DNA of 64,000 bases. Source: Candidatus Nomurabacteria bacterium RIFCSPHIGHO2_12_FULL_42_19 (GTDB taxonomy: Bacteria; Patescibacteriota; Minisyncoccia; Phycocordibacterales; UBA9973). Shown here in pieces: positions 1-64,000 of this stretch. The position numbers and the translations under genes were made by a program. The notes beneath the pieces were generated by a model, which saw nothing but the letters and a program-made list of their open reading frames with translations, was not told the origin of the DNA and did not search any database. Positions within the stretch are counted from its first letter, which is position 1. Each line of letters opens with the position of its first letter. The stretch lies in NCBI GenBank assembly GCA_001786955.1, contig MFUM01000008.1, positions 11,062-75,061 on the forward strand, given 5' to 3'.

Positions 1-441
1 GAAGCTCGGGCGAAAGCTATTGATGCTTATTTTGCCAAGCGTGATATGCCGCTCGAAGGAGTAGGTATGAAAATGGTGCAAGCGGCGGAAGATAACGACC
101 TTGACTGGCGTCTTTTGCCGGCTATTGCCGTGCGGGAATCGACCGGGGGCAAAAATGCCTGCGATAGAGTAGAAAACAATTCCTTCGGCTGGGGTTCCTG
201 CAAAATCGGTTTTAAATCCAACGAAGAAGCGATTAAAACTGTAGCTAAAAATCTTGGCGGAAATAATCCGAATACCGCCCATCACTACGATAATAAAACC
301 ATCAAGCAGATTTTACGCGCCTATAATCCTCCTTACATTGTGCCTCGTTATGCCGAACAGGTAATGTCTATCATGAAAGCGATTGGGACAGAAGATATGG
401 CAATAAAAACGGAAATAGAAATAGCTGTCATTAAAACATAA
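1..441 (+). CDS. Partial CDS (5' end outside window); C-terminal region resembling a glucosaminidase/lysozyme-like peptidoglycan hydrolase domain
   Basis: Reading frame is open from base 1. The motif 'AIAVRESTGGK...NNSFGWGSCKIGF' resembles the glucosaminidase (FlgJ-like) 'ESGWG...NNLFGIK' signature. A hairpin terminator follows the stop. Confidence 0.4.
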   Translation, partial: EARAKAIDAYFAKRDMPLEGVGMKMVQAAEDNDLDWRLLPAIAVRESTGGKNACDRVENNSFGWGSCKIGFKSNEEAIKTVAKNLGGNNPNTAHHYDNKTIKQILRAYNPPYIVPRYAEQVMSIMKAIGTEDMAIKTEIEIAVIKT

Positions 442-444
442 CTA

Positions 445-472
445 AAAAATCCCGCTTAATGCGGGATTTTTT
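445..472. terminator. Bidirectional rho-independent terminator (aaaaaatcccgc-ttaat-gcgggatttttt)
   Basis: Perfect GC-rich stem flanked by A-run and T-run, between convergent genes. Confidence 0.7.
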
Positions 473-480
473 AGTTATGT

Positions 481-1560
481 TTATTCTAGATACACCAAGG
501 TCATCTTCTGGTCTTTTGGCTCAAAAAGTGTAATTTGGAAATTATAATTCTTGCCGAGTTCCAGTTTTTCGCGGAGTTTCGTCTCGGAAGGGAAAGTTGA
601 GTTGTGCACCAGCCCGGCCACGCCCTCTTTGATGGAAACGAGAGCGCCGTGCTTGTTGTATTTTATTACCACTCCCTTAATGATATCTCCTTTCTTTAAT
701 TTCCCTTCAAATTCTTTCCAAGGGTTTTCCTTGAGCGCTTTTATGGAAAGGGATATTTTCCCGTCTTTTATTTCAATCACTTTTGCTTTCACTTTATCTT
801 CCACTTTGAACATATTGCGCGGATCTTCCACTAGCCCCCAATCAAGTTCGGAAATATGCACGAGTCCTTCCAGCCCTTCTTCCAGCTTCAGGAACACGCC
901 GAAATCCACGATTCCGGCGACGATGCAATCCAAATTGTCGCCGATATTGTATTTGCTCAGGATTTCTTTTTTTTCTTCGGGATTGTTGTCTTTTTCGGAA
1001 AAAATCAATTTGCCTTCTTTCGGAAGCGTGGAAATAATCATCACGGAAATATGCTGACCAATAAGCTTTTTCAATTCTTTCAATATTTTATCTTTATCTG
1101 AATCTAAAACGCGAGGATAATGGTCCGCTTTGAGCTGGGAAGCGGGTAGGAACCCCTGGATACCCTGCCATTCTAAAATCAAGCCTCCTTTGTTCGCATC
1201 CTTTACTTCCAAATCTAGGACTGTCTTTGTCTTGATTGCCTTTTCCGCTTCGCTCCAGGCGAGTGCCTGCTTTGCCTCCTTCAGGGAAAGTTCCGTGTAG
1301 CCATCCTCATTTTCCACTTCGACGATTTTTGCCTTGATGATGTCGCCGAGGCTGATTTTTCTTATAATGTCTTTCGCGTTTATAAATTCCCGGCCGTAAA
1401 TAATGCCCGTGCCGAAAGGCGCCAAGTCTACGTAAACAGAGGATTTTTCCACTAAAATTACCGGACCTTCCACCAGAGAATCAACTTCCGGTCTATTGGC
1501 GCTGCGGTCAGTGATGGAACTCAAAATCAAATTTTCTTTGATTATTTCTTCTTTTATCAT
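481..1560 (-). CDS. rpsA: 30S ribosomal protein S1 (four S1 domains)
   Basis: Repeated S1/OB-fold modules with ~70-aa periodicity; length and composition typical of reduced-genome S1. Confidence 0.8.
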   Translation of the reverse strand: MIKEEIIKENLILSSITDRSANRPEVDSLVEGPVILVEKSSVYVDLAPFGTGIIYGREFINAKDIIRKISLGDIIKAKIVEVENEDGYTELSLKEAKQALAWSEAEKAIKTKTVLDLEVKDANKGGLILEWQGIQGFLPASQLKADHYPRVLDSDKDKILKELKKLIGQHISVMIISTLPKEGKLIFSEKDNNPEEKKEILSKYNIGDNLDCIVAGIVDFGVFLKLEEGLEGLVHISELDWGLVEDPRNMFKVEDKVKAKVIEIKDGKISLSIKALKENPWKEFEGKLKKGDIIKGVVIKYNKHGALVSIKEGVAGLVHNSTFPSETKLREKLELGKNYNFQITLFEPKDQKMTLVYLE

Positions 1561-1650
1561 ATGTTTGATTAAACCCCGACGATTCTGTCGGGGTCCCGAC
1601 TTTACGTCGGGATTAAAAAATCCGCCATAAAGCGGATATAAGGCTTAGGT
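1561..1650 (-). promoter_or_regulatory. rpsA 5' leader with three consecutive stem-loops and no obvious SD
   Basis: Hairpins ccccgac-gattct-gtcgggg, cccgac-ttta-gtcggg and atccgc-cataaa-gcggat lie directly upstream of the rpsA start codon. Confidence 0.35.
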
Positions 1651-1800
1651 TTTCCGACGCAAGGCCGGAAGGTTACCCTAAAACACGCTTTTAATAAATA
1701 TTTACTTGTATAAACATACTACTACAAAACCACAAAAATGCAAGTCGGAAGACGTATTCTTTATTTTCTTTTTCTTTGAAATTTTGCTATAATACATAGA

Positions 1801-2427
1801 ATGATAATCACATATTTCGGCAAGCAGTTTTTCAAAATTCAGCAAGGGGAGATGGTCCTGGCTTTTAATCCCGTCAGTAAAAGCTCAAAAACGGGCATTT
1901 CTGCCCATTTTGGCGCGGATATAGCCATGATAACCACTAATCATCCCGACTACAACGGCATTGAACAGCTCTCGCACGGCGAACGGGAACCTTTTGTTAT
2001 TACCGGACCGGGGGATTACGAGATAAAGGAAATTTTTATCAAAGGAGTATTGTCGGACGCGCTGATTGCCTCGAGAAAATATATTAATACCATTTATCTG
2101 TTTTCCGTCGATAATATTAGTATTGCTTTCCTCGGAGCCTTGTCGGATTCCGAACTTTCCAAAGAATCGCGCGAAGCCATAAATAGCCCGGATATTATTT
2201 TTATTCCAGTCGGCGGAAAGGGAATGCTGGACGCCAAGGCATCCGCCAAACTCGCTTCATCGCTGGAACCGAAGTTGGTAATCCCGATGGACTATGACGA
2301 GAGCACACTGAAAATATTTCTTAAAGAAATGGGTGAAGAAAAGGCCGAAACAGCGGACAAACTGACACTCAAGAGAAAAGATTTGGATAATAAAGAAGGG
2401 GAAGTGGTCGTTTTAAAAGCAACATAA
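1801..2427 (+). CDS. MBL-fold (UPF0173-like) metal-dependent hydrolase-like protein; metal-ligand motif appears degenerate
   Basis: The N-terminal 'ITYFG' and C-terminal 'LEPKLVIPMDYD' resemble UPF0173 'ITYLGH...KPKxVIPMHY'. The HxHxDH motif is replaced by 'TTNHPDY'. Confidence 0.45.
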   Translation: MIITYFGKQFFKIQQGEMVLAFNPVSKSSKTGISAHFGADIAMITTNHPDYNGIEQLSHGEREPFVITGPGDYEIKEIFIKGVLSDALIASRKYINTIYLFSVDNISIAFLGALSDSELSKESREAINSPDIIFIPVGGKGMLDAKASAKLASSLEPKLVIPMDYDESTLKIFLKEMGEEKAETADKLTLKRKDLDNKEGEVVVLKAT

Positions 2428-2466
2428 CAGATAGACCACAGGTCCGACCTGTGGAACAAAAAGATT

Positions 2467-2715
2467 ATGAAAAGAATAATTCATCATATAAGAAAACAGC
2501 CTGAAGAAGTCCGTAGGCACATTTTACATATCCTTACTTTTACGGCTGCCGTAGTTTTAATCCTTCTGTGGATTTATTTTCTGGGAACGACTTTATCGAG
2601 TCCGGATACGCAAGCGAAAATGAGTCAGGATTTAAAACCTCTTTCTGCATTAAAAGATAATATGACAGGCGGATACAACAGCATATTGGAGCCTAATTTG
2701 GGCGTTTCACAATAA
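2467..2715 (+). CDS. Small single-pass membrane protein, hypothetical
   Basis: 82-aa ORF with one hydrophobic helix, in tight spacing ahead of gyrA. Confidence 0.3.
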   Translation: MKRIIHHIRKQPEEVRRHILHILTFTAAVVLILLWIYFLGTTLSSPDTQAKMSQDLKPLSALKDNMTGGYNSILEPNLGVSQ

Positions 2716-2739
2716 TTTTTCCGCCAGAGGCGGACAGGT

Positions 2740-5199
2740 ATGGCAAAAAATAACGAAAAAACAAAAGAAGAATTACAAGCGGATACGATTCTTCCGGTTG
2801 ACGTTGTGGCGGAAATGAAAGAATCCTACCTGGCCTATGCGATGTCGGTTATTACTTCGCGCGCTTTGCCGGATGTTCGCGACGGGCTGAAGCCCGTGCA
2901 CCGCAGAATCCTGTTTGCTATGCACGAGATGGGCTTGACCTCCTCGGCGCGTTTTCGGAAATCTGCCGCAGTCGTCGGAGATGTGCTCGGGAAATATCAT
3001 CCGCATGGCGACACGGCTGTTTACGATTCCATGGTGGGGATGGCCCAGGAATTTTCTTATCGCTACCCTTTGGTTTTAGGGCAGGGGAACTTCGGTTCGA
3101 TTGACGGAGATAACGCCGCCGCAATGCGCTATACCGAAGCAAAAATGTCCAAGATTTCCTCCGAGCTTTTGCGGGATCTGGAAAAAGAAACGGTTGATTT
3201 CCGCCCGAACTACGACCAGACCCGCAAAGAACCGGTAGTCTTTCCTTCTTCCGTGCCGGCATTGCTTCTGAATGGCACGCTCGGCATTGCCGTCGGCATG
3301 GCGACAAATATTCCTTCGCACAATTTAGCGGAAGTGCTGGACGCGACAGATTATTTAATTGAAAATGACGATGCCACGACTGAAGATTTGATGCAATTTA
3401 TAAAAGGGCCCGATTTTCCGACCGGCGGGATTGCTTACGGATCCAAAGATATGCTCCATGCGTATTCATCGGGGCGGGGCGGGATAGTCTGCCGGGGCGA
3501 AGCGGAAATAGTCGAGCAAAAAGACGGGAACTTCTCTATCGTCATCACCTCGATTCCTTTCCGGATAAATAAATCTAATTTAATAATAAGCATTGCGGAG
3601 CTGGTCCAGGAAAAAAAGCTTGAAGGCATCAAAGGGCTCCGGGACGAGTCCGCAAAAGACATCAGAATTGTCATTGATTTAAAAAATAGCGCGCATCCCG
3701 AAAAAGTTTTAAATTATATTTACAAAAATACCCAACTTGAGTCGAATTTTAATTTTAATATGGTTGCTCTGGTGGACGGCGTGCCCCAGACTTTGTCGCT
3801 CAAGTCCATACTGACTGAATTTATCGCGCACCGGAAGGAAGTAGTGAAACGCAGGAGCGCATATGATTTGCGTAAAGCGGAAGAGCGCGAGCATATCCTA
3901 CTCGGTCTGAAAAAGGCTTTGGATAAGATAGACCGGGTGATTGCCGTTATCCGCGGGTCAAATAATTCCCAAATTGCCAAATTGAATTTAATCAAAGAAT
4001 TTAAATTTTCAGACCTGCAGGCGGCAGCCATTTTGGAAATGAAGCTGGCAAAGCTCGCAGGACTCGAGCGAAAAGCCGTCGAAGACGAGCTTGCGGAAAA
4101 ACAAAAATTTATTGCGGGAATGAAAGACCTGCTGGCCAGCCCTAAAAAAATATTGAAAACGATTGCCGGAGAATTGAAAGAAATCCGCGAAAAATATGCC
4201 GATGAGCGCCGCACCAAAATAGTAAAAGGCGGGGTTAAGGAAATTTCCGACGAGGATTTGGTTCCGGAAAAAGAAACAATGCTCGTGCTGACGGCCGGAG
4301 GGTATGTAAAATGCACCGACCCTTCCGAATACCGCGCGCAAAAGCGGGGCGGCGTGGGAGTGATTGACCTGGAAACCAAAGAAGAGGATTTTGTGACGAT
4401 GCTCGTTTCCGGCTCCACTCACAGCAATACTTTGTTCTTTACCAACCTTGGCAAGGTTTATCAGATGAAAATGTATGATATTCCGGAAGGCCGCCGGGCA
4501 ACCCGCGGCAAATCCATTATGAATTTTCTGGCACTTTCGGCGGAAGAAAAAGTAAGTTCCATTTTGGCATTACCAAAAGACATTGGGAAAAATCCTTCTT
4601 CCTTAATGCTTGTCACCAAACATGGCACGGCGAAAAAAATGTCTTCCGAAAGCTTCAAGGATGTGCGCCGGAGCGGTATTATTGCTATCCGACTGGACAA
4701 AAATGACCAGCTTATTTCCGCATTGGTGACGGAAAAAGGCGATGAAGTCATGATTGCGACAGCTGACGGTCAGTCTATCAGGTTTAAGGAATCCGACGTG
4801 CGCGAAATGGGCAGGACGGCCGGAGGAGTGAGCGGCATCAGGCTGGGAAAAAACGATCAAGTTATCGGAGTTGATGTGGTAAAGAAAGGAAGCGAAAAGG
4901 GCTCATTCCTGACAATGAGCGCCAATGGTTTTGGCAAAAAGACTGGCTTGAAAGAATATAAAGTCCAGAAACGCGGGGGTTCCGGAGTGAAGACAGCCAA
5001 GGTAACTGCAAAAACAGGCAAGCTTATCGTGGCGAAAGTACTGACCGGAGAAGAAATGGAACTGATTGCCATGTCCAAGAAAGGGCAGGTAATACGAACG
5101 GCGCTCAAAGATATTTCCTCTTTAGGTCGCCAGACGCAGGGCGTGACCGTTATGCGCTTGCGCGCGGGCGATGGTATTGCGTCTTTAGCTTGTATATAA
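2740..5199 (+). CDS. gyrA: DNA gyrase subunit A
   Basis: Canonical '[28 protein letters not shown]' and 'YHPHGD' motifs; C-terminal beta-pinwheel repeats; 819 aa. Confidence 0.95.
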
Positions 5200-5206
5200 T
5201 GTATAT

Positions 5207-5722
5207 ATGTTCTCCGACCCGGTAAAAAATTTAAAAGCTTTGGGTTTGCGAGAAAACGACATCGTGGCGGACTTGGGGGCGGGGACCGGGTATTATGCTG
5301 TCGCGGCCGGAACGCTCGTGCCGAAAGGAAAAGTGTATGCTGTTGAATTACAAAAAGATTTTTTAGATACGATCAGAAATAAGGCAAAAGAAGCCCATTT
5401 AGAGAATGTGGAAATCATCTGGGGGAATATTGAAAAAATCGGCGGAACGAAAATAGGCGATGGTGTCGCGGATGCGGTTATTGCTTCAAACGTACTTTTT
5501 CAAGTTGAAGAAAAAGATAAATTTATTGAAGAGGTAAAAAGAATATTGAAACAGAAAGGCCGGGTGTTATTGATCGACTGGTCAGAGTCATCGATTATGG
5601 GCGCAACCGCGGTTATTCCCAAAAACAAAGCCCGGGAAATGTTCGAGAAGAAAGGCTTTATTCCGGAGCGGGAAATTGATGCGGGAAACCACCATTATGG
5701 TATGATATTGATAAAGCAATGA
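5207..5722 (+). CDS. Class I SAM-dependent methyltransferase
   Basis: Motif I 'VADLGAGTGYYA', an acidic residue after the beta2 strand, and 'VLLIDW'. Overlaps the next gene by 4 nt. Confidence 0.7.
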   Translation: MFSDPVKNLKALGLRENDIVADLGAGTGYYAVAAGTLVPKGKVYAVELQKDFLDTIRNKAKEAHLENVEIIWGNIEKIGGTKIGDGVADAVIASNVLFQVEEKDKFIEEVKRILKQKGRVLLIDWSESSIMGATAVIPKNKAREMFEKKGFIPEREIDAGNHHYGMILIKQ

Positions 5723-7008
5723 GAGGAAATTTCCAACTTATCGTCATAATTGTGTTTATTGTTGCCGCTATTTTAGGCATTTTGGTTTTTTCCGGAGCAA
5801 TACCACTTGGGAGCGACGGAGCAGGCAGTCTCGGAACTGTCGTTTTGTGGGGAACTACCCCAACCCGGTCGATTGCCGGGGCACTGGAAGATTTTAATAA
5901 TACCAATCCTACTTTAATCGTGAAATATGAACAAAAATCTCCCGATACTTTCGACCAGGATTTGCTTGAAGCACTGGCTTCAGGCGCCGGTCCCGATATG
6001 TTTTTCCTGCCCGACAGCCTGGTTTTTAATTATGCCAATAAGATTTTTGCTATTCCATATGCAAGTTATCCGCTAAATACTTTTAAAAATATTTTCGCCG
6101 GCGCCGGAGAAGTGTTTTTGACTTCCAAGGGCGTTTTGGCTTTTCCGATAACCATTGATCCACTTATGATGTATTACAACAGGAGCATTCTGGATGCGAA
6201 CGGAGTTATTTACCCTCCGGCTTCCTGGGATGACTTAATGAATCTCGTGCCAGCCCTGACCAAAAAAGACGACTCAAATAAAATAATAAAAAGCGCGGTA
6301 GCGCTCGGGCATTTCCCGAATGTGGCTCATGCTAAAGACATCCTGGCTGCTCTTTTTATGCAGGCCGGCAATCCGATTGTTGCAGAAAAGGACGGAGTTT
6401 TTAGTTCGGTTTTGAATTCACCGGTTGGAAATTACAATCTTCCTTCAGTTTTAAAATTTTACACGGATTTTGCAGACCCGAGCAAACCTGTATATTCCTG
6501 GAACCGGTCTTTTCCCGATTCTGATAATGTTTTTTCGGCGGAAAATCTGGCATTTTATTTCGGTTATGCCAGCGAACTCCAGTCTTTGGTAAATAAAAAT
6601 CCCAATCAGAACTTTTTTGTCGCGCCAATGCCTCAGATTAAGAATTCCAATTTCAAGCTGACCGGAGCTCGTGTGACCGGTCTGGCTATCTCGTCTTTTT
6701 CCAAGAATTTTGATACGGCTTTCACGGCAGCGAGCCTGATGACTAATGGCGATTTTGCTTCCAAGTTTGCGGCTGCTTTAGATACGCCGCCGGCCCGCCG
6801 AGATTTGCTTGCTACAAAACCGGCTGATGCTTATTCTCCGATTTTTTACAGTTCGGCATTATACGCGAAAAGTTGGCTGGATCCGTCGCCGGAAGATACC
6901 GATAATATTTTCAGCGGAATGGTTAATGCAGTGCTTTCAAATAATCTATCGGTGGGTGATGCCGTCAAAGATGCCAGTTCCAAGCTGAGTCTTTTATTAT
7001 TCAAGTAG
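5719..7008 (+). CDS. Extracellular solute-binding protein (ABC transporter SBP family-1-like) with N-terminal membrane anchor
   Basis: 'TVVLWGT...ALEDFNNTNPTLIVKYEQ...LLEALASGAGPDMFF' matches the SBP_bac_1 N-lobe pattern. N-terminal TM helix present. Confidence 0.6.
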   Translation: MRGNFQLIVIIVFIVAAILGILVFSGAIPLGSDGAGSLGTVVLWGTTPTRSIAGALEDFNNTNPTLIVKYEQKSPDTFDQDLLEALASGAGPDMFFLPDSLVFNYANKIFAIPYASYPLNTFKNIFAGAGEVFLTSKGVLAFPITIDPLMMYYNRSILDANGVIYPPASWDDLMNLVPALTKKDDSNKIIKSAVALGHFPNVAHAKDILAALFMQAGNPIVAEKDGVFSSVLNSPVGNYNLPSVLKFYTDFADPSKPVYSWNRSFPDSDNVFSAENLAFYFGYASELQSLVNKNPNQNFFVAPMPQIKNSNFKLTGARVTGLAISSFSKNFDTAFTAASLMTNGDFASKFAAALDTPPARRDLLATKPADAYSPIFYSSALYAKSWLDPSPEDTDNIFSGMVNAVLSNNLSVGDAVKDASSKLSLLLFK

Positions 7009-7023
7009 TCGCGCTATAATGAC

Positions 7024-7051
7024 GGTTGCGCGACATGATTTCGCGAAATCA
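7024..7051 (+). promoter_or_regulatory. Conserved ~27-nt element (tgcgcgacatgatttcgcgaaatcaat) immediately upstream of pilin-like gene; copy 1
   Basis: 27/29 identical to the element at 7765-7798 upstream of the third pilin-like gene. Contains short inverted repeat cgcga-N8-tcgcg. Confidence 0.4.
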
Positions 7052-7450
7052 ATGAAAAAAACAAAAAAATTCCTAATTTTTATTTCAATATTTTTAATAC
7101 TAGTTATGCCGGTTCTGTCTTTGGCATACACACTTGGAGAACCCTTAGTGCCACCTTGCAGTACAGCAGCAGCACCAGAGCAATGTGGATGGGGTCAGCT
7201 AATGGGGCTTGTCGATAATGTTATTACTTTTATTTTGAAGTATATGGCTGTGCCGATTGCGGCGATAATGTTCGCTTATGCCGGTTTTCTTTTGGTCACA
7301 GCGGGCGGGGAAGCGGCTGGCGCCAGGACGAAAGCCAAGTCAATTTTTACCAATGCGGCAATTGGCTTGATTCTTGCCGTGGCCGCCTGGCTGATTATTA
7401 AGACGATATTGGCAATTTTGGGCTACGAAGGGGCTTGGATTGGATTTTAA
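7052..7450 (+). CDS. TrbC/VirB2-like (T4SS-pilin-like) small membrane protein; signal peptide plus two TM helices
   Basis: ORF track starts at 7019; an in-frame ATG at 7052 (MKKTKKFLIF...) gives a typical signal peptide. Two hydrophobic helices separated by the charged loop 'GGEAAGARTKAKS'. Confidence 0.5.
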   Translation: MKKTKKFLIFISIFLILVMPVLSLAYTLGEPLVPPCSTAAAPEQCGWGQLMGLVDNVITFILKYMAVPIAAIMFAYAGFLLVTAGGEAAGARTKAKSIFTNAAIGLILAVAAWLIIKTILAILGYEGAWIGF

Positions 7451-7737
7451 TATGTGTTACAATTAAAACGATGATTAATAATCCAATACCAAATATAACT
7501 TCAATACCCAATCTCATTCAAACCATTCTGGAAGGCGCGCTGAAAATCGGCATGCCAGTCGTGGCATTGGCGGTTATTTACTGCGGTTTTCTTTTTGTTT
7601 TTGCCCGGGGCAATCCAGAGAAATTGACTAAAGCCAGAGAAGCCCTTCTTTATACATTAATCGGCGCGGCAATACTTCTGGGATCGTGGGCTATTGCCAA
7701 GATGATATCTGCTACCGTGACCGGGCTTGGGTCTTAA
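7435..7737 (+). CDS. TrbC/VirB2-like (T4SS-pilin-like) small membrane protein, divergent paralog
   Basis: Two TM helices flanking the charged loop 'RGNPEKLTKAREA'; same architecture as neighbours. Start uncertain (overlaps previous ORF). Confidence 0.4.
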   Translation: MDWILICVTIKTMINNPIPNITSIPNLIQTILEGALKIGMPVVALAVIYCGFLFVFARGNPEKLTKAREALLYTLIGAAILLGSWAIAKMISATVTGLGS

Positions 7738-7764
7738 AATTATTATTAAGCGTCGCGCTTTAAT

Positions 7765-7798
7765 GGACTTTGCGCAACATGATTTCGTGAAATCAATT
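7765..7798 (+). promoter_or_regulatory. Conserved upstream element, copy 2 (tgcgcaacatgatttcgtgaaatcaat)
   Basis: Near-identical to 7024-7051; ends at the likely true start codon (7799). Confidence 0.4.
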
Positions 7799-8506
7799 AT
7801 GAAAAAATTATTTAAAATCATTCCCATACTTTTTTTTACAATCTTATTTCCAATTATTGCCTTGGCTGATTTTGTGGGTCCTTGTCCTACAGGTACTCAC
7901 TATACCATTTCAGGTTGTGTTCCTGACGGTTTGGGCGGTATATTATACAATATATCAAAACTCCTTAATTTAATTATCCCAGTTTTACTGTCTTTGGGCG
8001 TGGTCTATTTTGTTTGGGGAGTGGTGCGGTATGTTATTGGCGATAGTGAAGAAGCTAAAAAGAAAGGAAGGGACAGAATGATATATGGCATCATCGGCCT
8101 GACTGTTATCACCAGTTTATGGGGACTTGTGAATATCGTCGTTGAAACTTTTGGTATTGGTGGTGCTTCTGCGCCTTCATTAGAACCTTTAACCGGGCCG
8201 GCTTCTACCTGTAATCTTGCAGGCAATCCTAAATTTCAGGATCTTTTATGCTATATCACCCGCATTATTAACGATTCGGTAATTCCTTTGATTTTTGCCC
8301 TGGCTACGGTTATGTTTGTCTGGGGTATGGTAAACTTTTTTATACTTAATGCTGATGAAGAAGTTAAAAGGGCGCAGGGCAAGCAGTTTATGATTTGGGG
8401 GATTGTTGCTTTGGCGGTAATGCTTTCTGTCTGGGGATTGGTCGGAATACTTGGCAGCACCTTTAATGTTGACAGCTCAATTCTTCCACAGGTAACTCCG
8501 CCCTAA
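7799..8506 (+). CDS. Tandem double T4SS-pilin-like protein (two pilin modules fused in one ORF)
   Basis: Two copies of the module '...VYFVWGV..Y.IGDSEEAKKKGRDRMIYGIIGLTV...LWGLVNIV..TFG', starting near residues 80 and 170. ORF track start is 7727; likely start is 7799 (MKKLFKIIPILFF). Confidence 0.55.
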   Translation: MKKLFKIIPILFFTILFPIIALADFVGPCPTGTHYTISGCVPDGLGGILYNISKLLNLIIPVLLSLGVVYFVWGVVRYVIGDSEEAKKKGRDRMIYGIIGLTVITSLWGLVNIVVETFGIGGASAPSLEPLTGPASTCNLAGNPKFQDLLCYITRIINDSVIPLIFALATVMFVWGMVNFFILNADEEVKRAQGKQFMIWGIVALAVMLSVWGLVGILGSTFNVDSSILPQVTPP

Positions 8507-8703
8507 TTTGCCAGCTTATAGATGTTTTACTTTAATTATGCTTGTGCTATAATTAAGGAATAAGAGAAGGATAAATAAGCTTGCTTGTTTATCCCGAACG
8601 AAAGAGTTGATTATATTGTATTTAGTTATATAATTAAGGGACATTATTAGTTATTATAAGGTCGTTTTATTATTAACATTATTATTAGAATATTAGGAAT
8701 CAT

Positions 8704-9096
8704 ATGAAAAAGAAATTAATTGTGTTGTCGGGTTTCGTTTTAGGCTTGGCGCCGGTTGTGGCACTGGCTCAAACTACCGGTGGTTTGGTTGGGTGTACTG
8801 CTGCCAATGCCCCAGGAGGAACTATCCAATATTTAATATGTAAACTGGGTGATCTTCTTAATCTTGTTGTTCCGATTCTTATAGCGCTGGGAGTGGTTTA
8901 TTTTGTCTGGGGAGTCATTACTTATATGATTGGTAGTGATGAAGAGGCAAAAAAAGCGGGAAGAGACCGCATTATCTTTGGTATTATCGGTCTGGCTGTT
9001 ATTATAGCCTTGTGGGGGCTTGTAAGAATATTGACAAATACTTTTGGGGTTCCTACGGCTGGCCAAGGTGTTACTTTGCCGACCACACCTTACTAG
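8704..9096 (+). CDS. T4SS-pilin-like (TrbC/VirB2-like) protein
   Basis: Signal peptide (MKKKLIVLSGFVLGLAPVVALA) and the module 'VVYFVWGVITYMIGSDEEAKKAGRDRIIFGIIGLAVIIALWGLV', near-identical to the modules in 7799-8506. Confidence 0.6.
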   Translation: MKKKLIVLSGFVLGLAPVVALAQTTGGLVGCTAANAPGGTIQYLICKLGDLLNLVVPILIALGVVYFVWGVITYMIGSDEEAKKAGRDRIIFGIIGLAVIIALWGLVRILTNTFGVPTAGQGVTLPTTPY

Positions 9097-9121
9097 TTCA
9101 TAAAGAAAAAGAAGACAAAAT

Positions 9122-9436
9122 ATGGATTTATTTTCTACGAAGATAGTTTACGCCAGTCTTGATTCTTTTATTGGAAAGGTAGACCGGATGATTATAAATC
9201 CGCTTATTTTGTTTCTCTTTGCTTTGGCCGTGGCGTATTTTCTTTACGGTGTTCTGGAGTTTTTTTTAAATCAGGAAAATGATGAGAAAAAAACAACCGG
9301 CAAAAGCCATATGCTTTGGGGTGTTATCGGGATTACCATAATGCTCGGAGTTTGGACTATTCTTGGTATTATTACAAACACCCTAGGGATATCTGGTCAA
9401 ATAAATCCAGAGCAGGGAACAGTAGACTTGAGATAA
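9122..9436 (+). CDS. T4SS-pilin-like small membrane protein, divergent
   Basis: Two TM helices separated by 'NQENDEKKTTGKSHMLWGVIGITIML', similar to the module of its neighbours. Confidence 0.45.
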   Translation: MDLFSTKIVYASLDSFIGKVDRMIINPLILFLFALAVAYFLYGVLEFFLNQENDEKKTTGKSHMLWGVIGITIMLGVWTILGIITNTLGISGQINPEQGTVDLR

Positions 9437-9462
9437 TTGTAATAAATCCTGATGCAATAAAA

Positions 9463-9496
9463 ACAAAAAAAATCCCCCTATTGGGGGATTTTTTTA
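9463..9496. terminator. Bidirectional rho-independent terminator (aaaaaaaatccccc-tatt-gggggattttttt)
   Basis: Perfect stem with flanking A/T runs between convergent genes. Confidence 0.7.
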
Positions 9497-9504
9497 GGCT
9501 GAGC

Positions 9505-10035
9505 CTATTCGTGCTTCAATGGTGTTGCGTGATAGTTCTCTTTGGTGTTAAAAATTATTCTTGTCAATATAACCAGCAACAAAATGAGTATTGCAAACAT
9601 GATCCACTGGATTAATCCGGAAGGCAGGAAACCGCTTATCCCGTAAAAAGCATTGGCTGCGAGACCGCTGTAAGTGTTGGAATTTTTTGTAGATGCAGAT
9701 GATGCTACGGTTTTTACGGCGCTGGCTGTTTTTACTTTTGCTGTTTTTGGAACAGTTGCCGAGTTTTCCGCATTCGGATTTACGCTATTTGAATAGACTA
9801 TCGGTGTAGGCGCGGGAGCCGGAGGGGGAGTATAAATCGGCGGCTGATAAGGAGATTGATTGGCATTATAATAATAACCATCATTATAATAACCATGAAC
9901 CGGTACAAAAACTTCATTAGCAGAAGCCTTGTTAAAAGGCATAAAAATCAAGACAAACGCCAAAATAGCCAATATTTTCAAGCCATAATTTATTGATTTG
10001 TTGTTTATTTTCTTCATATGCAAGTAGTATATCAC
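9505..10035 (-). CDS. Secreted/cell-surface protein, Tyr/Pro-rich low-complexity region, C-terminal TM anchor; hypothetical
   Basis: Signal peptide after the internal Met (MKKINNKS...ASA, likely start ~10017), a 'YYNDGYYYN...PPIYTPPPAPAPTP' region, and a C-terminal hydrophobic helix. Confidence 0.4.
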   Translation of the reverse strand: MIYYLHMKKINNKSINYGLKILAILAFVLIFMPFNKASANEVFVPVHGYYNDGYYYNANQSPYQPPIYTPPPAPAPTPIVYSNSVNPNAENSATVPKTAKVKTASAVKTVASSASTKNSNTYSGLAANAFYGISGFLPSGLIQWIMFAILILLLVILTRIIFNTKENYHATPLKHE

Positions 10036-10083
10036 TTATTAAGATAAAAGTCAAGCGGTTTTCTGGGGACACAAATAGAAAAG

Positions 10084-10121
10084 GCATCGATGGTGCCCTT
10101 TCAGGAAACCGGTCGATGCCT
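10084..10121 (-). terminator. Hairpin terminator downstream of the GC-rich gene
   Basis: ggcatcgatggtgccc...ggtcgatgcc stem followed (minus sense) by a T-rich run; a second hairpin gacgggt-ccatcgaa-cccgtc at 10133-10153. Confidence 0.4.
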
Positions 10122-10158
10122 GGATTTATTAGACGGGTCCATCGAACCCGTCCGGCTA

Positions 10159-10635
10159 CTATCTGCGCCTGTAGCCGATGATGGGGGCGAACACCCCTTG
10201 CCCCCCCTGGAGTCCGCCGCCGTAGGGCGAGGGGACAACGACCTGCAACGGCCGGTGGTCGTCCCGGCTGTTGTCGCGGCGGACTTCGTTGTCCTGGCGC
10301 GATTGTTCGCCGATGTGGCGGAGTCGCTCGACCTCAGCCGTTGTTTCGGCGGCCAAGATTTTTTTCGCCGCTTCGAGAGCAGACTCGGCTTTCACGAGTG
10401 CCAGCTTCGCTTCAGCGATTTTCGTCGCTGCCTCGATTTCCGCGATCTTTTTGTCGGTCGCGGTGACCGTCGTGGCCGTCATGTCGGTCGCCGTCTGTGC
10501 CGACACCGCCAGTGTGCAAGCCTGCCCGGTCGTGGAGCTGAACGCTGCCCCGGCCGTACAGCCTGCCGGGAAGGTTTGCGCCGACGCGGTGCCGACGAGT
10601 CCGAGAGCGAACACGACGACGAGAGTGAGTTTCAT
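10159..10635 (-). CDS. GC-rich gene encoding a secreted coiled-coil protein (signal peptide MKLTLVVVFALGLVGTASA), likely horizontally acquired
   Basis: Strong SD (GAGGAG) 7 nt upstream of the ATG at 10635. Signal peptide, Thr/Ala-rich region, heptad-like 'KKIAEIEAATKIAEAKLALVKAESALEAAKK'. GC content and codon usage are visibly unlike the flanks. The ORF track's 10159..10731 version has an upstream in-frame Met judged unlikely. Confidence 0.5.
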   Translation of the reverse strand: MKLTLVVVFALGLVGTASAQTFPAGCTAGAAFSSTTGQACTLAVSAQTATDMTATTVTATDKKIAEIEAATKIAEAKLALVKAESALEAAKKILAAETTAEVERLRHIGEQSRQDNEVRRDNSRDDHRPLQVVVPSPYGGGLQGGQGVFAPIIGYRRR

Positions 10636-10806
10636 GGTAATCTCCTCGTGAACTGGCGGGGTTAGCCACCGGGTTGATGGTATCTTTTTTTGGGTCTCCG
10701 TGCCTGGAAGCACTAATTTTTTTACTTGCAAACACGGAAACCCAATTATTTTAAAGAGCTGACTACTGGGGATAGTATAGCATATCTATACACAAAAGTC
10801 AAGGGT

Positions 10807-10825
10807 GCCGGGAGGGAAACTCGGT
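10807..10825 (-). repeat. Duplicated 3'-end fragment of tRNA-Leu (tgccgggagggaaactcgg)
   Basis: 18/19 match to the 3' acceptor/T-arm end of tRNA-Leu(TAG) at 10921-10940; no complete cloverleaf. Confidence 0.5.
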
Positions 10826-10834
10826 CACAGGTAT

Positions 10835-10895
10835 TTTTCTACTGAAAAATCCTGCGACCCCGTCTCGGTACGTCTGCCTCCGACTTTCGAGTCTG
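10835..10895 (-). repeat. Repeated tRNA-leader motif (core ttttcagcagaaaa on minus strand), copy 1
   Basis: 14-nt core shared with 11050-11063 and 11663-11676, with a degenerate ~40-nt extension. Confidence 0.4.
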
Positions 10896-10920
10896 GCAAA
10901 AATATATCCCATATATTTTG

Positions 10921-11002
10921 TGCCGGGAGGGAGACTCGAACTCCCAAGGGTTGCCCCACTAGTTCCTAAAACTAGCGCGTATACCAATTCCGCCATCCCG
11001 GC
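10921..11002 (-). tRNA. tRNA-Leu (anticodon TAG), class II with long variable arm
   Basis: Cloverleaf folds by hand: acceptor GCCGGGA/TCCCGGC, anticodon stem CTAGT/ACTAG with loop TTTAGGA, T-loop GTTCGAGTC, discriminator A. Confidence 0.85.
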
Positions 11003-11049
11003 ATGTAAATTCTCTCGTGCTTCGGTCCGCACTTTGTGGTCAGGAATAG

Positions 11050-11095
11050 TTTTCTGCTGAAAACTTTCCCAACCCGGACTCGCTCCGTCTCGCAC
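11050..11095 (-). repeat. Repeated tRNA-leader motif, copy 2 (upstream of tRNA-Leu-TAG)
   Basis: Core ttttctgctgaaaa (plus-strand reading). Confidence 0.4.
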
Positions 11096-11113
11096 AAAGC
11101 ATCCCATGCTTTG

Positions 11114-11186
11114 TGCGCCCTGAAGGGATCGAACCTTCGACCTTATCCTTAAGAGGGATCTGCTCTACCAGCTGAGCTAAGGGCGC
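11114..11186 (-). tRNA. tRNA-Lys (anticodon CTT)
   Basis: Acceptor GCGCCCT/AGGGCGC, D-arm GCTCAGCTGGTAGAGC, anticodon loop CTCTTAA, T-arm GAAGGTTCGATCCCTTC. Confidence 0.85.
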
Positions 11187-11231
11187 AAATATTTTATTTT
11201 TTCAAGAAACAATTATTTATTATCTTATAAT

Positions 11232-11262
11232 CTTTCGACCTACCAAAACAGCTAAGGGCGCA
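11232..11262 (-). repeat. tRNA-Lys-derived fragment (T-arm piece fused to 5' acceptor/D piece)
   Basis: ctttcgacct...cagctaagggcgca matches two separated parts of the adjacent tRNA-Lys. Confidence 0.45.
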
Positions 11263-11348
11263 TATAAATTTTAAAACAGCTATGCCTGCCCGTCCGTAGC
11301 GTAAGCGAAGGCGGGGGCGCAAATAATTTATTTTTTTAAAAAACAAAG

Positions 11349-11432
11349 TGCCCGGGGTGGGAATCGAACCCACATGACCTTGCGGTCGGGAAATTTTAAG
11401 TCTCCTGCGGCTACCAATTACGCCACCCGGGC
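11349..11432 (-). tRNA. tRNA-Leu (anticodon TAA), class II
   Basis: Acceptor GCCCGGG/CCCGGGC, anticodon stem GGAGA/TTTCC with loop CTTAAAA, long variable arm, T-arm GTGGGTTCGATTCCCAC. Confidence 0.85.
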
Positions 11433-11464
11433 AATTATAATGTTTTAATTTTCAAATTACAAAC

Positions 11465-11536
11465 GGAGGCCTGGGGCGGAATTGAACCGCCGTATATTCC
11501 TTTTGCAGAGGAATGCCTTACCACTTGGCTACCAGG
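11465..11536 (-). tRNA. tRNA-Cys (anticodon GCA), discriminator U, CC encoded
   Basis: Acceptor GGCCTGG/CCAGGCC, anticodon stem TTCCT/AGGAA with loop CTGCAAA, T-arm GGCGGTTCAATTCCGCC. Confidence 0.85.
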
Positions 11537-11564
11537 CCTTACACTTTTTCTTGCTAATATTTTA

Positions 11565-11622
11565 TCCTCTGCGCAGAGGAATGGCATATTCGCTACGCTC
11601 ACGCCACTTGGCTACCAGGCCG
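11565..11622 (-). pseudogene. tRNA-Cys pseudo-copy: 5' half with an insertion in the D region, no T-arm
   Basis: ggcctggtagccaagtgg...attcctctgcgcagaggat parallels the tRNA-Cys 5' half up to the anticodon hairpin, then ends. Confidence 0.5.
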
Positions 11623-11662
11623 AATTTTTTTGAAATAGCTCTTCTCAAAATGCACACATAAT

Positions 11663-11710
11663 TTTCTGCTGAAAATTTGCTCTACTCGGCCCAGTCGGCC
11701 TGCGCAAGGC
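11663..11710 (-). repeat. Repeated tRNA-leader motif, copy 3 (upstream of the tRNA cluster)
   Basis: Core ttttctgctgaaaa. Confidence 0.4.
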
Positions 11711-11746
11711 ATTTCTCAAAGACTATTTCAAAACATTCAACTAATC

Positions 11747-12070
11747 CTAACCGTTTCGCAGCAGTTCGTCAATTTTCTGCCTGTTTTTTTCGCCCTGGTC
11801 TATCGCTACGTCCAGAAAAGGGATTATTTTTATCGGCATGCTCTTTTTCAAAAATTCTCGCAGTTCCGATCTCTTGCGTTTCGCAAATTCCAGCGCATCG
11901 TGTTCTTTGGCAGTCGGGAGCACGGTAATGAATATAGTAGCTCGTTTCAGGTCAGGCGAGGTGGTACAGGACATAACCGTGATGAGCGAAGTCCTGTTGT
12001 TTTCGCGCCCCAAAAATTGCGCTGCCAGTTCTTTGATTTGATTCGCTACTTTTTCATTCCTGTTTGTCAT
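11747..12070 (-). CDS. rbfA: Ribosome-binding factor A
   Basis: ~107 aa with a KH-like pattern ('RTSLITVMSCTTSPDLKRATIFITVL'); immediately downstream of infB (conserved infB-rbfA linkage); SD GGAGGAG upstream. Confidence 0.7.
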   Translation of the reverse strand: MTNRNEKVANQIKELAAQFLGRENNRTSLITVMSCTTSPDLKRATIFITVLPTAKEHDALEFAKRKRSELREFLKKSMPIKIIPFLDVAIDQGEKNRQKIDELLRNG

Positions 12071-12079
12071 GATGTTTTT

Positions 12080-12113
12080 CTCCTCCTGCGAAGGGGGAGA
12101 TTAAGAGGGGGTC
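12080..12113. repeat. Short C5/G5 motif element in the infB-rbfA intergenic spacer
   Basis: tctcctcctgcgaagggggagattaagagggggtc; also supplies the rbfA SD. Confidence 0.3.
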
Positions 12114-13690
12114 TATTTCTGCACTACGTTGAACGCTTCTATCATGTCTCCGGCCACAACTTCTATTTTTGATTCAATCATCATCCCAAACTCGGCGCCT
12201 TCTTCCACGATGCTTGTTTTTACCTTGTTTTTTTCTAAATTCACGATTTTTCCGCGGCCAATTTCAAATTCCCGGCGCATTATTTTTACCGTGCTATTCA
12301 GGTTGATTTGTCCTTCAATTACTTTGCCTCCGACTATTTGGCGTTCTTTTGTGCGGCTAAAAGCCCGGATAATTTTTGCCCGGCCAGTTGTTTCAATTGT
12401 TTCAATTCTCGGTCTTTTTTCTTCCATTTGTTCCTCGAGCCACTCGGTCAGTTTATAAATAATATTAAAAAAAGAAATTATTACTCCTCTTTTTTGCGCG
12501 ATTTCTATGGCGCTCTTGTCGGTCTTCACGTTGAATCCGATGACCAGCGCGTTAATGCCGGATGCCACTCCTTTTATATCCGATTCGGAAATAGGCCCGA
12601 TGCCTTTTCCGACAATTCTGAATTCGGCATTCTTGCTTACGGTGGCGTTAAGCTCGGAGTTTATTTTGGCGATTTCTTTTTCAATAGCTTCAATTGAGCC
12701 GGAAACGTCGGCTTTTAATATTATCGGTATTACTTTTTTACCACTCCCAACCCCCTCCTTATCAAGGCGGGGAATTTCTCCTCCTCGTTGAGGAGGAGTG
12801 TCTGAAGGGTGAGGTGGTAAATTTTTGGCATATTTTTCAGCGTCCGATTTTTTTTGAAAAGATTTGAATTGCGCTCCGACTCTCGGCATCTTGTCAAAAC
12901 CCACAATGCGTATCGGGGAAGAAAAACTGGCTTCGTCTATCATTTTTCCCGAAAAATTTTCAATTATTCGCGTGGAGCACAGGCTGTCTTCCACGACGAC
13001 GGTCATCCCTTTTTTAATTGACCCGTTTTTTATAATCAAAGTTGCCAGTATTCCGCGCCTGGAATCTAGATTTACTTCGATTACAAAGCCGGAAGCGTCT
13101 TCTTCAATGCTGCCGGTCAAATTTTCCATTTCAGCTAAAATCAAGATTAGCGACAGCAGATTGTCTATTCCCGTGCCGATTTTCGCGGAAATTTCCGCGT
13201 AAGGGACTTTTCCTCCGTAATTTTCCAGATAAATTTCATTTTCCGCCAATTCTTTTTTTGTTTTTTCTACATTGGCGCCCGGCTTATCTATTTTATTTAT
13301 TGCGACAATACACGGAGTTTTGGATTCTACGATGGTTTTCCAGGCCTCAATCGTTTGTGGTTTTACGCCATCTTCAGCCGAAACGACCAGAATGGCAATG
13401 TCAGCTATTTGCGCACCTCGTTCCCGCATTTTTGAAAAAGCCTCGTGTCCGGGAGTGTCCAAAAAAGTTATTTTTCTATCTTTCCCATTTTCACCTGCCT
13501 GCGCAGGCAGGTCTTTATGCACAACTTCATAAGCGGAGATTTTCTGAGTTATGCCTCCGGCTTCATTTTCAGTGATATTCGTCTTCCTGATATAATCAAG
13601 CAACGTTGATTTTCCGTGATCAATATGGCCCATAACAACTACTATAGGCGCACGAACCTCCAAATTTAATTTTTTGTCATTTTTTTCCAT
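12113..13690 (-). CDS. infB: Translation initiation factor IF-2 (short form lacking the N-terminal domain)
   Basis: G-domain 'VVVMGHIDHGKSTLLD', 'DTPGHEAF', 'NKIDK'; beta-barrel domains C-terminal to it. Carries an in-frame GC-rich insert (see repeat 12741-12817). Confidence 0.9.
   Translation of the reverse strand: MEKNDKKLNLEVRAPIVVVMGHIDHGKSTLLDYIRKTNITENEAGGITQKISAYEVVHKDLPAQAGENGKDRKITFLDTPGHEAFSKMRERGAQIADIAILVVSAEDGVKPQTIEAWKTIVESKTPCIVAINKIDKPGANVEKTKKELAENEIYLENYGGKVPYAEISAKIGTGIDNLLSLILILAEMENLTGSIEEDASGFVIEVNLDSRRGILATLIIKNGSIKKGMTVVVEDSLCSTRIIENFSGKMIDEASFSSPIRIVGFDKMPRVGAQFKSFQKKSDAEKYAKNLPPHPSDTPPQRGGEIPRLDKEGVGSGKKVIPIILKADVSGSIEAIEKEIAKINSELNATVSKNAEFRIVGKGIGPISESDIKGVASGINALVIGFNVKTDKSAIEIAQKRGVIISFFNIIYKLTEWLEEQMEEKRPRIETIETTGRAKIIRAFSRTKERQIVGGKVIEGQINLNSTVKIMRREFEIGRGKIVNLEKNKVKTSIVEEGAEFGMMIESKIEVVAGDMIEAFNVVQK
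12741..12817. repeat. G/C-rich palindromic mini-element inserted in-frame in infB (encodes ~PPHPSDTPPQRGGEIPRLDKEGVGSG)
   Basis: 'ccactcccaaccccctccttatcaaggcggggaa...gaggaggag...gaggtgg'. Shares its opening CCAC(C/T)CCCAACCCC(C)TCC with the typA insert at 19781-19797, and the ccttatcaagg core with mnmA copy C (26131-26207). Confidence 0.55.
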
Positions 13691-13693
13691 ATA

Positions 13694-14161
13694 TTATACT
13701 TTGGCTTTTTGCAGCGCCTCTTTTTCTTCAGCCGAGAGTTCGTATTCGGATTTTCCATTCTTGACAGGCTTGGCAAATACGCTCATTCGTTCACGGGAAT
13801 ATAAGCTTGAAATTACCAGACCATCGCCTTCCTCATCCAGCATTCCAATCGCAAAACTCTGATTGCTACCCTGGTCGGGAAACGGGTTGAAACGTATTGT
13901 CTCAAGCCCACGAATGCTTTTTTTAAGCTTGGTATTTATCACGGAAATATTTTTTTCCATGTTTTCTTTTGCGATTTTTAATTTGCCGATTTCTTGTTCC
14001 AGCACAACAATAGTATCCTCTAAATTCTTCGCTTTTTTACCGAGGAAAAATCTCTTTAGGCGTTTTTCGGTAACTATCGCCCAAACAGCGCCAATCAAAA
14101 CGGCGATTCCGATAAAAACAAAAAAAGCCAAGAGAAAAATATTATCGAGCTTTATATTCAT
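13694..14161 (-). CDS. DUF4446-like protein (N-terminal TM helix, coiled coil, conserved C-terminal 'RFNPF.D.GSNQSFA' domain)
   Basis: Pattern recalled from DUF4446 family members; identification from memory, not searched. Confidence 0.45.
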   Translation of the reverse strand: MNIKLDNIFLLAFFVFIGIAVLIGAVWAIVTEKRLKRFFLGKKAKNLEDTIVVLEQEIGKLKIAKENMEKNISVINTKLKKSIRGLETIRFNPFPDQGSNQSFAIGMLDEEGDGLVISSLYSRERMSVFAKPVKNGKSEYELSAEEKEALQKAKV

Positions 14162-14185
14162 GCACTTTCAATATATACTATTTTC

Positions 14186-15457
14186 ATGCCTAAATCAAAT
14201 AAAAATAAGCTAAAAAATATATATCTTGACTATGCCGCTTCGGTCTCGGCTAACCCAAGTTCGATACATTTACTGGGAACAGAAGCCAAAAATGAACTTC
14301 AAAATGCGCGGAGAGTTGTTGCGGGGGTTTTGGGCGTCCGATTCGAAGAAATAATTTTTACGAGCAACGGCACAGAAAGCAATAATCTTGCAATTCAGGG
14401 AATAATTTATGCTGCAGAAAAGCCAGGTTTTCTTCCGCATATTATAACCACCAATATAGAACATCCTTCTGTGTTTGAAACCTGTAAGTTGCTGCAAAAA
14501 AGAAAACTGGCGGAAATTTCTATCATACCGGTCGAGGAGAGTGGAATAGTGGACCCTAAAAAAATAAAAAGAGAAATTAAAAAAAACACGGTGCTTGTTT
14601 CGGTAATGTATGCGAACAATGAAATTGGAACCATCCAGCCGATAAAAGAAATTGCAAAAGAAATTAGACACTTTAAGAAAGTGAAGGCAGGAAGTTTTTC
14701 GAATGGTCTGGCCGGGATTGGGCTGGAATCTGCCCTAAAGACAGATTCCAAAGAGAACCGAGGACCTGAGAAAAATTTACTGCCTTCACGAACTTATCCT
14801 TTTTTCCACACTGATGCTGTGCAGGCGGCAAATTATCTTGATTTAAATGTGGAGAAACTCGGTGTAGATATGTTGACGCTCTCCGGTTCAAAAATTGAAG
14901 GAGCAGGCAGGGTGGGGGTTCTTTATAAAAAGAAGTCAGTACCGCTTGCACCGATATTCGGTGGAGGGGATCAGGAAATGGGACTGCGGCCTGGGACGGA
15001 AAATTTACCGGAGATTTTAAAATTTGTTGAAGCGTTAAAATTAGTCCAGAATGTAAAAGAAAAAGAGGCGAAACGTTTAGCCAAACTCCGCGATTATTTC
15101 ATAAATAAAATTTTTAAAAATACTAGAAACTCAGCGATAGCAGAAAGTTTAGTAATTTTGAATGGAGACGGTAAGAAGCGTTTACCGAATAATGTAAATA
15201 TTAGTTTTCCAAAAATTCCGAGTGATCTTTTAGTTATTGAACTTTCAGCCAAAGGTATAATGGTGTCTTCAAAAAGCGCCTGCAAAAGCGGAGAGAGTGG
15301 AGGTTCGTATGTTATCAAAGCGATACATCCTGAAATAGATTCTGAAACCGGCGGATTGCGTTTTTCATTAGGCCGACAGACAACTAAATCTGACATCGAT
15401 TATACCGTTAAAGTTTTATCCGAAATTTTGACAAAACTGAAAAAATGGTATAATTAA
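14186..15457 (+). CDS. Cysteine desulfurase (NifS/IscS family, class V aminotransferase) with a ~35-aa lineage-specific insertion
   Basis: 'LDYAASVS', 'FTSNGTESNN', 'HTDAVQA', PLP-lysine in 'LSGSKIEGAGRVGVLY'. Extra segment 'FKKVKAGSFSNGLAGIGLESALKTDSKENRGPEKNLLPSRT' lies between conserved blocks. Confidence 0.8.
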   Translation: MPKSNKNKLKNIYLDYAASVSANPSSIHLLGTEAKNELQNARRVVAGVLGVRFEEIIFTSNGTESNNLAIQGIIYAAEKPGFLPHIITTNIEHPSVFETCKLLQKRKLAEISIIPVEESGIVDPKKIKREIKKNTVLVSVMYANNEIGTIQPIKEIAKEIRHFKKVKAGSFSNGLAGIGLESALKTDSKENRGPEKNLLPSRTYPFFHTDAVQAANYLDLNVEKLGVDMLTLSGSKIEGAGRVGVLYKKKSVPLAPIFGGGDQEMGLRPGTENLPEILKFVEALKLVQNVKEKEAKRLAKLRDYFINKIFKNTRNSAIAESLVILNGDGKKRLPNNVNISFPKIPSDLLVIELSAKGIMVSSKSACKSGESGGSYVIKAIHPEIDSETGGLRFSLGRQTTKSDIDYTVKVLSEILTKLKKWYN

Positions 15458-15460
15458 AAA

Positions 15461-16234
15461 ATGGATATCAAGGAATTAAACAAATCACAACTTATATTAT
15501 TGGCAGTGCTTTTGAGTTTCATTACCTCTATCGCCACCGGCATTACGACTGTAACCCTGATGCAGCAGGCACCGGCATCTTTTACCGTGCCTGTTAACCG
15601 TATCATCAAGCAGACAATTGAAAAGATAGAGCAGGTGGAAGGCAAGACCACGGTCCAGACTGTAATTGTCAAAGAAGAAGATTTAGTGGTAGATGCCATA
15701 GCAAAAAGTAGGTCTGCCGTATTTGTCGTAAGCAAAGAGATCCTTGATACGGATGGAAAAACTATTGAAGTTTCAGCTGGCAGGGGATTTGCAGTTTCCG
15801 CGGACGGCATAGTCGCAGTTGATGCCAATCTTGTATCGGATAAGGGGGTTTATTACGTAAAAAATGACAGCGGAAAATTTAAAGCGGATTTTATGTCTTT
15901 AGACAAAGCGGGTTTTTCTTTCCTTAAAATAGGAGCCTCGCTTGACGAAAAGAATAAGCTTGTTTTTACCGTTCCCGCTTTTGGAGATCTGGAGAAGATG
16001 AAGATCGGACAGAAGGTTTTATTATTGGGCAATACAATATCTTCTTCTATTTTTGAAGGGAATAAAAATGTCAACATTAATGTTGCAAAATCAAATGCCG
16101 GAGGGCTGGTCCTTAATTTAGACGGCGAGGCTCTCGGCATCGCCCTCTTTGGTGACACGACAAATTTTGCTTCAATTGGAGCAATCACTGAGGCTTTAAA
16201 GTCAACAGAAACAGTAATTCCTAAAACGCCGTAA
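15461..16234 (+). CDS. Trypsin-like (S1/HtrA-like) protease-fold protein with degenerate catalytic triad; membrane anchored
   Basis: The oxyanion/Ser motif 'GNSGG' is replaced by 'SNAGG'; no His in the expected 'TNAHV' position. N-terminal TM helix. Confidence 0.45.
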   Translation: MDIKELNKSQLILLAVLLSFITSIATGITTVTLMQQAPASFTVPVNRIIKQTIEKIEQVEGKTTVQTVIVKEEDLVVDAIAKSRSAVFVVSKEILDTDGKTIEVSAGRGFAVSADGIVAVDANLVSDKGVYYVKNDSGKFKADFMSLDKAGFSFLKIGASLDEKNKLVFTVPAFGDLEKMKIGQKVLLLGNTISSSIFEGNKNVNINVAKSNAGGLVLNLDGEALGIALFGDTTNFASIGAITEALKSTETVIPKTP

Positions 16235-16283
16235 GCAATAAAATTATTTTAAAATTGAAAATTAGAAATCAATAATCAAATAT

Positions 16284-19004
16284 ATGCCGCCATTAAATAA
16301 ATTTACAACCAAAGCCAAAGACGCCATTAAAAAAGCCCATGAGCTGGCTATTGAGCGCGGGATGAACCACGTGTCTTCGCTTCACTTGCTGGCGGCGCTT
16401 TTGCTTCAGGAAGAGTCTATGGTGAATTCTATTTTGGATAAATTAGAGATTGACACGATGCTTTTGACTGATTCCGTCGTGGAACTAATCGAACTGCCGG
16501 AATCGCGCAGTACTCTTTCGCCGTCGTATCAAATTTATCTGAATCCCGATTTAGCCCAAGTCATCGAACAATCGGCCAAATTGGCGGAATATATGAAAGA
16601 CGATTTCGTTTCAACCGAACATCTTTTTATCGCTATCTTGGAAGTCACTAGTGAAGCGCGCGAGACTTTGGCGCGGTTCAGGATCCATAAAGACCAGGTA
16701 ATAAAAGTTTTAGAAGAGCTTCGCAGCCAGAATATCACCGATGTTTCCGAACCGAAAAAATTTAAATTATTGATAAAATACACCCGCAATCTGACCAAGC
16801 TGGCCAAAGAAGACAAGCTGGATCCGGTTATCGGCCGCGATAATGAAATAACCCGCATCATGCAGATACTCTCGCGCCGGACCAAGAATAATCCGATTTT
16901 GATAGGCGAAGCGGGAACTGGCAAGACAGCCGTGGTGGAAGGCCTGGCCCAGATGATTGCAAAAAATAATGTTCCCGAATCTTTAAAAGACAAAGAACTT
17001 GTTTCGCTTGATTTAGGATTGCTCGTGGCCGGCACAAAATATCGCGGAGAGTTTGAGGAAAGGCTGAAAGGCATTATGAAAGAAATTGAGCGGTCCGACG
17101 GAAAAATTATTCTCTTTATTGACGAGATTCATACAATTGTCGGCGCCGGAGGAGCCGAAGGCACGATGGATGCCTCAAATATGCTGAAGCCGGCGCTTTC
17201 TCGCGGGGAATTGCGGGCTATCGGCGCGACGACTTTGCGGGAATATCAGAAGCACATTGAAAAAGATCCGGCTCTGGCCCGCCGATTTCAGCCGGTTTAT
17301 ATTGACGAGCCCAGCGTGGAAGACGCTATTGCCATCCTGCGCGGACTTAAAGAAAAATACGAACTTTTTCATGGTATACGTATTACGGACGATAGCATAA
17401 TTGCCGCGGTCAATCTTTCTTCCCGCTACATCACCAACAGATTCCTACCGGATAAAGCCGTAGATTTGGTTGATGAAGCTTCTTCGTCGCTTAAAATAAT
17501 GCTTGAAAACAAGCCGCCAGTCTTAGAGGACGCGCACAGAAGGACAATGCGTCTAGAAATAGAGAAAGAAGCGCTGAAAAAAGAAATCATTTCTTCAAAT
17601 GGCGGTCAGAAAGATAAGCAAAAAGAAAAGGAAATCAAAAACAGAATTAAAGAAATAGACAAGGAAATAGGCAATTTGTCCGAAAAAACCAGGGAGCTTG
17701 AATTAAAATGGCAGAACGAAAAATCAACCGTAATTGAAATCCGGGCAATCAAGAAAGAATTGGAAAGCATCCGTCTGGAGGCCGAGGATGCGGAAATGAA
17801 AGCGAATCTTTCCCGGGCGGCTGAAATACGCTATGGAAAAATACCTGAGTTGAAAAAAGAACTTGAAATAAAGCTCGCGCGGCTGAAGAAATTGCAAAAA
17901 TCGCGCAGAATTTTGAAAGAAGAAATTACCGCCGAAGATATTGCCGAAGTAGTCGCTCGTTGGACCGGCATACCGCTTACCAAAATGCTTGAAGAAGAGC
18001 GCGAGAAGCTTGATAAGATGGAAACAGAATTAAGGAAAAGAATTGTCGGCCAGGATGCGGCAATCAAGCGGGTTGCCGACGTCATTCGCCGTTCGCGCGC
18101 CGGCATCGGGGATCCGAACCGCCCGATTGGTTCCTTCATATTTTTGGGACCGACCGGGGTCGGCAAGACCGAGCTCACCAAAGCCTTGGGTCAATTCATG
18201 TTCAATGACGACAATGCGATTATCCGGGTAGATATGTCCGAATACATGGAAAGGCATTCAATGTCCAAGCTAATCGGTTCTCCGCCGGGCTATGTGGGTT
18301 ATGATGAAGCGGGTCAGCTGACCGAAGCCGTCCGGCACCGGCCTTATGCCGTCATACTTTTTGACGAAATTGAAAAAGCTCACCCGGAAGTTTTCAATGT
18401 GCTTCTGCAGGTTATCGACGAAGGCAGACTGACTGACGGGAAAGGAAGAGTGGTTAACTTCAAAAACACCATTATTATTCTTACCTCCAATATCGGCTCG
18501 CAATTCGTGGAAAAAATGGAATCAATCGGATTTTCCAATAATTCCAAGAAACAGGATTACGGCAACATGAAGGAAAAAGTTATGGAAGCGTTGAAAGATA
18601 ATTTCCGCCCGGAATTTCTGAATCGCCTGGATGAAATTATTGTTTTTGACGTTTTGTCGGAAGAGTCTCTCAAAGAAATAGTCGGCCTACGGATTAAAAT
18701 AGTCCGGGATCGCCTGGCAGGCAAAGGAATAAATCTTGAAATTTCCGATGAGGCTCTTTCATACTTGGCAAAAGAAGGCTATGACCCGCACTATGGCGCT
18801 CGCCCCCTGAATCGCCTGATTCAAAATAAAATTTTGAATCCAGTCGCTTCATATATCATTTCAAACGGAGTCAAGAAAGGAGATGCTGTTTTTGTGTCTG
18901 TCAAAAATAGTGAACTTGCCATTGAAACCAAAAAAGGCCTGTTCACCGGTAGGCGTGGAAAGATTAAGAGTTCCATTCGCGTACAATCTCATTCTGCGGT
19001 ATAA
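16284..19004 (+). CDS. clpB: ATP-dependent chaperone ClpB
   Basis: Clp-N repeats; two AAA+ modules with Walker A 'GEAGTGKT' and 'GPTGVGKT'; long middle coiled coil between NBD1 and NBD2; 906 aa. Confidence 0.9.
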
Positions 19005-19088
19005 AAATCTATTAAAAAAGATGCAAAAATAACAATTTTGTGTTATTTTATACTTGTCCTGCCGAAACTTTAGTGAAGGCGGATGCAC

Positions 19089-19171
19089 GCGTCGGTGGTA
19101 GAGTGGTCAATTACAACAGACTGTAAATCTGTCGCCTTAGGGCTACGAAGGTTCGAATCCTTCCCGACGCA
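19089..19171 (+). tRNA. tRNA-Tyr (anticodon GTA), long variable arm
   Basis: Acceptor GCGTCGG/CCGACGC, anticodon stem ACAGA/TCTGT with loop CTGTAAA, T-arm GAAGGTTCGAATCCTTC, discriminator A. Confidence 0.85.
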
Positions 19172-19247
19172 CAAAAACTTGCAGTTTTTATAAAATTATG
19201 TTATAATATCAAGTAATAAGAAATATAGAGAAAGCCTGAAGGCTTTT

Positions 19248-21152
19248 TTGTTTGATTTATATAAAAATAAAATGGAAATCAGGAACATAGCAATTATAGC
19301 TCACGTGGACCACGGCAAGACGACTTTGACCGATGCGCTGATGAAGCAAAACGGTGGGCTTCAAGACGAGGGAGTATCAATGGATTCGAACGATCTTGAA
19401 AAAGAGCGCGGTATTACCATTTATTCTAAAAACACTTCTATCTACTATAAAGACACGAAAATTAATATTGTTGATACTCCCGGTCACGCGGATTTCGGTT
19501 CAGAAGTAGAACGCGTTCTTCGGGCTGTTGACTCGGTTTTACTGCTAGTCGACAGCGCGGAAGGGCCGATGCCGCAGACCCGGTTCGTTTTGAAAAAGTC
19601 TTTGGAACTGGGGCTGAAGCCGATAGTTGTCATAAATAAAATAGACAAACCAGCTTCCGACCCGCACAGGGTGCACGAGGAAATTCTGGAATTATTTTTT
19701 GAATTGGGGGCTAATGAAGAACAGGCAAATTTTGAAACGGTTTATGCAATCGGGCGCGAAGGACTGGCTTTTAGAAACTACCCCACCCCAACCCTCCCCA
19801 AAGGAGAGGGGGAAATTCACAGTCTCCCCCTTGGGGGGAGAGAAAGAGGGGGTGATCTCTCGCCGCTCCTTGACGTAATTTTGGAAAAAGTTCCGCCGGC
19901 TTCCGTAAATGAAAATGGAAAAATGTCCGCGCAAGTTTTTAATCTGGGTTATGATAATTTCTTGGGTCGGATGGCTGTTGCGCGTATTTATTCCGGAAAA
20001 ATATTGTCCGGAAGTCAGATTTTTGTAAAAGGAGAAAACGGCACAAGAAAGGGAAAAATAACGAAGCTTTTTAGTTTTAAGGGCATAGCGAGAAAAGAAA
20101 CAGATTCGGCAATTTCCGGCGACATCGTTCTTTTGGCCGGAATTCCGGACATATATATCGGGGAAACATTATGCGAAGACGAGAGTATCGAGCCGCTCCC
20201 GCATATCGCCATTGATGAGCCGACTCTTTCTCTCAATTTTTTAGTGAACGATTCTCCGTTTGCGGGTCGGGAAGGGAAATTTGTCACTTCTAGACAGCTT
20301 AAAGAAAGGCTGGAAAAAGAATTGGAAATCAACGTCGGCCTCAAAGTTGATTTTTCCCTGCCTGCGCAGACAGGTCCCGACCAAGGCAAAAATAAAATGG
20401 GTCCGTCTTTTTTCAAGGTATACGGCCGGGGAGAACTTCATGTTGCTATTCTGCTGGAAAATATGCGCCGGGAAGGTTTTGAAATGCAGGTATCCCAGCC
20501 GGAAGTTATTATCAAAGAAAATAATGGAGTTAAGACAGAGCCATATGAAGAGTTGATAGTTGATGTTCCGATGGAATATTCCGGAGGGGCGATTGAAAAA
20601 CTCAGCAAAAGGCGCGGTATTATGAAAGACATGGTGGAAAAAGAGGGCATTGCGAGGATTATTTTTGACATACCGACGCGTGGGCTATTGGGTTATCGCG
20701 GCGAATTTATCATAGATACGAAGGGAGAAGGCATAATGTCTTCGCGGGTTACGGGTTTTAAAGAATACGCCGGAGAAATAAAAAAGCGCGAATACGGTTC
20801 CATGACATCCATGGTCGCCGGCAAGGCAGTAGCTTTTTCCCTTGCAAATTTACAGGAACGTGGTATATTATATATTAGTCACGGAACCGAGGTTTATGAA
20901 GGCATGGTGGTTGGCAATGTTTTAAAAGGGGATGACATGTCGGTGAATCCCACAAAAGGGAAACAGCTTACCAATATGCGGGCTTCCGGCACAGACGAAG
21001 CCATAATCCTGAATCCTGTTTTTATTTTGAATATTGAGCGCGGCCTAGAAGTGATGAACGGAGATGATTATTTGGAAATCACGCCGAAATTTGTTAGACT
21101 CCGCAAGAAGTATCTGACGGAACTTGACCGGGTTAAGGCAAAGAGACAATAG
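19248..21152 (+). CDS. typA: Translational GTPase TypA/BipA
   Basis: 'NIAIIAHVDHGKTTLTDAL', 'DTPGHADF', 'NKIDK'; EF-G-like domain order. Carries an in-frame G/C-rich insert. The start may be the downstream Met at MEIRNIAII. Confidence 0.9.
   Translation: MFDLYKNKMEIRNIAIIAHVDHGKTTLTDALMKQNGGLQDEGVSMDSNDLEKERGITIYSKNTSIYYKDTKINIVDTPGHADFGSEVERVLRAVDSVLLLVDSAEGPMPQTRFVLKKSLELGLKPIVVINKIDKPASDPHRVHEEILELFFELGANEEQANFETVYAIGREGLAFRNYPTPTLPKGEGEIHSLPLGGRERGGDLSPLLDVILEKVPPASVNENGKMSAQVFNLGYDNFLGRMAVARIYSGKILSGSQIFVKGENGTRKGKITKLFSFKGIARKETDSAISGDIVLLAGIPDIYIGETLCEDESIEPLPHIAIDEPTLSLNFLVNDSPFAGREGKFVTSRQLKERLEKELEINVGLKVDFSLPAQTGPDQGKNKMGPSFFKVYGRGELHVAILLENMRREGFEMQVSQPEVIIKENNGVKTEPYEELIVDVPMEYSGGAIEKLSKRRGIMKDMVEKEGIARIIFDIPTRGLLGYRGEFIIDTKGEGIMSSRVTGFKEYAGEIKKREYGSMTSMVAGKAVAFSLANLQERGILYISHGTEVYEGMVVGNVLKGDDMSVNPTKGKQLTNMRASGTDEAIILNPVFILNIERGLEVMNGDDYLEITPKFVRLRKKYLTELDRVKAKRQ
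19779..19856. repeat. G/C-rich palindromic mini-element inserted in-frame in typA (encodes ~NYPTPTLPKGEGEIHSLPLGGRERGG)
   Basis: 'ccccaccccaaccctccccaaaggagagggggaaattcacagtctcccccttggggggagagaaagagggggtg'; self-complementary C5/G5 blocks. Confidence 0.55.
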
Positions 21153-21189
21153 GATTAACTTTAGAAAAAATAACTTTTAACCAATAATT

Positions 21190-22218
21190 ATGTCAGCAAT
21201 ATCTTTCAAGCCTAAAAAAGTCACCAAGAAAATAACTTCGCATCTTCAAGACCGCGCTTCGGACGTGATTATGAATCGTTTTGGCTTGACTTCTGACGGA
21301 AAGAAAAAAACTCTCGAAGAAATCGGCAAAAAATACAATATCACCAGAGAGCGCGTCCGGCAGGTGGAAGATGCAGCTCTGGCTCTCATCAAAAAGTCTA
21401 ACGCCTACAAGGGTGAACAGGCGGTTTTTGAAGAACTGAAGCAATTAATACACAAGCTGGGGTCAATTGTTGCCGAGCACGAACTCTTGTCTTATATTTC
21501 AAAGGACCAAACAACCCAAAACCACATTCATTTTTTCTTGGTGCTGGGCGATGCTTTTAAAAAATACCGTGAAGACGAGCATTTCCACGCCCGCTGGAGC
21601 GTAGATGATGCCATGACCGACAAAGTCCATGATTCTTTGAAGAAGCTTTACGCCAGCCTGAAAGACGAGGACCTTGTTCCGGAAACTGAAATGATTAAGA
21701 AGTTTTTTGACCAAATGAAAGATTTCGCGGAACAATACAAAAACGAAGAAGTGGCCCGCCGATGGCTTTCTATGTCCAAATCTGTCGCGAAAAATCCATT
21801 AGGCGAATGGGGCAAGGCCTCTTCGCCCAATATCCGTACTCGCGGGGTCAAAGATTATGCTTTTCTGGTGATGCGGCGCCATGGCTCGCCGATGCATTTC
21901 AGAGAAGTGGCGGATGCTATCTCTAAAACTTTCGGCAAGAAAACGCACTATGCCACCTGCCACAACGAGCTTATCAAAGATTCCCGGTTTGTTTTGGTCG
22001 GCAGAGGCATGTATGCTCTTGCCGAATGGGGCTATAAGACGGGTATTGCCCGTGAAGTCATTCAGGATATCTTGAGAAGAGAAGGGCCGCTATCCAAAGA
22101 TGAAGTTGTAAAAAAAATGATGAAAGAAAGGTATTTCAAAAAAAATACCATTTTGGTAAATTTGGCTAATCCGAAATATTTCAAGAAAAACAAAAGCGGG
22201 CTTTATACTGTTGTTTAA
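21190..22218 (+). CDS. DNA-binding protein with sigma-70 region-4-like HTH (N-terminal) and HARE-HTH-like domain (C-terminal); hypothetical regulator
   Basis: '[19 protein letters not shown]' is a region-4-like HTH. '[18 protein letters not shown]...[17 protein letters not shown]' resembles the RpoE-delta/HARE-HTH pattern. Confidence 0.4.
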
Positions 22219-22220
22219 AA

Positions 22221-22300
22221 AACTCTCCCCCAGTCTCTCCCTTGTCAGGGCGAGGAAAAAAGCAGCAAGTTCCCTTGATAAGGGGGACATAGGGGGTTTG
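22221..22300. repeat. G/C-rich palindromic mini-element, intergenic copy
   Basis: 'ctctcccccagtctctccc...tcccttgataagggggacatagggggtttg' contains the CCTTGATAAGGGGG core (reverse complement of the infB copy's ccttatcaagg). Confidence 0.5.
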
Positions 22301-22345
22301 TATTTTTTGCTTTGTATTTTTGCATTTCTGTATTAAAATATAAGC

Positions 22346-23695
22346 ATGATTGATGTTGTGATTTTTTGGGCGTATAAGATATTGATAGGTCTTTTACCTG
22401 TGGCTGGAGTGATAGCGCTTGGGTGGGTTGCTTGGAAATTCTGGGTTCACTACATACAGCAGGATTTTATTTCCGGAATAGACTTTGTCCTGCTTGAAAT
22501 AGTCCCGCCGCGCGATGTTTTACGGAGTCCGAAAGCAATGGAACTTTTTATAACTAATGCTCTTTATCACTGGAGCATGAAAGGAGGCAAGGAAGAATAT
22601 TGGCAAGGAGCCGTATGGTTTTGGTTTTCTCTGGAGATTGCGTCGATTGACGGGCAGGTGCATTTTTACATCCGGACGCCGACGCGCATCAGGGGCTTGA
22701 TTGAAACCCAAATGTATGCCCAATATCCCCAGGCGCAAGTCAAGGCAGTGGAGGACTATACTTTGGGAGTTGATGAGATAACTCCCAAGGGCGCCTGGAA
22801 CGGCTGGGGGTGCGAATTTAAGCTGACGAAACCCGAGGCGTTTCCTATCAGAACTTATGTTGATTATGGATTGGATAAAGACCCGGACGAGGAAGTGAAA
22901 GTTGACCCTATTTCTCCGGTGGTGGAATTTTTCGGGTCGCTAGGGAAAGGAGAACAAGCATGGATGCAGATTATTGTTACACCTTCAAAGAAAGTATATC
23001 GTACTAAGGGGACATTGTTTGGATATCACGACTGGGTTAGAGAATCCAGATTGCAGGTAGAAAAGTTTTTGAAACCTTTTACCCGTTTTCACCCGGACCC
23101 GACCGAACCCGGAAGATATGCGAAAGAAATTCGCGTTCCGGGATTTTTGGATGCTACCATGAAGGCCATGAGCGCGAAAACCTCCAAGCTTGGCTTTGAT
23201 ACCGGGGTTAGGTTAATGTATGTTGCCAAGAAAGAGATATATCCTCCAGGTTCTAGAACCAATAATTCTAGAGATATCCGTTTAGTTTTGCGTCAATATG
23301 CGAAACCTGACTGTAATGAGTTTTATCGCATAAATTCAGCCCAAGGAGATGCTCTTAATAGCAGCATACTTACGCTTTCCCGTTTTCAAGTAATGACTTT
23401 AGCAAATAGAATGCTTCATGAATATCGCGAAAGAGCATTTTTCCATCTCCCTCTTAGGCATCATATTTTTTCCGTACATATTTTTGAAGCTATATTTCCA
23501 AAACCCATTATTCATGCAATATTCATGACTATGATAAAACCATTTTTCTTGCCTTATGTGCACCACAAAACTTTCGTCTTAAATACCGAGGAGTTGGCGA
23601 CGATGTGGCACTTCCCGGGCCAGATTTTGAAAGTTCCTACTCTTGAACGCATTGAGTCCAAGGAAGCTTCTCCTCCTTCGAACTTACCGACTTAA
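22346..23695 (+). CDS. Membrane-anchored hypothetical protein (possibly a detached N-terminal module of the VirD4/TraD-like proteins)
   Basis: N-terminal TM helix, a large soluble domain, and a C-terminus '...TEELATMWHFPGQILKVP'. Confidence 0.3.
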   Translation: MIDVVIFWAYKILIGLLPVAGVIALGWVAWKFWVHYIQQDFISGIDFVLLEIVPPRDVLRSPKAMELFITNALYHWSMKGGKEEYWQGAVWFWFSLEIASIDGQVHFYIRTPTRIRGLIETQMYAQYPQAQVKAVEDYTLGVDEITPKGAWNGWGCEFKLTKPEAFPIRTYVDYGLDKDPDEEVKVDPISPVVEFFGSLGKGEQAWMQIIVTPSKKVYRTKGTLFGYHDWVRESRLQVEKFLKPFTRFHPDPTEPGRYAKEIRVPGFLDATMKAMSAKTSKLGFDTGVRLMYVAKKEIYPPGSRTNNSRDIRLVLRQYAKPDCNEFYRINSAQGDALNSSILTLSRFQVMTLANRMLHEYRERAFFHLPLRHHIFSVHIFEAIFPKPIIHAIFMTMIKPFFLPYVHHKTFVLNTEELATMWHFPGQILKVPTLERIESKEASPPSNLPT

Positions 23696-23698
23696 ATT

Positions 23699-24616
23699 AT
23701 GGAAAATGAAGAATTAAAAAGCTCTAATGGGATGGATAAAACCAGGAAAATTATTTTTTGCTTTTTGGGCGTATTTTTGTTTTTTATTTTAGTTTATATT
23801 TTTACTATTTCTGCTCCAAAGAATTTTCCCAAAGGCGTTATTTTTAACATAGAGCAAGGAGCCAGCTTAAGAAGCGTGTCTTTTAATTTGAAGAAAACGA
23901 ATATCATACGATCCCGTATTTTATTTGAGGCCTTCGTCATTATATATGGCGGAGACAAGCATGTTATTTCTGCTGATTATTTATTTGAAAATAAAATTCC
24001 AGTTTTTGAAGCTGCCAGGCGCATCTCCAGAGGTGAACGCCATTTGGCTCCCGTTAAAATTACGATTCCGGAAGGTTTTACTACCGAAGACATAGCATCC
24101 GCCTGCATTTCCAAGCTTCCATATTTTGATAAAGAAAAATTTTTGCTTTCCGCGAAAGGGTCCGAGGGGTATCTTTTCCCGGATACTTATTTCTTTTTTA
24201 CCACTGCAGACGAGAGAGATGTAATTAAATCCTTAACTGACAATTTTCAGAAGAAAGTTTCTTTTTTAGATAAGGATATAATACAAAATGGCAAGAGCAG
24301 GGAAGACATTATCACAATGGCTTCAATCATCGAGAGGGAGGCAAAGGGGGATATCGATAGGGGAGTCATTTCCGGGATTTTATGGAAAAGGATTAAAATC
24401 GGCATGCCGCTTCAGGCTGATGCTGCGCCCGGGACTTATAAAACAAAAGGATTACCCAAGAGTCCGATTTCAAACCCCGGATTGGAAGCCATAAAAGCGG
24501 CTATTTATCCGCAAAATTCGCCTTATCTTTACTATCTGCACGACAAAAATGGCATTATCCATTATGCGAAAAATTTTACGGAACATATGAAAAATATATC
24601 AAAATACTTAAAATAA
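23699..24616 (+). CDS. mltG: Endolytic murein transglycosylase MltG (YceG-like)
   Basis: N-terminal TM helix; 'EGYLFPDTY' and 'ASIIEREA' signatures of the YceG family. Confidence 0.75.
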   Translation: MENEELKSSNGMDKTRKIIFCFLGVFLFFILVYIFTISAPKNFPKGVIFNIEQGASLRSVSFNLKKTNIIRSRILFEAFVIIYGGDKHVISADYLFENKIPVFEAARRISRGERHLAPVKITIPEGFTTEDIASACISKLPYFDKEKFLLSAKGSEGYLFPDTYFFFTTADERDVIKSLTDNFQKKVSFLDKDIIQNGKSREDIITMASIIEREAKGDIDRGVISGILWKRIKIGMPLQADAAPGTYKTKGLPKSPISNPGLEAIKAAIYPQNSPYLYYLHDKNGIIHYAKNFTEHMKNISKYLK

Positions 24617-24617
24617 A

Positions 24618-25145
24618 ATGAGAAAACACAATTTTGCTTTTATTGACATAGAAACTACCGGACTGGATGTTATTAATCATGAAATCATTGAAATCGGTTG
24701 CGTCTTGACGACACCCGAACTTCAAGTTATAGAAGAATTTGAAATGAAAATAAAGCCGGAACACCTGGAAAATGCCGATCCGGTTTCGCTTAAAATCAGT
24801 CATTACGAGGAGAATTTATGGACGGATGCACTTACACTCAAAGAAGCGATTAAAACATTGTCGGAAAAAGTTCAGGATGCGATTATGGTCGGGCAGAATG
24901 TTGCTTTTGATTCGGGCTTTTTAGAACATGCATTTTCTAAAACCGGAGTAAAAAATAGCATGCATTATCACAAACTAGATACCATTGCTATCGCTTGGGC
25001 GAAGTTTCATCAAGATACGAGCTTCGAGCATTTTTCACTTCGGGAAATGTGCGAGCGTTTCGGCATAAAAAATGAACGCTCTCATACCGCCCTTTCTGAC
25101 GCGCGCGCGACTTTTGAGCTTTACAAAAAGCTGATGTCTATATAG
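24618..25145 (+). CDS. DEDDh 3'-5' exonuclease (DnaQ-like/oligoribonuclease-like)
   Basis: Exo I 'FIDIETTGLD', Exo II 'GQNVAFDSGFL', Exo III 'HTALSDARATFELY'. Confidence 0.7.
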   Translation: MRKHNFAFIDIETTGLDVINHEIIEIGCVLTTPELQVIEEFEMKIKPEHLENADPVSLKISHYEENLWTDALTLKEAIKTLSEKVQDAIMVGQNVAFDSGFLEHAFSKTGVKNSMHYHKLDTIAIAWAKFHQDTSFEHFSLREMCERFGIKNERSHTALSDARATFELYKKLMSI

Positions 25146-25254
25146 AATCAAATTGTCAAACTTTTCGAAACATGAATTTTTCCGGTACGGATTTTTTAAA
25201 GCTTAAAAAATCCTGAAATTCTCGCGCCGTCGCGCTCGAAACCCCTTCAAAATT

Positions 25255-26433
25255 ATGTTTCAAAAAGTTCTATTATTTATGAAGAAAAAAAAAGTATTTG
25301 TCGGACTTTCGGGGGGCGTAGATAGCGCTGTGAGTGCTGCAATCCTGAAGAAAAAAAATTATGAAGTTGTCGGGGTTTTTATCAAAACCTGGCACCCGGA
25401 CTTTTTAATATGCAATGAAGAAGAAGAACGCCGGGACGCTATGCGTGTGGCGGCCTTTTTAGATATCCCATTCCTGGCTTTTGATTTTGAAGATGTATAT
25501 AAAAAAGAAGTTGCCGATTATATGATTAGGGAATATAAAGCCGGCAAAACGCCTAATCCGGATGTGATGTGTAACAAAGAAGTGAAGTTCGGCATTTTTC
25601 TTAAAAAAGCGTTGTCTATGGGGGCGGATTATATAGCGACAGGACATTATGCAAGAGTGAGCGGGGCAGGGAATTCTTTTTCTCGGGAATATCCTGCTTC
25701 GCATCGTCACCACTCAAAAAAGTATTCCCTGCTCCGCTCCCCGGATAACACGAAAGACCAGAGTTATTTTCTTTGGACGCTCAAACAGGAGCAATTAAAG
25801 AAGATTTTATTTCCCATCGGGCATTTAAAAAAAACGAAAGTCCGCAAATTGGCAAAAAAATTCAATTTACCGGTTGCGGAAAAAAAAGACAGCCAAGGCA
25901 TATGCTTTTTGGGCGCGGTGGATTTAAAAGAATTTTTAAAGCATTATATCAAGTCTAAAAAGGGGAAAGTGTTGGACGAAAAAGGAGAAGAAATAGGTTT
26001 TCACGATGGCGTTGCATTTCATACACTGGGAGAAAGGCATGGTTTCACGATTACTAAAAAAAGTCCGGCTGGCGGTCCGTATTACATAGTAGGCAAAAAT
26101 GTAAAGAAGAATATTTTAATTGCTTCTCAAATCCCCCCTGATAAGGGGGGACAAAGGGGGGTTGAATTTAAAAAACCCCTCCCGACCTCCCCTTATCAAG
26201 GGAGGCTAAAAATACAAATAGAAAATACAAATTGGATTACTAAAGTCCCAAACCCAAAAAAGACTTACACGGCTCAAATCCGCTATCATGGCGAATTTTT
26301 ACCCTGCAAAGTAATTTGCGCAAAGTCGAATTTTGCACAGGTGATTTTTGAAAAGCCGATTTTAGTTGCCTCCGGCCAGTCTTGTGTTGTTTATGACAAA
26401 GATATTTGCTTGGGCGGGGGAGTAGTTGTATGA
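25255..26433 (+). CDS. mnmA: tRNA-specific 2-thiouridylase MnmA
   Basis: PP-loop 'VGLSGGVDSAV'; catalytic Cys regions 'NPDVMCNKE' and 'SQGICFLG'. Carries an in-frame G/C-rich insert. Confidence 0.85.
   Translation: MFQKVLLFMKKKKVFVGLSGGVDSAVSAAILKKKNYEVVGVFIKTWHPDFLICNEEEERRDAMRVAAFLDIPFLAFDFEDVYKKEVADYMIREYKAGKTPNPDVMCNKEVKFGIFLKKALSMGADYIATGHYARVSGAGNSFSREYPASHRHHSKKYSLLRSPDNTKDQSYFLWTLKQEQLKKILFPIGHLKKTKVRKLAKKFNLPVAEKKDSQGICFLGAVDLKEFLKHYIKSKKGKVLDEKGEEIGFHDGVAFHTLGERHGFTITKKSPAGGPYYIVGKNVKKNILIASQIPPDKGGQRGVEFKKPLPTSPYQGRLKIQIENTNWITKVPNPKKTYTAQIRYHGEFLPCKVICAKSNFAQVIFEKPILVASGQSCVVYDKDICLGGGVVV
26131..26207. repeat. G/C-rich palindromic mini-element inserted in-frame in mnmA (encodes ~IPPDKGGQRGVEFKKPLPTSPYQGRL)
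   Basis: 'atcccccctgataaggggggacaaaggggggttgaatttaaaaaacccctcccgacctccccttatcaagggagg'; contains both orientations of the CCTTATCAAGG/CCCTGATAAGGGG core. Confidence 0.55.
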
Positions 26434-26914
26434 TATATCTATGACTCAATTTTTTGCACAAAATAGTGAAATTATTATTAGATTATTAATAGCGGGAGGT
26501 CTTGGATTATTAATAGGGGGGGAAAGGCTTTTTGTACACAAAGAAGCCGGCATGAAGACTCATGCGCTTGTGTCGATGGGTTCAGCTTTGTTTGTAATTA
26601 TTTCGGAAATGATTGCCATTAAATATTCCAGTATTGGAGGTTTTGATCCGACGAGAATTGCTTCACAAATCATTGTCGGTATTGGATTTTTGGGCGCCGG
26701 GTCAATAATGTTACAAGGCTCCAGATTGAAAGGTCTAACCACAGCCAGTGGCCTCTGGGTAACAGCCGGCATAGGTATGGCTGCCGGTTTTGGATTTTTT
26801 AGTTTGGCTGTTATAACCATGGTTCTTGTGCTTTTTGTTTTTGTAGTTGTGAATAAATTTGAGAAGCCTATTAGAAAAATTTCCGAGAACAGTGAAGAGC
26901 AAGATTTTAATTAA
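26426..26914 (+). CDS. MgtC/SapB family membrane protein
   Basis: 'RLLIAGGLGLLIGGER' and 'AGMKTHALVSMGSALF' are characteristic of MgtC. Confidence 0.7.
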   Translation: MYDISMTQFFAQNSEIIIRLLIAGGLGLLIGGERLFVHKEAGMKTHALVSMGSALFVIISEMIAIKYSSIGGFDPTRIASQIIVGIGFLGAGSIMLQGSRLKGLTTASGLWVTAGIGMAAGFGFFSLAVITMVLVLFVFVVVNKFEKPIRKISENSEEQDFN

Positions 26915-28563
26915 TGAAACAAATGCAATCGGAAGAGATTAGGTCCAGGTTTTTAAAATTTTTTTCCGCCAAAGGCGGACCCGCCTCGGGCGGGGAAGGG
27001 CATAAAATAATTCCTTCCGCTTCTTTGGTGCCGGAAAACGACCCTTCGGTGCTTTTTACGACTGCCGGAATGCAGCAATTCAAGCTGTATTATACGGGCG
27101 AAAAAAATGCGGAAAAAGATTTTGAAACAAAAAATGTTGTTTCTGTACAAAAATGCATCAGAACTTCGGATATAGACGAAGTAGGGGACGACACGCATAA
27201 CACATTTTTTGAAATGTTGGGCAACTTCTCTTTCGGCGGGTATTGGAAGAAAGAAGCCATAGAATATGCTTATGAATTTATCACACAAGAATTGGAACTC
27301 ACGATAGATTATGTTTCTGTTTTTGAAGGAGATGCGGAAACGTCAGCCGACAATGAATCAAGAGAAATCTGGAAAAATATTAACCCGAAACTTGTTATTA
27401 AAAATCACAATCGCGCGGATAATTTTTGGGGACCAACTGGGGATGAAGGCCCCTGTGGCCCGACGACGGAGATATATATAAATGGGGTAGAAATATGGAA
27501 TATTGTTTTTAACGAGTTTTATAAAACCAAAGAAGGGAAGTATGAGCCTTTAAAAATAAAAGGAATTGATACGGGCATGGGACTTGAGAGACTTTTAGTG
27601 CAGGTGCAAAAGAAAAATAATATTTACGAGACTGATTTATTTAATAATGAAAAAACTAGAGAAGAACGCATCGTGGCTGACCACGTGAAAGCAGCTCTTT
27701 TTATGATTTCCGACGGAGTTACTCCTTCAAATACAGGAACTGGATATGTTTTACGGAGATTAATCAGGCGAGCAGTTAGATTTTCTAAAAATCCACTAAA
27801 GGAAGAAATTAAGAAAATTCAAAAAATATATAAAGATGTATATGTTTTAGATAGTAAAAGAGAAATAGAGAAAGAAGAAAATAAATTTAAAGAAACTTTA
27901 AATAAAGGTTTGAGAGAATTTGAAAAAGGCATTGATCCTTTTATTTTGGCAACTACTTATGGTTTTCCAATTGAATTAACTCTCGAACTTGCCAAAGAAA
28001 AAGGCCAAAATATAGACCTGGAAGATTTTAATAATAAACTAAAAGCGCATGTTATGCTTTCCCAGACTTCCTCGGCCGGAATGTTCAAGGGCGGGTTGGC
28101 TAATCACAATGAAAAAACAATAAAACTGCATACCGCTCACCACTTGCTCCTGGCGGGCCTACAGGCCATTGTGAGCCCGGAAATCAAGCAAAGGGGGAGC
28201 AACATTACCGAAGAGCGCTTACGCATGGATTTTTTATGCGACCATAAATTGACCGACGAGGAGAAGAAAAAAGTAGAAGATTGGGTAAATGACAAAATCA
28301 AGGAAGGTTTAAATATTGAACGCCGCGAAATGCCTCTAGCTGAAGCGAAAAAAATCGGAGCCGAAATGGAATTTGGCGCCAAATATCCGGATGTTGTATC
28401 CCTGTATTTCATAGAAGATAAAAACGGCAATCCTGTTTCTAAAGAATTTTGCGGAGGTCCGCACGTAAAAAATACCTCAGAATTGGGCCGATTTAAAATT
28501 CAAAAAGAAGAAGCGGTGGCACAGGGAATCAGGCGTATAAAGGCTGCACTTATGCTACAATAA
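26914..28563 (+). CDS. alaS: Alanyl-tRNA synthetase, short form (catalytic plus editing domain, no C-Ala domain)
   Basis: N-terminal 'EIRSRFLKFF...DPSVLFTTAGMQQFK'; editing-domain 'HTAHHLL' and 'CGGPHV' motifs; only 549 aa. Confidence 0.8.
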   Translation: MKQMQSEEIRSRFLKFFSAKGGPASGGEGHKIIPSASLVPENDPSVLFTTAGMQQFKLYYTGEKNAEKDFETKNVVSVQKCIRTSDIDEVGDDTHNTFFEMLGNFSFGGYWKKEAIEYAYEFITQELELTIDYVSVFEGDAETSADNESREIWKNINPKLVIKNHNRADNFWGPTGDEGPCGPTTEIYINGVEIWNIVFNEFYKTKEGKYEPLKIKGIDTGMGLERLLVQVQKKNNIYETDLFNNEKTREERIVADHVKAALFMISDGVTPSNTGTGYVLRRLIRRAVRFSKNPLKEEIKKIQKIYKDVYVLDSKREIEKEENKFKETLNKGLREFEKGIDPFILATTYGFPIELTLELAKEKGQNIDLEDFNNKLKAHVMLSQTSSAGMFKGGLANHNEKTIKLHTAHHLLLAGLQAIVSPEIKQRGSNITEERLRMDFLCDHKLTDEEKKKVEDWVNDKIKEGLNIERREMPLAEAKKIGAEMEFGAKYPDVVSLYFIEDKNGNPVSKEFCGGPHVKNTSELGRFKIQKEEAVAQGIRRIKAALMLQ

Positions 28564-28567
28564 CATT

Positions 28568-29749
28568 ATGAGTATTTTCCCCGGGTCTAAAGAAAAAGGC
28601 GAGTTGGTATTGGTTTTCAATATCGGGTCTTCTTCGGTCGGGGGAGCGCTTTTTTGGGCGCAAAGTTCTGGAATCCCCAAAATAATTTTTTCCATTCAAG
28701 AACCGGTGGCCATTGAAGATAAAATTGATATTGACCGATTTTTATTCCTAACGATGCAATCATTGAAAATTGTTGTTGAAAAAATTTATAAAGCTGGCGT
28801 GGGTGCTCCCTCCCGGATTTTTTGCGTTCTTTCCTCGCCTTGGTATGTTTCCCAAACGCGGATAATCAATCTTAAAAAAAACACACCTTTTATATTTACC
28901 GCAAAGCTGGCTGATGACTTGATTCAAAAAGAAGTAAATCTTTTTGAGGAAGAACATTCAAAAAGAAAAAAGAATATTGGCAACTCTGTCCGCACAATTG
29001 AGCTTAAAAATATAAAAATAATATTAAACGGCTATGAAACATCAAAACCCTTAAATCAAAAAACAAAAGAATTGGAAATGATTATTTTTATTTCCATGAG
29101 CGGGGAACAGGTGTTGAAAAAGATAGAAGATACAATCAGCAAGCATTTTCACTTCAAGCAAATAACTTTTTCTTCTTTTGTGATGGCATCTTTTACCGTG
29201 GTGCGCGATATGTACATGCAAAAGGGAGATTTTCTTTTGGTTGATATCGGCGGGGAGATGACGGATATTTCAATGATAAAGAAAAATATATTGCGCGAGT
29301 CGATTTCGTTTCCTTTAGGCCGGAATTTTTTGACACGCGGAGTCGCATCCAACCTGGGTTGCACCCTGGATGAAGCAGACCCCCTAATTTCTCTTTTTAA
29401 AGACAAGCACGCGGAAAAATCTGTAGTCAAAAAACTTACGCCAATTATGGACCAGTTAAAAACAGAATGGCTCAAGAAGTTTCAGGAATCTTTAGCCAAT
29501 CTTTCCAACGATCTTTCTATTCCGGCGACTATTTACATAGCCATTGATAAAGACTTGGCAGATTTTTTTTCCGAAACAATCAAAACTGAGCAATTTAATC
29601 AGTATACTTTGACGGAATCAAAATTTGAAATTATTTTTTTAAACACCCAGATGCTTCATGATACCGCAGTGTTTGAAGAAAACGTAATTCGCGAGCCATT
29701 TCTTATTATTGACTCTATTTACATTAATCGTTTTTTGACTAAAATATAA
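28568..29749 (+). CDS. Actin-like ATPase-fold protein (FtsA/PilM-like), hypothetical
   Basis: N-terminal 'LVLVFNIGSSSVGGALF' phosphate-1-like motif; ~390 aa. Confidence 0.3.
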   Translation: MSIFPGSKEKGELVLVFNIGSSSVGGALFWAQSSGIPKIIFSIQEPVAIEDKIDIDRFLFLTMQSLKIVVEKIYKAGVGAPSRIFCVLSSPWYVSQTRIINLKKNTPFIFTAKLADDLIQKEVNLFEEEHSKRKKNIGNSVRTIELKNIKIILNGYETSKPLNQKTKELEMIIFISMSGEQVLKKIEDTISKHFHFKQITFSSFVMASFTVVRDMYMQKGDFLLVDIGGEMTDISMIKKNILRESISFPLGRNFLTRGVASNLGCTLDEADPLISLFKDKHAEKSVVKKLTPIMDQLKTEWLKKFQESLANLSNDLSIPATIYIAIDKDLADFFSETIKTEQFNQYTLTESKFEIIFLNTQMLHDTAVFEENVIREPFLIIDSIYINRFLTKI

Positions 29750-29751
29750 CT

Positions 29752-30993
29752 ATGTCCAAACATTTACTGGAAGATATGGTAAGAGTTAAGCATATCAGAA
29801 AAGAAACTGAGGCGAAAGAAATGCGGGGAACGGGAGAAATCAAGACAAATCGCGCCAAAAACAGGCCCCGATACATGCTCTGGAGCGTGGCATTTATTTC
29901 GGTTGTTTTTTTTGTTTTTGCCCTCTCTTTTTTATTTTCCTCAGCGGAAGTCGCGGTTAATCCAAAAACGAAAGATATAGTTTTAAACGAAAATTTGTTT
30001 GCCAGCAAAGACTCTAAAATCGACGGTTTATCTTTTGACTTGGTGGTTATTTCCGGCGAAGAAAATGCAGCAGTAAAAGCATCGGGAGAGAAAGATATTT
30101 TTCAAAAAGCTACAGGCACCGTTGTAATTTACAATACTTTCAGTTTTTCTCCCCAGGCACTCAGCATAGATACGAGACTGGAAGGTTCAAATGGAAAAAT
30201 TTATAAAACACAGACCAAAACTGTTGTGCCCGGGGAGCCAAAAACCGGCACTCCGGGATCAGTCGAAGTGAAAATTTATGGAGCAGAAGCCGGGCAAGAA
30301 TACAACAGCGGTCCGCTTGATTTCAAGATTTTTGGCTTTAAAGGGACTCCCAAATACTCCAAATTTTACGCCAGATCCAAAGGAGAGATTACCGGCGGAT
30401 TCAAAGGCAAGGCTCCTGCTGTTTCTGATACCGAAAAAGCAGCCGCTGTCGGTAATTTGAAAACTGCCCTGCAAACGAAACTCCTGAAAAAAGCAATTGA
30501 TCAGATTCCGGGCGGATTTGTCTTATTCAAGGATGCGATTTTTCTTGATATAGATGACGCGAATACCCCACTTGCTACCAAAAATAATGAGTTAATTATG
30601 ACGCTTAAGGGCAAGCTATACGGTTTTCTTTTTAATGAGCAAAAACTGACGAAAAAAATTGCCGAGAATAATATTGAAAAATATGACGGAAATGAAGTTC
30701 TTATTCCAAACATCAGAGATTTGATTTTTTCCCTTTCCGGCAAAAACAATATTTCATTCGACAATATGAAAAATATAAATTTTAATTTATCAGGCGCGGC
30801 AAAAATTATCTGGAAACTTGATACAAATAAATTTACCGCTGATTTATTGGGCAAATCAAAAAAGGATTTTAATCAAATACTTTTACGATACCCGAACATT
30901 GATTCTGCCACTTTAACGCTCAGTCCTGCGTGGAAAACCTCCATCCCCGGCCAATTCAAAGATATAAAAATAAATGTAAATTATTCGAAATAA
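29752..30993 (+). CDS. Bitopic membrane protein with large extracytoplasmic domain, hypothetical (possible partner of the preceding actin-like protein)
   Basis: Basic cytoplasmic N-terminus, single TM helix (WSVAFISVVFFVFALSFLF), ~340-aa external domain. Confidence 0.3.
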   Translation: MSKHLLEDMVRVKHIRKETEAKEMRGTGEIKTNRAKNRPRYMLWSVAFISVVFFVFALSFLFSSAEVAVNPKTKDIVLNENLFASKDSKIDGLSFDLVVISGEENAAVKASGEKDIFQKATGTVVIYNTFSFSPQALSIDTRLEGSNGKIYKTQTKTVVPGEPKTGTPGSVEVKIYGAEAGQEYNSGPLDFKIFGFKGTPKYSKFYARSKGEITGGFKGKAPAVSDTEKAAAVGNLKTALQTKLLKKAIDQIPGGFVLFKDAIFLDIDDANTPLATKNNELIMTLKGKLYGFLFNEQKLTKKIAENNIEKYDGNEVLIPNIRDLIFSLSGKNNISFDNMKNINFNLSGAAKIIWKLDTNKFTADLLGKSKKDFNQILLRYPNIDSATLTLSPAWKTSIPGQFKDIKINVNYSK

Positions 30994-31056
30994 TCTTTTT
31001 CCTACCAGTATTGGTTTGACATAATCTCTTAATTTTATTATAGTTATAACCTATAC

Positions 31057-31323
31057 ATGAATGAGCCCAAAAGTGAAAAAATCGTAACAGCAAAAGGAAT
31101 TGTTACCGAGGCCCTGCCTAGTACTTTGTTTAAAGTCAAAATACATGCCCGTCCTCACGATGGTTTAGGAGCAAGCGGGGAAGATAAAGACGGCGAGAAG
31201 GAGATTCTCGCATACCTTGGAGGGAAAATGCGGATGCATAGAATTAAAGTTCTGATTGGAGATTCAGTAGAAGTTGTGCTCGATTCTTATGGCGGGAAAG
31301 GCAGGATAATTAAAAGGTTGTAA
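31057..31323 (+). CDS. infA: Translation initiation factor IF-1 with a ~14-aa insertion in a loop
   Basis: S1-like fold signature '...LFKVKI...ILAYLGGKMRMHRIKVLIGDSVEV...GRII' matches IF-1. Insert 'RPHDGLGASGEDKD'. Confidence 0.75.
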   Translation: MNEPKSEKIVTAKGIVTEALPSTLFKVKIHARPHDGLGASGEDKDGEKEILAYLGGKMRMHRIKVLIGDSVEVVLDSYGGKGRIIKRL

Positions 31324-31442
31324 TTTTTTTTAATATGGTGTATTATAGGGCTTGCGGTTTGTTGGCGGTTTTTAAAAAGTTATAGCATTGAAAAATAAGG
31401 GTTTTTTCCTTATTTTTCTTCTGTCATTTTAAAAAAGTTTTT

Positions 31443-31553
31443 ATGAAAATAAGGTCATCTGTAAAAAAAATTTGCGATAATTGTAAAATGGTCAGACGAG
31501 CCAGGCATTTAAGGATAATTTGCTCTAATCCGAAACATAAGCAAAAACAATAA
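31443..31553 (+). CDS. rpmJ: 50S ribosomal protein L36 (36 aa; below the ORF-track length cutoff)
   Basis: Translates to [36 protein letters not shown], with the zinc-ribbon C-x2-C...C-x4-H pattern of L36; conserved infA-rpmJ-rpsM order. Confidence 0.85.
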
Positions 31554-31556
31554 TTT

Positions 31557-31937
31557 ATGAGAATTCTTGGAATTACTGTGCCAAATGAGAAAAGACTTGA
31601 AATCGGCCTGACCTGCCTTTACGGTATAGGCATTCCATCCGCCCGTAAAATTTTAGATCAAGTCGGCATTAATCGCGGAAAGAAGGCTAAGGATTTGACC
31701 CCAGATGAAGAAAATAAAATTCGCCTTGTTGTGGAAAAAATTTTGATTGAAGGAAATTTAAAAAGGGAAATATCGGCGAATATCAAAAGATTGAAAGATA
31801 TAAAAAGCTACAGGGGTATCCGCCATACAAAAAGATTGCCGGTTCGGGGACAGCGCACCAAGACGAATTCCCGAACCATCAGAGGCAATGTCCGAAAAAC
31901 GATGGCGTCAGGCAAGAGGAAGGAAAGCAAGACCTAA
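31557..31937 (+). CDS. rpsM: 30S ribosomal protein S13
   Basis: 'MRILGITVPNEKRLEIGLTCLYGIG...YRGIRHTKRLPVRGQRT'. Confidence 0.9.
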   Translation: MRILGITVPNEKRLEIGLTCLYGIGIPSARKILDQVGINRGKKAKDLTPDEENKIRLVVEKILIEGNLKREISANIKRLKDIKSYRGIRHTKRLPVRGQRTKTNSRTIRGNVRKTMASGKRKESKT

Positions 31938-31983
31938 AATTAGTGGCTAGGGGCTAGGGACTAGAAAAATCTAGAACCTAAAA

Positions 31984-32005
31984 CCTAGAAACTAGAACCT
32001 AATTT
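31984..32005 (+). promoter_or_regulatory. 22-nt CTAG-rich leader motif cctagaaactagaacctaattt directly before rpsK (preceded by more degenerate CTAG units from 31944)
   Basis: Identical 22-mer recurs at 34134-34155 directly before rplQ. Confidence 0.4.
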
Positions 32006-32009
32006 ATTT

Positions 32010-32471
32010 ATGGGAAAGACAAAAATTACAACAGAAAAAAATAATGAAGAAATCGGAGCAAAAGCGGAAATCCGCTCTGCCGAAAATGAGGCAAAAAAGG
32101 CTCCGTCAAAAACGCCAAAAAAGAAAGTAATTTCCGGTATTTTGCATGTTGAAGCTACCTTCAATAATACGAAAGTCCTTTTTGGAGACAAATTGGGCAA
32201 TACGTTATTTTGGTCAAGCGCGGGAAGTTTGGGTTTTAGGGGGGCTAAGAAAGGAACTCCTTTTGCGGCTTCCAAGGTAGGCGATGCAATTGGCAGCAAG
32301 GCTTCAGTGCTTGGAGTAAAAGATGCGGATGTGGTTGTTTTGGGAGTCGGGTCCGGACGCGAACCGGCCATCAGGTCTTTTATGGCTCACGGGATTGAAA
32401 TTACCTCCATATTGGATGCGACACCGGTGCCTCACAACGGGCCGAAAGCCAAAAAGCCGCGAAGAGTTTAA
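32010..32471 (+). CDS. rpsK: 30S ribosomal protein S11 (with Lys-rich N-terminal extension)
   Basis: 'GILHVEATFNNTKV...GFRGAKKGTPFAA...AHGIEITSILDATPVPHNG'. Confidence 0.9.
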   Translation: MGKTKITTEKNNEEIGAKAEIRSAENEAKKAPSKTPKKKVISGILHVEATFNNTKVLFGDKLGNTLFWSSAGSLGFRGAKKGTPFAASKVGDAIGSKASVLGVKDADVVVLGVGSGREPAIRSFMAHGIEITSILDATPVPHNGPKAKKPRRV

Positions 32472-32489
32472 AAAGCAAGGAAAAAATTT

Positions 32490-33092
32490 ATGATATCCAA
32501 ACCAAAATTTAAAATTTGCAGAAGACTGGGTCCGGGGGTTTATGACAAATGTCAAACCGCCAAATTTTCCTCATCCTCAAAGGGGTCTTTGTCGGGCGGA
32601 CGCCGTCCCAAGGCTCCTACGGAGTATGGGGCGCAACTCATAGAAAAGCAAAAAATACGTTTTTCATACGGCATATCCGAACGCCAGCTTTCCAATTATG
32701 TTAAAAAAGCCTCTCACATTAAAGGTGCCGGCACAGCTGAAAAGCTTTATGAGAGCCTGGAGTCCCGTCTTGATAATGTAATCTATCGGATGGGCTTGGG
32801 TAGCAGCAGGCGCGCCACCAGGCAAATGGTTTCCCATGGGCACTTTATTGTCAATAATCACAGGGTTACCATCCCGTCTTTTGAAATTAAAACAGGAGAT
32901 ATCGTAAAAATTCGCGAAGGAAGCAAAAGCAAGAAAATTTTTGAAAACCTGACCGACCGGCTGAAAGATTACAGTGCTCCGGTCTGGGTGGCATTTGACC
33001 CGAACAATATGGAAGGAAAAATTTTAGCCAAACCGAAAAAAATCGAAACCTTTCTTGACCTTAATGCCGTGCTTGAATTTTACAGCCGCTAA
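32490..33092 (+). CDS. rpsD: 30S ribosomal protein S4
   Basis: 'LESRLDNVIYRMGLGSSRRATRQMVSHGHFIVNNHRV'. Confidence 0.9.
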   Translation: MISKPKFKICRRLGPGVYDKCQTAKFSSSSKGSLSGGRRPKAPTEYGAQLIEKQKIRFSYGISERQLSNYVKKASHIKGAGTAEKLYESLESRLDNVIYRMGLGSSRRATRQMVSHGHFIVNNHRVTIPSFEIKTGDIVKIREGSKSKKIFENLTDRLKDYSAPVWVAFDPNNMEGKILAKPKKIETFLDLNAVLEFYSR

Positions 33093-33140
33093 TTTTATTA
33101 TTTTGTTTATTTATTATTAAAAATTAAGATTACAAAAATT

Positions 33141-34124
33141 ATGCCTGAATATAAAATAATTATGCCTTCCAAGCCTCGTGTTGTTTTAGAAGAAGGTAAT
33201 AAGGGAGTATTTGAAATAGACGGCTTATACCCCGGGTACGGCCATACTTTAGGCAACAGCTTGAGGAGAATAATTCTTTCTTCATTACCGGGAGCCAGCA
33301 TTGTCTCTGTCAAGATTGACGGAGTATCGCACGAATTTCAAACAATGAATGGAATCAAAGAAGATGTAATCATAATAATTCTGAACCTGAAAAAAATTCG
33401 TTTCAGAATGCTGTCCGACGAGCCTCAGACGGTCACGCTCTCCATCAAAGGCCCGAAGGAAGTCACGGCAACAGACATAAAAACCGGGGGGCAAGTGGAG
33501 ATTTTAAATCCGGAACTCCACATAGCGGAGGTTACAGGCAAGGTGAATTTGAACATAGAAATGAAAATTGAAAAGGGCTTGGGTTTTATTCCGAAAGAAA
33601 TTTTTCAAAAAGAAAAAGTTGATGTCGGCACTATTGCGGTTGATGCGATTTTTACCCCGATTCGCCGGGTTGCCTATGAAGTTGAAAATATGCGTGTTGG
33701 CGACAAGACCAACCACAATCGCCTGAGAATTTCAATCGAGACGGACGGTACTTTGACCGCCCGCGAGGCTCTTTCGCATTCTATTGAAATTATGATAAAT
33801 CAACTGAAAGCTATTATTGATTTTAAGGAAACAGAAGAAGTTCCAGTTGAGAACAAAGAAGAAGAGAAAAAACCTGCCCGCAATGCTTCGCATAGCGAAG
33901 CAGGTGGGGGAGGTGATTTCGTTGACATTTTAAAAACCCGCACGGACAGCCTGGATCTTTCCACCAGAACCCTAAATGCGCTTACTTCCGCGAATATCCG
34001 GACACTGGGAGGCTTGGCTCGAAAAAAGCGCGAAGATTTGTTGGAAGTGGAAGGCATCGGCGAGAAAGGAATTACGGAAATTAAAAAAGTTTTAAATAAA
34101 TTCGGACTTAACCTGAAGGAATAA
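33141..34124 (+). CDS. rpoA: DNA-directed RNA polymerase subunit alpha
   Basis: N-terminal domain 'GYGHTLGNSLRRILLSSLPG'; C-terminal domain 'LDLSTRTLNALTSANIRTLGGL'. Confidence 0.9.
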   Translation: MPEYKIIMPSKPRVVLEEGNKGVFEIDGLYPGYGHTLGNSLRRIILSSLPGASIVSVKIDGVSHEFQTMNGIKEDVIIIILNLKKIRFRMLSDEPQTVTLSIKGPKEVTATDIKTGGQVEILNPELHIAEVTGKVNLNIEMKIEKGLGFIPKEIFQKEKVDVGTIAVDAIFTPIRRVAYEVENMRVGDKTNHNRLRISIETDGTLTAREALSHSIEIMINQLKAIIDFKETEEVPVENKEEEKKPARNASHSEAGGGGDFVDILKTRTDSLDLSTRTLNALTSANIRTLGGLARKKREDLLEVEGIGEKGITEIKKVLNKFGLNLKE

Positions 34125-34133
34125 TTACTAGCA

Positions 34134-34155
34134 CCTAGAAACTAGAACCTAATTT
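34134..34155 (+). promoter_or_regulatory. Second copy of the 22-nt CTAG-rich leader motif, abutting the rplQ start codon
   Basis: Identical to 31984-32005. Confidence 0.4.
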
Positions 34156-34509
34156 ATGAGACACCACAACAATACAAGAAAATTCGGTAGGGGTAAAACA
34201 CAAAGGCATGCATTGCTTAATTCTTTGGCGCTTAATTTGATTGTGCGTGAAAAAATAAAAACAACCGAACCGAAAGCCAAAGAGTTGAGACCTTTTATGG
34301 AAAAACTTGTGACTCGAGCCAAGAAAGGCGATTTGGCGACCCGCAGGTCGGTTATTTCCAAACTTTCTAACCGCAGCAAAGAAGTGAAAAAGCTTTTTGA
34401 AGTTATTGCGCCCAAATACGCGGATAAAAAAGGAGGATATACGAGAGTTTTAAAATTAGGAGCCAGAAAATCGGACGGCGCCAAGATGGCGGTTATAGAA
34501 TTTGTATAA
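34156..34509 (+). CDS. rplQ: 50S ribosomal protein L17
   Basis: 'MRHHNNTRKFGRGKTQRHALLNSLA...TTEPKAKELR'. Confidence 0.9.
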   Translation: MRHHNNTRKFGRGKTQRHALLNSLALNLIVREKIKTTEPKAKELRPFMEKLVTRAKKGDLATRRSVISKLSNRSKEVKKLFEVIAPKYADKKGGYTRVLKLGARKSDGAKMAVIEFV

Positions 34510-34540
34510 ATATAGAAAATAAAGTAGGATAAAGCAACCA

Positions 34541-34897
34541 ATGAATAATAAAACTTTAAAAACAATAGACGCGGCAGGAAGGACCCTGGGAAGGGTTGCG
34601 AGCGAAGTTGCTATGTCGCTGATGGGCAAGACCAAGGCGACTTTTGAACGTAATAAATATTCAGGTTTTCCCGTCCGAGTGGTAAATGCTTCCAAGCTCC
34701 GCATCACGGATAAAAAACTGGAAGAAATTTATCATACCCGATATTCCGGCATTCCGGGCGGGCTCCGCATTTTAAAAGGCACGGAAACAGCCGATAAAAA
34801 GGGTTTAAAAGAATTAATCAGGCTTGCGACATACCAAATGCTGCCTTCAAACAAATTGCGCAGAATCATGATGAAAAATTTAAGGATCGAAGACTAG
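34541..34897 (+). CDS. rplM: 50S ribosomal protein L13
   Basis: 'IDAAGRTLGRVASEVAMSLMGK...YHTRYSGIPGG'. Confidence 0.9.
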   Translation: MNNKTLKTIDAAGRTLGRVASEVAMSLMGKTKATFERNKYSGFPVRVVNASKLRITDKKLEEIYHTRYSGIPGGLRILKGTETADKKGLKELIRLATYQMLPSNKLRRIMMKNLRIED

Positions 34898-34904
34898 AAA
34901 CACT

Positions 34905-35366
34905 ATGAAAAAAGAAACAAAAGAAAAATCTCTTGGCCATAAACCTGCGAGCGAGGCAAAAGGAAAATATATCGAAGCCGTGGGAAGACGCAAAACCTCT
35001 ACCGCTAGAGTGCGGATTTGGAAAGGTGATAAAGCGGATTTTATTGTAAACGGAAAAAGTGCCAAAGAATATTTTAAAACGGAAGACCAACGTCGTTTGA
35101 TTTTAGACCCGATAATGAAAGGAATACCCGCTGGCCCAGCCAAAAATCTAAAGTGGGTCGTGGAGGTGCATACATCAGGCGGCGGAATTCATTCCCAAGC
35201 TGAAGCTGTTCGTCATGGATTATCCCGTGCCCTAGTAGCATCAGATGCGAGCCTGCGCGGGAATTTAAAAAGTTTAGGATTTTTGAAACGCGACCCGAGA
35301 GCCAAAGAACGCAGAAAATTCGGTCTCAAAAAAGCAAGAAAAGCGCCACAGTGGAGCAAGCGCTAG
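34905..35366 (+). CDS. rpsI: 30S ribosomal protein S9
   Basis: 'GRRKTSTARVRI...SGGGIHSQAEAVRHGLSRAL...RRKFGLKKARKAPQWSKR'. Confidence 0.9.
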   Translation: MKKETKEKSLGHKPASEAKGKYIEAVGRRKTSTARVRIWKGDKADFIVNGKSAKEYFKTEDQRRLILDPIMKGIPAGPAKNLKWVVEVHTSGGGIHSQAEAVRHGLSRALVASDASLRGNLKSLGFLKRDPRAKERRKFGLKKARKAPQWSKR

Positions 35367-35373
35367 AAAATAG

Positions 35374-35396
35374 CCGGCCTGCGCCGGCTTTTTTTG
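35374..35396 (+). terminator. Rho-independent terminator after rpsI (gccggcctgcgccggc + T7)
   Basis: GC stem followed by ttttttt. Confidence 0.7.
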
Positions 35397-35505
35397 CGCT
35401 TGCTCGGCCGGAGCTTTATTGTGAGTAGTAGCGAACAAAAGCGAGGCGGGGGCTGCGACCGAGTCTGAGCGACGGCGAGGACGAGAGTTGTGGTCTAAGA
35501 GATAA

Positions 35506-35538
35506 TAAAAAAATCCCTCTTCCGAGAGGGATTTTTTT
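35506..35538. terminator. Second hairpin terminator (aaaaaaatccctct-tccg-agagggattttttt) before grpE
   Basis: Perfect stem with A/T runs on both sides. Confidence 0.6.
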
Positions 35539-35555
35539 ATGCTAATATATCACTT

Positions 35556-36164
35556 ATGAGCGATGAAGAAGATAAAAAACCGGAAAATATCGAGCCAAAA
35601 GAAGAATCAAAGCAAGACGACTCCGAAGTTTTAGAGTTTGAATTCAACGAGGACGGGGAAGAAGACCTCAAAAAAACTTTAAAAAAATTGAGGGCCGACT
35701 TGAAGCAGGCCAAAAAGGAAAAGGAAGAGTATCTGACCGGCTGGCAGAAAGAGCGGGCGGATTTTATCAACTACAAGAAGCAGGAAGACGACCGAAGGAC
35801 CGTTTTTTCCGAAGCCATACGGGAGCGGATTCTGACTCGTTTTCTTTCGGTGATTGACAGTTTTAATATGGCTTTTGCCAGCAAGGAAGCCTGGGATAAA
35901 ATTGACGAAACATGGCGCAAGGGGGTGGAACATATTTACGCGCAAATGAATGGAATCTTTGAAGAATACGGAGTGAAACCTGTGGGGGAAGCCGGGGAAA
36001 ATTTTGACCCGAATATTCACCAGTCCATAGATGTAGTAGAGACAGATAATAAAGATTTAGAGCACAAAGTCGCAACTGTAATCCAAAAAGGATACAAATT
36101 AGGTGAACGCGTAATTCGTCCGGCGAGGGTAAATATTTATGAGTTTAAGGAAAGTGAGCAATAA
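35556..36164 (+). CDS. grpE: Nucleotide exchange factor GrpE
   Basis: Acidic N-terminus, coiled-coil, and 'ERADFINYKKQ' motif typical of GrpE; normally followed directly by dnaK. Confidence 0.85.
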   Translation: MSDEEDKKPENIEPKEESKQDDSEVLEFEFNEDGEEDLKKTLKKLRADLKQAKKEKEEYLTGWQKERADFINYKKQEDDRRTVFSEAIRERILTRFLSVIDSFNMAFASKEAWDKIDETWRKGVEHIYAQMNGIFEEYGVKPVGEAGENFDPNIHQSIDVVETDNKDLEHKVATVIQKGYKLGERVIRPARVNIYEFKESEQ

Positions 36165-36193
36165 TCTATTCTATAATTCTATAGAATATTAGA
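36165..36193. promoter_or_regulatory. Near-palindromic 29-bp element tctattctataattctatagaatattaga abutting the start codon of Cys-rich paralog 1
   Basis: Identical copy at 47813-47841; inverted copy at 39676-39708. Contains TATAAT/TAGAAT -10-like hexamers around the dyad core ttctatagaa. Confidence 0.5.
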
Positions 36194-37849
36194 ATGAAAA
36201 CAGAAGCAAAAATCTGTGTTGATTGTAAAAAAGAATTCGAAATAAATTCGGGTGATTTGAATTTATACGAAAAAGTCGATATTGAATTGCCGACACTCTG
36301 TTTTTTTTGCCGAATAAAACTGCATTTATCTTTCTGGATGTTTGGAAAATTTCGTAAAGGTAAATCAGACCTCTCGGGGAAAAGTCTGATTACGGTTTTA
36401 CCGGAGATAAACAGGTATCCTATTTATACGCTTCACGAATGGCATAGTGATAAATGGGATGCTATGAATTTCGGGATAGATTATGATTCAAGCAGACCTT
36501 TTTTTGAGCAATTAAAAGAATTACAGGAAAAAGTTCCTCATCCGCATCAAAATGGCATAAAAAATACCGGATGCGATTGGTGCGATGATGTTTGGAATTC
36601 TAAAAATTGCTACCTTTCTCGTTCAATGGAAGAATGTGAAGATTTATACTATTCATATCGAAATGTTAAGGTGAAGAATTCTATAGATATGACCATCTGC
36701 TTTAACACAGAAAAATCTTATGATTCCGGTGATTGTCATAATTCATTCAGACTCTTTTATTCCAAGCATTCTCGTGATTGCATAGATTCACTTTTTTTAT
36801 ATGATTGCCGAAATTGCCAGAATTGTTTTATGTGCTGGAATTTACGCAATAAGTCATATTACATAGAGAATATTCAATACACAAAAGAAGCATACGAAGA
36901 AAAATTAAAATCATTTCAACTCGGTTCATATAAATTTATTCAATCTCTTAAAAAAAATTTTGAAGAAATAATCAAGAAAGAAGCAATTCATAGGGGAAAC
37001 TTCAACTTAAGAACATATAATTCAGACGGAGACTACTTATTGGATGTTAAAAACTGCCATAACTGTAATACCATTAGTGATTCGGAAGATTGTTGTAATT
37101 GCATTCGCGGGTTACATCAAAAATCCGACATTGATTCCGATGGTTGCTGGTATTCCGAAATGATAGGAAATTGTAGTTGTTGTATAGGGGGATATGCTCT
37201 TAAGTATTCTACTTGGTCCTCTTCGCGATATTCAGAGTATTTGGATTTGTGTATTGAGTGTGAATATTGCTTCGGCTGTATTGGATTAAAGAAAAAAAAG
37301 TATTGCATTTTAAATAAGCAATATAATAAAGAAGAATATGAGATTTTGAAAAATAAAATTATTTCTGACATGAGAAAAAGAGGGGAATACGGTCAATTTC
37401 TGCCCTATTCTATGAGCGCTGGTCCCTTCAACTTTTCTACCAGTTTTTTATATTTTCCGGAAACCAAAAAGGAAGATATTTTTAAACTCGGCGGTTATTG
37501 GGAAGATATAAGCGAAAATCAAATTGAAGGTATGCCGACGAACGAACTGCCCGACGATATAAAAGATGTTCCGGACACCATAATAAAAGAGGCTCTGATA
37601 TGCCCCGAAACAGGTTGGCGTTTCAATATTGCCCAAAATGAGCTTTCTTTCTATAAGGAAAACAATATTCCACTTCCGCGATATCATTTTGATGTACGAA
37701 CCAAAAATGCCCTGAAATACCTGACTGTCCTGGAATCTTACCCTTACAAATGTTTTTACTGCAAAAAGGATATAATGGCCTATTATCCGCCGGAATGGGG
37801 CTACCAAAAAATAGCCTGCGAGGAATGTTATAAACAGAATATCGCATAA
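36194..37849 (+). CDS. Cys-rich paralog 1 (551 aa; most divergent; N-terminal CxxC-x17-CxxC zinc-ribbon-like motif, Cys-rich central modules)
   Basis: Shares 'CRNCQNCFMCWNLRNKSYYIENIQYTKEAY' and 'CFGCIGLKKKKYCILNKQYNKEEYE...GEYGQFLP' blocks with the other five paralogs. No signal peptide. Confidence 0.6.
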   Translation: MKTEAKICVDCKKEFEINSGDLNLYEKVDIELPTLCFFCRIKLHLSFWMFGKFRKGKSDLSGKSLITVLPEINRYPIYTLHEWHSDKWDAMNFGIDYDSSRPFFEQLKELQEKVPHPHQNGIKNTGCDWCDDVWNSKNCYLSRSMEECEDLYYSYRNVKVKNSIDMTICFNTEKSYDSGDCHNSFRLFYSKHSRDCIDSLFLYDCRNCQNCFMCWNLRNKSYYIENIQYTKEAYEEKLKSFQLGSYKFIQSLKKNFEEIIKKEAIHRGNFNLRTYNSDGDYLLDVKNCHNCNTISDSEDCCNCIRGLHQKSDIDSDGCWYSEMIGNCSCCIGGYALKYSTWSSSRYSEYLDLCIECEYCFGCIGLKKKKYCILNKQYNKEEYEILKNKIISDMRKRGEYGQFLPYSMSAGPFNFSTSFLYFPETKKEDIFKLGGYWEDISENQIEGMPTNELPDDIKDVPDTIIKEALICPETGWRFNIAQNELSFYKENNIPLPRYHFDVRTKNALKYLTVLESYPYKCFYCKKDIMAYYPPEWGYQKIACEECYKQNIA

Positions 37850-37963
37850 CAGATTTTCACGGTCGCGATAAAGTGTTATATTTAAAAATGAATCAAGAAA
37901 CTAAACAATGCCAAAACCCCGAACCAGAGCGAAGCTCGGTACGGGGCAGGTTGTAAAAAAGAT

Positions 37964-39667
37964 ATGGAGTATAAATCACAAAATGTGGTGTGTCAGAACT
38001 GTAAAGGTAATTTTATAATAGAGCCGGAGGATTTTTATTTCTATGAAAAAATAAAAGTCCCTCCGCCAACCTGGTGCCCGGAATGCCGGCAGCTTCGCCG
38101 CTATGCCTGGCGTAATGAACGCACCCTATACAGAAGGAACTGCGATTTATGCGGCAAGAACACGGTAACGATTTATTCTCCAAATAAGCCGCACAAGATG
38201 TATTGCCAGCCCTGTTGGTGGGGCGACGGCTGGGATCCGGCTTCCTATGGCCGTGATTTTGATTTTTCTCGGCCTTTTTTCGATCAATTTGCCGAATTGC
38301 AATTGGATGTGCCCCGCATGGCGCTCCTGAGTAAAAACAGCGTAAATTCAGAATACACCAACCATTCAGGGGACAATAAGAATGTTTACCTTTCTTTTGC
38401 AGCTTGGTCAGCCGAAGACGTTCTTTATAGCACCTGGGTTATGAAGTCCCGTGATTGTATGGACTGCAGTTTTGTTTACGATAAAGGCGAACGGCTGTAT
38501 GAAATAATCGATTCCCGAACCTCTTACGAGTGCCAGTACGGGCTATTTTTAAAAGATTGTTCCTCTTGTTACTATTGCTATGATTGCCGCGGGTGCAACC
38601 ATTGTTTTATGTCTTCTAACTTGCGCAATAAAAGTTATGTTTTTAAAAACAAACAATACACTCGGGAGGAATATTTAAAAAAAATAAAAGAATACGAATT
38701 ATCTTCTTTCTCAGCGCGAGAAAAACTGCAAAAAGAATTCCAGGACTTGATTGAAAAGGGTTCCATTCACCGCTACATAATCAGCGAACGTAATGTGAAT
38801 TCTGTCGGTTCTCTGATTTTTGACTGCAAAAATGTGACTCAATCTTTTGAAGTGAACAATGGGGAAGACAGCAAGTATATCTACGGCGCTCTGGATTTGA
38901 AAGATTGTATGGATATATATCATGTTGGATGGGCCACTACCGCGCTTGATTACGAATGCCATGGCTGCACTCGGATTTATGATTGTAAATTCTGCCATCT
39001 TTGTTATGACGACAACGGCGTGTCGTATTCCGACAGTTGCCAAAACAGCCAGAACCTTTTTGGTTGCGTGAGTATAAAAAAGGGCGAATATATGATTTTC
39101 AATAAAAAATACTCAAAAACCAATTATCTAGCGCTTAAGGAAAAAATAATAGAGCATATGAGAAAAATAGGAGAGTATGGGGGATTTTTCCCGCCGGCAA
39201 TTTCCCCAGTCGGCTACAACGAAACACAGGGGGCACTCTATGCTCCAATGACAAAAGAAGAAGTTTTGGCCAAGGGCTGGAAATGGGAGGAAAACATTCT
39301 GGGCACTTTCGGCAAAGAAACTATATTTCTCTCCGACATACCGGACAAAATTGAGGATGTTCCCGATAGTTTCTTGAAAGAAGTATTTTCCTGTATGGAA
39401 TGTTCCAAGAATTACAATATTACTCAAAATGAACTTCTTTTTTTGAAAAAAGAAAAAATTCCTTTACCCAGAAAGTGCCCGAATTGTCGTTACAAAAGAA
39501 GATTTAACCTCCGGCCTTTGCGAAAATTATGGCACCGGAGTTGTATGTGCGGTAAATCGGAGCACGGGCATTCGGCTAAATGCCCGAACGAATTTAAGAC
39601 CCCCTATGCCCCCGACCGGCCGGAAAAAGTGTATTGTGAGAGCTGCTACAACAAAGAAGTGTATTAA
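37964..39667 (+). CDS. Cys-rich paralog 2 (567 aa); double zinc-ribbon-like N-terminus and C-terminus
   Basis: N-term 'CQNCKGNFIIEPEDFYFYEKIKVPPPTWCPECR...CDLCGK...YCQPC'. C-term 'CMECSKNYNITQNELLFLKKEKIPLPRKCPNCR...CMCGKSEHGH..KCPNEFKTPYAPDRPEKVYCESCY'. Confidence 0.6.
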   Translation: MEYKSQNVVCQNCKGNFIIEPEDFYFYEKIKVPPPTWCPECRQLRRYAWRNERTLYRRNCDLCGKNTVTIYSPNKPHKMYCQPCWWGDGWDPASYGRDFDFSRPFFDQFAELQLDVPRMALLSKNSVNSEYTNHSGDNKNVYLSFAAWSAEDVLYSTWVMKSRDCMDCSFVYDKGERLYEIIDSRTSYECQYGLFLKDCSSCYYCYDCRGCNHCFMSSNLRNKSYVFKNKQYTREEYLKKIKEYELSSFSAREKLQKEFQDLIEKGSIHRYIISERNVNSVGSLIFDCKNVTQSFEVNNGEDSKYIYGALDLKDCMDIYHVGWATTALDYECHGCTRIYDCKFCHLCYDDNGVSYSDSCQNSQNLFGCVSIKKGEYMIFNKKYSKTNYLALKEKIIEHMRKIGEYGGFFPPAISPVGYNETQGALYAPMTKEEVLAKGWKWEENILGTFGKETIFLSDIPDKIEDVPDSFLKEVFSCMECSKNYNITQNELLFLKKEKIPLPRKCPNCRYKRRFNLRPLRKLWHRSCMCGKSEHGHSAKCPNEFKTPYAPDRPEKVYCESCYNKEVY

Positions 39668-39675
39668 ATATAAAG

Positions 39676-39708
39676 TATTCTAATATTCTATAGAATTATA
39701 GAATAGAT
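39676..39708. promoter_or_regulatory. Inverted copy of the near-palindromic element, upstream of Cys-rich paralog 3
   Basis: tattctaatattctatagaattatagaatagat is the reverse complement of the 36165-36193 element. Confidence 0.5.
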
Positions 39709-39712
39709 AATT

Positions 39713-41455
39713 ATGAAAAGCGAGACAAAAAACTGCCAAAATTGCAAAAAGGATTTCACGATAGAACCGGATGATTTTGGGTTTTATGAGAAAATAAAAG
39801 TTCCGCCGCCGACTTTTTGTCCGGAATGCCGGCTTATTCGTCGGCTTGTCTGGCGCAACGAGAGAATATTATATCGCCGGATTTGTAATCTTTGCAATAA
39901 GAATATCATTTCCATGTATCATGAATCTGTGCCTTTTCCTGTGTATTGTCGGGAGTGCTGGTATGGGGACGGCTGGGACCCCACCTCTTACGGACGGGAA
40001 TACGATATGGCAAGGCCGTTTTTTGAGCAATATAAAGAGTTTTCCAATACTGTCCCGAGGCTGATGTTTTGGCAAAGAAATGCGATTAACTCGGATTATT
40101 CAAATCATGTAGCAGAATCAAGGAATGCTTACATGTCTGCATCTGTGATAAAAGAGTCGGAGAATGTTTTTTATTCAAAAAATATAGATGATTCAAGGGA
40201 TATAGTAGACTGTTTAAATATAATAAACGGATCGGAGCAACTATATGAGACCGTAGAAGCGCAGGGGAATTACAACTCGCAATATCTTCTCCTTTGCCGG
40301 AACACCCTGGATTCGTATTATTCGTTTGATTGCATAAATTGCAGTAATTGTTTTCTTTCTTATAACCTGCGCAATAAAAAATTCTGTATTAGAAATAAAC
40401 AATATTCGCAAAAAGAATATTTTCAAGAACTGGAAAAATTTAACTTAAAAAGCAGAACTTCGCGCGAGGTTTTACTTAAAGAATTTGAAGAGGTTAAAAA
40501 ACAAGCCATCTTCCGCTTTGGCAATATAACCAAGTGTGTGAATGTTACGGGTAACAATATGCTGAATGTGAAAAACGGCAAAAATTGTTTTGAAATATAT
40601 AATATAGAAAATGCAAGTTATTGTTATAGAATTCTTGATTCTAAAGATTGTGTGGATACGAGTTTTAGTATGAAATCAGAGTTACTCTATGAATATAGCT
40701 CGGGTGGTATGAATGATTACAATGTAAAATTTTCCTATTCCGCCATGAATTTTGTCCGAAATGCGGATTATGCCGAGTCCTGTATGAATTGCAGCAATAT
40801 TTTCGGCTGTATCTCACTTCGCGATGCGGAAAATGCCATTTTAAACAAAGTTTATTCCAAAAAAGAATTTGAAACACTAAGGTCAGAAATCATCAAGCAA
40901 ATGAGCGCCTTGCCTTTCATAGATAAAGGCGGAAGAAAATACGAGTACGGGGAATTTTTTCCCATAGAAATCAGTCCATGGGCATATAATGAAACATCAG
41001 CACAAGAAATTGCTCCCCTAAGCAAAGAATCAGCCCAAAAAAGCGGCTATTCGTGGCGCGACGCAGATGAAAAAAATTTCAATATTACAATGTCGGGAAA
41101 TATGATACCGGACAATATAGACGAAGTAGGGGAGAGTATTCTGAAAGAAGTTTTGGGCTGCGCGCATGAAGGGAAATGCAACCATCAATGTAATATCGCT
41201 TTTCGTATAACCGATTACGAGTTTAAGTTTTACAAAAAACACGACATACCTTTGCCGATTTTTTGCCCGAATTGCCGTTATTATGAGAGATTTAAAGTGA
41301 TGCCAGGGCTAAAATTATATAAAAGAAATTGCATGTGCGACAAAGCCGGTCACGGGCACAATGAAAAATGCCCGAATGAATTTGAGACAAGTTATTCCCC
41401 CGACCGGCCGGAAAAAGTGTATTGCGAAAGTTGTTACAACAAAGAAGTTTACTGA
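39713..41455 (+). CDS. Cys-rich paralog 3 (580 aa)
   Basis: Same architecture as paralog 2; C-terminus '...FCPNCRYYERF...CMCDKAGHGHNEKCPNEFETSYSPDRPEKVYCESCYNKEVY' is nearly identical to the paralog 2 C-terminus. Confidence 0.6.
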   Translation: MKSETKNCQNCKKDFTIEPDDFGFYEKIKVPPPTFCPECRLIRRLVWRNERILYRRICNLCNKNIISMYHESVPFPVYCRECWYGDGWDPTSYGREYDMARPFFEQYKEFSNTVPRLMFWQRNAINSDYSNHVAESRNAYMSASVIKESENVFYSKNIDDSRDIVDCLNIINGSEQLYETVEAQGNYNSQYLLLCRNTLDSYYSFDCINCSNCFLSYNLRNKKFCIRNKQYSQKEYFQELEKFNLKSRTSREVLLKEFEEVKKQAIFRFGNITKCVNVTGNNMLNVKNGKNCFEIYNIENASYCYRILDSKDCVDTSFSMKSELLYEYSSGGMNDYNVKFSYSAMNFVRNADYAESCMNCSNIFGCISLRDAENAILNKVYSKKEFETLRSEIIKQMSALPFIDKGGRKYEYGEFFPIEISPWAYNETSAQEIAPLSKESAQKSGYSWRDADEKNFNITMSGNMIPDNIDEVGESILKEVLGCAHEGKCNHQCNIAFRITDYEFKFYKKHDIPLPIFCPNCRYYERFKVMPGLKLYKRNCMCDKAGHGHNEKCPNEFETSYSPDRPEKVYCESCYNKEVY

Positions 41456-41558
41456 AAACTCTTGAAAACAACTTTTTGCAGGGGTTTTGAGCTTGACGGA
41501 GCGAAAACTTCAGAATTTTTTAAGCTTCAAAAAATTCGTACCGGAAAAAAGTTTGTTT

Positions 41559-42071
41559 TCAGGGTTTTTTCCCAAAAGCTTCAAATAAAATTTTCTTTGT
41601 TTCCTCGTCAATATTTTCGCTGACAATAATCATCATTTCGGTTGTCAGGCCCAAATCTTTTTTTATATTTGTAAATAAATGCTCAAAAGGGTAAGGAGAA
41701 ATCCAGGCGGAATTTTTCAGGCAGACGAAGCCGGCTTTTTTCAAAAGGTAGCGTAGGGATTCGCGTTCACTTTTTCTGCTCTCCGGCAAGTCGAGCAAAA
41801 TAATTCTCCAGAATCCGTCCCAACTTACCGGCACCGGCATCTCCTCATTCACCAACGTAATGCTGTGCAACTTCGCCTTACCTTTTTGGGTAATGCGTAA
41901 AAATGGCTGGTTGTCGGAGTTCTGTATCTCCGCATATCCGCCTTCTACCAGGTTTTTTACTGATCGGGTAAGGGCATAGGATGTTTTAAGCTCTGCAGTC
42001 GGTATAGCCGGTTTTTGGCCCAAAACCTCCAATATTTTCTTTGTATATCCTGATTTACTTGACATACCCAT
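41559..42071 (-). CDS. PaaX-family-like transcriptional regulator (N-terminal winged HTH, PaaX_C-like C-terminal domain)
   Basis: 'WDGFWRIILLDLPESRKSERESLRYLLKKAGFVCLKNSAWISPYP' matches the PaaX C-domain pattern as I recall it. Confidence 0.45.
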   Translation of the reverse strand: MGMSSKSGYTKKILEVLGQKPAIPTAELKTSYALTRSVKNLVEGGYAEIQNSDNQPFLRITQKGKAKLHSITLVNEEMPVPVSWDGFWRIILLDLPESRKSERESLRYLLKKAGFVCLKNSAWISPYPFEHLFTNIKKDLGLTTEMMIIVSENIDEETKKILFEAFGKKP

Positions 42072-42122
42072 ATATTATAATATATATTACCTTTTGACAA
42101 GCATTCCGCGACCACGAAATAC

Positions 42123-42151
42123 TTGCTAAAAATAAATGATTGGTATATAAT
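42123..42151 (+). promoter_or_regulatory. Sigma-70-like promoter for dnaK (TTGCTA-17 nt-TATAAT)
   Basis: Near-consensus hexamers with 17-nt spacer ~125 nt upstream of dnaK. No CIRCE (TTAGCACTC-N9-GAGTGCTAA) was found. Confidence 0.35.
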
Positions 42152-42274
42152 GAGTTTACAAAATTATTTATAAGCATTGCTCGAAGAAAATCAAACTTTC
42201 CTGCGTTAGGTCATAAGGATAATGCTCTTGGAAAGTTTATTTTCTTCTCGCAATAATTAATTATTAAAAAATAT

Positions 42275-44179
42275 ATGTCAAAAATAATAGGTATAGATTT
42301 GGGGACAACAAATTCGGCAGTTGCTGTGATTGAAGGAGGTGCGCCGAAAATTATTGAAAACGTTGAAGGCAACCGCACGACGCCTTCCGTTGTCGCGACC
42401 GCAAAAAATGGCGACCGCATCGTCGGTCTTCTTGCCAAGAGGCAGGCGGTGACAAATCCGGAAAACACGATAGCTGAAATCAAGCGTCTTATGGGGCACC
42501 GCTTTGATGACGTGGAAGTGCAGAAAGATAAGGAAACGGCCGCATTTAAAATTGAAGCGGGAGACGGCGGCGGAACGAAAGTAAAAATGTCGGACAAGTT
42601 CTACCGGCCAGAAGAAATCTCCGCGATGATTTTACAGAAAATAAAAACCGATGTTGAAGCAAAACTGGGAGAAAAAATTACCGAAGCGGTTATTACCGTG
42701 CCGGCCTATTTCAATGATGCGCAGAGAAAAGCGACCAAAGATGCCGGGGCCATCGCCGGACTGGATGTAAAACGCATCATCAACGAGCCGACGGCTGCCG
42801 CGTTGGCTTACGGATTTAATAAAAAGAAAAATGAAAAGATAGTCGTCTACGACTTCGGCGGAGGAACTTTTGATGTATCGGTGCTGGAAATCGGCGATGA
42901 TGTCATTGAAGTCAAGTCCACCGACGGCGACAGCCATATGGGCGGGGGCGACATAGACAGAAAGATAATAGCTTACATTGCCGAAGAATATAAAAAAGAT
43001 TCCGGTATTGATGTAATCAAAGACCCTCTGGCGCACCAGAGATTGAAGGAAGCGGCCGAAAAAGCCAAACACGAGCTTTCAACTACGATTGAAACCGAAA
43101 TCAACATACCCTTTATTACCTCAGATAGCTCCGGGCCAAAGCATTTATTGATGAAAATGACCCGCGCGACTTTGGAGTCTCTCGCCAAAGACTTGATTGA
43201 CCGTTCCATTGAAATTACCAAGAGAGCCTTGGCTGCTTCGCCGTTCAAGATGAATGAAATTAATGAAATTATTATGGTCGGCGGGCAGACCCGCATGCCG
43301 ATGATTGTGGAAGCCGTCAAGAATCTTTTCGGCAAAGACCCGAATATGTCCATCAATCCGGACGAAGTCGTCGCCTTGGGCGCCGCGGTCCAAGCCGGAG
43401 TGCTTCAGGGCGACGTGCGCGATGTTTTACTGCTTGATGTCATACCGCTTTCTTTGGGGATAGAGACATTGGGAGGCGTGGCCACAAAATTAATTGAAAG
43501 AAACACAACTATTCCTTCAAGCAAATCCCAGACATTCTCAACTGCCGCCGATAACCAAACTTCTGTGGAAATACACATTGTCCAGGGAGAGCGCCCGATG
43601 GCCTCCGACAACAAATCTCTCGGGCGATTTATCCTGGACGGAATTCCACCGGCGCCTCGGGGCATGCCGCAGATTGAAGTTGCTTTTGATGTGGATGCGA
43701 ATGGAATTCTGAATGTGGCGGCCAAAGATAAGGCTTCCGGCAAAAGCCAGTCCATTAGGATAGAAGCAAGCTCCGGACTGAAAGAAGAAGATATAAAGAA
43801 AATGCAGGCGGATGCGGAACTGCATGCCGAGGAAGACAAGAAGAAAAAAGAAAATGCCGAAGTGAAAAATACCGCGGAGATGATTATTTATACTGCCGAG
43901 AAAGCGCTAAAAGATAATGAAGAGAAAATTCCTGCAGATGTAAAAGATGGCGTAAATGCCAAGATAACCGCCTTGCGGGGAGTGAAAGATGGTGCCGACG
44001 GAGAGGCCATTAAAAAAGCCACCGAAGAGCTTTCCGCCGAAATGTCCAAAATTGGCGAAGCGATGGCCAAGGCCGGCGCAACTCCTCAATCTCCCAAAAC
44101 TCCCGAAGAGCAAAATCCCGAAGTTCACGATGCAGAATTCAAGGAGAAAAAAGAAGGGGAGGAAGGCGAAGTAAAATAA
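42275..44179 (+). CDS. dnaK: Chaperone DnaK (Hsp70)
   Basis: '[14 protein letters not shown]', '[10 protein letters not shown]', 'VGGQTRMP'; substrate-binding domain; C-terminal acidic tail. Confidence 0.95.
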
Positions 44180-44976
44180 TGAAATTACCCCTAAATAATT
44201 TAAATTATCCAGTAAAAATTTCAATTGGAAATAGCTCTGGCTCTGGTTTTTTGATTAGTTATGAGAATAATATATACCTTGTTACAGCTAAACATGTTGT
44301 TTATCAGCAAGACAACATAACAAAAAATTATGTATTATTTGGCGATAAATTAAAAATTACTTGCTATACCTTCCTAGAGCAGTTATCACCACATATACCA
44401 AGAGTATATGAAATTGAAGTTACAAAAATTTTATTAGATAATAATTTAAAGTCTCATCCTACAGCAGATATTGTAGTTATAAAATTAGGGTCCAAAGACG
44501 ACAAATCAGTACTTAGTTTTGTGCCTGGTATTTCAGTAATACAAAATGCCGAAGGGGCACTTGTCCATTATTTAATGGATGGGTCAAGAAAATTTGATGA
44601 TTTAGAAATAACAAATGATGTATTCGTCTTAGGGTATCCAGTTTCCTTGAGTACTTCGGAAATGAAACAAATAAATTATGATGCACCCCTTGTACGTAAG
44701 GGAATAATAGCAGGTAAGAATTATGAAAATAAAACTATTGTGTTAGATTGCCCAGTATATGGTGGAAATAGTGGAGGCATGGTACTTGAAATGAATTCAG
44801 AAAAATCAAAAATACATTTGATTGGAGTAGTAGTACAATTTATTCCGTTTGTGGATCAATGGAGGAATGTTAGATTTCCAGAACTTTACAATTCGAATTT
44901 CCAAAATTCTGGCTATTCGATTGCCCTGCCAGTAGATTATATATACGATTTGATTAAAGAAATTGGAACAACTTAA
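44179..44976 (+). CDS. Trypsin-like serine protease (chymotrypsin fold), apparently intact triad
   Basis: His in 'LVTAKHVV', Asp in 'ADIVVIKL', Ser in 'GGNSGGMV'. Start overlaps the dnaK stop (ATGA). Confidence 0.55.
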   Translation: MKLPLNNLNYPVKISIGNSSGSGFLISYENNIYLVTAKHVVYQQDNITKNYVLFGDKLKITCYTFLEQLSPHIPRVYEIEVTKILLDNNLKSHPTADIVVIKLGSKDDKSVLSFVPGISVIQNAEGALVHYLMDGSRKFDDLEITNDVFVLGYPVSLSTSEMKQINYDAPLVRKGIIAGKNYENKTIVLDCPVYGGNSGGMVLEMNSEKSKIHLIGVVVQFIPFVDQWRNVRFPELYNSNFQNSGYSIALPVDYIYDLIKEIGTT

Positions 44977-44991
44977 ATAGGGCTTTTTGGT

Positions 44992-45666
44992 TTGGCTAAT
45001 TTTTGCTATAATTTAAAAATGAAATACTCTGCGGTGATTTTTGACTGGGACGGGACACTAGGAATGACGCTTCATATATGGCTGGAAGCATATAAAAGTG
45101 AACTAAAAAATCTAGGTATAGAACTATCAGACCAAACTATTATTGAGGATTTTTTCTATGAGCACAAAAAGACAGCAACAAAATATCCAAATATTGATTT
45201 CGATCCTTATATAGAAAAAGTCCGCAAATATATGATTAGTCATGCACCTTTAATGAAACTTTATTCCGGAGTGAATGAGACATTAGAGAAATTACAAACG
45301 AGAGGTATTGTTCTCGCTTTGGTTTCTTCAAGCCCCAGAAAATTACTTGAAGAAGTGCTTGAACTGACCGGGCTGTCGAAATTTTTCTCAGCCATTTCCG
45401 GGTTTGACGATATTATGAAACACAAACCTGACCCAGAACCTTTTTTGTATATTATGGAAATTGCAAAACTTGATCCGAAAACCACAATTATTTTAGGAGA
45501 TTCACCACACGACATCATTGCCGCAAAAGCAGCAGGCATAGATTCTTGTCTTTTCTTGCCTCCGGAAAATAAAATATTTTATGATTTCGATCAGCTTAAA
45601 AAGACAAACCCAAATTATTCCATTGAAACTCTGGAAGAATTTTTGGAGCTTATTTTAAATAGTTAA
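44992..45666 (+). CDS. HAD-superfamily hydrolase (phosphatase, subfamily IA-like)
   Basis: Motif I 'VIFDWDGTL', motif II 'LVSSS', motifs III/IV 'K...GDSPHDIIAAKAAG'. Confidence 0.7.
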   Translation: MANFCYNLKMKYSAVIFDWDGTLGMTLHIWLEAYKSELKNLGIELSDQTIIEDFFYEHKKTATKYPNIDFDPYIEKVRKYMISHAPLMKLYSGVNETLEKLQTRGIVLALVSSSPRKLLEEVLELTGLSKFFSAISGFDDIMKHKPDPEPFLYIMEIAKLDPKTTIILGDSPHDIIAAKAAGIDSCLFLPPENKIFYDFDQLKKTNPNYSIETLEEFLELILNS

Positions 45667-45707
45667 AAATACTGGCAAAAAAGACCATTTTATTGTAAAA
45701 TATTAAC

Positions 45708-47810
45708 ATGGATTTGCCGGAAATACCCATAAATAAAGATGTTACTTATCTCGGTCTAACGACTTATCGGGACAAAAACACACTTTTTGGCATTAAGCGC
45801 AAAGACCGGCGTCAGCATGTTTATCTGCTCGGAAAATCCGGGACCGGTAAATCTGTCCTAATGTTCAACATGATTATCCAGAATATCCAGAACGGCGAAG
45901 GGGTTTGCTTGGTTGACCCGCACGGAGAGAATGTTGAAGCGGTTTTATCCGCCATTCCGCCTCATCGCATGAAAGATGTCATTTATTTTAATCCGGCCGA
46001 TGCGGACTATCATATCGGTTTTAACGTTTTGGAGCTGATTGACCCGCAATACAAGCATCTGGTGGCTTCCGGCTTGATGGGTATTTTTACCAAAATCTGG
46101 GCCAATGCTTGGAGTGCCCGGATGGAATATATTTTAAATAATACGATTTTGGCCCTGCTGGATACGCCGGGCACGACGCTTCTTGGTATTCCCCGAATGC
46201 TGGTGGATAAAGATTACCGTCAGAAAATAATTTCCAATTTGAAAGACCCCGTCATCAAGGCTTTTTGGGTTCACGAATACGAAGCTTGGCAGGATAAATT
46301 CAGAAATGAAGCCATTGCGCCGATTCAGAACAAAGTTGGGCAGTTTCTTTCCACTTCTATCATCCGGAATGTTGTCGGCCAGTCCAAAAGCACCATCAAT
46401 GTTTTTGACATGATGAATGAGGGAAAGATTTTCCTGGTAAATGTTTCCAAAGGGCGTATCGGCGAAGACAACTCCGCCTTGCTGGGCGGCATGATTATTA
46501 CCAAAATCCAGCTGGCAGCCATGGAACGTGTGCGCATTCCCGAAGAACATCGCAGGGACTTTTACCTTTACGTGGATGAATTCCAGAATTTCGTGACGGA
46601 TGCTTTCGCGGGCATTTTATCCGAAGCCAGAAAATACAGACTGAATCTGACCGTGGCTCATCAATATACTGCCCAACTTGTTTCGGATAAAAGCACGGCG
46701 GTGCGCGATGCCGTTTTCGGCAACGTCGGGACGATGATAGTTTTTCGTGTTGGTGCGGACGATGCCGATTTTCTGGAAAAAGAATTCGAACCGGAATTTA
46801 TTCCTCAGGACATAGTTAATTTACCGAACTATAAAGTTTATATGAAATTAATGATAGACGGCGTAACTTCCAGGCCGTTTTCCGCCAAGACTTTGCCACA
46901 GATGGTAAAGTCCGGTGATAAAAAAATAGAAGAAGAGGTTATCCAGTCTTCGCGCGCCCTTTATTGCCGTCCGAAAGAGGTTGTGGAGCGGGAAATCAAT
47001 GACTGGAGCGGAATGTCTCTCGGCAATGACAATGAAACTGCCCCGGGAAGCCTGGAAAAATTTCCGGCTGTTTGTTCATTTTGCAAGAAAGAAACAACCG
47101 TGCCTTTCAAGCCGGAGCCGGGCAGGACAGTTTATTGCAAAGATTGCATAGCCAGAATAAAATCCGGGGAGATAAAAGTGGAAAAGAGCGGAGAACATCA
47201 AATCAAGCATGATGAAACAAAATTTTTTAAGCCATTAGCCGACATAGGGATAGAGTTTGAACAAAAAGACAGGGGTAAAATAGAAGAAGGGGAGAGATAT
47301 CCGGAGCGGGGAGATCACCACTTGGATAAACCTAAATCTGGAGTATTCGGAGCGATTAAAAAAGTTTTTACCTCGCCGCCGAAAGTTTCTAAACCTGCCC
47401 ACGCAGGCGGGGATAATTCGGCCTTGAGAGAAGTTTTAAAAAAGATAGATGAACCTATTTCACTCGATACGCTAAAAAATAAAACTAAAGAAGTCAGTAA
47501 AATTTCTATGCCCTCAAAAGACAGAGCCGCCAGCCCGGAAGATATGAATAAATTAAAAGATTTGATTGCGGAAAAAATTCCTGCCCGCAATGCTTCTAGC
47601 ATAGCTGATGCAGGCGGGGAACCCAAAGAAGAAAACACCACCCCGGCTAAAGCCACCCCTCCTCCGAAAGGAGGGGAAGAAATTCCCCAAAAACCTACAC
47701 CCGTCTCTACTCAAGGCTCCGGCGAGGCAAAGCCAGTTCAAGAGCCTCCACTGACAAAAGGAAACATTCAAGAAATCCCCGAAGATGTCTTAAGAAAAAT
47801 TTTAGAATAG
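45708..47810 (+). CDS. VirD4/TraD/TrwB-like (type IV coupling protein-like) P-loop ATPase, cytoplasmic, with C-terminal CxxC-x13-CxxC zinc ribbon and acidic/Pro-rich tail
   Basis: Walker A 'LLGKSGTGKS', Walker B 'FYLYVDEFQNF', coupling-protein-like 'LTVAHQYTAQL' motif. No TM helices. C-terminus 'CSFCKKETTVPFKPEPGRTVYCKDC'. Confidence 0.55.
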   Translation: MDLPEIPINKDVTYLGLTTYRDKNTLFGIKRKDRRQHVYLLGKSGTGKSVLMFNMIIQNIQNGEGVCLVDPHGENVEAVLSAIPPHRMKDVIYFNPADADYHIGFNVLELIDPQYKHLVASGLMGIFTKIWANAWSARMEYILNNTILALLDTPGTTLLGIPRMLVDKDYRQKIISNLKDPVIKAFWVHEYEAWQDKFRNEAIAPIQNKVGQFLSTSIIRNVVGQSKSTINVFDMMNEGKIFLVNVSKGRIGEDNSALLGGMIITKIQLAAMERVRIPEEHRRDFYLYVDEFQNFVTDAFAGILSEARKYRLNLTVAHQYTAQLVSDKSTAVRDAVFGNVGTMIVFRVGADDADFLEKEFEPEFIPQDIVNLPNYKVYMKLMIDGVTSRPFSAKTLPQMVKSGDKKIEEEVIQSSRALYCRPKEVVEREINDWSGMSLGNDNETAPGSLEKFPAVCSFCKKETTVPFKPEPGRTVYCKDCIARIKSGEIKVEKSGEHQIKHDETKFFKPLADIGIEFEQKDRGKIEEGERYPERGDHHLDKPKSGVFGAIKKVFTSPPKVSKPAHAGGDNSALREVLKKIDEPISLDTLKNKTKEVSKISMPSKDRAASPEDMNKLKDLIAEKIPARNASSIADAGGEPKEENTTPAKATPPPKGGEEIPQKPTPVSTQGSGEAKPVQEPPLTKGNIQEIPEDVLRKILE

Positions 47811-47812
47811 AG

Positions 47813-47841
47813 TCTATTCTATAATTCTATAGAATATTAGA
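47813..47841. promoter_or_regulatory. Near-palindromic 29-bp element, second direct copy, abutting the start of Cys-rich paralog 4
   Basis: Identical to 36165-36193, including the next 12 nt of coding sequence (ATGAAAACAGAA). Confidence 0.5.
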
Positions 47842-49602
47842 ATGAAAACAGAAACAAGAAATTGTCAAAACTGTAAAAAGGACTTCACGATAGAACCCGA
47901 GGATTTTAATTTCTACGAGAAAATCAAAGTTCCTCCGCCGACCTTTTGTCATTTGTGTCGGGCACAGAGGAGATTGGCCTTTAGAAATGAGAGAAAACTT
48001 TTTAAAGTAAAAGATGCTTTTACTGGAGAAAGTATTTTTTCCACTTTTCCCACAGAAAGTGGCAGAAAGATAATTAAGAGAGAAATCTGGATGGGAGACA
48101 CTTGGGATGGCATGGAATACGGTCGGGAGTATGATTTTTCAAAACCTTTTCTACAGCAGTTGCGCGAACTTATCAACTCTTTGCCGATATACAATTTTAA
48201 CGTTATACGCATGGTAAATAGTCCATATTCTTTCAATGCTACGGACCTCAAAAATAGTTATCTTGTCTGCAACTCAAGTTATTCAGAGGATTGCATGTAC
48301 GGGAACGCCATTGATAATTGTAAAGATTGTGTAGATAACTCTCATATTCATGAGTCCGAGCGGTGTTATGAATCCTTTTGGCTCGCCAAATGTTATCAAT
48401 GCTATTTTACCCAGAGGGCAGAGGAGTCCAGAAATCTATGGTTTTGTCGTGGGTGTGTAGGCTGCCAAGATTGTTTCGGGTGTGCTAATTTAGTCAATGC
48501 TTCGTATTGCATTTTTAATAAAAAATATAACCCAGATGAATATCGTAATATTATAAAAGGAATGGAGTTAGATACATACGAAGGAATAATGGTGGCCAGA
48601 GAAAAGGCGCGCGTATTTTGGGATACCCAGCCCGTAAAAAGTATTCAAGGAATAAAGAATGTGAACTCTTCTGGTTCCTATATTACTCACTGCAGGAATG
48701 TTAAGGATAGTTATTTAGTTCGGGAGAGTGAAAACATCCGCTACTGCCAATATCTGCAAGTACCCTCCAGTAAAGAGAATTACGATGTGACAGTGTGGGG
48801 AAACAATACCGAGCTTTGTTACGAGACGGTAGAGTGCGGAGATGATTCGTATAATAATAAATTTACTTGGAATTGTTGGCCTGCTTGTAGAAATCTTGAA
48901 TACTCTACGCATCTTTTCAGTTCTTCGGATTGTTTTGGATGTTCAGGACTAAAGAAAAAACAATATTGCATTTTAAACAAGCAGTATACGAAAGAGGACT
49001 ATAAAGCAATGGTGGAGAAGATTAAAAAACACATGGATGAAATGCCTTATGTCGATGTTCGTGGCCTAATCTATAAATACGGAGAATTTTTACCAATAGA
49101 ATTTTGTCCTTTCGGTTATAACAATACTTTAGCAGGCCAGCATTTTACCTTATCTAAAGAAGAAGCGCTAAAGAATAATTATGGATGGGTTGACGGAGAA
49201 CGAGGAGAATACACTATTACTAAAAAATCTTCGGAACTCCCGGAGTCTATTACCAGCACTTCAGATGATATTTTGAAAGAAGTTTTCGAATGTCAATCAT
49301 GCAAAAATGCTTACCGCGTTCTCGAAAATGAATTGATTTTTTTGCGCAAGGAAAATTTGTCGGCTCCACGTCTCTGTAGTGAATGTAGGCATGAGCGTAG
49401 AATCAACGACAGGCTGAAATTATTTTTATACGAAAGATCCTGTATGTGCGCTGGTATTACCGACCAGACCAATACATATAAAAATACCATTTCTCATAAT
49501 CACAAAGATTTTCCGTGTGGAGAGGTATTCAAAACCGGCTATGCTCCAGACCGCCCGGAAATTGTTTACTGCGAGAAATGTTACCAACAAGAAGTGTATT
49601 GA
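47842..49602 (+). CDS. Cys-rich paralog 4 (586 aa)
   Basis: N-term 'CQNCKKDFTIEPEDFNFYEKIKVPPPTFCHLCR'; central 'CVGCQDCFGCANLVNASYCIFNKKYNPDEY' and 'CFGCSGLKKKQYCILNKQYTKEDY...YKYGEFLP'; C-term '...PDRPEIVYCEKCYQQEVY'. Confidence 0.6.
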   Translation: MKTETRNCQNCKKDFTIEPEDFNFYEKIKVPPPTFCHLCRAQRRLAFRNERKLFKVKDAFTGESIFSTFPTESGRKIIKREIWMGDTWDGMEYGREYDFSKPFLQQLRELINSLPIYNFNVIRMVNSPYSFNATDLKNSYLVCNSSYSEDCMYGNAIDNCKDCVDNSHIHESERCYESFWLAKCYQCYFTQRAEESRNLWFCRGCVGCQDCFGCANLVNASYCIFNKKYNPDEYRNIIKGMELDTYEGIMVAREKARVFWDTQPVKSIQGIKNVNSSGSYITHCRNVKDSYLVRESENIRYCQYLQVPSSKENYDVTVWGNNTELCYETVECGDDSYNNKFTWNCWPACRNLEYSTHLFSSSDCFGCSGLKKKQYCILNKQYTKEDYKAMVEKIKKHMDEMPYVDVRGLIYKYGEFLPIEFCPFGYNNTLAGQHFTLSKEEALKNNYGWVDGERGEYTITKKSSELPESITSTSDDILKEVFECQSCKNAYRVLENELIFLRKENLSAPRLCSECRHERRINDRLKLFLYERSCMCAGITDQTNTYKNTISHNHKDFPCGEVFKTGYAPDRPEIVYCEKCYQQEVY

Positions 49603-49639
49603 AAACTAAGATTTCTGCTATCGCAGAGTTTTAAGTAAA

Positions 49640-51391
49640 ATGAATACAAAAACAGAAACTAGAATATGCCAGAACTGTAAAAAGGACTTCACGATAGAAC
49701 CGGAGGATTTTAATTTTTATGAGAAAATGGCGGTGCCAGCTCCGACTTGGTGTCCTGATTGTCGTTTGCAGAGGCGCCTCACTTTTCGCAACGAAAGAAC
49801 TTTTTACAAACGCCCATGCGATCTATGTGGTGTAAGCACTATTTCAAGATATGATCCCTCTAAGGGAGAGTTAAGTTATTGTGGGGAATGCTGGTGGAGT
49901 GACAAATGGAATCCCGCAAGCTACGGACAGGGCTATGATTTTTCGAGACCATTTTTTGAGCAATTTTCGGAGCTTATGAAAAAAGTTCCGCATCAAAATC
50001 TATCTGTAAGCTATAAGACACTCACTAACAGTGATTTTACAAACATGAATCATTACTTGAAAAATTGTTATTATATATTTAACTCCGACTACGATGAGAG
50101 ATGTTTGTACGGAGAGGAGATAGAACACAGTGCCGATTGTATGGATATGACGATGGCCGAAAACACCCAACTTGCCTATGAGAGCGTAAATTGCAATAAA
50201 TGCTATCAAATTTATTATTCCGTAGATTGCGAAAGTTCCCATGATATTTGGTTTTCTAAGAATTTAGTTGGCTGTTCGAATTGCTTCAGTTGTATTAATT
50301 TGCGTGGTCAACAATATTGCATTTTCAACGAAAAATATAGCCGAGAAGATTATCTAAAAAAACTACAGAAGTTTAATCTAGGTTCTTATGCTGGCACTCA
50401 AGGAATTAAAAAAGAAGCTGCAGGATTCTGGCTCAAATTCCCAAATAAATACATGCATGGAATTCAGAATTTGGATTCCACCGGTGACTATATCTATAAT
50501 TCCAAATATGTAAAAAAATCATTCGTTATTGCAGGAGGAGAATATTGCAAATATTGTTTCCTGCTGATTGGTAAAAATAATAAAGAATGTTATGACTTCA
50601 CGCAGTTTGGCGAGAACACGGAAAAAGTATACGAATCATTAGTTTCTGGGAATGGCATCAGTAATGTTATTGGGGGCATCGTGACTCTCGAAGGAAGAAA
50701 TATAAGATATTCTGTGGATTGCCGTGATAGCAATAGATTTGGTTGTGTAGGGATACGTGATAAAAAACATTATATTTTCAACAAAGAATATACAAAGGAG
50801 GAATATGAAAATTTAGTGCCGAAAATAGTTGAACACATGAATAGCATGCCTTATATTGACAAGAAGGGCTGCCAATATGTTTACGGCGATTTCTTCCCGA
50901 CAGAAATTTCTCCCTATAGTTATAATGAAACCACTGCTCAGGAATTTTTTCCATTAACTAAGCAAGAAGCCGGAGAACAAGGATATTCATGGAAAGAACC
51001 GAAGGAAAGAAATTATAAAATAACTATAGAATCGGAAAATTTACCCGATAATATTAAGGATATTCCAGACGATATGGTATCCGCGGTAATCGGTTGTGAG
51101 CATGGAGGTAAATGCAAAGAACAATGCACTATCGCTTTTAAAATCATAGAACCTGAATTGCAATTTTATAAATCACAAAATTTGCCACTTCCGCATTTGT
51201 GTCCTAATTGCAGACATTACCAAAGAGTTTTAAACAGAAACCCAAATAAATTTTGGCATAGACAATGCATGTGCGACAAAAAGCATGTTCATCACGAAGG
51301 GCAATGTGAAGTCGAATTTGAGACTTCATACGCCCCCGAGCGACCAGAAATTGTATATTGCGAAAAATGTTACCAGCAAGAGGTGTATTAA
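49640..51391 (+). CDS. Cys-rich paralog 5 (583 aa)
   Basis: Same architecture; N-term 'CQNCKKDFTIEPEDFNFYEKMAVPAPTWCPDCRLQRR'; C-term 'CPNCRHYQRV...CMCDKKHVHHEGQCEVEFETSYAPERPEIVYCEKCYQQEVY'. Confidence 0.6.
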   Translation: MNTKTETRICQNCKKDFTIEPEDFNFYEKMAVPAPTWCPDCRLQRRLTFRNERTFYKRPCDLCGVSTISRYDPSKGELSYCGECWWSDKWNPASYGQGYDFSRPFFEQFSELMKKVPHQNLSVSYKTLTNSDFTNMNHYLKNCYYIFNSDYDERCLYGEEIEHSADCMDMTMAENTQLAYESVNCNKCYQIYYSVDCESSHDIWFSKNLVGCSNCFSCINLRGQQYCIFNEKYSREDYLKKLQKFNLGSYAGTQGIKKEAAGFWLKFPNKYMHGIQNLDSTGDYIYNSKYVKKSFVIAGGEYCKYCFLLIGKNNKECYDFTQFGENTEKVYESLVSGNGISNVIGGIVTLEGRNIRYSVDCRDSNRFGCVGIRDKKHYIFNKEYTKEEYENLVPKIVEHMNSMPYIDKKGCQYVYGDFFPTEISPYSYNETTAQEFFPLTKQEAGEQGYSWKEPKERNYKITIESENLPDNIKDIPDDMVSAVIGCEHGGKCKEQCTIAFKIIEPELQFYKSQNLPLPHLCPNCRHYQRVLNRNPNKFWHRQCMCDKKHVHHEGQCEVEFETSYAPERPEIVYCEKCYQQEVY

Positions 51392-51434
51392 TATCTTATT
51401 CTAGTGTTTTGCAAAAGACTGAAATAATAAAAAC

Positions 51435-53207
51435 ATGAAAAGCGAAACTAAAAATTGTCAAAATTGCAAAAAAGATTTCATGATAGAATCGGAGGATTTT
51501 AATTTTTATGAGAAAATTAAAGTTCCTCCGCCGACTTTTTGCCCTGAATGTAGGCTAATTCGCAGAATGACTTGGCGCAACGAGCGATCACTTTTTAAAA
51601 GAGTTTGCGCAAAAACGGGAGAACAAATAATAACCATGTTTCATCCCGAAATTAATATGGTGGTGTATGACCACGACGTGTGGTGGAGCGATAAATGGGA
51701 GCCGACGGATTACGGAAAAGATTACGATTTTTCTCGACCTTTTTTTGAACAGTTTAGGGAACTATTCCAAAAAGTACCGCTTGCAAATTTAGGGAATTCA
51801 AACTGTAAAGGAAGTCCGTACGGTAATCACAATGCGGATTGCAAATATTGCTATTTGACATACGCTTCTTTTAATAATGAACGAACACATTATTCTTATG
51901 GAGTAGTTGAAACGAAAGATTGTGTAGATATGTATAAATGCGGTAAATCTGAATTAAGTTACAACGACACCCTTTGTGCCGGCTTATATAAAACCCATTT
52001 TTCTTACGATTCCGATGAGTCGATAAATTCTTTTTTCTTAAAGTATTGCAAAAATCTGCAGGATTGCATTGGCTGTGTTAATTTAAGGAACAAGAGTCAT
52101 TGCATTTTAAATGTGCAATATACGAAGGAAGAATATAAAAAGAAAAAAAAAGAATTGGACTTCGGCAGCTATCGAATTCTCTCTGAATTTAAAGATTCTT
52201 ACGACAAATTTGTTCTTAATTTTCCAAACAGATACGCAAGTATTATAAAATCCACCGAAGCAACTGGCGACGAAATTATGAATTCCAAAAATATAAAAAA
52301 TTCTTTTGATATTTTTGGAGAGGCTGAAGATTCAAAATATTTATTTCACTGCGTAAGTATTAAAGACAGTTATGACATGTATGGCGCCGGATTGGCGTCT
52401 CTTATGTATGAGGGGATAGATGCTGGCATAGACGCGTCAAAAGAACTGTTCTGCGCGATTGCCCATAGTTGTTTGGATATTTATTATTCTTATATGTGTT
52501 TTAGCTCAAAAAATCTTTTTGGCTGTATTGGGTTGCGAGGTAAGCAATATTGTATTTTAAATAAGCAATATTCCAAAGAGGAATACTTTAATTTATTACC
52601 TAAAATTATTGAACACATGAACACCATGCCTTTTAAAGATAAAAAAGGTCTAATTTACAAATATGGAGAATTTTTTCCATCCGAATTGTCGCCTTTTGCT
52701 TATAATGAAACGATGGCTCAGGAGTATTTTACTAAAACAAAAGAAGAAATAATTCAAAAGGGGCATGTTTACCGAACACCAACTGAAAAAGATTATCAAG
52801 TTACCATATTGAGTAAAGATTTGCCGGATCACATCAGAGATGTTCCTGAAACCATACTTGAGGAAATTATCGCTTGTCCTAACAATGGACAAGAATCAAC
52901 TCAATGCACTAAGGCTTATCGCATCACTAAACCGGAATTAGATTTTTTAAAAAATAATAATATTACACTACCAAGATATTGTCCGAATTGTAGACACTAC
53001 GGAAGGCTGAAGCAAAGAAATCCGTTTCATCTTTGGCGAGGCAAATGCCAGTGTGCTGGAGATTATTCCAAAAACAAAAAATATAAAAACACAATGGAGC
53101 ATATCCACGGAAACAAACCATGTCTGAATGAGTTTGAAACCCCATACGCTCCCGAGCGGTCGGAAATAATTTACTGCGAAAAGTGTTATCAGCAGGAAGT
53201 ATATTAG
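51435..53207 (+). CDS. Cys-rich paralog 6 (590 aa)
   Basis: Same architecture; N-term 'CQNCKKDFMIESEDFNFYEKIKVPPPTFCPECRLIRR'; C-term '...ETPYAPERSEIIYCEKCYQQEVY'. Confidence 0.6.
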   Translation: MKSETKNCQNCKKDFMIESEDFNFYEKIKVPPPTFCPECRLIRRMTWRNERSLFKRVCAKTGEQIITMFHPEINMVVYDHDVWWSDKWEPTDYGKDYDFSRPFFEQFRELFQKVPLANLGNSNCKGSPYGNHNADCKYCYLTYASFNNERTHYSYGVVETKDCVDMYKCGKSELSYNDTLCAGLYKTHFSYDSDESINSFFLKYCKNLQDCIGCVNLRNKSHCILNVQYTKEEYKKKKKELDFGSYRILSEFKDSYDKFVLNFPNRYASIIKSTEATGDEIMNSKNIKNSFDIFGEAEDSKYLFHCVSIKDSYDMYGAGLASLMYEGIDAGIDASKELFCAIAHSCLDIYYSYMCFSSKNLFGCIGLRGKQYCILNKQYSKEEYFNLLPKIIEHMNTMPFKDKKGLIYKYGEFFPSELSPFAYNETMAQEYFTKTKEEIIQKGHVYRTPTEKDYQVTILSKDLPDHIRDVPETILEEIIACPNNGQESTQCTKAYRITKPELDFLKNNNITLPRYCPNCRHYGRLKQRNPFHLWRGKCQCAGDYSKNKKYKNTMEHIHGNKPCLNEFETPYAPERSEIIYCEKCYQQEVY

Positions 53208-53245
53208 AACCCTTCCCGCCTGCGAAGGAGGGGATTGAGGGGTGG

Positions 53246-53983
53246 TTAGATGCCTTTTACCGTCCGGTAAGTGGCTATAATGGCGGCAGTTTCGGCGCGT
53301 AGAGTAAGTGACCCCAGGGAATAAATATTATAACCAGAATTTTTTGCCAAGTTTATCTCCTTTTCCGTAAAACCGCCTTCGGGACCGATAAAAATGCTGA
53401 TATTCTGTGCTTCCTTGTTCGGGATATATAAATTATTTCCTAAATGAAAAATTATTTTTTCTTCTGCTTTGTTTCCGTCAGTTAAGGCGTCTTTAAATTT
53501 TAGAATAGGAAATAATTCCGGGACGAAACTTCTCCCGGACTGCTCACTTGCTTCCAAGATTATTTTTTTTAGACGGTCTGTGTTTAATCCGGTTTTTATT
53601 GTTCTTTCAGTGATTGTCGGTATGATTTCCGAAACTCCGGCCTCAACCGCTTTCTGTACCGCTAACTCGAAATTTTCTTTTTTCAAAATTGCCAGATACA
53701 GACTCACTTTTCTTTTGGTTTTGTCTTTTTTTTCTACTTTATTAATGATACCCGTAACTTTATTTGCAGATACTAGAACCAAAGTTACTTCCGCATTATT
53801 TCCCTTGCCATCTGCGAGAATTATTATATCGTCTTTTTTTAATCTCAAAACGCCCTTTATTTGCTTGATTATTTTGGTATCAAGAATTTCCACTTCTGTA
53901 CCCGAGATAAATCCCTGTCCGCCTTTGGTGGAATAGTTCCCGATAAATCTGTTTAGTCGCATTCTTTTATGATACACTTTCAA
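53246..53983 (-). CDS. rsmE: 16S rRNA (uracil1498-N3)-methyltransferase RsmE
   Basis: SPOUT-fold C-terminal region 'IGPEGGFTEKEI...TLRAETAAI'; N-terminal PUA-like region. Confidence 0.75.
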   Translation of the reverse strand: MKVYHKRMRLNRFIGNYSTKGGQGFISGTEVEILDTKIIKQIKGVLRLKKDDIIILADGKGNNAEVTLVLVSANKVTGIINKVEKKDKTKRKVSLYLAILKKENFELAVQKAVEAGVSEIIPTITERTIKTGLNTDRLKKIILEASEQSGRSFVPELFPILKFKDALTDGNKAEEKIIFHLGNNLYIPNKEAQNISIFIGPEGGFTEKEINLAKNSGYNIYSLGSLTLRAETAAIIATYRTVKGI

Positions 53984-54004
53984 CGTTGAACAATCAATAA
54001 ATAA

Positions 54005-55534
54005 GTGTTAAAATCATTAATATCTATGGCCAAACCGAATCGAGTGCAAATAATCAAATACGGTCCGCCGCCGCCGGAACTGCCTATATTCGGGAAGGTC
54101 AAGCCCGAAGAGGTTTCTTTTATCGGCCGGACCAATTATGTCGCGGCTCTGGAAGAAAAAAAGTTTATTTTCGGCATCAAACGGGTGGACCGCCGGAGGC
54201 ATCTTTACATTATCGGCAAATCGGGGGTAGGCAAATCGAAACTTTTGGAACTTCTGGTCAGGCAGGATGTAAGTTATGGGCATGGATTGTGTTTTATTGA
54301 TCCGCACGGCGATGAATTTAAAAACATTCTGGATTTTGTTCCCAAGGAACGCATTGAGGATGTTTGTGTGATTGATCCCACTGACGTTGATTTCCCGGCT
54401 TCATTTAATCCTCTGGCCAACGTTGATCCCGCTTTTAAATTCATTTTGACCCAAGGGTTGATTGAGGTATTTCAAAAACAATTCGGAGCAAATTGGACGC
54501 CCCGCCTGGAGCACGTTTTTCGTTTTACTTGCCTAGCGCTGCTGGATTATCCTCATGCCACTATGCGCGGAATGATTTCCATGCTGACGGACCGGAATTA
54601 CCGGCAGAAAGTAGTGGAGTATATTACGGACGACATGGTAAAAAGATTCTTCGCGATTGAATTCGCGGACTGGTCGGAAAAATTTGATACGGATGCGATT
54701 ATCCCGCTGGTTAACAAACTCGGACAATTTCTTTCGGATCCGCTTCTGCGAAATATCTTCGGTCAGAAAGAAAATAAAATAGACATTAGCAAACTGATGA
54801 ATGAAGGCAAAATTATCCTGATAAACATTTCCAAAGGCCGACTCGGAGAAGAGAATTCCTCTTTTCTCGGTTCTATCTTTTTGACGAAAATAAAACAGGC
54901 CGGCATGGAGCGCGCTTCAATGGACGAGTCTGCGCGCACGGATTTCTATCTCTATGTGGACGAGTTCCAAAATGTGGTAACCCAAACCTTTGAAAATATT
55001 TTATCGGAGGCCCGTAAATACGGACTTAATCTGACTATCGCGCATCAGTATGTGGGCCAGATTATTACCAAGGTGCACCAAGCCGTACTCGGTAATTGCG
55101 GCAGTATTATAACTTTCCGTGTGGGTGGCGAAGACGCGGTAAAAATGAAGCCGGAATTCGCTCCGCTTTTTGATGTGAAAGATATGATCAACCTGGCTGT
55201 CGGTGAAATCTATATAAAAATGACGATAGACGGCGAATCTTATGATCCATTCTCTGCCGAAACCCTAAGAGTCCTTCCCCCGACTCATCCATCCTATCGA
55301 GAGGAAATTATAGAGGCTTCGCATCGAAAATATACGATACCGAAAGATGCGGCCGCCAAGCTTATCGCCGAAGAAGAAGCGACAATTATCCGGAGCGCCG
55401 AAGAAAAAGCGATAATTGAAGGGAGGGCTAAAAGGAAAGCAAGAGAGCGCGGGGAGACGGTAGAGACGGATGACGGCGGCGAAAAAGAAGAAATAAAAGA
55501 AAAAACTTCACAAGAGGCCGAGCCCATGATTTAG
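54005..55534 (+). CDS. VirD4/TraD-like ATPase, second paralog (no zinc ribbon; acidic C-terminal tail)
   Basis: Walker A 'IIGKSGVGKS', Walker B 'FYLYVDEFQNV', 'LTIAHQYVGQI'; collinear with the 45708-47810 protein over ~400 aa. Confidence 0.55.
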   Translation: MLKSLISMAKPNRVQIIKYGPPPPELPIFGKVKPEEVSFIGRTNYVAALEEKKFIFGIKRVDRRRHLYIIGKSGVGKSKLLELLVRQDVSYGHGLCFIDPHGDEFKNILDFVPKERIEDVCVIDPTDVDFPASFNPLANVDPAFKFILTQGLIEVFQKQFGANWTPRLEHVFRFTCLALLDYPHATMRGMISMLTDRNYRQKVVEYITDDMVKRFFAIEFADWSEKFDTDAIIPLVNKLGQFLSDPLLRNIFGQKENKIDISKLMNEGKIILINISKGRLGEENSSFLGSIFLTKIKQAGMERASMDESARTDFYLYVDEFQNVVTQTFENILSEARKYGLNLTIAHQYVGQIITKVHQAVLGNCGSIITFRVGGEDAVKMKPEFAPLFDVKDMINLAVGEIYIKMTIDGESYDPFSAETLRVLPPTHPSYREEIIEASHRKYTIPKDAAAKLIAEEEATIIRSAEEKAIIEGRAKRKARERGETVETDDGGEKEEIKEKTSQEAEPMI

Positions 55535-55611
55535 AATTAGATTCTAAGTTCTGGTGATTAAGTTCTAGAAAAAATATTGAAATTTTATAAAAATCTGTTA
55601 ATATATAGTTT

Positions 55612-56715
55612 ATGTCAAAAGACTACTATGAGACATTGGGAGTAAATAAGAGCGCATCCAAAGACGAGATTAAGAAGGCTTTTTATAAATTGGCGCACAA
55701 GTATCATCCCGACAAAAAAGGCGGCAATGAAGCGAAATTCAAGCAGGTCAACGAGGCTTATCAGGTGCTTTCGGATGATGCCAAGCGCACAAAATATGAC
55801 CAGTTCGGTAGCGCCTACGCCGAAGGCTTCGGCGGTTCGCAGTCCGGTGGATTTAAAGGCGGTTTTGAAGGTTTTGATTTTTCCGGAAGAGGCGGACAAG
55901 CATACGGCGGCGCGGATTTTGACTTCGGGAATCTTAACGATATTTTCAGCGATTTTTTCGGAGGCGGAATGGGGGAAGAAAGGTCACAGGCGCGCCGCGG
56001 CCGGGATATTTCCACCGAAATTCAGATTTCTTTTTCCGATTCTATTTTTGGAATGAATCGGAAAATTCTAATTACTAAAACTTCAAATTGTCTCACTTGC
56101 AATGGTTTCGGCGCCAAGGCCGGCTCCAAGATGGAGACTTGCAAGCATTGCAATGGCCAAGGTAAGATTCGCGAATCCAAGAGAACGATTTTTGGGACTA
56201 TCGCCAATACAAAGATTTGCGAAGCCTGTCTGGGGACGGGAGAAGTGCCGAAAGAGATTTGCGACAGATGTAAGGGCAGGGGGGTGCTTCGCCGCGAAGA
56301 GGAAGTTTCAATTATTATTCCTCCGGGCATACGCGACGGCGAGATGGTCCGGATGACGAGCTATGGCGAAGCGATTTCCAGGGGAACAGCGGGGGATCTT
56401 TATATAAAAATAAATGTAACACCGCATCCCGTCTTCAAACGGGAAGGCAATGATTTGGCAATGAACTTAAATCTGAAGCTTTCTGACGCGCTTCTCGGAA
56501 CCAAATATCCGATTCAAACTCTGGATGGGGATATTGAGGTTACGATTCCGGAGGGCGTCGCGATGAATGAAATTCTGCGAGTGCGGGGGAAAGGTGTGCC
56601 GGTTTCCAAGAACAAACGCGGCGATTTGTTAATTAAACTCAACATAAAACTCCCCGGCAGGCTTTCCCGCAAATCTCAAGAACTCATCGAGGAGCTCAAA
56701 AAAGAGGGGATCTAA
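55612..56715 (+). CDS. dnaJ: Chaperone DnaJ
   Basis: J-domain 'DYYETLGV...HPDKK', G/F-rich region, four CxxCxGxG zinc-finger repeats, C-terminal domains. Confidence 0.9.
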   Translation: MSKDYYETLGVNKSASKDEIKKAFYKLAHKYHPDKKGGNEAKFKQVNEAYQVLSDDAKRTKYDQFGSAYAEGFGGSQSGGFKGGFEGFDFSGRGGQAYGGADFDFGNLNDIFSDFFGGGMGEERSQARRGRDISTEIQISFSDSIFGMNRKILITKTSNCLTCNGFGAKAGSKMETCKHCNGQGKIRESKRTIFGTIANTKICEACLGTGEVPKEICDRCKGRGVLRREEEVSIIIPPGIRDGEMVRMTSYGEAISRGTAGDLYIKINVTPHPVFKREGNDLAMNLNLKLSDALLGTKYPIQTLDGDIEVTIPEGVAMNEILRVRGKGVPVSKNKRGDLLIKLNIKLPGRLSRKSQELIEELKKEGI

Positions 56716-56721
56716 GAAATT

Positions 56722-57315
56722 ATGCTTCCTGAACAAATTATTTATCTTACTTTTGCCTTTTACATCCCCGGGTATTATTTTTATCTGCGGGATATTGTCT
56801 ACGGACAAAACAAACCGAATTTAATTTCCTGGTTTTTTTGGATGTTGGGCCCGTTCCTTGGTGCTTTTTTTCAATTTAAGGCGGGGGCGGGATTGGTTGC
56901 GCTCCCTACTTTTATGGCGGGTTTTGGCCCGCTTGTAGTAGTCCTTTTTTTTATTTGGCACAAAAATGCATACTGGAAATTAACGGTTTTTGATATTTTT
57001 TGCGGAGTGTTTTCGTTATTAGCATTGATATTATATACAATAACACACAACTTGGTCGTTTCGATTATTTTTGCCATTTTGAGCGATTTCTTTGCCGCTA
57101 TTCCAACCTTTACAAAATCCTGGAAGTTTCCGGAAAACGAATCGCCCCAACCATATATAATCGGTCTGGCTACTAATATGTTCGGTTTATTAATCGTAAA
57201 AAACTGGATTTTCTCCTTTTATTCTTTCGGGATTTATCTCATACTCCTCAATCTGGTAATGACGTTTTTTATCTATCGTAAAAAGATTTTAAAAACTACT
57301 TCAATTTCTTCCTGA
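56722..57315 (+). CDS. Polytopic membrane protein, hypothetical
   Basis: ~6 predicted hydrophobic helices; no recognisable family. Confidence 0.3.
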   Translation: MLPEQIIYLTFAFYIPGYYFYLRDIVYGQNKPNLISWFFWMLGPFLGAFFQFKAGAGLVALPTFMAGFGPLVVVLFFIWHKNAYWKLTVFDIFCGVFSLLALILYTITHNLVVSIIFAILSDFFAAIPTFTKSWKFPENESPQPYIIGLATNMFGLLIVKNWIFSFYSFGIYLILLNLVMTFFIYRKKILKTTSISS

Positions 57316-58186
57316 ATTTATTTGTCATGATTTTATAGCAGAGCAGGGCAGCGCCGAATTCGGTAAGGACTGACCCGGATATCGTGGAGACTTCCACGAT
57401 ATCCGCGCCGATTACGTTTTTTTCCCGGAACAATTTTTCTATCAGATTGAGCGTATAATTCCAGTCCAGTCCTCCCTGTACCGGCGTGCCGGTGCCGGGC
57501 ATAAAACCGGGATCTATGCCATCCACATCCAGAGATAAATAAACCTTTTTTGTTTTAATGGATTTTACAATATCGCCGATTTTGGGAATTTTGTTGTCCT
57601 TGGTCCAGGGAAATACTTTTATTGTTTTTTTATTTTTTTGCCAAAAATTATATTCATATTTGGAAAAAGTTCGGATGCCGACCTGGACAATGGGAAAACC
57701 AATATCATGCGCCCTGCGCATTGTGCAGGAATGGGCGTATTTTGTAATATGGTCGCTATAATCACTGTTGTCTTCTCGCAAATCCTGATGAGCGTCTATT
57801 TGGAAAATAGTGATATCTTCCGGATTTTCTTTTTTTAGGATTGCGTCCAATGCGCCGAGCGCCACTGTATGCTCGCCGCCAAGCATGATTACAAATTTTT
57901 TATCACTGAATAGTTTCTCATATTCGGAACTTATTTTCTTGATTGCTTTTTCCGGAATAAGTTTTTTAAGGCCGGATATTTCCCTGTGAGCGGTTTTTAT
58001 TTTTTTTGCCGGCTCGCACAATAAATCGGTATCAAAAAGCTCCAAATTTTCATTAAGAATTTTCAGTATTTTTTGGGGTGCTTTCGCGGTTCCTCCCATA
58101 AAAGAAACACCCCCCTCATAGGGAGCACTTAGTATCACAATGTCGGCTTTTTTTGCATCTTTTGTATTTATGACAGTATCTATCAT
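57296..58186 (-). CDS. Arginase-family ureohydrolase (agmatinase/formiminoglutamase-like)
   Basis: Mn-ligand motifs 'GGEHTV', 'DAHQDLR', 'SLDVDGIDP'. Confidence 0.65.
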   Translation of the reverse strand: MIDTVINTKDAKKADIVILSAPYEGGVSFMGGTAKAPQKILKILNENLELFDTDLLCEPAKKIKTAHREISGLKKLIPEKAIKKISSEYEKLFSDKKFVIMLGGEHTVALGALDAILKKENPEDITIFQIDAHQDLREDNSDYSDHITKYAHSCTMRRAHDIGFPIVQVGIRTFSKYEYNFWQKNKKTIKVFPWTKDNKIPKIGDIVKSIKTKKVYLSLDVDGIDPGFMPGTGTPVQGGLDWNYTLNLIEKLFREKNVIGADIVEVSTISGSVLTEFGAALLCYKIMTNKFRKKLK

Positions 58187-58224
58187 AAAATATATGTTAT
58201 CAGTTTTCAGTTTTTATGCAAATT

Positions 58225-59643
58225 TCAGATTTTCTTTTTTGTAAAAGTGGTTCCTGTTGCTGTATTTTTTACTTCATATTCCCACTTTTTTTCTATTTTT
58301 TCTCTTATTCTATCAGATTCTTTGAAGTTTTTATTTTTACGAGCCTCCTCTATTTTTTCGCCTAACTTCAATATTTCCTCCGGAATTATTTCTTCTTTTA
58401 AATCTGCAAAACCAAGTCCAAATATTTTATCAAAATCCAGAATTGTCGCTTTTTTGTCGGCATTTGAGATATTTTCGTCTTTGAATACATCCCACAACAG
58501 CGACAATGCCCGTGGCGTATCCAGGTCGTCCTCCAGGAATTCTTTGAACTTATTTTGATATTCCTGGTGAATGTGTCCAACCTGCCCCGTCCTTGGCGGG
58601 GTCTCGTTTTCCAGGTCCAAATAGAGCCCATATAGGCGTTTTAAGGCTGTTTCTGCGCCCTCCAGGGCTTCCCAGACAAAGTTTACTTTAGTGCGGTAGT
58701 TTGCCATTAATAGCCAAAAACGGTAGGTTGCAGGGCTGATATTCTTAACAGCCAAACTTTCCAGTCTCAGAAAATTGTTTTCTGATTTTGACATTTTTAC
58801 GCCGCCAGTATCAACAAATTCACTGTGCATCCAAAACCTGACGAAAGGTTTTTTACCGGTTGCGCATTCCGACTGGGCTATTTCATTAGTGTGATGCGTG
58901 GGAATAAGGTCAATGCCCCCCGTGTGAATATCAAATTGTTCGCCTAAAAATTTCATGCCCATGGCAGAACATTCTATATGCCAGCCCGGAAAGCCTTTGC
59001 CCCATGGAGATTCAAAACCGATTTTTGAATTAAATTTCCAAAGCGCGAAATCTTCCGAGTTTATCTTTTCTGAATTTTCAATAATTCTTGACCTGGATTC
59101 CTCTCGATTTTTAGCAACTCCCCACAATATTCCATAATCAGGCATTTTTGAAGTATTAAAATAAATTCCATCGCTTATTTTGTATGTATATCCTTTTTCT
59201 TCCAACTTCTGCACAAGTTCTATATCTTCTTTCACATAATCGCTTGCATAATAAATATTCTCCGGTATTTCAATGTTTAATGCCTGCAAATCCTCTTTAA
59301 ATTTTTCTGTATAAAATTCTGCCATCTCCCGCATATTTTTGAGCGTGAATTCTTTGCCTTCGCGCAAAAGGCCTTTCGTCATTTTATCTTCTCCCGAATC
59401 CGCATCGCTGGAAAGATGCCCGATGTCGGTAATATTCATTACTCGCCTGACTTTATATCCGCTATATTCTAAAGTTTTTTGCAAAATATCGGCAAAGACA
59501 TAGGCTCGTAAATTGCCAATGTGGGCATAATCATAAACCGTCGGTCCGCAGGAATAAAAACTTACGTCCGGCGGATTAATCGGGGCAAAAATTTCTTTTT
59601 TCCGCGAGAGTGTATTATAAAATTGGATTTTGCTTGAATTCAT
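58225..59643 (-). CDS. cysS: Cysteinyl-tRNA synthetase
   Basis: 'CGPTVYDYAHIGN' (HIGH region) and 'KMSKS'; Cys-binding Zn ligand region. Confidence 0.9.
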   Translation of the reverse strand: MNSSKIQFYNTLSRKKEIFAPINPPDVSFYSCGPTVYDYAHIGNLRAYVFADILQKTLEYSGYKVRRVMNITDIGHLSSDADSGEDKMTKGLLREGKEFTLKNMREMAEFYTEKFKEDLQALNIEIPENIYYASDYVKEDIELVQKLEEKGYTYKISDGIYFNTSKMPDYGILWGVAKNREESRSRIIENSEKINSEDFALWKFNSKIGFESPWGKGFPGWHIECSAMGMKFLGEQFDIHTGGIDLIPTHHTNEIAQSECATGKKPFVRFWMHSEFVDTGGVKMSKSENNFLRLESLAVKNISPATYRFWLLMANYRTKVNFVWEALEGAETALKRLYGLYLDLENETPPRTGQVGHIHQEYQNKFKEFLEDDLDTPRALSLLWDVFKDENISNADKKATILDFDKIFGLGFADLKEEIIPEEILKLGEKIEEARKNKNFKESDRIREKIEKKWEYEVKNTATGTTFTKKKI

Positions 59644-60637
59644 TTCTATATATGGAAATCAAAGTGTAAAGCAGACTTATAACCAAAGGCCCGACCAGGA
59701 TTCCAACCGGACCCAGGAGCGACAATCCGCCCAGCACCGCAAAAAGAATGAGGAGCGGAGGCACATTAGTTTTCTCGGAGATTATGAGCGGGCTTAAAAA
59801 GTTGTCCACCATTCCTACCATAATAACAGACCAGATTAAGAGGCCGATAGCGGGTGCGGCGTTTCCCGCGATAAAGAGAAAAACAATTGCCGGAACCGAG
59901 ACTAGGGCAGTTCCGATGGTTGGCAGAAGAGAAGCGACAGCGGCCACGATACCCCAAAGCGCGCTGTTTGGTATGCCGAAAATCCAAAGCCCGATACCCA
60001 TAAGCACGCCCTGAACGAGGGCGATAAAAAGACTTCCTTTTATCACGCTGTTGATAGCTTGTCTTAATCTCATGATTATTTTTTCATCATCACGGTCGGA
60101 AAGGGGACTAAGCACGACGATAGCCCTTCTCCATTGAGCTCCGTCTTTCAGGAAATAAAAAATAATCAGCAGCATTAACAGAAATGAAAAGAAAGCGGAA
60201 ATAGTGCTGCTGAATATACTGGCTATGTTTTGCGAGACAAAAGAAATAAAATCCGTTGCTTTTTCGTTTGCATCAAAAACTATGCCCTCCGGCAATATAT
60301 TATTAATTTTATTGCTTATGGAATTCATAAATGGCCCTACGCTCCCATTATCAACAACAACATGATAAACGTCCTGGCTTTGGTTGAAAATTATAACGCC
60401 GATGCCCAAAAGCGGCCCGCAAAGTATTATTACAAAAATAAAAACAGTTACGAGCGAAGAAAGCCAGTGGGGCAGACGTCTCTTATTCAGCCATTCATAA
60501 AAAGGATAAAAAACAATGGAAAAGGAAATGCCCAATACCAGTATTGTCCAAAAGGGCCGGAATATCAGGAAAGTAAAAATTAGAGTGGCGAGCAATAGCC
60601 CGAAGAAAAAATACTTCTCAATAATTTTTGTTTGCAT
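59615..60637 (-). CDS. AI-2E (PerM/YdiK-like) family transporter
   Basis: ~8 TM helices with the conserved central loop pattern of UPF0118/AI-2E proteins. Confidence 0.55.
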   Translation of the reverse strand: MQTKIIEKYFFFGLLLATLIFTFLIFRPFWTILVLGISFSIVFYPFYEWLNKRRLPHWLSSLVTVFIFVIILCGPLLGIGVIIFNQSQDVYHVVVDNGSVGPFMNSISNKINNILPEGIVFDANEKATDFISFVSQNIASIFSSTISAFFSFLLMLLIIFYFLKDGAQWRRAIVVLSPLSDRDDEKIIMRLRQAINSVIKGSLFIALVQGVLMGIGLWIFGIPNSALWGIVAAVASLLPTIGTALVSVPAIVFLFIAGNAAPAIGLLIWSVIMVGMVDNFLSPLIISEKTNVPPLLILFAVLGGLSLLGPVGILVGPLVISLLYTLISIYRNEFKQNPIL

Positions 60638-60696
60638 AGGAGCTATTATAGCAAAAACCTTGCTTTTTTACAAAAATTCATATAATATAGGCCGAT

Positions 60697-61023
60697 ATGA
60701 GCAAAGAAGAATTTGCAATAATACAAACTGGCGGAAAGCAATACAAGGTCTCCAAAGGGAGCCTTGTTTCCATTGAAAAAATAAAGGGGGAGTATACCAA
60801 AGGAGATAAAATTTCTTTTGACAAAGTTTTGCTCGTTGATGACGGCAAAGACACAACTATTGGCACACCTTATATAAAAGGCGCAAAAGTAGATGCGGAA
60901 ATCGTAGAAATCGGCCGTTCCAGAAAAATTATGGTTATAAAATATAAACAAAAATCCCGTTATCTTCGCCGCAACGGCCACCGCCAGCCATTCTTTAGAG
61001 TAAAGATTACCTCTATAAAATAA
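60697..61023 (+). CDS. rplU: 50S ribosomal protein L21
   Basis: 'FAIIQTGGKQYKVSKG...KVLLV...KVDAEIVE...KYKQKSRYLRRNGHRQPFFRVKI'. Confidence 0.9.
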   Translation: MSKEEFAIIQTGGKQYKVSKGSLVSIEKIKGEYTKGDKISFDKVLLVDDGKDTTIGTPYIKGAKVDAEIVEIGRSRKIMVIKYKQKSRYLRRNGHRQPFFRVKITSIK

Positions 61024-61050
61024 AAAACGAAGGTTGGTCCTTCGTTTTTT
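61023..61050. terminator. Bidirectional terminator (aaaaaacgaagg-ttgg-tccttcgtttttt)
   Basis: Stem-loop with flanking A/T runs between convergent genes. Confidence 0.65.
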
Positions 61051-62041
61051 ATTTGAACAATTTGCTCAACTTTCTTTCAATAGGTGTTAATTTTTTTTCT
61101 GCCTCCAAAAGATGTCCAATTGATACTTTTGTTAAAAATTGCTCAGATAATTTGTTATCAATATAGTATTCTATTCCATGAAGCACAATACCCAGAACAT
61201 AATAATGAAGCATATTTATAAGTTCAATTTTTTCTTTTTTACTTAATTTTCTGGTGCCAGTATATCCTAGATAAAATTGTTTCATCTTTTTTAGATTAAA
61301 TTCATTGTTTTCATAGCTATACCAAATAAGTGCGCCAGCTAAATCAAGGATTAAGGGTCCATTATATGAATTATCAAAATCAACAACGCCAGTTAATTTT
61401 CCATTATGGAATAAAACATTTTCAGGTCTGATATCAAGGTGCATCGCGCCGTCCGGCAATAATTTATCTATTTTGTATTTAAATGCATTTTTTTCTATAT
61501 ACGTGATAGCATTTTTTATTTTTTTATTTATTATAAAGTTTCTCGCCCGAAGTACGTGATTCATTTTTGAATGCGTAATACCATATAATTCATTTCTTTT
61601 TATCTTTGAGTGAAAATTTCTTGTCTGGAGATGAAGTTTTGCCAAAAATTTTCCGACAGCAGATGAAATTTTGTGATTTATATTCTCTGTCTTTTTCCCT
61701 GGCAGATAGGGATAGAGTAATATTTGATGTTTTTTATACATCACCAAAAATTTACCGTTTCTTGCTTTTAGGGGCTTGGGAATCGGAAGATTTTTTATTT
61801 TATTTAATAGTTCAACTTCATAATTAACCCGATAAGGGTTGTTGCGTATAACAATTTTTAAAACGAAATTACCTTTCGTTGTTTTTATTTTATAAACAAC
61901 ATTTGCTACTCCGCCTTCAAGTTTTTTAAAATTAAGAACCCTGCCTATATTAGGATAGTGGCTTAAATGTTTTTCCAAACTTTCTTCGGTGAAAGTTGGG
62001 GACTTCAAGATATTCATTTTATTGTCTATTTTTGAGGGCAT
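61049..62041 (-). CDS. Phosphotransferase-family kinase (APH/choline-kinase/homoserine-kinase-II-like)
   Basis: Brenner motif 'HLDIRPENVLF' and 'VVDFDNS'; N-terminal Lys in 'FVLKI'. Confidence 0.6.
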   Translation of the reverse strand: MPSKIDNKMNILKSPTFTEESLEKHLSHYPNIGRVLNFKKLEGGVANVVYKIKTTKGNFVLKIVIRNNPYRVNYEVELLNKIKNLPIPKPLKARNGKFLVMYKKHQILLYPYLPGKKTENINHKISSAVGKFLAKLHLQTRNFHSKIKRNELYGITHSKMNHVLRARNFIINKKIKNAITYIEKNAFKYKIDKLLPDGAMHLDIRPENVLFHNGKLTGVVDFDNSYNGPLILDLAGALIWYSYENNEFNLKKMKQFYLGYTGTRKLSKKEKIELINMLHYYVLGIVLHGIEYYIDNKLSEQFLTKVSIGHLLEAEKKLTPIERKLSKLFK

Positions 62042-62630
62042 TTTTGAGCGTGTCGTTGTCCGAATATTCCAACTCGGTGCCGGTAGAGAGGCCCTTGCCG
62101 AGGGAGGAGATTTTGATGTTTAATTTTTCCGCAACTTCTTTCAATTGGGTTCGCACATAAGAGTCAGTATGGTCGCCTTGGGGGCTTAGGGAAAAAGCCA
62201 GAATAATTTCTTTCAAATTTTTTTCTTTTTTAACTCTCTCCTTTAATTCTTCAATCCGGACCCGGCTTTTGGTGTTTTTTTCCACAATCGGCACCAGTCC
62301 GCCCAAGATAAAATATTTGCCGTGATAAACTCTGCTCTTTCGGATGCTTTCCAAATCCGAATCTTTTTCCACAGCCATCAGCAAGCTGTTGTCGGTATTC
62401 GGATTTCTGCAAATTTCACACAACTTTTCTTTTTTATTGTTTAAAATAAAAAACCTAAAACATTCTCCACATTGGGCTACTTCTTTTTTCAATTCCACTA
62501 TTAAACCGGATAAATTTTCGGAATAAGCCGGAGTTCTGGACATTAAAAAATAAACGAAGCGCCGCGCCTGCCTTTCCCCGATACCGGGAAATTCCTTAAA
62601 AATTTCGGTTAATTTGTCTATGATATCCAT
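62019..62630 (-). CDS. recR: Recombination protein RecR
   Basis: N-terminal HhH 'LTEIFKEFPGIGERQARRF', C4 zinc finger 'CGECFRF...CEIC', Toprim domain. Confidence 0.8.
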   Translation of the reverse strand: MDIIDKLTEIFKEFPGIGERQARRFVYFLMSRTPAYSENLSGLIVELKKEVAQCGECFRFFILNNKKEKLCEICRNPNTDNSLLMAVEKDSDLESIRKSRVYHGKYFILGGLVPIVEKNTKSRVRIEELKERVKKEKNLKEIILAFSLSPQGDHTDSYVRTQLKEVAEKLNIKISSLGKGLSTGTELEYSDNDTLKNALKNRQ

Positions 62631-62645
62631 AATTTATATTATATA

Positions 62646-62697
62646 CCCCCTCCGCCTCTGGCACCTCCCCCTATGTAGGGGGAGGATGGGAGGGGGT
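62646..62697. repeat. G/C-rich palindromic mini-element, intergenic copy between recR and dnaB
   Basis: ccccctccgcctctggcacctccccctatgtagggggaggatgggagggggt: nested inverted repeats of C5/G5 blocks. Confidence 0.5.
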
Positions 62698-62700
62698 AAT

Positions 62701-64000
62701 TTAGAATTCATCCAGATCGCCTTTTATTTTTGACGGGGCAAATTCGCTGACATTGCTTTTTTCAAGATTCAGAAATGTCGTGGTTTTTTCGTCAAAATAA
62801 AGTTCGATTTTTCCCGTCGGGCCGTTGCGATGCTTTTCAATCAGAATCTCGGCGATATTTGTTTTTTCCGATTCGTTTTTGCCTTTATCCTCACGATGGA
62901 TAAACATCACGACATCCGCGTCCTGCTCGATGGAACCAGAATCGCGCAGGTCGGAAAGCCGGGGCTTGCCGCCTCTTGACTCTACCGCGCGGGAAAGCTG
63001 CGAAAGCGCGAGCACCGGCACATCCAGTTCTTTCGCCAAGCTCTTCAACGATCTTGAAATCTCCGTCACTTGGTTGACCATTGAATCATAATTTTTTGAA
63101 GTAGTCATCAACTGCAGGTAATCCACCACGATTAAGTCAAGCCCTTTTTCGGCTTTTAGCCGGCGGGAAAGAGCCTTCATCCGAACAATTGAATTTCCGG
63201 GCTGGTCGTCAATATAAATTTTAGCTTTAGCCAGCTTGTCCAGCGAATCCCGGAGCATTGAAAATTCCCGGTCGGAAGACAGGCGCCCGGTGCGGAGGTT
63301 CCAAGCATTTACCCGGCTTTCCGCAGAAAGCATACGGTCCACCAATTGCTGGGAAGACATTTCCAGGGAAAATATTACTACCGATTTTTCATGCAGGACT
63401 CCGGACATGCGCGCGATGTCAAGAGCCAGCGTAGTCTTGCCCATGCTTGGCCGCGCGGCAATAATAATCAAATCGGATTTCTGCAAACCGGAAAGCATCA
63501 CATCCAAATCCTTGAATCCGGTTGCCAGCCCGCGGAGCATTCCCTTATTTTCGTGCAATTTTTCCAGGCGCTCGTAAGCCTCGGGCAGGGCATCTTTTAA
63601 ATTTACATATTTTTGGTTCTTGGGAGACGAGACGACGCTGAATATTTTCTTTTCCGCCATATCCAGGATGTCATCCATGTGGTCGTCGCTTTCTTCAAAA
63701 GCGAGTTCCGATACATAATCCGCTGCTTCAATCAGGCTCCGGAGGACATATTTCTTTTGCACGATGTCGGCATAATGCCTGACATTGGCGGAAGAGGGAA
63801 CGATATTTACAATCTCGGCAAGATATTGATTGCCTCCGACGCTATCGAGCAACTTCTGTTCACTTAGTTTGGTGGAGAGCGAAAGCATATCTATCGGTTC
63901 GTTTTTTATAGATAGGTCAAGCATTGCCCGAAAAATCATCTTATGCTTTTCAACATAAAAAGAATCCGGGCCGAGCATGTCTTCAACCTCGTGCATTGCG
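62701..64000 (-). CDS. dnaB: Replicative DNA helicase DnaB (N-terminus probably beyond the window end)
   Basis: Walker A 'ARPSMGKTTLALD', Walker B 'LIVVDYLQL', RecA-like C-terminal domain. Upstream frame is still open at base 64000. Confidence 0.85.
   Translation of the reverse strand, partial: AMHEVEDMLGPDSFYVEKHKMIFRAMLDLSIKNEPIDMLSLSTKLSEQKLLDSVGGNQYLAEIVNIVPSSANVRHYADIVQKKYVLRSLIEAADYVSELAFEESDDHMDDILDMAEKKIFSVVSSPKNQKYVNLKDALPEAYERLEKLHENKGMLRGLATGFKDLDVMLSGLQKSDLIIIAARPSMGKTTLALDIARMSGVLHEKSVVIFSLEMSSQQLVDRMLSAESRVNAWNLRTGRLSSDREFSMLRDSLDKLAKAKIYIDDQPGNSIVRMKALSRRLKAEKGLDLIVVDYLQLMTTSKNYDSMVNQVTEISRSLKSLAKELDVPVLALSQLSRAVESRGGKPRLSDLRDSGSIEQDADVVMFIHREDKGKNESEKTNIAEILIEKHRNGPTGKIELYFDEKTTTFLNLEKSNVSEFAPSKIKGDLDEF

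Follow-up and report, generated by a model that had tools for sequence, protein, structure and literature searches.

The question raised by this locus is why three conserved housekeeping genes of Candidatus Nomurabacteria, a groundwater bacterium of the Parcubacteria (CPR) with a tiny genome, carry G/C-rich palindromic segments within their reading frames. The initial annotation of the 64,000-nt stretch analyzed here (the window) had proposed a family of ~50–80-bp palindromic mini-elements at six sites, and its author was not aware of a description of such elements for CPR-like genomes. All six sites exist, at coordinates that were exact or off by 1–3 nt, and two copies had been overlooked (elements F and G, below), which brings this one repeat family to eight loci in the window. 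An additional module lies directly outside its right end (L072, 5411–5443).

The repeat unit is in fact a module of 31–40 nt, and the longer elements (74–79 nt) are inverted doublets of it. Each module consists, in order, of a C-rich arm, a loop of 3–6 nt, a complementary G-rich arm, a spacer (~3–11 nt in window copies) and a further G-block, which is the mirror image of the G-arm and ends in GGGGT. Modules are found solo or as doublets, the latter in two alternative arrangements (tails outward, or hairpins outward with G-tails inward) and with the termini (T)ACCNCNCCC...GGGNGNGGT(A). The best-preserved copy is element H (62645–62697; z = -4.4), a full short form in the dnaB-recR intergenic region with the sequence ACCCCCTCC-GCCTCTGGCA-CCTCCCCCT-ATGT-AGGGGGAGG-ATG-GGAGGGGGT; it is a perfect class II triplex motif, and near-identical forms occur on many low-GC metagenome contigs. 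Judging from its sequence, the module is a hairpin with the potential to form a purine-motif intrastrand triplex. Its three-block architecture is common to the BoxC/PIT/TM (TMECO) triplex repeats of E. coli, other Proteobacteria and cyanobacteria (PMC4666352), and the kind of element was thus already known. We therefore classify the family, on these sequence features, as a dispersed non-coding repeat of selfish type belonging to the BoxC/PIT/TM class.

That the family is real and dispersed, as had been proposed, is indicated by an nhmmer profile whose training copies all came from other genomes: when run on the window, it recovered elements A, B, D, E, G and H at E<0.03 and element C at E = 0.077, the best match in the reversed-window control having E = 0.82. 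The window contains six perfect hairpins with the C-arm first, versus 0.05 in shuffled sequences, and none with the G-arm first; one of the six (9473–9488) is terminator-like and does not belong to the family. Over 1.05 Mb (window and relatives), the corresponding numbers are 36 and 1. These 36 copies represent 26 distinct arm sequences, in which the T/A position moves on both arms together, and their perfect stems average 8.6 bp, against the 6 bp that the search required; shifting arms and long stems indicate that the hairpin is maintained through varied sequence. The triplex motif was detected at 6 loci in the window, at 39 in relatives and at none in the reversed controls. Near-identical module sequences are found at unrelated sites, in genomes of 30–73% GC. 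The 'shared core' CCTTGATAAGG put forward earlier proved to be a mere loop variant that hardly exceeds chance, with 5 matches versus 1.3 expected, a count reached in 3 of 100 shuffles.

Four copies are in-frame, namely three doublets, in infB, typA and mnmA as initially described, and one solo module. The host genes were confirmed by Pfam, whose domains flank every insert, and the reading frame through the inserts is stop-free, generating Pro/Gly-rich segments. Element B (12740–12818; infB on the minus strand) is an inverted doublet with its tails outward and the gene-strand termini ACCACCTCACCC...GGGAGTGGT; its translation, LPPHPSDTPPQRGGEIPRLDKEGVGSG, falls in the linker that joins domain II to the IF-2 C1 domain. 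Element C (19780–19853) is an inverted doublet in typA/bipA, both halves of which carry the triplex motif, and encodes (Y)PTPTLPKGEGEIHSLPLGGRERGG(D) in place of the ancestral loop LGDKSTD. Element E (26132–26205; z = -3.4), in mnmA, has the arrangement opposite to that of B, with hairpins outward, G-tails inward and an AT-rich centre, GAATTTAAAAA; the segment that it encodes, PPDKGGQRGVEFKKPLPTSPYQG, separates the PRC-barrel from the C-terminal barrel. The solo module, element F (47637–47676), lies in a TraG/VirD4-like ORF (45708–47810), where it encodes TTPAKATPPPKGGE within the C-terminal tail, a region of low complexity. The inserts had been described as adding residues, but at typA and infB they replace 17–21 nt or native linker; indeed, IF-2 is not lengthened by element B when compared to a solved IF-2, the insert occupying or replacing the inter-domain linker. 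No target-site duplication was detected at the inserts.

Comparison with relatives shows that most orthologues do not carry the inserts. At the typA site, ~50 of the 57 related genomes read keep the short loop LGDKSTD (empty site TTAGGTGATAAATCTACAGAT), as do ~100 of 120 database homologues. The site is filled in 7 lineages scattered on the TypA tree: one genome (L013) has a near-identical long form despite an IF-2 identity of only 69% with the window, and in relatives closer than L013 (78%) the site is empty. In L009 the loop holds a 34-nt palindrome that is perfect but unrelated in sequence, and in L049 the insert, LPPLRPSDTPPQAGGE, resembles the window's infB insert, LPPHPSDTPPQRGGE. At the infB site, L009 and L052 carry the same doublet as element B, four genomes (L006, L010, L017 and L013) have shorter or decayed forms, and other relatives have a native charged linker. 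The doublet arrangement of element E is also present in L049, L032 and L020. Since relatives' orthologues are mostly without inserts, the behaviour parallels that of Rickettsia palindromic elements, which also colonize genes in-frame; this precedent, already invoked in the initial annotation, holds, as a likeness of behaviour, for the in-frame position and for the empty sites. We note that at filled typA and infB sites native codons are replaced with similar boundaries in distant lineages, a pattern not expected from simple transposition; alleles transferred by recombination, or targeting of specific sites, could account for it.

The other copies are intergenic. Element A (12080–12112), between the infB stop and the rbfA start, had been taken for a short fragment ending at 12113; it is a complete solo module (CTCCTCCT-GCGA-AGGGGGAG-ATTAAG-AGGGGGT). 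The G-arm, which reads GGAGGAG on the gene strand, is located 9 nt upstream of the rbfA ATG and is thus likely to be the rbfA Shine-Dalgarno sequence; L016 and L013 carry an orthologous module at this junction. Element D (22222–22298), an inverted doublet, lies downstream of a sigma-70-r4/HARE-HTH gene and is followed by a T-rich stretch, with modules at the orthologous position in L006 and L015. Element G (53210–53246) is a degenerate solo module between convergent genes, and metagenome locus L091, which shares its left flank, holds an intact orthologous copy. The position of several intergenic copies and of the infB copy is therefore conserved across genomes, which fits old, vertically inherited and possibly functional elements.

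The conserved positions of A, with its putative Shine-Dalgarno arm, and of D could also be explained if these were functional structured DNA or RNA elements under selection, adaptive within genes rather than selfish, and serving as ribosome-binding-site occluders, mRNA stabilizers or pause sites, or recombination hotspots that diversify surface loops. Modules found 5–15 nt upstream of DUF559 start codons agree with such roles, as does the hypervariability of the host loops among relatives, which matches the genomic instability described around TM motifs (PMC4666352). We nevertheless consider this explanation unlikely. In earlier work PIT/TMECO elements had neither promoter nor terminator activity, and Holder et al. 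(2015) did not find a stable triplex in vivo (PMC4666352). Most relatives work without the inserts, copies decay at orthologous sites (as in infB of L017 and L013), and unrelated palindrome families enter the same loops in both orientations, which tolerance explains better.

In an unsupervised search, DUF559 was the top gene cluster adjoining modules: it is carried by 14 of 119 module-selected metagenome loci, with a matched module at ≤100 nt in 10 of the 14 and modules on both flanks in 9 of 12 full-length genes inspected. Reverse sampling, starting from DUF559 genes of Paceibacterota, revealed an upstream module in 6/6 cases and a downstream one in 5/6; these units carry 10-bp terminal inverted repeats (ACCTCACCCC/GGGGTGAGGT) in five different genomic contexts, and the termini of element B are the same. 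Terminal modules thus bracket a gene for a ~116-aa DUF559 (Vsr-like PD-(D/E)XK) nuclease in units of ~470 bp. In E. coli, a consensus TMECO is located ~170 nt from the DUF559 gene ycjD (chance ~0.004). Among 60 evenly sampled E. coli genomes, 37/37 with ycjD have 13–28 TMECO places and 14/14 with ≤5 places do not have the gene (Fisher p=5e-8, kinship among genomes ignored); 9 of the 23 ycjD-negative genomes retain 14–24 copies. DUF559 is, to our knowledge, no known transposase, and on this genomic association the nuclease is a candidate mobility enzyme. One member of its Vsr/DUF559 clade, I-Bth0305I, is a proven homing endonuclease (PMC3239194, PMC3424549). No DUF559 gene was found in 77 kb of the host genome, and modules flanking DUF559 in Nomurabacteria have a hairpin sequence (CCCCTCTCCAG...) that differs from most window copies.

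It is improbable, in our view, that DUF559 is a mere neighbour and that the modules are REP/REPIN-type sequences mobilized by a RAYT or IS200/IS605-type Y1 transposase elsewhere. Module size, hairpin, inverted doublets and absent target-site duplications are all typical of such repeats, and some copies have GTAG inside the block GGGTAGGGG. The RAYT-associated REPs of E. coli, however, form a different sequence family, and no Y1 transposase was present among the precomputed Pfam calls for ~77 kb of the genome or in the gene clusters near the 119 module loci, where DUF559 was the only enriched family. Similarly, Holder et al. observed no transposase near TMECOs (PMC4666352).

The same genes harbour at least three further mini-palindrome families; neither these nor the DUF559 link had been noticed in the initial annotation. 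Family 2 is an 18-nt palindrome that adds six codons cleanly to the infB G-domain (13494–13511, CTGCCTGCGCAGGCAGGT; LPAQAG) and to typA (20357–20374, CTGCCTGCGCAGACAGGT; LPAQTG), and is absent in 26/26 and 57/57 aligned relatives, respectively; a diverged copy with 3 mismatches lies in the TraG-like tail (47394–47411; PAHAGG), giving 3 sites versus 0.04 expected. Family 4 is a 61-nt palindromic insert, in-frame in a catalytic-domain loop of mnmA (25669–25729), with arms GGGAATTCTTTTT / AAAAAGTATTCCC and encoding NSFSREYPASHRHHSKKYS; it is 87–96% identical in nucleotides to inserts in L014, L053 and L056 (same orientation) and L057 and L006 (opposite), although the MnmA proteins are only ~65% identical. 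If palindromes arose in place where loops are fragile, for instance through template switching or hairpin-primed repair, with nothing copied between sites, this would explain why typA and infB show replacement and not a clean insertion, and it would explain the unrelated palindrome of L009, but neither the discrepancy just described nor the near-identical modules at unrelated sites; we regard such an origin as very improbable.

Still less credible are ordinary lineage-specific loops whose DNA likeness is a by-product of CCN/GGN codons: the segments are Pro/Gly-rich and located in indel-tolerant regions, but the same modules are intergenic at A, D, G and H, occur in both orientations and different reading frames, have stems perfect over 8–12 bp with a mirror third block and a 36 to 1 excess of C-first over G-first hairpins, and are detected by the other-genome profile and not in the reversed control, whose composition is the same. 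Artefacts of assembly or chimerism, for which a check had been suggested, can be dismissed with near certainty, as window sequences recur at 99.9–100% identity in JGI, ENA and NCBI assemblies from different samples (4–5 independent assemblies, including 15.8 kb at 100% in MAG GCA_001787055.1) and many other MAGs hold orthologous copies.

We thus favour, as a whole and with good though incomplete confidence, repeats of BoxC/PIT/TM class and selfish type, inserted in-frame and possibly driven by DUF559. Mobility is inferred here from comparative presence and absence; against it, every element is identical in all sampled strains of the host, with no polymorphism among them, the window copies have diverged from one another, and target-site duplications are absent. 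Copies would have inserted into, or replaced, native sequence during the diversification of Nomurabacteria, selection sparing only those that were in-frame and stop-free in permissive loops, and some intergenic copies may later have taken on a function, such as that of ribosome-binding site for rbfA. More tentatively, the elements may be ORF-less relatives, or target sites, of the ~470-bp DUF559 units, whose nuclease might drive spread as RAYT does for REP/REPINs or a homing endonuclease for its own element.

In published work (PMC4666352), BoxC/PIT/TM repeats of E. coli and cyanobacteria are reported to be invariably intergenic and to have no mobility gene; whereas published E. coli BoxC copies lie only between genes, those of Nomurabacteria are also found in-frame inside essential genes. 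The module family has likewise invaded alaS in L005 and, in low-GC metagenome contigs, the genes for a CCA-adding enzyme, fmt, recA, a Mur ligase, trmD, a pseudouridine synthase and a HypF/Kae1-like protein; one of these contigs (L146) is of Parcubacteria according to its RecA homologues. From these sequences, housekeeping genes appear to be widely colonized in-frame in Parcubacteria. Although the module itself was already known, this colonization, as well as the link of the modules to DUF559 genes, appears to be new.

The G/C-rich repeat studied here occupies eight loci of the window, which has a G+C content of 41%. The six sites described in the initial annotation were all recovered, namely A (12080-12112), B (12740-12818, in infB), C (19780-19853, in typA), D (22222-22298), E (26132-26205, in mnmA) and H (62645-62697, between dnaB and recR), and a repeat search added F (47637-47676; repeat pair I19), in the tail of a TraG/VirD4-like ORF, and G (53210-53246; repeat family D14), between convergent genes. 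Half of the loci (B, C, E and F) are internal to intact ORFs, where Pfam domains flank each insert; these ORFs include those for IF-2 (12113-13690, minus strand), TypA/BipA (19248-21152) and MnmA (25255-26433). When the window is taken together with its relatives, which were gathered via TypA and consist of MAGs with the labels Candidatus Nomurabacteria, Paceibacterota or Minisyncoccia, 26 of all 36 hairpins, and 25 of the 35 that belong to the family, fall within ORFs of at least 120 residues. The labels of these relatives place the source organism among CPR bacteria of the Parcubacteria type. Rfam and tRNA scans gave no match at the elements. The window is 100% identical across 15.8 kb to contig MFVC01000021.1 (GCA_001787055.1) and 99.9–100% identical to independent JGI and ENA assemblies; look-ups with the window proteins, in which strain polymorphism at the elements was sought, returned only 99.9–100% identical sequence.

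Comparison of the copies indicated that the repeating unit is shorter than the 50–80-bp element proposed initially. It is a module of 31–40 nt, consisting in order of a C-rich arm (6–10 nt), a loop of 3–6 nt (TGATAA, TGCGAA, ATGT and others), a complementary G-rich arm, a short spacer, often of exactly 3 nt, and a further G-block, the mirror image of the G-rich arm, with GGGGT at its end; in the window, the blocks are CCTCCCCCT/AGGGGGAGG/GGAGGGGGT and variants. Modules are found alone (A, F and G), together with an opposite terminal block (H), or as inverted doublets. Doublets B, C and D carry their G-tails outward and end in ACCNCNCCC...GGGNGNGGT, and E displays the reverse arrangement, with hairpins outward, tails inward and an AT-rich centre, as also seen in three other genomes (L049, L032 and L020). 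The elements have terminal inverted repeats, (T)ACCCCNNCCC...GGGNNGGGGT(A). DNA folding with ViennaRNA, which considers Watson-Crick and GU pairs only, placed an outer stem around one or two hairpins. The z-scores for B, C and D are modest (-0.8 to -1.9) because shuffled sequence made of C-blocks and G-blocks folds too, and folding energy alone is thus poor evidence. No target-site duplication was seen at the flanks of B, C, D, E and H, at filled typA and infB sites, or at six units that carry a DUF559 gene.

The family exceeds chance expectation. Perfect hairpins with a pyrimidine-only, C-rich 5' arm occur six times in the window versus 0.05 times in shuffled sequence, and G-first perfect hairpins number zero; in the window and relatives combined (1.05 Mb), 36 C-first hairpins compare with a single G-first one. 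One of the six (9473-9488) is terminator-like and lies outside the family: the stretch at 9467-9495 (AAAAAAATCCCCC-TATT-GGGGGATTTTTTT) is a perfectly symmetric hairpin between A- and T-runs, without a third G-block, and probably represents a conventional bidirectional terminator. The mean stem has 8.6 perfect pairs (search minimum 6), and the 36 copies comprise 26 distinct arm sequences, in which T in the C-arm and A in the G-arm shift position together, indicating that pairing is kept through sequence change. In a MAFFT alignment of the modules, the hairpins fall in shifting registers; a covariance model was therefore dropped, and a held-out nhmmer profile was employed along with hairpin and triplex finders. 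The profile, built exclusively from copies in other genomes, detected A, B, D, E, G and H at E<0.03 and C at 0.077, whereas the best value in the window reversed without complementation, which keeps composition and C/G runs, was E=0.82. Thus, the copies align better than G/C-rich random sequence, the alternative that the initial annotation had itself put forward, while the shared core that it had highlighted (CCTTGATAAGG) is hardly enriched.

A metagenome scan with the pattern CCCCCTN{4,5}AGGGGGAGGNNGGGNNGGGGT returned at least 119 loci. Among the matches listed, modules stem from DNA of 30–73% G+C, on contigs of up to 2.3 Mb, and their extended consensus is strikingly constant, so that the module is not specific to CPR bacteria. 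The sequence found beside E. coli ycjD, TCCCCTCGCCC-CTCT-GGGGAGAGGG-TTA-GGGTGAGGGG, led us to the literature on the BoxC/PIT/TM (TMECO) repeats, on which earlier work is reportedly that of Bergler (1992) and of Hoyne and Maher (2000). BoxC, PIT and TM/TMECO are names for the same G/C-rich class II intrastrand-triplex motifs (PMC4666352), with the consensus CCCTCNCCC N3-6 GGGNGAGGG N3 GGGNGAGGG (Holder et al. 2015, PMC4666352). E. coli MG1655 carries 23 TMECO copies, 'always located intergenically', with inverted doublets at five sites; 3610 copies were counted in 262 proteobacterial genomes, and G/C-rich TMs are plentiful in Microcystis, Anabaena and Nostoc (PMC4666352). The triplex forms in vitro, but not demonstrably in vivo, DNA flanking TMs is rearranged more, and transposases or integrases were 'never found' with TMECO (PMC4666352). 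According to the summary of earlier PIT studies in that paper, promoter or terminator activity was absent.

Membership of this class was assessed with a finder that calls for a pyrimidine block, a Watson-Crick purine block and a mirroring third block (G*G, A*A or T*A triads), separated by a first loop of 3–6 nt and a second of about 3 nt. Under strict settings C+, E+ and H match, and under relaxed settings (7-nt blocks, at most one mismatch) A, C-, C+, E+, E- and H do so; the degenerate copies B, D, F and G lie below the threshold. The reversed window and 20 local shuffles (strict settings) both gave 0 matches, and the relatives gave 39 loci versus 0 in the reversed control. These matches assign the window elements to a known repeat class, within which they form a subfamily by sequence, and a BoxC/TM-class family is thus a genuine component of the window. 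Like BoxC/PIT/TM repeats, the elements display a C-block, a 3–6-nt loop, a G-block, a loop of approximately 3 nt and a mirror G-block; they are G/C-rich on any background, multi-copy and dispersed (8 loci in 64 kb) and frequently form inverted doublets, their loops are more variable than their stems, their flanks are hypervariable, and no transposase has been reported for either. The blocks themselves differ, being CCCTCNCCC/GGGNGAGGG in TMECO, and the published TMECO consensus has no match in the window blocks; GGGTGAGG, in the tail of B, and the modules that flank DUF559 genes (GGGGTGAGG) are alone in matching the TMECO block GGGNGAGGG. A second difference is that TMECO is reported as always intergenic in E. 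coli MG1655, whereas B, C, E and F, like many copies elsewhere, are located in frame in ORFs. The third is the host, a CPR bacterium, for which the literature searched holds no description of the class; searches for palindromic elements in CPR and for REP in Patescibacteria returned nothing relevant. The repeat class was already known, whereas its occurrence in frame within housekeeping genes of CPR bacteria appears to be a new form of it.

Stop-free copies are carried in frame by essential genes of this CPR bacterium, and the orthologous sites are empty in most relatives. With respect to E. coli BipA (5a9v), the TypA insert (junction-spanning peptide ...AFRNYPTPTLPK...) adds approximately 19 residues ahead of DLSPL. 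MnmA has approximately 16 additional residues between its two C-terminal barrels. In IF-2, the element fills the inter-domain linker, which is no longer than that of Pseudomonas IF-2. An AlphaFold2 model of TypA (26-sequence alignment) reached a mean pLDDT of 40, too poor to judge loop exposure, and the loop was consequently placed by alignment to 5a9v. Approximately 100 of 120 TypA homologues (84–88% identity) read AFRHL(G/D)DKSTDLSPLL at this site, and 11 of the 120 carry related Pro/Gly inserts at exactly the same position. At the DNA level, the site is TTAGGTGATAAATCTACAGAT in about 50 related genomes, and a module or doublet occupies it in the window and in L013, L052, L022, L005, L030 and L049, where L005 has a further small hairpin nested within its copy; in filled alleles, the ancestral 17–21 nt are replaced. 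In infB, a doublet is present in the window, L009 and L052, a single module in L006 and L010 and decayed remnants in L017 and L013, and other relatives have a charged native linker. The MnmA loop is hypervariable, and many genomes have a peptide of the element type there (PPDKGGLRGVEF in L052, L011, L017 and L036). Filled typA alleles are scattered on an NJ tree of TypA proteins, which is poorly resolved and was used qualitatively. L013 has nearly the long form of the window, though its IF-2 is only 69% identical to that of the window, and the site is empty in relatives whose IF-2 is 78% identical. Replacement of the ancestral sequence being irreversible, this distribution implies either repeated hits at the site or transfer of filled alleles by recombination.

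The family extends to other genes. The typA insert of L049 (LPPLRPSDTPPQAGGE) resembles the infB insert of the window (LPPHPSDTPPQRGGE), and L005 has a copy in alaS. Among the metagenome matches listed, 16 of the 47 modules in low-GC DNA lie well within ORFs of at least 200 residues; Pfam identified as hosts a CCA-adding enzyme in two cases, one with two modules, as well as methionyl-tRNA formyltransferase, pseudouridine synthase, RecA, a Mur ligase, TrmD and a HypF/Kae1-like protein. The RecA-bearing contig (L146), whose RecA has its best named homologues in Nomurabacteria and Parcubacteria, also contains a module-flanked DUF559 gene.

Both this family and other palindromes recur in the same loops. 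Family 2, an 18-nt palindrome (CTGCCTGCGCAGGCAGGT), forms clean six-codon insertions encoding LPAQAG in infB and LPAQTG in typA, which are missing from all 26 aligned infB relatives and all 57 typA relatives; with a third, diverged copy in the TraG-like tail, three sites are observed versus 0.04 expected. Family 4 is a 61-nt palindrome (25669-25729) in a loop of the MnmA catalytic domain. Five other genomes share it at 87–96% nucleotide identity, two of these with the orientation reversed, against approximately 65% identity for the MnmA proteins. In relatives, the same loops hold yet other recurrent palindromic inserts, observed for typA in L009, L034 and L061 and for mnmA in L007, L008, L010, L011, L013, L040, L041 and others. 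These loops thus look like permissive sites that gather several mini-palindrome families.

Further inserts were recorded in the relatives. The typA loop of L009 (about 10500-10550) contains a perfect 34-nt palindrome, GGAAGCTAAGCTCCCATTTGGGAGCTTAGCTTCC; a recurrent family of inserts of approximately 80 nt encodes ..NSPAFLHPAGGTFR..; and a family encoding ..LSHGSHSNLNxxxxxxxAxxEES.. occupies two distinct loops of MnmA, depending on the genome.

Other known small repeats resemble these elements to different extents. The initial annotation had likened them to Rickettsia palindromic elements (RPEs), and in behaviour the analogy stands: these are palindromic repeats of a small genome, located in frame in unrelated conserved genes whose orthologues are empty, at positions compatible with function, with several families side by side, intergenic copies too, and presence that varies among related species. 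It fails for identity, which is that of the BoxC/TM class. RPEs are described in PMC10969869, after Ogata et al. (2000, 2002), as having approximately 100–150 bp and a family-specific peptide. The units described here, in contrast, measure 18–79 nt, are G/C-rich and have a triplex-type mirror block (a comparison by description, not by sequence), and RPEs, whose sequence families run from RPE-1 to RPE-10, have no associated nuclease gene on record. The likeness to REP/BIME/REPIN sequences concerns architecture, in that both are imperfect palindromes of 20–40 nt, single or in inverted doublets, head-to-head and tail-to-tail, without target-site duplication; as in REPIN-RAYT systems, a single small nuclease-type gene is bracketed by the repeats, and in E. 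coli repeat abundance tracks the presence of the gene (here, TMECO and ycjD). REPs, however, are extragenic with a conserved GTAG head, whereas GTAG is found in the modules only in GGGTAGGGG variants and many copies are intragenic. In addition, the bracketed gene encodes a DUF559 PD-(D/E)XK (Vsr-like) protein and not an HUH Y1 transposase; no RAYT/Y1 transposase was present in Pfam calls for approximately 77 kb of the source genome or, among the matches listed, in gene clusters beside the 119 module loci. With MITEs, the elements share the short length, the 9–10-bp terminal inverted repeats and the termini that ORF-less doublets have in common with a longer ORF-bearing unit; they differ in that target-site duplications are absent, the units are far smaller than typical MITEs, and the longer unit encodes DUF559 and no recognised transposase.

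A candidate partner gene emerged from unsupervised clustering of the ORFs within 2.5 kb of a module in 119 metagenome loci. Among the matches listed, the top cluster at distance zero from the module is DUF559 (PF04480, E=4e-31), a Vsr-like PD-(D/E)XK family; its profile is positive in 14 of the 119 module-selected loci (813 kb), 10 of the 14 genes lie within 100 nt of the matched module, and B/C/D-type doublets flank the ORF at either end in 9 of 12 full-length cases. No transposase was seen as a module partner in this analysis. Clusters corresponding to ABC transporters, LysR, FtsK and a 590-residue paralogue were discarded, being common genes, more than 1 kb away or explained by shared synteny. 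The window has no DUF559 gene that we could find, and in L006, a typA-selected relative, one lies between an inverted pair of modules. A gene-first sample consisted of L006 and five further Paceibacterota DUF559 genes picked solely on the size of their contig. The upstream module ACCTCACCCC-[CCCCTCTCCAG..CTGGCGAGGGG] is present in all six, and the downstream module [CCCCTCTCTGG..CCGGAGAGGGG]-GGGGTGAGGT in five of them; the units have 10-bp terminal inverted repeats (ACCTCACCCC/GGGGTGAGGT) and occupy five different genomic neighbourhoods. The termini of element B in infB equal those of the DUF559 units (ACCACCTCACCC...). DUF559 genes are thus recurrently bracketed by modules, in the module-first and gene-first samples alike.

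Many Paceibacterota DUF559 genes (P0121-P0240) are recorded only on very short contigs (0.5–2 kb), a pattern that multi-copy units causing assembly breaks would produce. L006 has two DUF559 genes (P0121 and P0230) on a single contig of 318 kb. In the relative L194 (1-2766), a DUF559 unit and a 153-residue ORF lie between a Lactamase_B_3 gene and an S1-domain gene; the matching gap of the window (1560-1801) spans 240 bp, with three unrelated G/C hairpins and no DUF559 gene.

In E. coli K-12, the DUF559 gene ycjD is located approximately 170 nt from a consensus TMECO, a proximity with a chance probability of about 0.004. The gene was found in 3378 of 5426 complete E. coli genomes, and TMECO-like places number 1–35 per genome. 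In 60 evenly spaced genomes, all 37 that are ycjD-positive have 13–28 such places, and 14 of the 23 that are ycjD-negative have at most five (Fisher p=5e-8). Nine ycjD-negative genomes still hold 14–24 copies, and the test takes no account of phylogeny, so that this co-occurrence is no more than suggestive. In the K-12 sequence (L201, NC_000913.3, 1351030-1351440), the last ~40 nt of ycjD (GGAGACGGTGCTGGAGAATATTC..CTGAACCG) recur approximately 90 nt downstream, with a partial TM-like hairpin (CCCTCTCCCTGAAAGAGCGAGGGGG) between the two copies; the arrangement looks like an insertion of an element into ycjD, at the 3' end of the gene.

The nearest solved structure to DUF559 is 3hrl, which has no assigned function, and none of the DUF559 literature searched (titles and abstracts) deals with these repeats. 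DUF559 has been placed in one PD-(D/E)XK clade with Vsr and I-Bth0305I (PMC3424549), a dimeric homing endonuclease that cuts a pseudo-palindromic site of approximately 60 bp (PMC3239194). This Vsr-like (EDxHD) enzyme shares with the present proteins its clade and a site comparable in size to a module doublet. It differs in being intron-encoded and in carrying NUMOD DNA-binding repeats, whereas the DUF559 proteins studied here are free-standing, approximately 116 residues long and uncharacterised.

Other features of the window were recorded as well. Six paralogous ORFs of 551–590 residues, with 60–80% nucleotide identity in blocks (repeat families D1-D13), form two clusters (36194-37849, 37964-39667 and 39713-41455; 47842-49602, 49640-51391 and 51435-53207) that flank dnaK and a TraG/VirD4-like ATPase. 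Pfam gave no match for the two of the six that were scanned, and precomputed calls list none for any of the six; in L180, a homologous ORF of 594 residues matches a treble-clef zinc finger. An AT-rich palindrome of 31–36 nt (ATTCTAATATTCTATAGAATTATAGAATAGA; pairs I2 and I3), 97–100% conserved, lies directly upstream of three of the paralogues (36160-36195, 39677-39712 and 47813-47843) and, from its sequence and position, looks like a common operator or promoter element. The arms of a 102-nt inverted repeat (pair I1; 80% complementary) are 16 kb apart, one just upstream of mnmA and overlapping its start (25168-25269), the other between the third paralogue and a PaaX-like gene (41457-41558). The window also contains five small ORFs with T4SS-pilin (PF18895) matches (7019-9436), two TraG/VirD4-like ATPases (45708-47810 and 54005-55534) and a G+C-rich island at 10090-10735 (50% vs 41%), whose long overlapping ORFs on both strands have no Pfam match and which adjoins four tRNA genes identified by a tRNA scan (10920-11538).

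We suggest that the copies probably spread as selfish DNA and that, within genes, only those lying in frame in permissive loops survived; the doublets may be ORF-less derivatives of DUF559 units, or targets for them. Some intergenic copies may have acquired a use, as in the case of A, whose G-arm reads GGAGGAG on the gene strand and precedes the rbfA start codon by 9 nt. Selfish spread does not explain why native codons are replaced with similar boundaries in distant lineages, nor why target-site duplications and strain polymorphism are missing. The association with DUF559 is the most novel and most testable lead. We tentatively propose, as a reading that we hold somewhat short of probable, that DUF559 proteins, including YcjD, are the missing partner enzyme of BoxC/PIT/TM repeats from Proteobacteria to CPR, in the manner of RAYT and REPIN or of a homing endonuclease and its target, and that in-frame colonisation of essential genes, by ORF-less modules and by no fewer than three further families of mini-palindromes, is routine in Parcubacteria.

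In the thirty years for which BoxC/PIT/TM repeats have been known, no function, means of mobility or associated gene had been assigned to them, and there is now a candidate enzyme; conversely, DUF559, a very large family of 'unknown function', may be hypothesised to consist of repeat-associated or homing nucleases. Repeats said to avoid coding sequence in E. coli run, in streamlined CPR genomes, through essential genes, with hosts such as IF-2, BipA, MnmA, AlaRS, RecA, TrmD and the CCA-adding enzyme, translation and tRNA modification being among the functions concerned. This constitutes a second RPE-like case, phylogenetically remote from Rickettsia. For the annotation of MAGs, the inserts give rise to false 'hypothetical' peptides rich in Pro and Gly and make proteins look more divergent than they are. 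In-frame repeats offer a mechanism for the lineage-specific insertions that are common in CPR proteins and, if the proposal is correct, modules and mini-palindromes would generally supply the smallest bacterial genomes with new surface loops.

What the first reader, a model, noticed from the sequence alone, without database searches (positions are those of the whole stretch)
36165..53207. Six diversified Cys-rich paralogs (two tandem triplets) inserted into the grpE-dnaK-dnaJ locus
In most bacteria grpE, dnaK and dnaJ are contiguous. Here ~6 kb separates grpE from dnaK and ~11 kb separates dnaK from dnaJ.
- **Contents of the insertions.** Both carry a triplet of ~551-590-aa paralogous proteins (36194-41455 and 47842-53207), with no signal peptide or TM helix.
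- **Termini.** The N-terminus has two CxxC-x17-CxxC zinc-ribbon-like units. The first follows a pattern 'C-Q-N-C-K-K-D-F-x-I-E-P-E-D-F-x-F-Y-E-K-I-K-V-P-P-P-T-x-C-P-x-C-R', reminiscent of 'probable zinc-ribbon' domains of small bacterial proteins. The C-terminus carries a similar pair of ribbons ending in '...CPNEFET(S/P)Y(S/A)P(D/E)RPE(K/I)VYCE(S/K)CY(N/Q)(K/Q)EVY'.
- **Central modules.** The centre holds two internally duplicated Cys-rich modules, each ending in a '...C.NCF.C.NLRNK.Y.I.NKQY(S/T)KEEY' block.
- **Divergence.** The paralogs share roughly 40-50% identity by eye, suggesting an old, diversifying family rather than a recent duplication.
- **Status.** I cannot place the family in any characterised protein family. 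The position inside a core chaperone operon, the duplicated triplet organisation and the associated VirD4-like ATPases make it the strongest candidate for an undescribed system. One hypothesis: cytoplasmic zinc-binding nucleic-acid or protein ligands, possibly substrates of a T4SS-like export or uptake machinery.
Basis: partly seen in the sequence, partly recalled or inferred. Interest (0 to 1): 0.85.

Follow-up and report, generated by a model that had tools for sequence, protein, structure and literature searches.

The report
Uncharacterised zinc-finger double-solenoid protein family
Six old, diverged copies of an unstudied cysteine-rich cytoplasmic protein sit inside the heat-shock chaperone gene cluster of an ultra-small groundwater bacterium, and across this bacterial group the family stays next to two orphan "secretion-coupling-like" motor ATPases, which points to an undescribed cellular machine whose function is not yet known.

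Summary
Six paralogous ORFs of 551-590 aa (27-45% identical) interrupt grpE-dnaK-dnaJ in a Candidatus Nomurabacteria genome.

- **Architecture.** Each protein reads [zf_Tbcl-like Zn module A + CxxC-x17-CxxC module B], beta-rich module S, helical linker, S', a conserved middle domain X, then [A'+B']. Profile comparison confirms all three internal duplications.
- **Known relatives.** Only the Zn modules match known models. The S-S core has no Pfam, NCBIfam, PADLOC or PDB relative, even with a pLDDT 92 model.
- **Size and spread.** The family has at least 1,353 clusters at 50% identity. It is CPR-restricted, forms arrays of up to 12 tandem copies, and is absent from viral contigs.
- **Age of the cluster.** The insertion is ancient. 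Orthologues keep their positions in other genera and evolve about as slowly as GrpE or DnaJ. grpE often overlaps the first copy, and ATPase A is often 0-6 nt from the next.
- **Split forms.** In deeper lineages a small A-B protein and a ~300-aa S-S protein are separate, overlapping genes, again beside a VirD4-like ATPase.

My best reading is that these are accessory or adaptor subunits of Patescibacteria's orphan VirD4-like ATPases. This rests on gene context only. I found no support for T4SS-exported effectors. Function remains untested.

The parts
35556..36164 (+). grpE; first gene of the inferred operon grpE-FAM1-FAM2-FAM3
   Evidence: Pfam GrpE E 4e-36. A terminator-like hairpin lies upstream at 35372-35389, with none between grpE and FAM1-3. 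In 8 of 11 related loci the grpE stop overlaps the start of the next family gene by 20-26 nt.
36194..37849 (+). FAM1, 551 aa. The most divergent paralog: Zn sites 2 and 3 are degenerate and the protein is acidic.
   Evidence: Orthologues at 59-79% identity sit directly after grpE in L001, L005, L006, L007, L034 and L035.
37964..39667 (+). FAM2, 567 aa, with all four Zn sites
   Evidence: Weak zf_Tbcl (7-46) and zf_Tbcl_2 (53-85) hits. Orthologues at 65-81% identity. The public gene call uses a start 7 codons downstream.
39713..41455 (+). FAM3, 580 aa (OGI80912.1), the reference copy for modelling
   Evidence: AF2 models reach pLDDT 81 and 92. Homologues were found, and the public record.
39734..39958 (+). 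FAM3 N-terminal zinc modules: A (C8, C11, C36, C39; CxxC-x24-CxxC) and B (C58, C61, C79, C82; CxxC-x17-CxxC)
   Evidence: Cys conservation is 93-97% for A and about 59% for B over 147 members. hhalign links A to A' and B to B'. The stand-alone A-B protein of L117 aligns here with E 5e-15.
40073..40408 (+). FAM3 beta-rich module S (aa 121-232), ending in the cap motif C.NC.NCF.C.NLRNK.Y.I.NKQYS.EEY
   Evidence: 12-residue hydrophobic period with Cys at i+3 spacing. Short regular strands appear in the model. hhalign S versus S' gives E 1.6e-37.
40517..40858 (+). FAM3 second beta-rich module S' (aa 269-382) with the cap FGC.GL..K.YCILNKQYSKEEY
   Evidence: The body is variable and the cap conserved.
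40910..41152 (+). FAM3 conserved middle domain X (aa 400-480; YGEFFP...SPFAYNET...W)
   Evidence: Conservation. pLDDT above 90. No family match.
41159..41434 (+). FAM3 C-terminal zinc modules: A' (C483, C493, C518, C521) and B' (C540, C553, C571, C574)
   Evidence: Cys conservation 83-99%. hhalign. Weak TIGR04272 hit in the equivalent C-terminal module of FAM2 (FAM2 aa 538-564).
41559..42071 (-). PaaX_M-domain small regulator-like protein, divergent from dnaK
   Evidence: Pfam PaaX_M E 5e-20. It holds the same position in 15 related loci.
42275..44179 (+). dnaK; first gene of the inferred operon dnaK-peptidase-HAD-ATPaseA-FAM4-FAM5-FAM6
   Evidence: Pfam HSP70 E 2e-245. The strongest promoter-like sites lie at 42054-42151.
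45708..47810 (+). ATPase A: a soluble T4CP/VirD4-like P-loop ATPase with a C-terminal CxxC-x17-CxxC finger (aa 451-482) and a low-complexity tail
   Evidence: Pfam TrwB_AAD_bind E 5e-11, T4SS-DNA_transf, TraG-D_C and zf_Tbcl_2 E 4e-11. TIGR04272 E 7e-12. No TM helix. Followed directly by a family gene in 11 of 17 loci.
47842..49602 (+). FAM4, 586 aa, lacking Zn site 2
   Evidence: Orthologues at 62-70% identity after ATPase A in L021, L035 and L039.
49640..51391 (+). FAM5, 583 aa, with all four Zn sites
51435..53207 (+). FAM6, 590 aa, lacking Zn site 2
53246..53983 (-). rsmE (16S rRNA methyltransferase), probably a remnant of the ancestral dnaJ-prmA-rsmE neighbourhood
   Evidence: Pfam Methyltrans_RNA E 2e-41. 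Same position in L005, L032, L036, L039, L087, L091 and L101. The Bacillus operon order is from my own knowledge.
54005..55534 (+). ATPase B: a soluble T4CP-like ATPase, paralogous to A (43% identity), without a zinc finger, directly upstream of dnaJ
   Evidence: It is very conserved, at 83-93% identity over the best 120 clusters. No finger in 46 of 46 B-type ORFs.
55612..56715 (+). dnaJ
   Evidence: Pfam DnaJ, DnaJ_CXXCXGXG and DnaJ_C

Best explanation
The six genes belong to a large protein family specific to the Candidate Phyla Radiation.

**What is shown**
- The invariant core is a double beta-rich, solenoid-like module (S-S, about 300 aa).
- In Paceibacteria the core is fused at both ends to a pair of structural zinc modules: A (zf_Tbcl type, followed by an Arg-rich helix) and B (CxxC-x17-CxxC).
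- The family, its architecture, its internal duplications and its cytoplasmic character are established here.
- So are the ancient positional orthology and the tight operonic coupling to grpE, dnaK, dnaJ and to two soluble VirD4/T4CP-like ATPases.

**What is inferred from gene context only**
- The proteins are non-enzymatic accessory or adaptor subunits of these orphan T4CP-like hexameric ATPases.
- The conserved zinc modules and solenoid caps would form a constant docking frame.
- The fast-evolving solenoid faces and linker helices of the different paralogs would give each copy its own binding specificity, for nucleic acid or for a protein client.
- In Paceibacteria the whole module is expressed from the heat-shock chaperone operons. 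The proteins could therefore act together with DnaK-GrpE-DnaJ, or depend on them.
For: 1. **Real and large family.** More than 5,500 hits in the 90% clusters. At 50% identity there are 3,565 representatives, 1,353 of them at E<=1e-30, and nearly all are full length.
2. **No enzyme-like signature.** The nearly invariant residues are Zn ligands or structural positions duplicated in both repeats: N228/N378, D166/D315, and the FGC/NLRNK caps.
3. **Constant and variable parts.** Zn modules and caps are conserved (1.6-2.0 bits entropy). Solenoid bodies and the linker are variable (2.5-2.8 bits).
4. **Orthologues hold position and evolve slowly.** FAM1 orthologues are 59-79% identical, against GrpE 65-84%, DnaJ 63-75% and RsmE about 60%.
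5. **Operonic coupling.** The grpE stop overlaps the family start by 20-26 nt in 8 of 11 loci. The ATPase A stop is 0-6 nt from a family start in 7 loci. In family-anchored loci, grpE is followed by a family gene in 10 of 12 cases and ATPase A in 11 of 17.
6. **Survey anchored on the ATPase instead of the family.** About 20 of 29 informative B-type loci carry a family member.
7. **Fission forms.** In deeper lineages a 95-150 aa A-B protein and a ~300 aa S-S protein are separate genes, overlapping in L170, L171 and L114. They lie beside a T4CP-like ATPase in L114, L117, L121, L170 and L171.
8. **Shared finger.** ATPase A carries the same B-type finger.
9. **Zinc binding.** CxxC-x17-CxxC domains bind zinc experimentally (PMC12704099).
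10. **Orphan ATPases in the literature.** About two VirD4 homologues per patescibacterial genome are known, almost never near virB4, and the authors suggest they may have been exapted (PMC12102498).
Against: - There is no experimental or structural evidence for any contact between the family and the ATPases or DnaK.
- Many family members lie away from ATPases: 53 of 79 family-anchored loci show none within 10 kb. Examples include the frr-rseP locus.
- ATPase A-like genes in most other CPR lineages have no family member nearby. Their zinc finger is also present there, so the ATPase does not need the family.
- Conserved synteny in small, slowly rearranging genomes can persist without a functional link.
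- The variety of other neighbours leaves the client undefined. These include DNA-repair genes in L171 and L172, and thioredoxin and glutaredoxin in L168.
Confidence: 0.4

Rival explanations
1. The proteins are lineage-specific cofactors or holdases of the DnaK-GrpE-DnaJ system. For example, they could be zinc- or thiol-based stress sensors that hold clients and pass them to DnaK (working like Hsp33). Alternatively they could be assembly factors embedded in the chaperone operon, like Thermus DafA.
For: - They are embedded in the grpE/dnaK/dnaJ operons across Paceibacteria, with overlapping stop and start codons.
- Adjacency survives rearrangements: dnaK followed by family genes in L055, dnaJ followed by a family gene in 4 of 8 loci, and a family gene upstream of grpE in L063.
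- A minimal S-S gene lies 2 kb downstream of dnaK in a distant lineage that has hrcA-grpE (L169).
- Each protein has 30-36 Cys and 2-4 Zn sites.
- One Peregrinibacteria copy is flanked by thioredoxin and glutaredoxin.
Against: - No Hsp33 or DnaJ-finger similarity was found.
- Chaperone linkage is absent from most deep-lineage loci, whereas ATPase linkage persists there.
- The redox-gene adjacency occurs in one locus only.
- ClpB and the full DnaK system are present anyway.
- This idea does not explain why a holdase would need 6 to 12 or more old paralogs.
Confidence: 0.15
2. The paralogs are substrates or effectors that the VirD4-like coupling ATPases recruit for export through the patescibacterial T4SS, possibly into a host cell.
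For: - Conserved adjacency to T4CP homologues.
- In some deep lineages the neighbouring ATPase has an N-terminal TM segment plus DUF8128, like a membrane-anchored coupling protein.
- Multi-copy diversified families are typical of symbiont effectors (general knowledge).
- The extreme C-terminus is highly conserved.
Against: - The window ATPases and 82 of 96 surveyed ATPases are soluble.
- No virB4, virB6 or other T4SS genes appear in the window or in the surveyed neighbourhoods.
- Only 148 of 5,713 patescibacterial T4CP genes lie near virB4, and the T4CP was non-essential where the T4SS is essential (PMC12102498).
- Orthologues evolve at housekeeping rates and sit in core operons.
- Compact multi-zinc proteins are poor candidates for unfolding-dependent export (inference).
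Confidence: 0.12
3. The family is a structural or buffering component with no functional tie to its neighbours. It could be a polymer-forming beta-solenoid scaffold (bactofilin-like in principle) or a cytoplasmic zinc/thiol buffer. The synteny would then only reflect co-expression with highly expressed core genes.
For: - The fold class is beta-rich and solenoid-like.
- Gene dosage is high, with up to 12 tandem copies.
- Many copies lie in unrelated housekeeping loci near mreB, ftsW or ribosomal genes.
- Cys content is 5-6%.
Against: - The recurrent ATPase adjacency in both fused and split forms, across deep lineages, is hard to explain by inertia alone.
- The paralogs are old and individually conserved, which suggests distinct roles rather than bulk dosage.
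- Solenoid Cys are interchangeable with Ser, Leu and Val, so they are not a dedicated metal store.
Confidence: 0.15
4. The paralog arrays plus HerA/T4CP-like ATPases form an anti-phage or conflict system.
For: - The ATPases give weak PADLOC matches to mad8 and HerA models (E 1e-14 to 1e-7).
- Tandem diversified paralogs are common in conflict systems (general knowledge).
Against: - No PADLOC hit for the family at E below 1e-3; the single weak CARF-model match for FAM3 (E 0.008, no significant stretch) is treated as noise.
- ATPase B is 83-93% identical across more than 120 clusters and fixed next to dnaJ.
- The position is in the core genome, without mobile-element or island features.
- The family is absent from viral contigs.
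Confidence: 0.04

Closest known systems
Type IV coupling proteins with dedicated accessory or adaptor proteins (F-plasmid TraD-TraM; Legionella DotL with DotM, DotN and IcmS/W; DotN is a zinc-binding subunit)
   Same: A VirD4/TraD-family hexameric ATPase (TrwB_AAD_bind, T4SS-DNA_transf and TraG-D_C hits) is encoded next to small or medium non-enzymatic partner proteins, some of which bind zinc. Operon-level coupling is also shared.
   Different: - The ATPases here lack the membrane anchor and are not linked to any T4SS channel genes.
- The partner family has no sequence or fold similarity to TraM, DotM/N or IcmS/W.
- Partners occur as many old paralogs.
- The whole set is wired into the chaperone operon.
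- The TraM and DotN comparison is from my own knowledge and was not tested.
zf_Tbcl (PF13451) and zf_Tbcl_2 (PF23477) / TIGR04272 CxxC-x17-CxxC small zinc proteins
   Same: - The terminal modules A and B carry the same Cys spacing and signature residues: F.I...D..FY.K..VP.P..CP.CR, and RP..VYC..C.
- Stand-alone A-B proteins of the split forms score above Pfam cut-offs.
- Methanosarcina mazei members bind zinc (PMC12704099).
   Different: - In the window proteins the matches are below the curated cut-offs.
- The modules make up only about a third of the protein, and the S-S-X core is not covered by any model.
- No function is known for these zinc domains either.
Tight-coil beta-solenoids (insect antifreeze proteins such as spruce budworm AFP 1m8n; curli CsgA; left-handed beta-helix acyltransferases and gamma-carbonic anhydrases)
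   Same: - Short strands have a ~12-residue period, with small or Cys residues at i+3 positions pointing into a narrow core.
   Different: - There is no sequence relation.
- These proteins are cytoplasmic, not secreted.
- Cys are not paired.
- No catalytic His or metal motif of the LbH enzymes is present.
Lineage-specific factors embedded in dnaK operons (Thermus thermophilus DafA; Bacillus hrcA-grpE-dnaK-dnaJ-prmA-rsmE)
   Same: Extra genes are co-transcribed with grpE, dnaK and dnaJ. rsmE remains in the neighbourhood, as in Firmicutes.
   Different: DafA is an 8 kDa protein with no similarity. Here the inserted genes are 550-600 aa zinc/solenoid proteins plus two ATPases. The comparison rests on my own knowledge of those operons.

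Membership tests
zf_Tbcl (PF13451, probable treble-clef zinc domain) | Profile match at or above the gathering score (24 bits) | tested here: inconclusive
   - Window paralogs score 10-19 bits, below the cut-off.
- 32 of 84 family members hit at E<=0.1, best 2.5e-6.
- Stand-alone A-B proteins of the split forms score 30-32 bits, above the cut-off, and align to both ends of FAM3.
zf_Tbcl (PF13451) | Two CxxC knuckles as zinc ligands | tested here: met
   C8, C11, C36 and C39 are conserved at 93-97%. C483, C493, C518 and C521 are conserved at 83-99% over 147 members. Metal binding itself was not tested.
CxxC-x17-CxxC domain (TIGR04272 / PF23477 zf_Tbcl_2) | CxxC-x17-CxxC spacing and a profile match above the cut-off | tested here: inconclusive
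   - The spacing is exact at aa 58-82 in FAM2, FAM3 and FAM5. The site is absent in FAM1, FAM4 and FAM6.
- Pfam gives 21 bits against a cut-off of 27. TIGR04272 gives 17 against 36.
- ATPase A passes both: 43 bits and 44.9 bits.
Type IV coupling protein (VirD4/TraD/TrwB), for the neighbouring ATPases | P-loop motor with T4CP-specific domains (TrwB_AAD_bind, T4SS-DNA_transf, TraG-D_C) | tested here: met
   - ATPase A scores 42.6, 30.6 and 25.2 bits, all above the cut-offs.
- ATPase B passes on TraG-D_C (26.8 against 22) and is borderline on TrwB_AAD_bind (20.2 against 20.5).
- NCBIfam equivalog scores are far below the cut-offs, so the proteins are not orthologues of any named TraD or VirD4.
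Type IV coupling protein (VirD4/TraD/TrwB) | N-terminal transmembrane anchor | tested here: not met
   No hydrophobic segment is present: maximum KD(19) is 1.13 for A and 1.06 for B, and Walker A sits at about residue 45-75. 82 of 96 surveyed homologues are equally short and soluble.
Type IV coupling protein (VirD4/TraD/TrwB) | Genomic or functional association with a T4SS channel (virB4, virB6) or a relaxase | tested here: not met
   None is present in the window or among recurrent neighbours in 31 distant loci. The literature reports 148 of 5,713 near virB4. The rest of the genome could not be inspected.
Beta-solenoid proteins (antifreeze or LbH type) | Significant structural superposition on a solved solenoid | tested here: inconclusive
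   [not shown]
Disulfide- or metal-laddered Cys solenoid (Tenebrio-AFP-like) or Fe-S ferredoxin-like CxxCxxC motifs | Ligand or disulfide cysteines conserved together | tested here: not met
   - Cys occupancy at solenoid positions is 30-90%, and pairwise phi is below 0.35 for all pairs but one.
- Cys is replaced by Ser, Leu, Val, Ile or Ala.
- No Fer4 Pfam hit was found.
- The last coil (C207, C210, C213, C216) is all-Cys in only 72 of 147 members.
Hsp33 or DnaJ-type zinc chaperone domains | Profile match to HSP33 or DnaJ_CXXCXGXG | tested here: not met
   No such hit in any of 84 members at E<=0.1. dnaJ of the window does match.
Known anti-phage defence proteins (PADLOC) | Profile match | tested here: not met
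   No significant hit for the three paralogs tested; one noise-level CARF-model match for FAM3 (E 0.008, no significant stretch). The ATPases give only weak, generic HerA and mad8 matches.

The most novel reading that the evidence does not exclude
The A-B zinc module, the S-S double solenoid and the paired orphan T4CP-like ATPases form a previously unrecognised cytoplasmic ATP-driven machine specific to Patescibacteria. In Paceibacteria this machine is wired to the DnaK system. Interchangeable solenoid paralogs would act as specificity subunits that deliver different nucleic-acid or protein clients to the motor. If so, this would explain what the ~2 'exapted' VirD4 homologues per patescibacterial genome are for.
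Probability: 0.3. Interest if true: 0.85.

Novelty: categorically new. Interest (0 to 1): 0.68.

Why it matters
Patescibacteria (CPR) make up a large share of bacterial diversity. They have tiny genomes, yet many of them spend several per cent of their coding capacity on this family: six genes here, and up to 12 in tandem elsewhere.

A recent survey (PMC12102498) noted that thousands of VirD4-like ATPases in these organisms are not linked to any secretion system and might have been exapted, but it named no partner. This family is a concrete, conserved genomic partner for them. Its split and fused forms point to which pieces should interact, which makes the question testable with recombinant proteins.

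The S-S core also appears to have no relative among solved structures. The placement inside grpE-dnaK-dnaJ suggests that the proteostasis network of these organisms has lineage-specific components.

Full report
**1. What is in the window**

The region 35.5-56.7 kb carries these genes, all on the + strand unless marked:

| Gene | Coordinates | Note |
|---|---|---|
| grpE | 35556-36164 | |
| FAM1 | 36194-37849 | 551 aa |
| FAM2 | 37964-39667 | 567 aa |
| FAM3 | 39713-41455 | 580 aa |
| PaaX_M-domain gene | 41559-42071 | minus strand |
| dnaK | 42275-44179 | |
| trypsin-like peptidase | 44179-44976 | |
| HAD hydrolase | 44992-45666 | |
| ATPase A | 45708-47810 | |
| FAM4 | 47842-49602 | 586 aa |
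| FAM5 | 49640-51391 | 583 aa |
| FAM6 | 51435-53207 | 590 aa |
| rsmE | 53246-53983 | minus strand |
| ATPase B | 54005-55534 | |
| dnaJ | 55612-56715 | |

- The six FAM proteins are homologous over their full length: BLASTP E 1e-66 to 1e-179, 27-45% identity, 30-36 Cys each.
- The window holds no further copy.
- None of them has a hydrophobic segment compatible with a signal peptide or TM helix.
- The window comes from Candidatus Nomurabacteria bacterium RIFCSPHIGHO2_02_FULL_41_52. FAM3 is OGI80912.1, annotated 'hypothetical protein' and, in UniRef, 'Zinc-binding domain-containing protein'.
- The rest of the window is ordinary core genome: ClpB, BipA, AlaRS, MnmA, ribosomal proteins and rpoA.

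**2. Anatomy of the protein**

Alignments of 41, 84 and 143 members were used, along with two AlphaFold2 models of FAM3. With the deeper alignment the second reached pLDDT 91.8 and pTM 0.92. Together they give this layout, in FAM3 numbering:

- **Module A (aa 4-47).** CxxC-x24-CxxC, followed by the conserved Arg-rich helix CR..RR...RNER.LY.R.
- **Module B (aa 54-84).** CxxC-x17-CxxC.
- **Aromatic linker L.** WWSD.WD...YG.DYDFSRPFFEQF.
- **Beta-rich module S (aa 121-232).**
- **Two helices (aa 233-264).**
- **Second beta-rich module S' (aa 269-382).**
- **A long helix and a conserved domain X (aa 400-480).** X carries YGEFFP..SPFAYNET.
- **Modules A' (aa 483-527) and B' (aa 536-575).**

Profile-profile comparison confirms that each pair is an internal duplication:

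| Pair | Probability | E-value | Aligned columns |
|---|---|---|---|
| S / S' | 99.95% | 1.6e-37 | 126 |
| A / A' | 99.3% | 7e-21 | 38 |
| B / B' | 97.9% | 4e-13 | 36 |

Over 147 diverse members, Zn-ligand conservation is as follows:

| Site | Cys conservation |
|---|---|
| A | 93-97% |
| B | about 59% |
| A' | 83-99% |
| B' | 97-99% |

In the window, FAM1, FAM4 and FAM6 lack site B, and FAM1 also lacks A'.

**3. The central modules**

- S and S' show a ~12-residue hydrophobic period, with Cys recurring at i+3 spacing. The model shows short regular strands.
- I therefore call the modules 'beta-rich, solenoid-like' with no significant solved neighbour.
- The solenoid cysteines are not obligate ligands or disulfide partners. 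Their occupancy is 30-90%, their presence is uncorrelated between positions (phi below 0.35), and they are exchanged with Ser, Leu, Val, Ile and Ala.
- Conservation is highest in the Zn modules and the two 'caps' (..C.NCF.C.NLRNK.Y.I.NKQYSKEEY and ..FGC.GL..K.YCILNKQYSKEEY). It is lowest in the solenoid bodies and the linker helices.
- The nearly invariant polar residues are duplicated structural positions rather than an active site.

**4. Known families**

- Only the zinc modules are recognisable. zf_Tbcl (PF13451) matches 32 of 84 members and zf_Tbcl_2 (PF23477) matches 22 of 84, mostly below the gathering scores. TIGR04272 matches weakly.
- Nothing matches the central ~350 residues in Pfam, NCBIfam, PADLOC or PDB sequence profiles.
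- CxxC-x17-CxxC small proteins of Methanosarcina mazei were shown by ICP-MS to bind zinc (PMC12704099).
- Five literature searches found no description of the family.

**5. Size and distribution**

- The exhaustive search of 50% representatives gives 3,565 hits, 1,353 of them at E<=1e-30, and almost all are 550-600 aa.
- Named sources are Nomurabacteria, Paceibacterota/Minisyncoccia, and Giovannoni-, Jorgensen-, Lipton-, Sung- and Staskawiczbacteria.
- A search started from a minimal form also reaches Candidatus Peregrinibacteria.
- No relative occurs in IMG/VR viral contigs.
- In 79 genome loci anchored on the family I count 201 copies. Fifty loci hold two or more copies, and tandem arrays reach 10 and 12.

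**6. The cluster is ancient and positionally conserved**

The order grpE, FAM(1-4), PaaX-like (minus strand), dnaK, ATPase A, FAM(0-3), rsmE (minus strand), ATPase B, dnaJ recurs in L001, L005, L006, L007, L021, L029, L032, L035, L039, L058, L088 and L101, among others.

Each window paralog has clear orthologues at the same position in other genomes:

| Paralog | Orthologue identity | Position |
|---|---|---|
| FAM1 | 59-79% | directly after grpE |
| FAM2 | 65-81% | |
| FAM3 | 62-66% | |
| FAM4 | 62-70% | after ATPase A |

- In those same loci GrpE is 65-84% identical, DnaJ 63-75% and RsmE about 60%.
- The paralogs are therefore under ordinary purifying selection, but individual orthogroups come and go.
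- The closest relatives of FAM3 (70-77% identity) sit in a different conserved locus, mreB-holB-frr-rseP-FAM-(ddl or mraY). The family is thus partly scattered.

**7. Operon coupling**

- In the window the gaps are 29 nt from grpE to FAM1 and 31 nt from ATPase A to FAM4. The scan shows no strong terminator-like hairpin in the gaps between the genes within each run; one weak 6-bp candidate (49613-49628) lies in the FAM4-FAM5 gap. It finds a terminator-like hairpin before grpE and the best promoter-like sites before dnaK.
- In relatives the grpE stop overlaps the start of the next family gene by 20-26 nt in 8 of 11 loci, whichever orthogroup follows. The ATPase A stop is 0-6 nt from a family start in 7 loci.
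- The adjacency survives rearrangements: dnaK followed by three family genes in L055, dnaJ followed by a family gene in 4 of 8 loci, and a family gene upstream of an uninterrupted grpE-dnaK-dnaJ in L063.

**8. The ATPases**

- A and B are paralogs (43% identity). Both have T4CP/VirD4 signatures: TrwB_AAD_bind, T4SS-DNA_transf, TraG-D_C and DUF87.
- Both lack a membrane anchor, and no T4SS genes are nearby.
- ATPase B is extraordinarily conserved, at 83-93% identity over the best 120 clusters.
- ATPase A carries a canonical CxxC-x17-CxxC finger, the same type as module B. It is present in 48 of 75 complete A-type ORFs, including 27 loci without family genes. B-type ORFs never have it.
- A published survey found 5,713 VirD4 homologues in 2,918 patescibacterial genomes, with only 148 near virB4. 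It raised the possibility of exaptation (PMC12102498).
- In a metagenome survey anchored on the ATPase rather than the family, about 20 of 29 informative B-type loci carry a family member. Distant A-like ATPases of other lineages mostly do not, and their recurrent neighbours are housekeeping genes: a sigma70_r4/HARE-HTH protein, SecF, Pgk, RecJ and RNase H.

**9. Split and intermediate forms**

In deeper lineages the family is encoded in pieces. A 95-150 aa A-B protein scores above the cut-offs for zf_Tbcl, and in L117 also for zf_Tbcl_2. It aligns to both ends of FAM3 with E 5e-15 and 2e-12. One or more ~300 aa S-S proteins lie beside it, and in L170, L171 and L114 the two reading frames overlap (L117, L121, L114, L170, L171).

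Five of the nine deep-lineage loci examined have a T4CP-like ATPase next door:

| Locus | Arrangement |
|---|---|
| L170, L117 | dprA-x-topA-[A-B][S-S]-sigma70_r4/HARE-HTH-ATPase; here the ATPase has an N-terminal TM segment (seen in the L117 translation) and a DUF8128 domain (Pfam hit on record for the L170 and L171 ATPases) |
| L171 | [A-B][S-S] convergent with the ATPase |
| L121 | ATPase B followed by S-S, A-B, S-S, S-S |
| L114 | S-S and A-B genes on the opposite strand, running towards the 3' end of ATPase B |

Among 120 relatives of the minimal form, the architectures are as follows:

| Architecture | Count |
|---|---|
| S-S | 87 |
| S-S-A-B | 7 |
| A-B-L-S-S-X | 6 |
| (B-)L-S-S-X-A-B | 12 |
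| full A-B-L-S-S-X-A-B | 4 |
| other variants (L-S-S, S-S-X-A-B, A-B-L-S-S, S-S-X-A) | 4 |

The S-S core is therefore the invariant element, and the zinc modules are accessory partners that work with it. Other deep-lineage contexts are mixed:

- lexA-dinB-x-x-[S-S-A-B], with mutS and mutL downstream (L172).
- hrcA-grpE...dnaK...[S-S] (L169).
- Thioredoxin, RNase H, the family gene, then glutaredoxin (L168). This redox neighbourhood occurs only once.

**10. Interpretation**

*Shown:*
- A real, very large, CPR-specific cytoplasmic protein family with a defined modular architecture.
- An ancient and conserved genomic coupling to orphan T4CP-like ATPases.
- In Paceibacteria, a coupling to the DnaK-GrpE-DnaJ operons as well.

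*Inferred:*
- The family has no catalytic signature. It has a conserved frame with variable faces, and old paralogs that are individually conserved. It also shows fission and fusion with a zinc module that the ATPase carries too.
- The most economical reading is a set of adaptor or accessory subunits for the ATPase motors, each with its own binding specificity (confidence 0.4).
- The client is unknown. The recurring DNA-metabolism neighbours, the DNA-dependent nature of this ATPase family (established knowledge) and the Arg-rich helices favour nucleic acid. The chaperone operon favours proteins.

*Rivals:*
- A DnaK co-factor or holdase (0.15).
- A structural or buffering protein unrelated to its neighbours (0.15).
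- A defence system (0.04).

**11. Novelty and score**

No description of the family or of its association was found. Its core has no relative in the curated profile libraries or the PDB. I rate it as lying outside known kinds of system, with the clear caveat that function is untested. Interest is 0.68. The family gives a concrete, testable partner for the unexplained VirD4 homologues of Patescibacteria, and it points to lineage-specific components around the DnaK system.

Noticed in passing
window 41559-42071 (- strand) and the intergenic region 42072-42274: A 170-aa protein with a PaaX_M (Cas2-like) domain is transcribed divergently from dnaK. It holds this position in 15 related loci, where other bacteria have hrcA. 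The intergenic region holds the strongest promoter-like sites of the region (TTGACA-18-TATATT at 42059-42088). It may be the heat-shock regulator of Paceibacteria.
   Followed up: partly
window 44179-45666: A trypsin-like peptidase, whose start overlaps the dnaK stop, and a HAD hydrolase lie between dnaK and ATPase A. The tblastn survey found a homologue of neither gene in this position in any related locus (the only HAD-like hit is in L118, on the opposite strand); several of those loci leave only about 100 nt between dnaK and ATPase A. The peptidase gives weak PADLOC matches (PDC-S45 and LmuA-like, E 1e-10).
   Followed up: partly
window 47040-47810 (ATPase A aa 445-700): After the motor domain, ATPase A has a CxxC-x17-CxxC finger. 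It is followed by a low-complexity tail of about 220 aa, rich in K, E and P, which is absent from ATPase B.
   Followed up: partly
window 21190-22218: A Sigma70_r4 + HARE-HTH protein (342 aa) lies here. Its homologue (30% identity, E 6e-52) lies directly upstream of the T4CP-like ATPase in L117 and L170. It is the most frequent neighbour of the ATPase in 19 of 31 distant loci. In this window it sits about 24 kb away from ATPase A.
   Followed up: partly
L117 8867-12361; L170 9035-12070; L171 7878-10064: In some non-Paceibacteria lineages the T4CP-like ATPase has an N-terminal extension of about 400 aa. It includes a TM helix and the Pfam domain DUF8128. The Paceibacteria enzymes have lost this extension.
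   Followed up: partly
window 35505-35540: A perfect 16-nt inverted repeat (ATAAAAAAATCCCTCT/AGAGGGATTTTTTTAT, 4-nt loop) lies just upstream of grpE. It could be a terminator or an operator. A separate GC-rich terminator-like hairpin sits at 35372-35389.
   Followed up: no
window 22346-23695 and 29752-30993: Two sizeable ORFs (449 aa and 413 aa) have no Pfam match. The second follows an FtsA-like gene, and the pair is conserved in L001 and L083.
   Followed up: no
L036 (JAMPXW010000002.1, labelled Burkholderiales) and many 'uncultured Candidatus Saccharibacteria' TPA_asm records: These contigs carry typical Paceibacteria synteny: ATPase A, family genes, rsmE, ATPase B, dnaJ. Their taxonomic labels are probably wrong or generic.
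   Followed up: no
window 37964 versus 37985: Public gene calls start FAM2 seven codons downstream of the longest ORF, giving 560 aa instead of 567 aa. The N-terminal alignment with the other paralogs does not decide between the two starts.
   Followed up: no
window 10920-11538: A cluster of four tRNA genes (Leu, Lys, Leu, Cys) on the - strand coincides with the local GC maximum (0.50).
   Followed up: no

Follow-up and report, generated by a model that had tools for sequence, protein, structure and literature searches.

A 28-bp dyad at predicted leaderless promoters of Cys-rich genes as the probable operator of a small ArsR-family regulator widespread in Patescibacteria

INTRODUCTION

The metal-sensing SmtB/ArsR subgroup of transcriptional regulators is defined by its ligands, Cys in helix α3 or α3N, or His, Asp or Glu in helix α5. 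The sites of SmtB/ArsR repressors are 12-2-12 inverted repeats that coincide with start sites or overlap them, and they are found ahead of the regulated genes or inside them; the targets include Cys-rich metallothionein genes, and the regulator is sometimes encoded remotely (PMC8790569).

Gene regulation in the CPR/Patescibacteria is almost unexplored, because most of these bacteria have not been cultured and because their regulators are few. The literature was searched for the motif string described below and for regulators in Patescibacteria/CPR with no relevant result, and no paper was found that connects Patescibacteria with leaderless transcripts and promoters. Here we report the occurrence and anatomy of a dyad element in 64,000 nt of DNA of a Nomurabacteria bacterium (the whole stretch analysed, referred to as the window), its phylum-wide conservation and positional bias, its association with a regulator gene, and the co-variation of regulator and site.

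RESULTS

Three copies of the element precede Cys-rich genes

It was found that the 29-mer TCTATTCTATAATTCTATAGAATATTAGA occurs exactly three times in the window, at 36165-36193 and 47813-47841 on the plus strand and at 39679-39707 on the minus strand, with an expectation of 0. In 100 dinucleotide shuffles zero matches were obtained, even when three mismatches were tolerated. These exact matches confirmed what the sequence-only reading had noticed, namely two identical copies touching an ATG and an inverted copy ahead of paralog 3; the identity of copies 1 and 4, which it had followed 12 nt into the coding sequence, was likewise recovered (41 nt in common, including ATGAAAACAGAA). Over 36 nt (36160-36195 versus 39677-39712), copy 1 was 97% identical to copy 3 read as its reverse complement, which indicated that copy 3 is truly inverted, flank included. 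Six independent assemblies showed all three copies at unchanged positions, so an assembly artefact was ruled out as their source; what looked like a contig break at copy 4 proved to be the end of the flank compared.

Four hexamers make up the element, arranged as a 28-bp dyad of the general form ATTCTA-NN-ATTCTA|TAGAAT-NN-TAGAAT. In the window 28-mer, ATTCTA-TA-ATTCTA|TAGAAT-AT-TAGAAT, the dyad is broken solely by the two spacer dinucleotides; it can also be written as an imperfect inverted repeat of ∼26-28 bp with a 12-2-12-like layout, ATTCTANNATTCT-AT-AGAATNNTAGAAT, of the kind seen in ArsR/SmtB operators. Copy 1 (36168..36195, no strand assigned, as for all dyads here) has a conserved flank from 36160, and its final AT already belongs to the P1 start codon. 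Copy 4 (47816..47843) is identical to it. The inverted copy 3 (39677..39704) reads ATTCTA-AT-ATTCTA|TAGAAT-TA-TAGAAT and is followed by the flank AGATAATT up to 39712. The ATG codons of P1 (36194) and P4 (47842) overlap the last hexamer (TAGAATG), and that of P3 (39713) lies 8 nt past the element; the copy 3 layout, TAGAAT-AGATAAATT-ATG, was found again in many genomes.

The predicted target genes all lie on the plus strand and encode Cys-rich paralogs P1 (36194..37849, 551 aa), P3 (39713..41455, 580 aa) and P4 (47842..49602, 586 aa). The family is large (>5,400 members) and unannotated, and is embedded here in a grpE-dnaK-dnaJ / VirD4-like locus. A second type of site, termed type D, was observed at 51398..51425 (ATTCTA-GT-GTTTTG|CAAAAG-AC-TGAAAT), 9 nt ahead of the ATG (51435) of P6 (51435..53207, plus strand, 590 aa), its predicted target. 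No further copy of the first type (type A) was present in the window even at up to 7 mismatches of 24 specified positions, and a search for degenerate copies ahead of P2, P5 and the pilin gene found none. P2 is preceded by a G+C-rich hairpin and P5 by a TTCTGCTATCGCAGAG hairpin; no operator type could be matched to the latter. A suggested link to the pilin gene at 8704 was not borne out, as the string at 8686-8699 is a lone half-site with 2 mismatches, and about one such match is expected by chance.

The element coincides with predicted leaderless promoters

Leaderless promoters, in which some 7 nt separate the -10 box from the start codon, are known in Actinobacteria, Deinococcus-Thermus and archaea. 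The window likewise showed TANNNT boxes 5-9 nt before the ATG and no Shine-Dalgarno motif: a TATAAT-like box (at least 5 of 6 positions) ended 5-9 nt before the start codon in 17 of 60 window genes (random-position control: mean 2.5, maximum 7), and Shine-Dalgarno-like motifs were at background level. Judged by these positions, leaderless promoters are the norm in the source genome. The ordinary promoters of the window carry single TATAAT boxes and no 28-32-bp dyads.

Before P1, P3 and P4 no Shine-Dalgarno-like motif was found, and a TAGAAT hexamer of the dyad lies exactly at the position of the genome's -10 boxes, 6 nt (P1, P4) or 8 nt (P3) before the ATG, as in a leaderless sigma-70-type promoter. 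The suggestion that the element could be such a promoter thus gained support. From the sequence and the genome-wide spacing between -10 box and ATG, the putative -10 boxes would be the inner TAGAAT at 36182..36187 (plus strand) for P1, the inner TAGAAT at 47830-47835 for P4, and the outer TAGAAT at 39699-39704 for P3. By position alone, then, the element lies where an ArsR/SmtB operator would, abutting or overlapping the ATG of leaderless genes. The difference from the known leaderless promoters is that the -10 hexamer here is one of four symmetric hexamers of the predicted operator.

The dyad is conserved across Patescibacteria

The same dyad was found at no fewer than 118 intergenic sites in at least 83 Patescibacteria genomes (accession prefixes were counted; nearly all titles named Patescibacteria lineages). 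The pattern CTANNATTCTATAGAATNNTAGAAT matched at least 116 stretches, against ∼6 or fewer expected from a composition estimate. Among the matches listed, none of the 118 full sites lay inside a long ORF, and two peaks stood out in the spacing between site and ATG, one of 31 cases at 5-10 nt and one of 17 cases at -2, the latter including short ORFs that are probably spurious. Of 107 listed sites off contig edges, 54 had a gene start within 40 nt. Of the same 107, 12 were located between convergent gene ends, which counts against an operator. The most frequent neighbours among the matches listed were the Cys-rich family, preceded by 17 sites, and a gene for a ∼90-aa ArsR-family winged-helix (wHTH) protein, which directly adjoined the element at no fewer than 13 loci.

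Two features, again among the matches listed, would be left unexplained by a protein site: the spacer dinucleotides were complementary at 62 of 118 sites, and the palindrome ran at least 5 nt into locus-specific flanks at 31 of 118 (control 0.2%). The genes downstream were heterogeneous, so that no physiological logic was visible, and the element was absent from the orthologous Cys-rich arrays of four relatives (L007-L010); both observations argue against an operator. Of about 71-73 loci, the regulator gene lay beside the Cys-rich paralogs only at L129, L139 and L141. No conserved downstream partner was found.

A small ArsR-family protein co-varies with the dyad

The ∼90-aa neighbour was assigned to the ArsR family (Pfam HTH_5, 32 bits versus a cutoff of 22), with HlyU, CadC and PagR as its best PDB matches, and its family has at least 4,900 members. 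In all 24 of the closest homologues the dyad was located 2-50 nt upstream of the regulator's own ATG. Moreover, the last 28 nt of the regulator ORF matched a site upstream of the same gene (at least 22 of 28 positions) at 67 of 78 loci, compared with 25% in a cross-locus control. A cognate ArsR-family gene thus carries the same site, as would be expected of autoregulation.

The recognition helix tracks the dyad centre, KN[IV]SAH going with TTCTATAGAA, KTxSEH with TTCTYAAGAA and xNASDH with TTTTGCAAAA. The centre was TTCTATAGA in 16 of 21 loci of the KN[IV]SAH lineage and TTCTAACGA in the remaining 5, TTCT[CTG]AAGA in 12 of 13 loci of the KTxSEH lineage, and TTTTGCAAA in all 27 loci of the xNASDH lineage. 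When RTAS[EQ]H was included, the four helices KN[IV]SAH, KTxSEH, RTAS[EQ]H and xNASDH largely partitioned with TTCTATAGA, TTCTYAAGA, TTCTG[CT]AGA and TTTTGCAAA, the exceptions being one locus of the KTxSEH group and the five KN[IV]SAH loci that carry TTCTAACGA. The type-D site before P6 is of the TTTTGCAAAA type and agrees, at all but 1 of 24 positions, with the sequence found both as operator and at the 3' end in the xNASDH lineage.

Inspection of the alignment did not reveal the Cys of α3/α3N or the His/Asp/Glu of α5 of the metal sensors. The type-A proteins mostly have no Cys (two listed ones have a single Cys in the wing), and their α5 stretch RGKSILQFVRIIE contains no His and no Asp. Six-frame HMM and tblastn searches of the 64-kb window did not detect the regulator gene, and the 10 kb beyond the window start were likewise negative, which counts against the operator reading; in related Nomurabacteria the gene sits after gatB and fba. 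The abundant regulator proteins P0176 and P0140 were considered as the source genome's own and rejected, both coming from other Nomurabacteria.

DISCUSSION

The element probably serves as operator for a small ArsR-family winged-helix regulator of ∼90 aa, which is widespread in Patescibacteria, and is probably fused to a leaderless promoter. The operator-promoter module most likely belongs to an undescribed ArsR subfamily; we infer binding and repression from sequence comparison. A dimeric-repressor operator had been among the roles first suggested for the element, and the conserved dyad, the association with the ArsR gene and the helix co-variation now argue for it. The four hexamers would form a 28-bp dyad of 13-2-13 architecture, whose TAGAAT hexamers would double as the -10 box. 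The ATG itself, or a position 1-2 nt ahead of it, would be the transcription start of P1, P3 and P4. The bound regulator, probably as two dimers, would sit over both the -10 box and this start, and we propose that transcription is repressed rather than activated as a consequence. The symmetric hexamers would make orientation irrelevant, which may be why copy 3 could be inverted. P6 would be controlled by another paralog of the regulator, one whose recognition helix differs and which acts through the TTTTGCAAAA-type site.

The proposed module shares several features with SmtB-smtA, ZiaR-ziaA and AzuR-nmtA (PMC8790569): a small dimeric wHTH protein of the HTH_5 type, an imperfect inverted repeat, about 26-28 bp long, that coincides with or overlaps the start site, placement upstream of or inside the regulated genes, the possibility of a regulator gene far from its target, and that of Cys-rich targets. 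Nevertheless, the dyad here is a 13-2-13 arrangement of four TAGAAT-like hexamers, the promoter is predicted to be leaderless, so that the operator abuts or overlaps the ATG, and the regulator is short, at ∼90 aa. Its own ORF ends, in most lineages, with 28 nt that are a copy of the operator. In place of efflux pumps or metallothioneins, the predicted targets are ∼580-aa proteins and various housekeeping genes. With no Cys and no His in helix α5, the type-A lineage would also lack the canonical α3N and α5 metal sites, which counts against the operator reading. With the non-metal regulators of the HlyU/PagR type (best PDB matches 3jth, 4k2e, 2zkz) the regulator would have in common a minimal ArsR fold without metal ligands and binding to AT-rich palindromic DNA. 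Sequence similarity to these proteins is weak (E about 2e-5), and HlyU is an activator or antirepressor that acts from upstream sites, whereas the site described here covers the -10 box and the start; none was found in the literature search to have been reported with the present motif.

The sequence-only reading had proposed the adjacent PaaX-like wHTH protein (41559-42071) as a candidate for binding the element. No other gene inside the locus looks like a regulator (Pfam PaaX_M, 5e-20, for this one), and it is located between the two paralog triplets. In relatives, however, it keeps its fixed place beside dnaK with or without adjacent Cys-rich paralogs, where the element is missing, and it has a conserved 36-bp palindrome of its own (42094-42129), which spans divergent promoters and is unrelated in sequence to the 29-mer. 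Among the matches listed, a PaaX-like gene lay within 8 kb of the element at 3 of 116 loci, so site and gene do not co-occur across genomes, compared with at least 13 loci directly adjoined by the ArsR-like gene; this assignment is therefore extremely unlikely. It was also considered that the element might be a bare constitutive leaderless promoter without a dedicated regulator, possibly propagated as a 'mobile promoter', in which the dyad is incidental. This is unlikely: -10-like hexamers at the right spacing to the ATG and heterogeneous downstream genes would suit it, but the ordinary promoters of the window are single boxes, and neither the conservation of the dyad in at least 83 genomes, nor its bracketing of the ArsR-like gene, nor the co-variation of its centre with the recognition helix would be expected.

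An RNA or DNA hairpin between cistrons, serving as a terminator, processing site or start-codon mask, could account for what a protein site leaves aside, namely the co-varying spacers and the palindrome extensions of at least 5 nt (31 of 118 listed sites), together with the 12 listed sites between convergent genes and the A-run and T-run flanks of some copies (L015, L038, L052). The RNA folds of the window copies are nevertheless weak (-6.8, -6.7 and -10.2 kcal/mol; z-scores -1.9, -1.2 and -1.6), without a G+C-rich stem or U tract. The would-be G·U mismatches are found for the most part on the strand antisense to the flanking genes, which gives a sense-RNA hairpin no support. A terminator scan did not flag the element, and an Rfam scan of 35500-48500 gave no match at E up to 1. 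As the recognition-helix co-variation would also be left unexplained, such a hairpin appears quite improbable. Recombination would offer another role for the symmetry, either through 36-nt inverted repeats (36160/39677) flanking an invertible 3.5-kb P1-P2 segment, or through a small mobile palindrome (REP/MITE-like). The inverted arms around two paralogs are 97% identical, several identical copies can occur in one genome, and spacers are homogeneous in some genomes, e.g. Campbellbacteria PCTS01 with 6 copies, all GT/AC. We consider this very unlikely, because six independent assemblies are collinear with the window, with no inversion or structural variant among them, no recombinase or transposase domain was seen among neighbour genes with Pfam matches, copy number is below 10 per genome, and the sites keep a fixed distance from start codons.

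Beyond the operator of a small ArsR-family regulator, a wider reading can be offered tentatively, and as a whole it is rather doubtful: a phylum-wide paralogous mini-ArsR family may carry its operator within its own coding sequence, as the final 28 nt. Recognition helix, C-terminal peptide (ILQFVRIIE, ILKFLRILE, ILVFCKRL) and operator would then co-evolve, and operator and leaderless-promoter modules would be copied from the regulator 3' end to new genes, giving a self-seeding regulon. Different regulator paralogs would switch members of the Cys-rich, T4SS-associated arrays (type A: P1, P3 and P4; type D: P6), and the locus-specific palindrome extensions might be the footprint of how copies arise.

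For the Patescibacteria, these results provide a concrete candidate protein-DNA pair, with at least 4,900 family members and 118 or more sites of a single type, and a simple code that would relate residues of the recognition helix to the centre of the dyad. They also correct the assignment of the site to the adjacent PaaX-like protein, a natural reading but a wrong one. Promoter positions in the leaderless source genome are now indicated, and the Cys-rich family emerges as a frequent predicted target.

A repeated dyad at the starts of Cys-rich paralog genes

The six Cys-rich proteins encoded in the window (P1–P6) are 551–590 aa long with mutual identity of about 30–35%. Their family has more than 5,400 homologues, all the named ones being 'hypothetical' proteins of Parcubacteria/Paceibacterota. 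It had been claimed from the sequence that a 29-mer (type A, ATTCTANNATTCTATAGAATNNTAGAAT) recurs at the heads of three of these genes. Exact copies were indeed found at 36165–36193 (+) before P1, 47813–47841 (+) before P4 and 39679–39707 (–) before P3, and nothing comparable occurred in any of 100 shuffles. For copies 1 and 4, the identity also ran into the coding sequence as described: they have 41 nt in common, including the first four codons ATGAAAACAGAA. Copy 1 matched the reverse complement of copy 3 at 97% over 36 nt. Four hexamers, ATTCTA-TA-ATTCTA followed by TAGAAT-AT-TAGAAT, make up the 28-bp core, a dyad with its symmetry broken at the spacers only. Six independent assemblies of the organism, a groundwater Candidatus Nomurabacteria MAG (GCA_001787115.1; JGI 3300002529 and 3300025311), had the three copies at identical positions. 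A scan of the window with 7 mismatches allowed found no further copy. The ATPase gene upstream of copy 4 ends with RKILE and a stop codon (TTAGAATAG, 47803–47821), which supplies, just 5' of the copy, the 9-1-9 palindrome TAGAATAGA-G-TCTATTCTA and one more TAGAAT, the fifth. Because this peptide is kept in relatives, both are probably a coincidence of the coding sequence.

A TATAAT-like box (at least 5/6 match) ending 5–9 nt 5' of the start was found for 17 of the 60 window genes; random positions gave 2.5 on average and at most 7. Shine-Dalgarno-like tetramers were at background level (7/60 genes versus 4.8 at random positions). These counts indicated that leaderless expression is the norm in the window. 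The proposed leaderless –10 promoter was supported by the inner TAGAAT, which lies 6 nt before the ATGs of P1 (36194) and P4 (47842); for P3 (39713), the outer TAGAAT is 8 nt 5' of the ATG. A different 30-nt repeat, CTA(A/G)(A/C)ACCTAGAAACTAGAACCTAATTTAT, was observed at 31978–32007 and 34128–34157, immediately 5' of the ATG of the genes for ribosomal proteins S11 (32010) and L17 (34156). The wider use suggested for a pilin-like gene at 8704 was not borne out, the half-site there being at chance level. This gene is one of five clustered T4SS_pilin (PF18895) genes at 7019–9436 and, in contrast to most window genes, has AGGA 5 nt 5' of its ATG.

Distribution of the dyad

Scanning one genome per species for CTANNATTCTATAGAATNNTAGAAT yielded at least 116 stretches from at least 83 genomes. 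The genomes among the matches listed were nearly all Patescibacteria, with Nomura-, Campbell-, Wolfe-, Jorgensen-, Brenner- and Azambacteria and Paceibacterota represented. The listed stretches held at least 118 complete four-hexamer sites, and none of the 118 listed was within a long ORF. The distance from listed site to next ATG peaked at 5–10 nt (31 cases) and again at –2, an overlap of the ATG with TAGAATG like that in the window (17 cases, of which some are short ORFs, probably spurious). A gene start was no more than 40 nt away for 54 of 107 listed sites, contig-edge sites being left out. Orthologous sites differed in how the asymmetric TA/AT spacers are oriented towards the gene, P1 and P4 being opposite to loci L043, L105 and L126; the inversion before P3 is therefore without functional meaning.

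Among the sites listed, the Cys-rich family was downstream 17 times, and the second commonest neighbour was a protein of ~90 aa (11 clustered cases, plus L030 and L078), the gene of which was flanked by the site on both sides in L077, L084 and L113. The remaining downstream genes were varied, among them those for DHFR, a class-I aminoacyl-tRNA synthetase, M24 peptidase, riboflavin synthase, PGK, Fmt, Fe/Mn superoxide dismutase, a radical-SAM protein and a MurD-like ligase.

Several features of the sites are not needed by a protein site. The spacers were complementary in 62 of the 118 listed sites, with many different pairs used; the palindrome ran at least 5 nt into locus-specific flanks in 31 of the 118 (0.2% in controls); and 12 listed sites were between convergent genes. 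Template-switch 'perfection' of quasi-palindromes, cruciform-assisted binding or an additional terminator role could account for them. As RNA, the window copies folded weakly, and they matched no Rfam family.

An ArsR-family regulator linked to the site

The ~90-aa protein was assigned to the ArsR winged-helix family (Pfam HTH_5 score 32 bits, cutoff 22), with HlyU, CadC and PagR as its best solved relatives and at least 4,900 family members. In a reciprocal test begun from the regulator, 80 metagenomic loci encoding it were collected. All 24 of its closest homologues had a four-hexamer dyad 2–50 nt 5' of their own ATG; the dyad was likewise upstream of the ATG in Nomurabacteria, in which gatB and fba precede the gene.

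In most lineages (loci L127–L206), the last 28 nt of the regulator ORF, stop codon included, were a near-copy of the site (L129 3244–3273 and L141 3244–3273, for example); ATTCTACAATTCGTTAGAATTATAGAATAG encodes ILQFVRIIE plus the stop codon. In 67 of 78 loci, the 3' end and a site no more than 90 nt 5' of that gene agreed at 22/28 positions or better, against 25% in the cross-locus control. In distant lineages, the upstream palindrome and the 3' end changed together, as in TTCTTGAGAA, TTCTGCAGAA and TTTTGCAAAA. Since the ORF end is a copy of the predicted operator, a change in the site brings a change in the C-terminal peptide (ILQFVRIIE, ILKFLRILE, ILVFCKRL). In many cases the next gene begins 4–13 nt past the regulator stop.

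The dyad centre was tracked by the first residues of the recognition helix. Of the 21 loci with KN[IV]SAH, 16 had TTCTATAGA and 5 had TTCTAACGA; regulators with KTxSEH had TTCT[CTG]AAGA in 12 of 13, and those with xNASDH had TTTTGCAAA in 27 of 27. Such co-variation is the classic signature of a co-evolving regulator and its predicted operator. The regulator gene of the source genome was not found in the 64-kb window (six-frame HMM, tblastn) or in the 10 kb upstream.

A second predicted operator type before P6

A type-D operator (TTTTGCAAAA type) was predicted at 51398–51425, 9 nt 5' of the P6 ATG (51435). It reads ATTCTA-GT-GTTTTG followed by CAAAAG-AC-TGAAAT and has the same 6-2-6/6-2-6 layout as type A, with the centre GTTTTGCAAAAG. 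It differed at 1 of 24 positions from the sequence shared by the operator and regulator 3' end of the xNASDH lineage. Together with the element before P1, P3 and P4, four of the six paralogs thus have a predicted family operator at the leaderless-promoter position. One xNASDH-type regulator locus, L167, and the source contig come from a single JGI sample. Between P4 and P5, a small hairpin, TTCTGCTATCGCAGAG, followed by TTTT (49613–49628), was terminator-like in a consensus scan; apart from 4 extra bases, its arms are similar to the TTCTGCAGAA operator centre.

Gene order and the PaaX-like protein

In the window, grpE is followed by paralogs, the minus-strand PaaX_M-like gene, dnaK, a VirD4/TrwB-like ATPase gene (treble-clef finger), further paralogs, a second TrwB-like ATPase gene and dnaJ, and this order is kept in distant relatives. 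The 29-mer was absent from these relatives. The P1 ortholog of L008 overlaps the grpE end, and an unrelated G+C-rich hairpin stands 5' of other paralogs. The 30-nt L008 hairpin GCCCCATTTACGCCATGGCGTAAATGGGGC (3269–3298 and 9950–9979) is in the intergenic slots of the window's AT-rich dyad; its second copy comes after a decayed paralog C-terminus (KCYQQEVY and stop).

The PaaX-like protein (41559–42071, minus strand) had been the candidate binder of the element, but a PaaX-like gene was present in only 3 of the 116 listed element loci. The gene stands beside dnaK in all relatives, even without an adjacent Cys-rich paralog (L009). A 36-bp palindrome of its own, TTGACAAGCATTCCGCG-AC-CACGAAATACTTGCTAA (42094–42129), lies between it and dnaK; it is unique in the window and conserved across four species (L007–L009 among the loci), and the –35 boxes of the two divergent promoters lie within it. 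Given this linkage, the palindrome and the rarity at element loci, it is far more likely that the PaaX-like protein regulates dnaK and itself. The palindrome ends (TTAGCA...TGCTAA in L009) are reminiscent of the CIRCE element, and the PaaX-like protein may be an HrcA stand-in in these bacteria.

Proposed mechanism

We propose that the dyad would serve as promoter and operator at once: a leaderless transcript would have TAGAAT as its –10 box, and the bound regulator would occlude this box and the start site. Binding of the ArsR-family regulator, the direction of regulation and the stoichiometry are what we infer. The 12-2-12 inverted repeats bound by SmtB/ArsR repressors are at start sites, either 5' of genes or inside them; the regulator gene is sometimes remote, and Cys-rich proteins are sometimes controlled (PMC8790569). 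The proposed occlusion fits this behaviour. Cys is missing from most type-A regulators and His from helix α5, so the canonical metal sites are absent. No description of the motif or the regulator subfamily was found in the literature. In kind, the system would be an autoregulated ArsR-type repressor acting on an inverted-repeat operator. Unusual about it are the leaderless fusion, the copy of the predicted operator within the regulator's own 3' end, and the paralog-specific operator types in one paralogous gene array.
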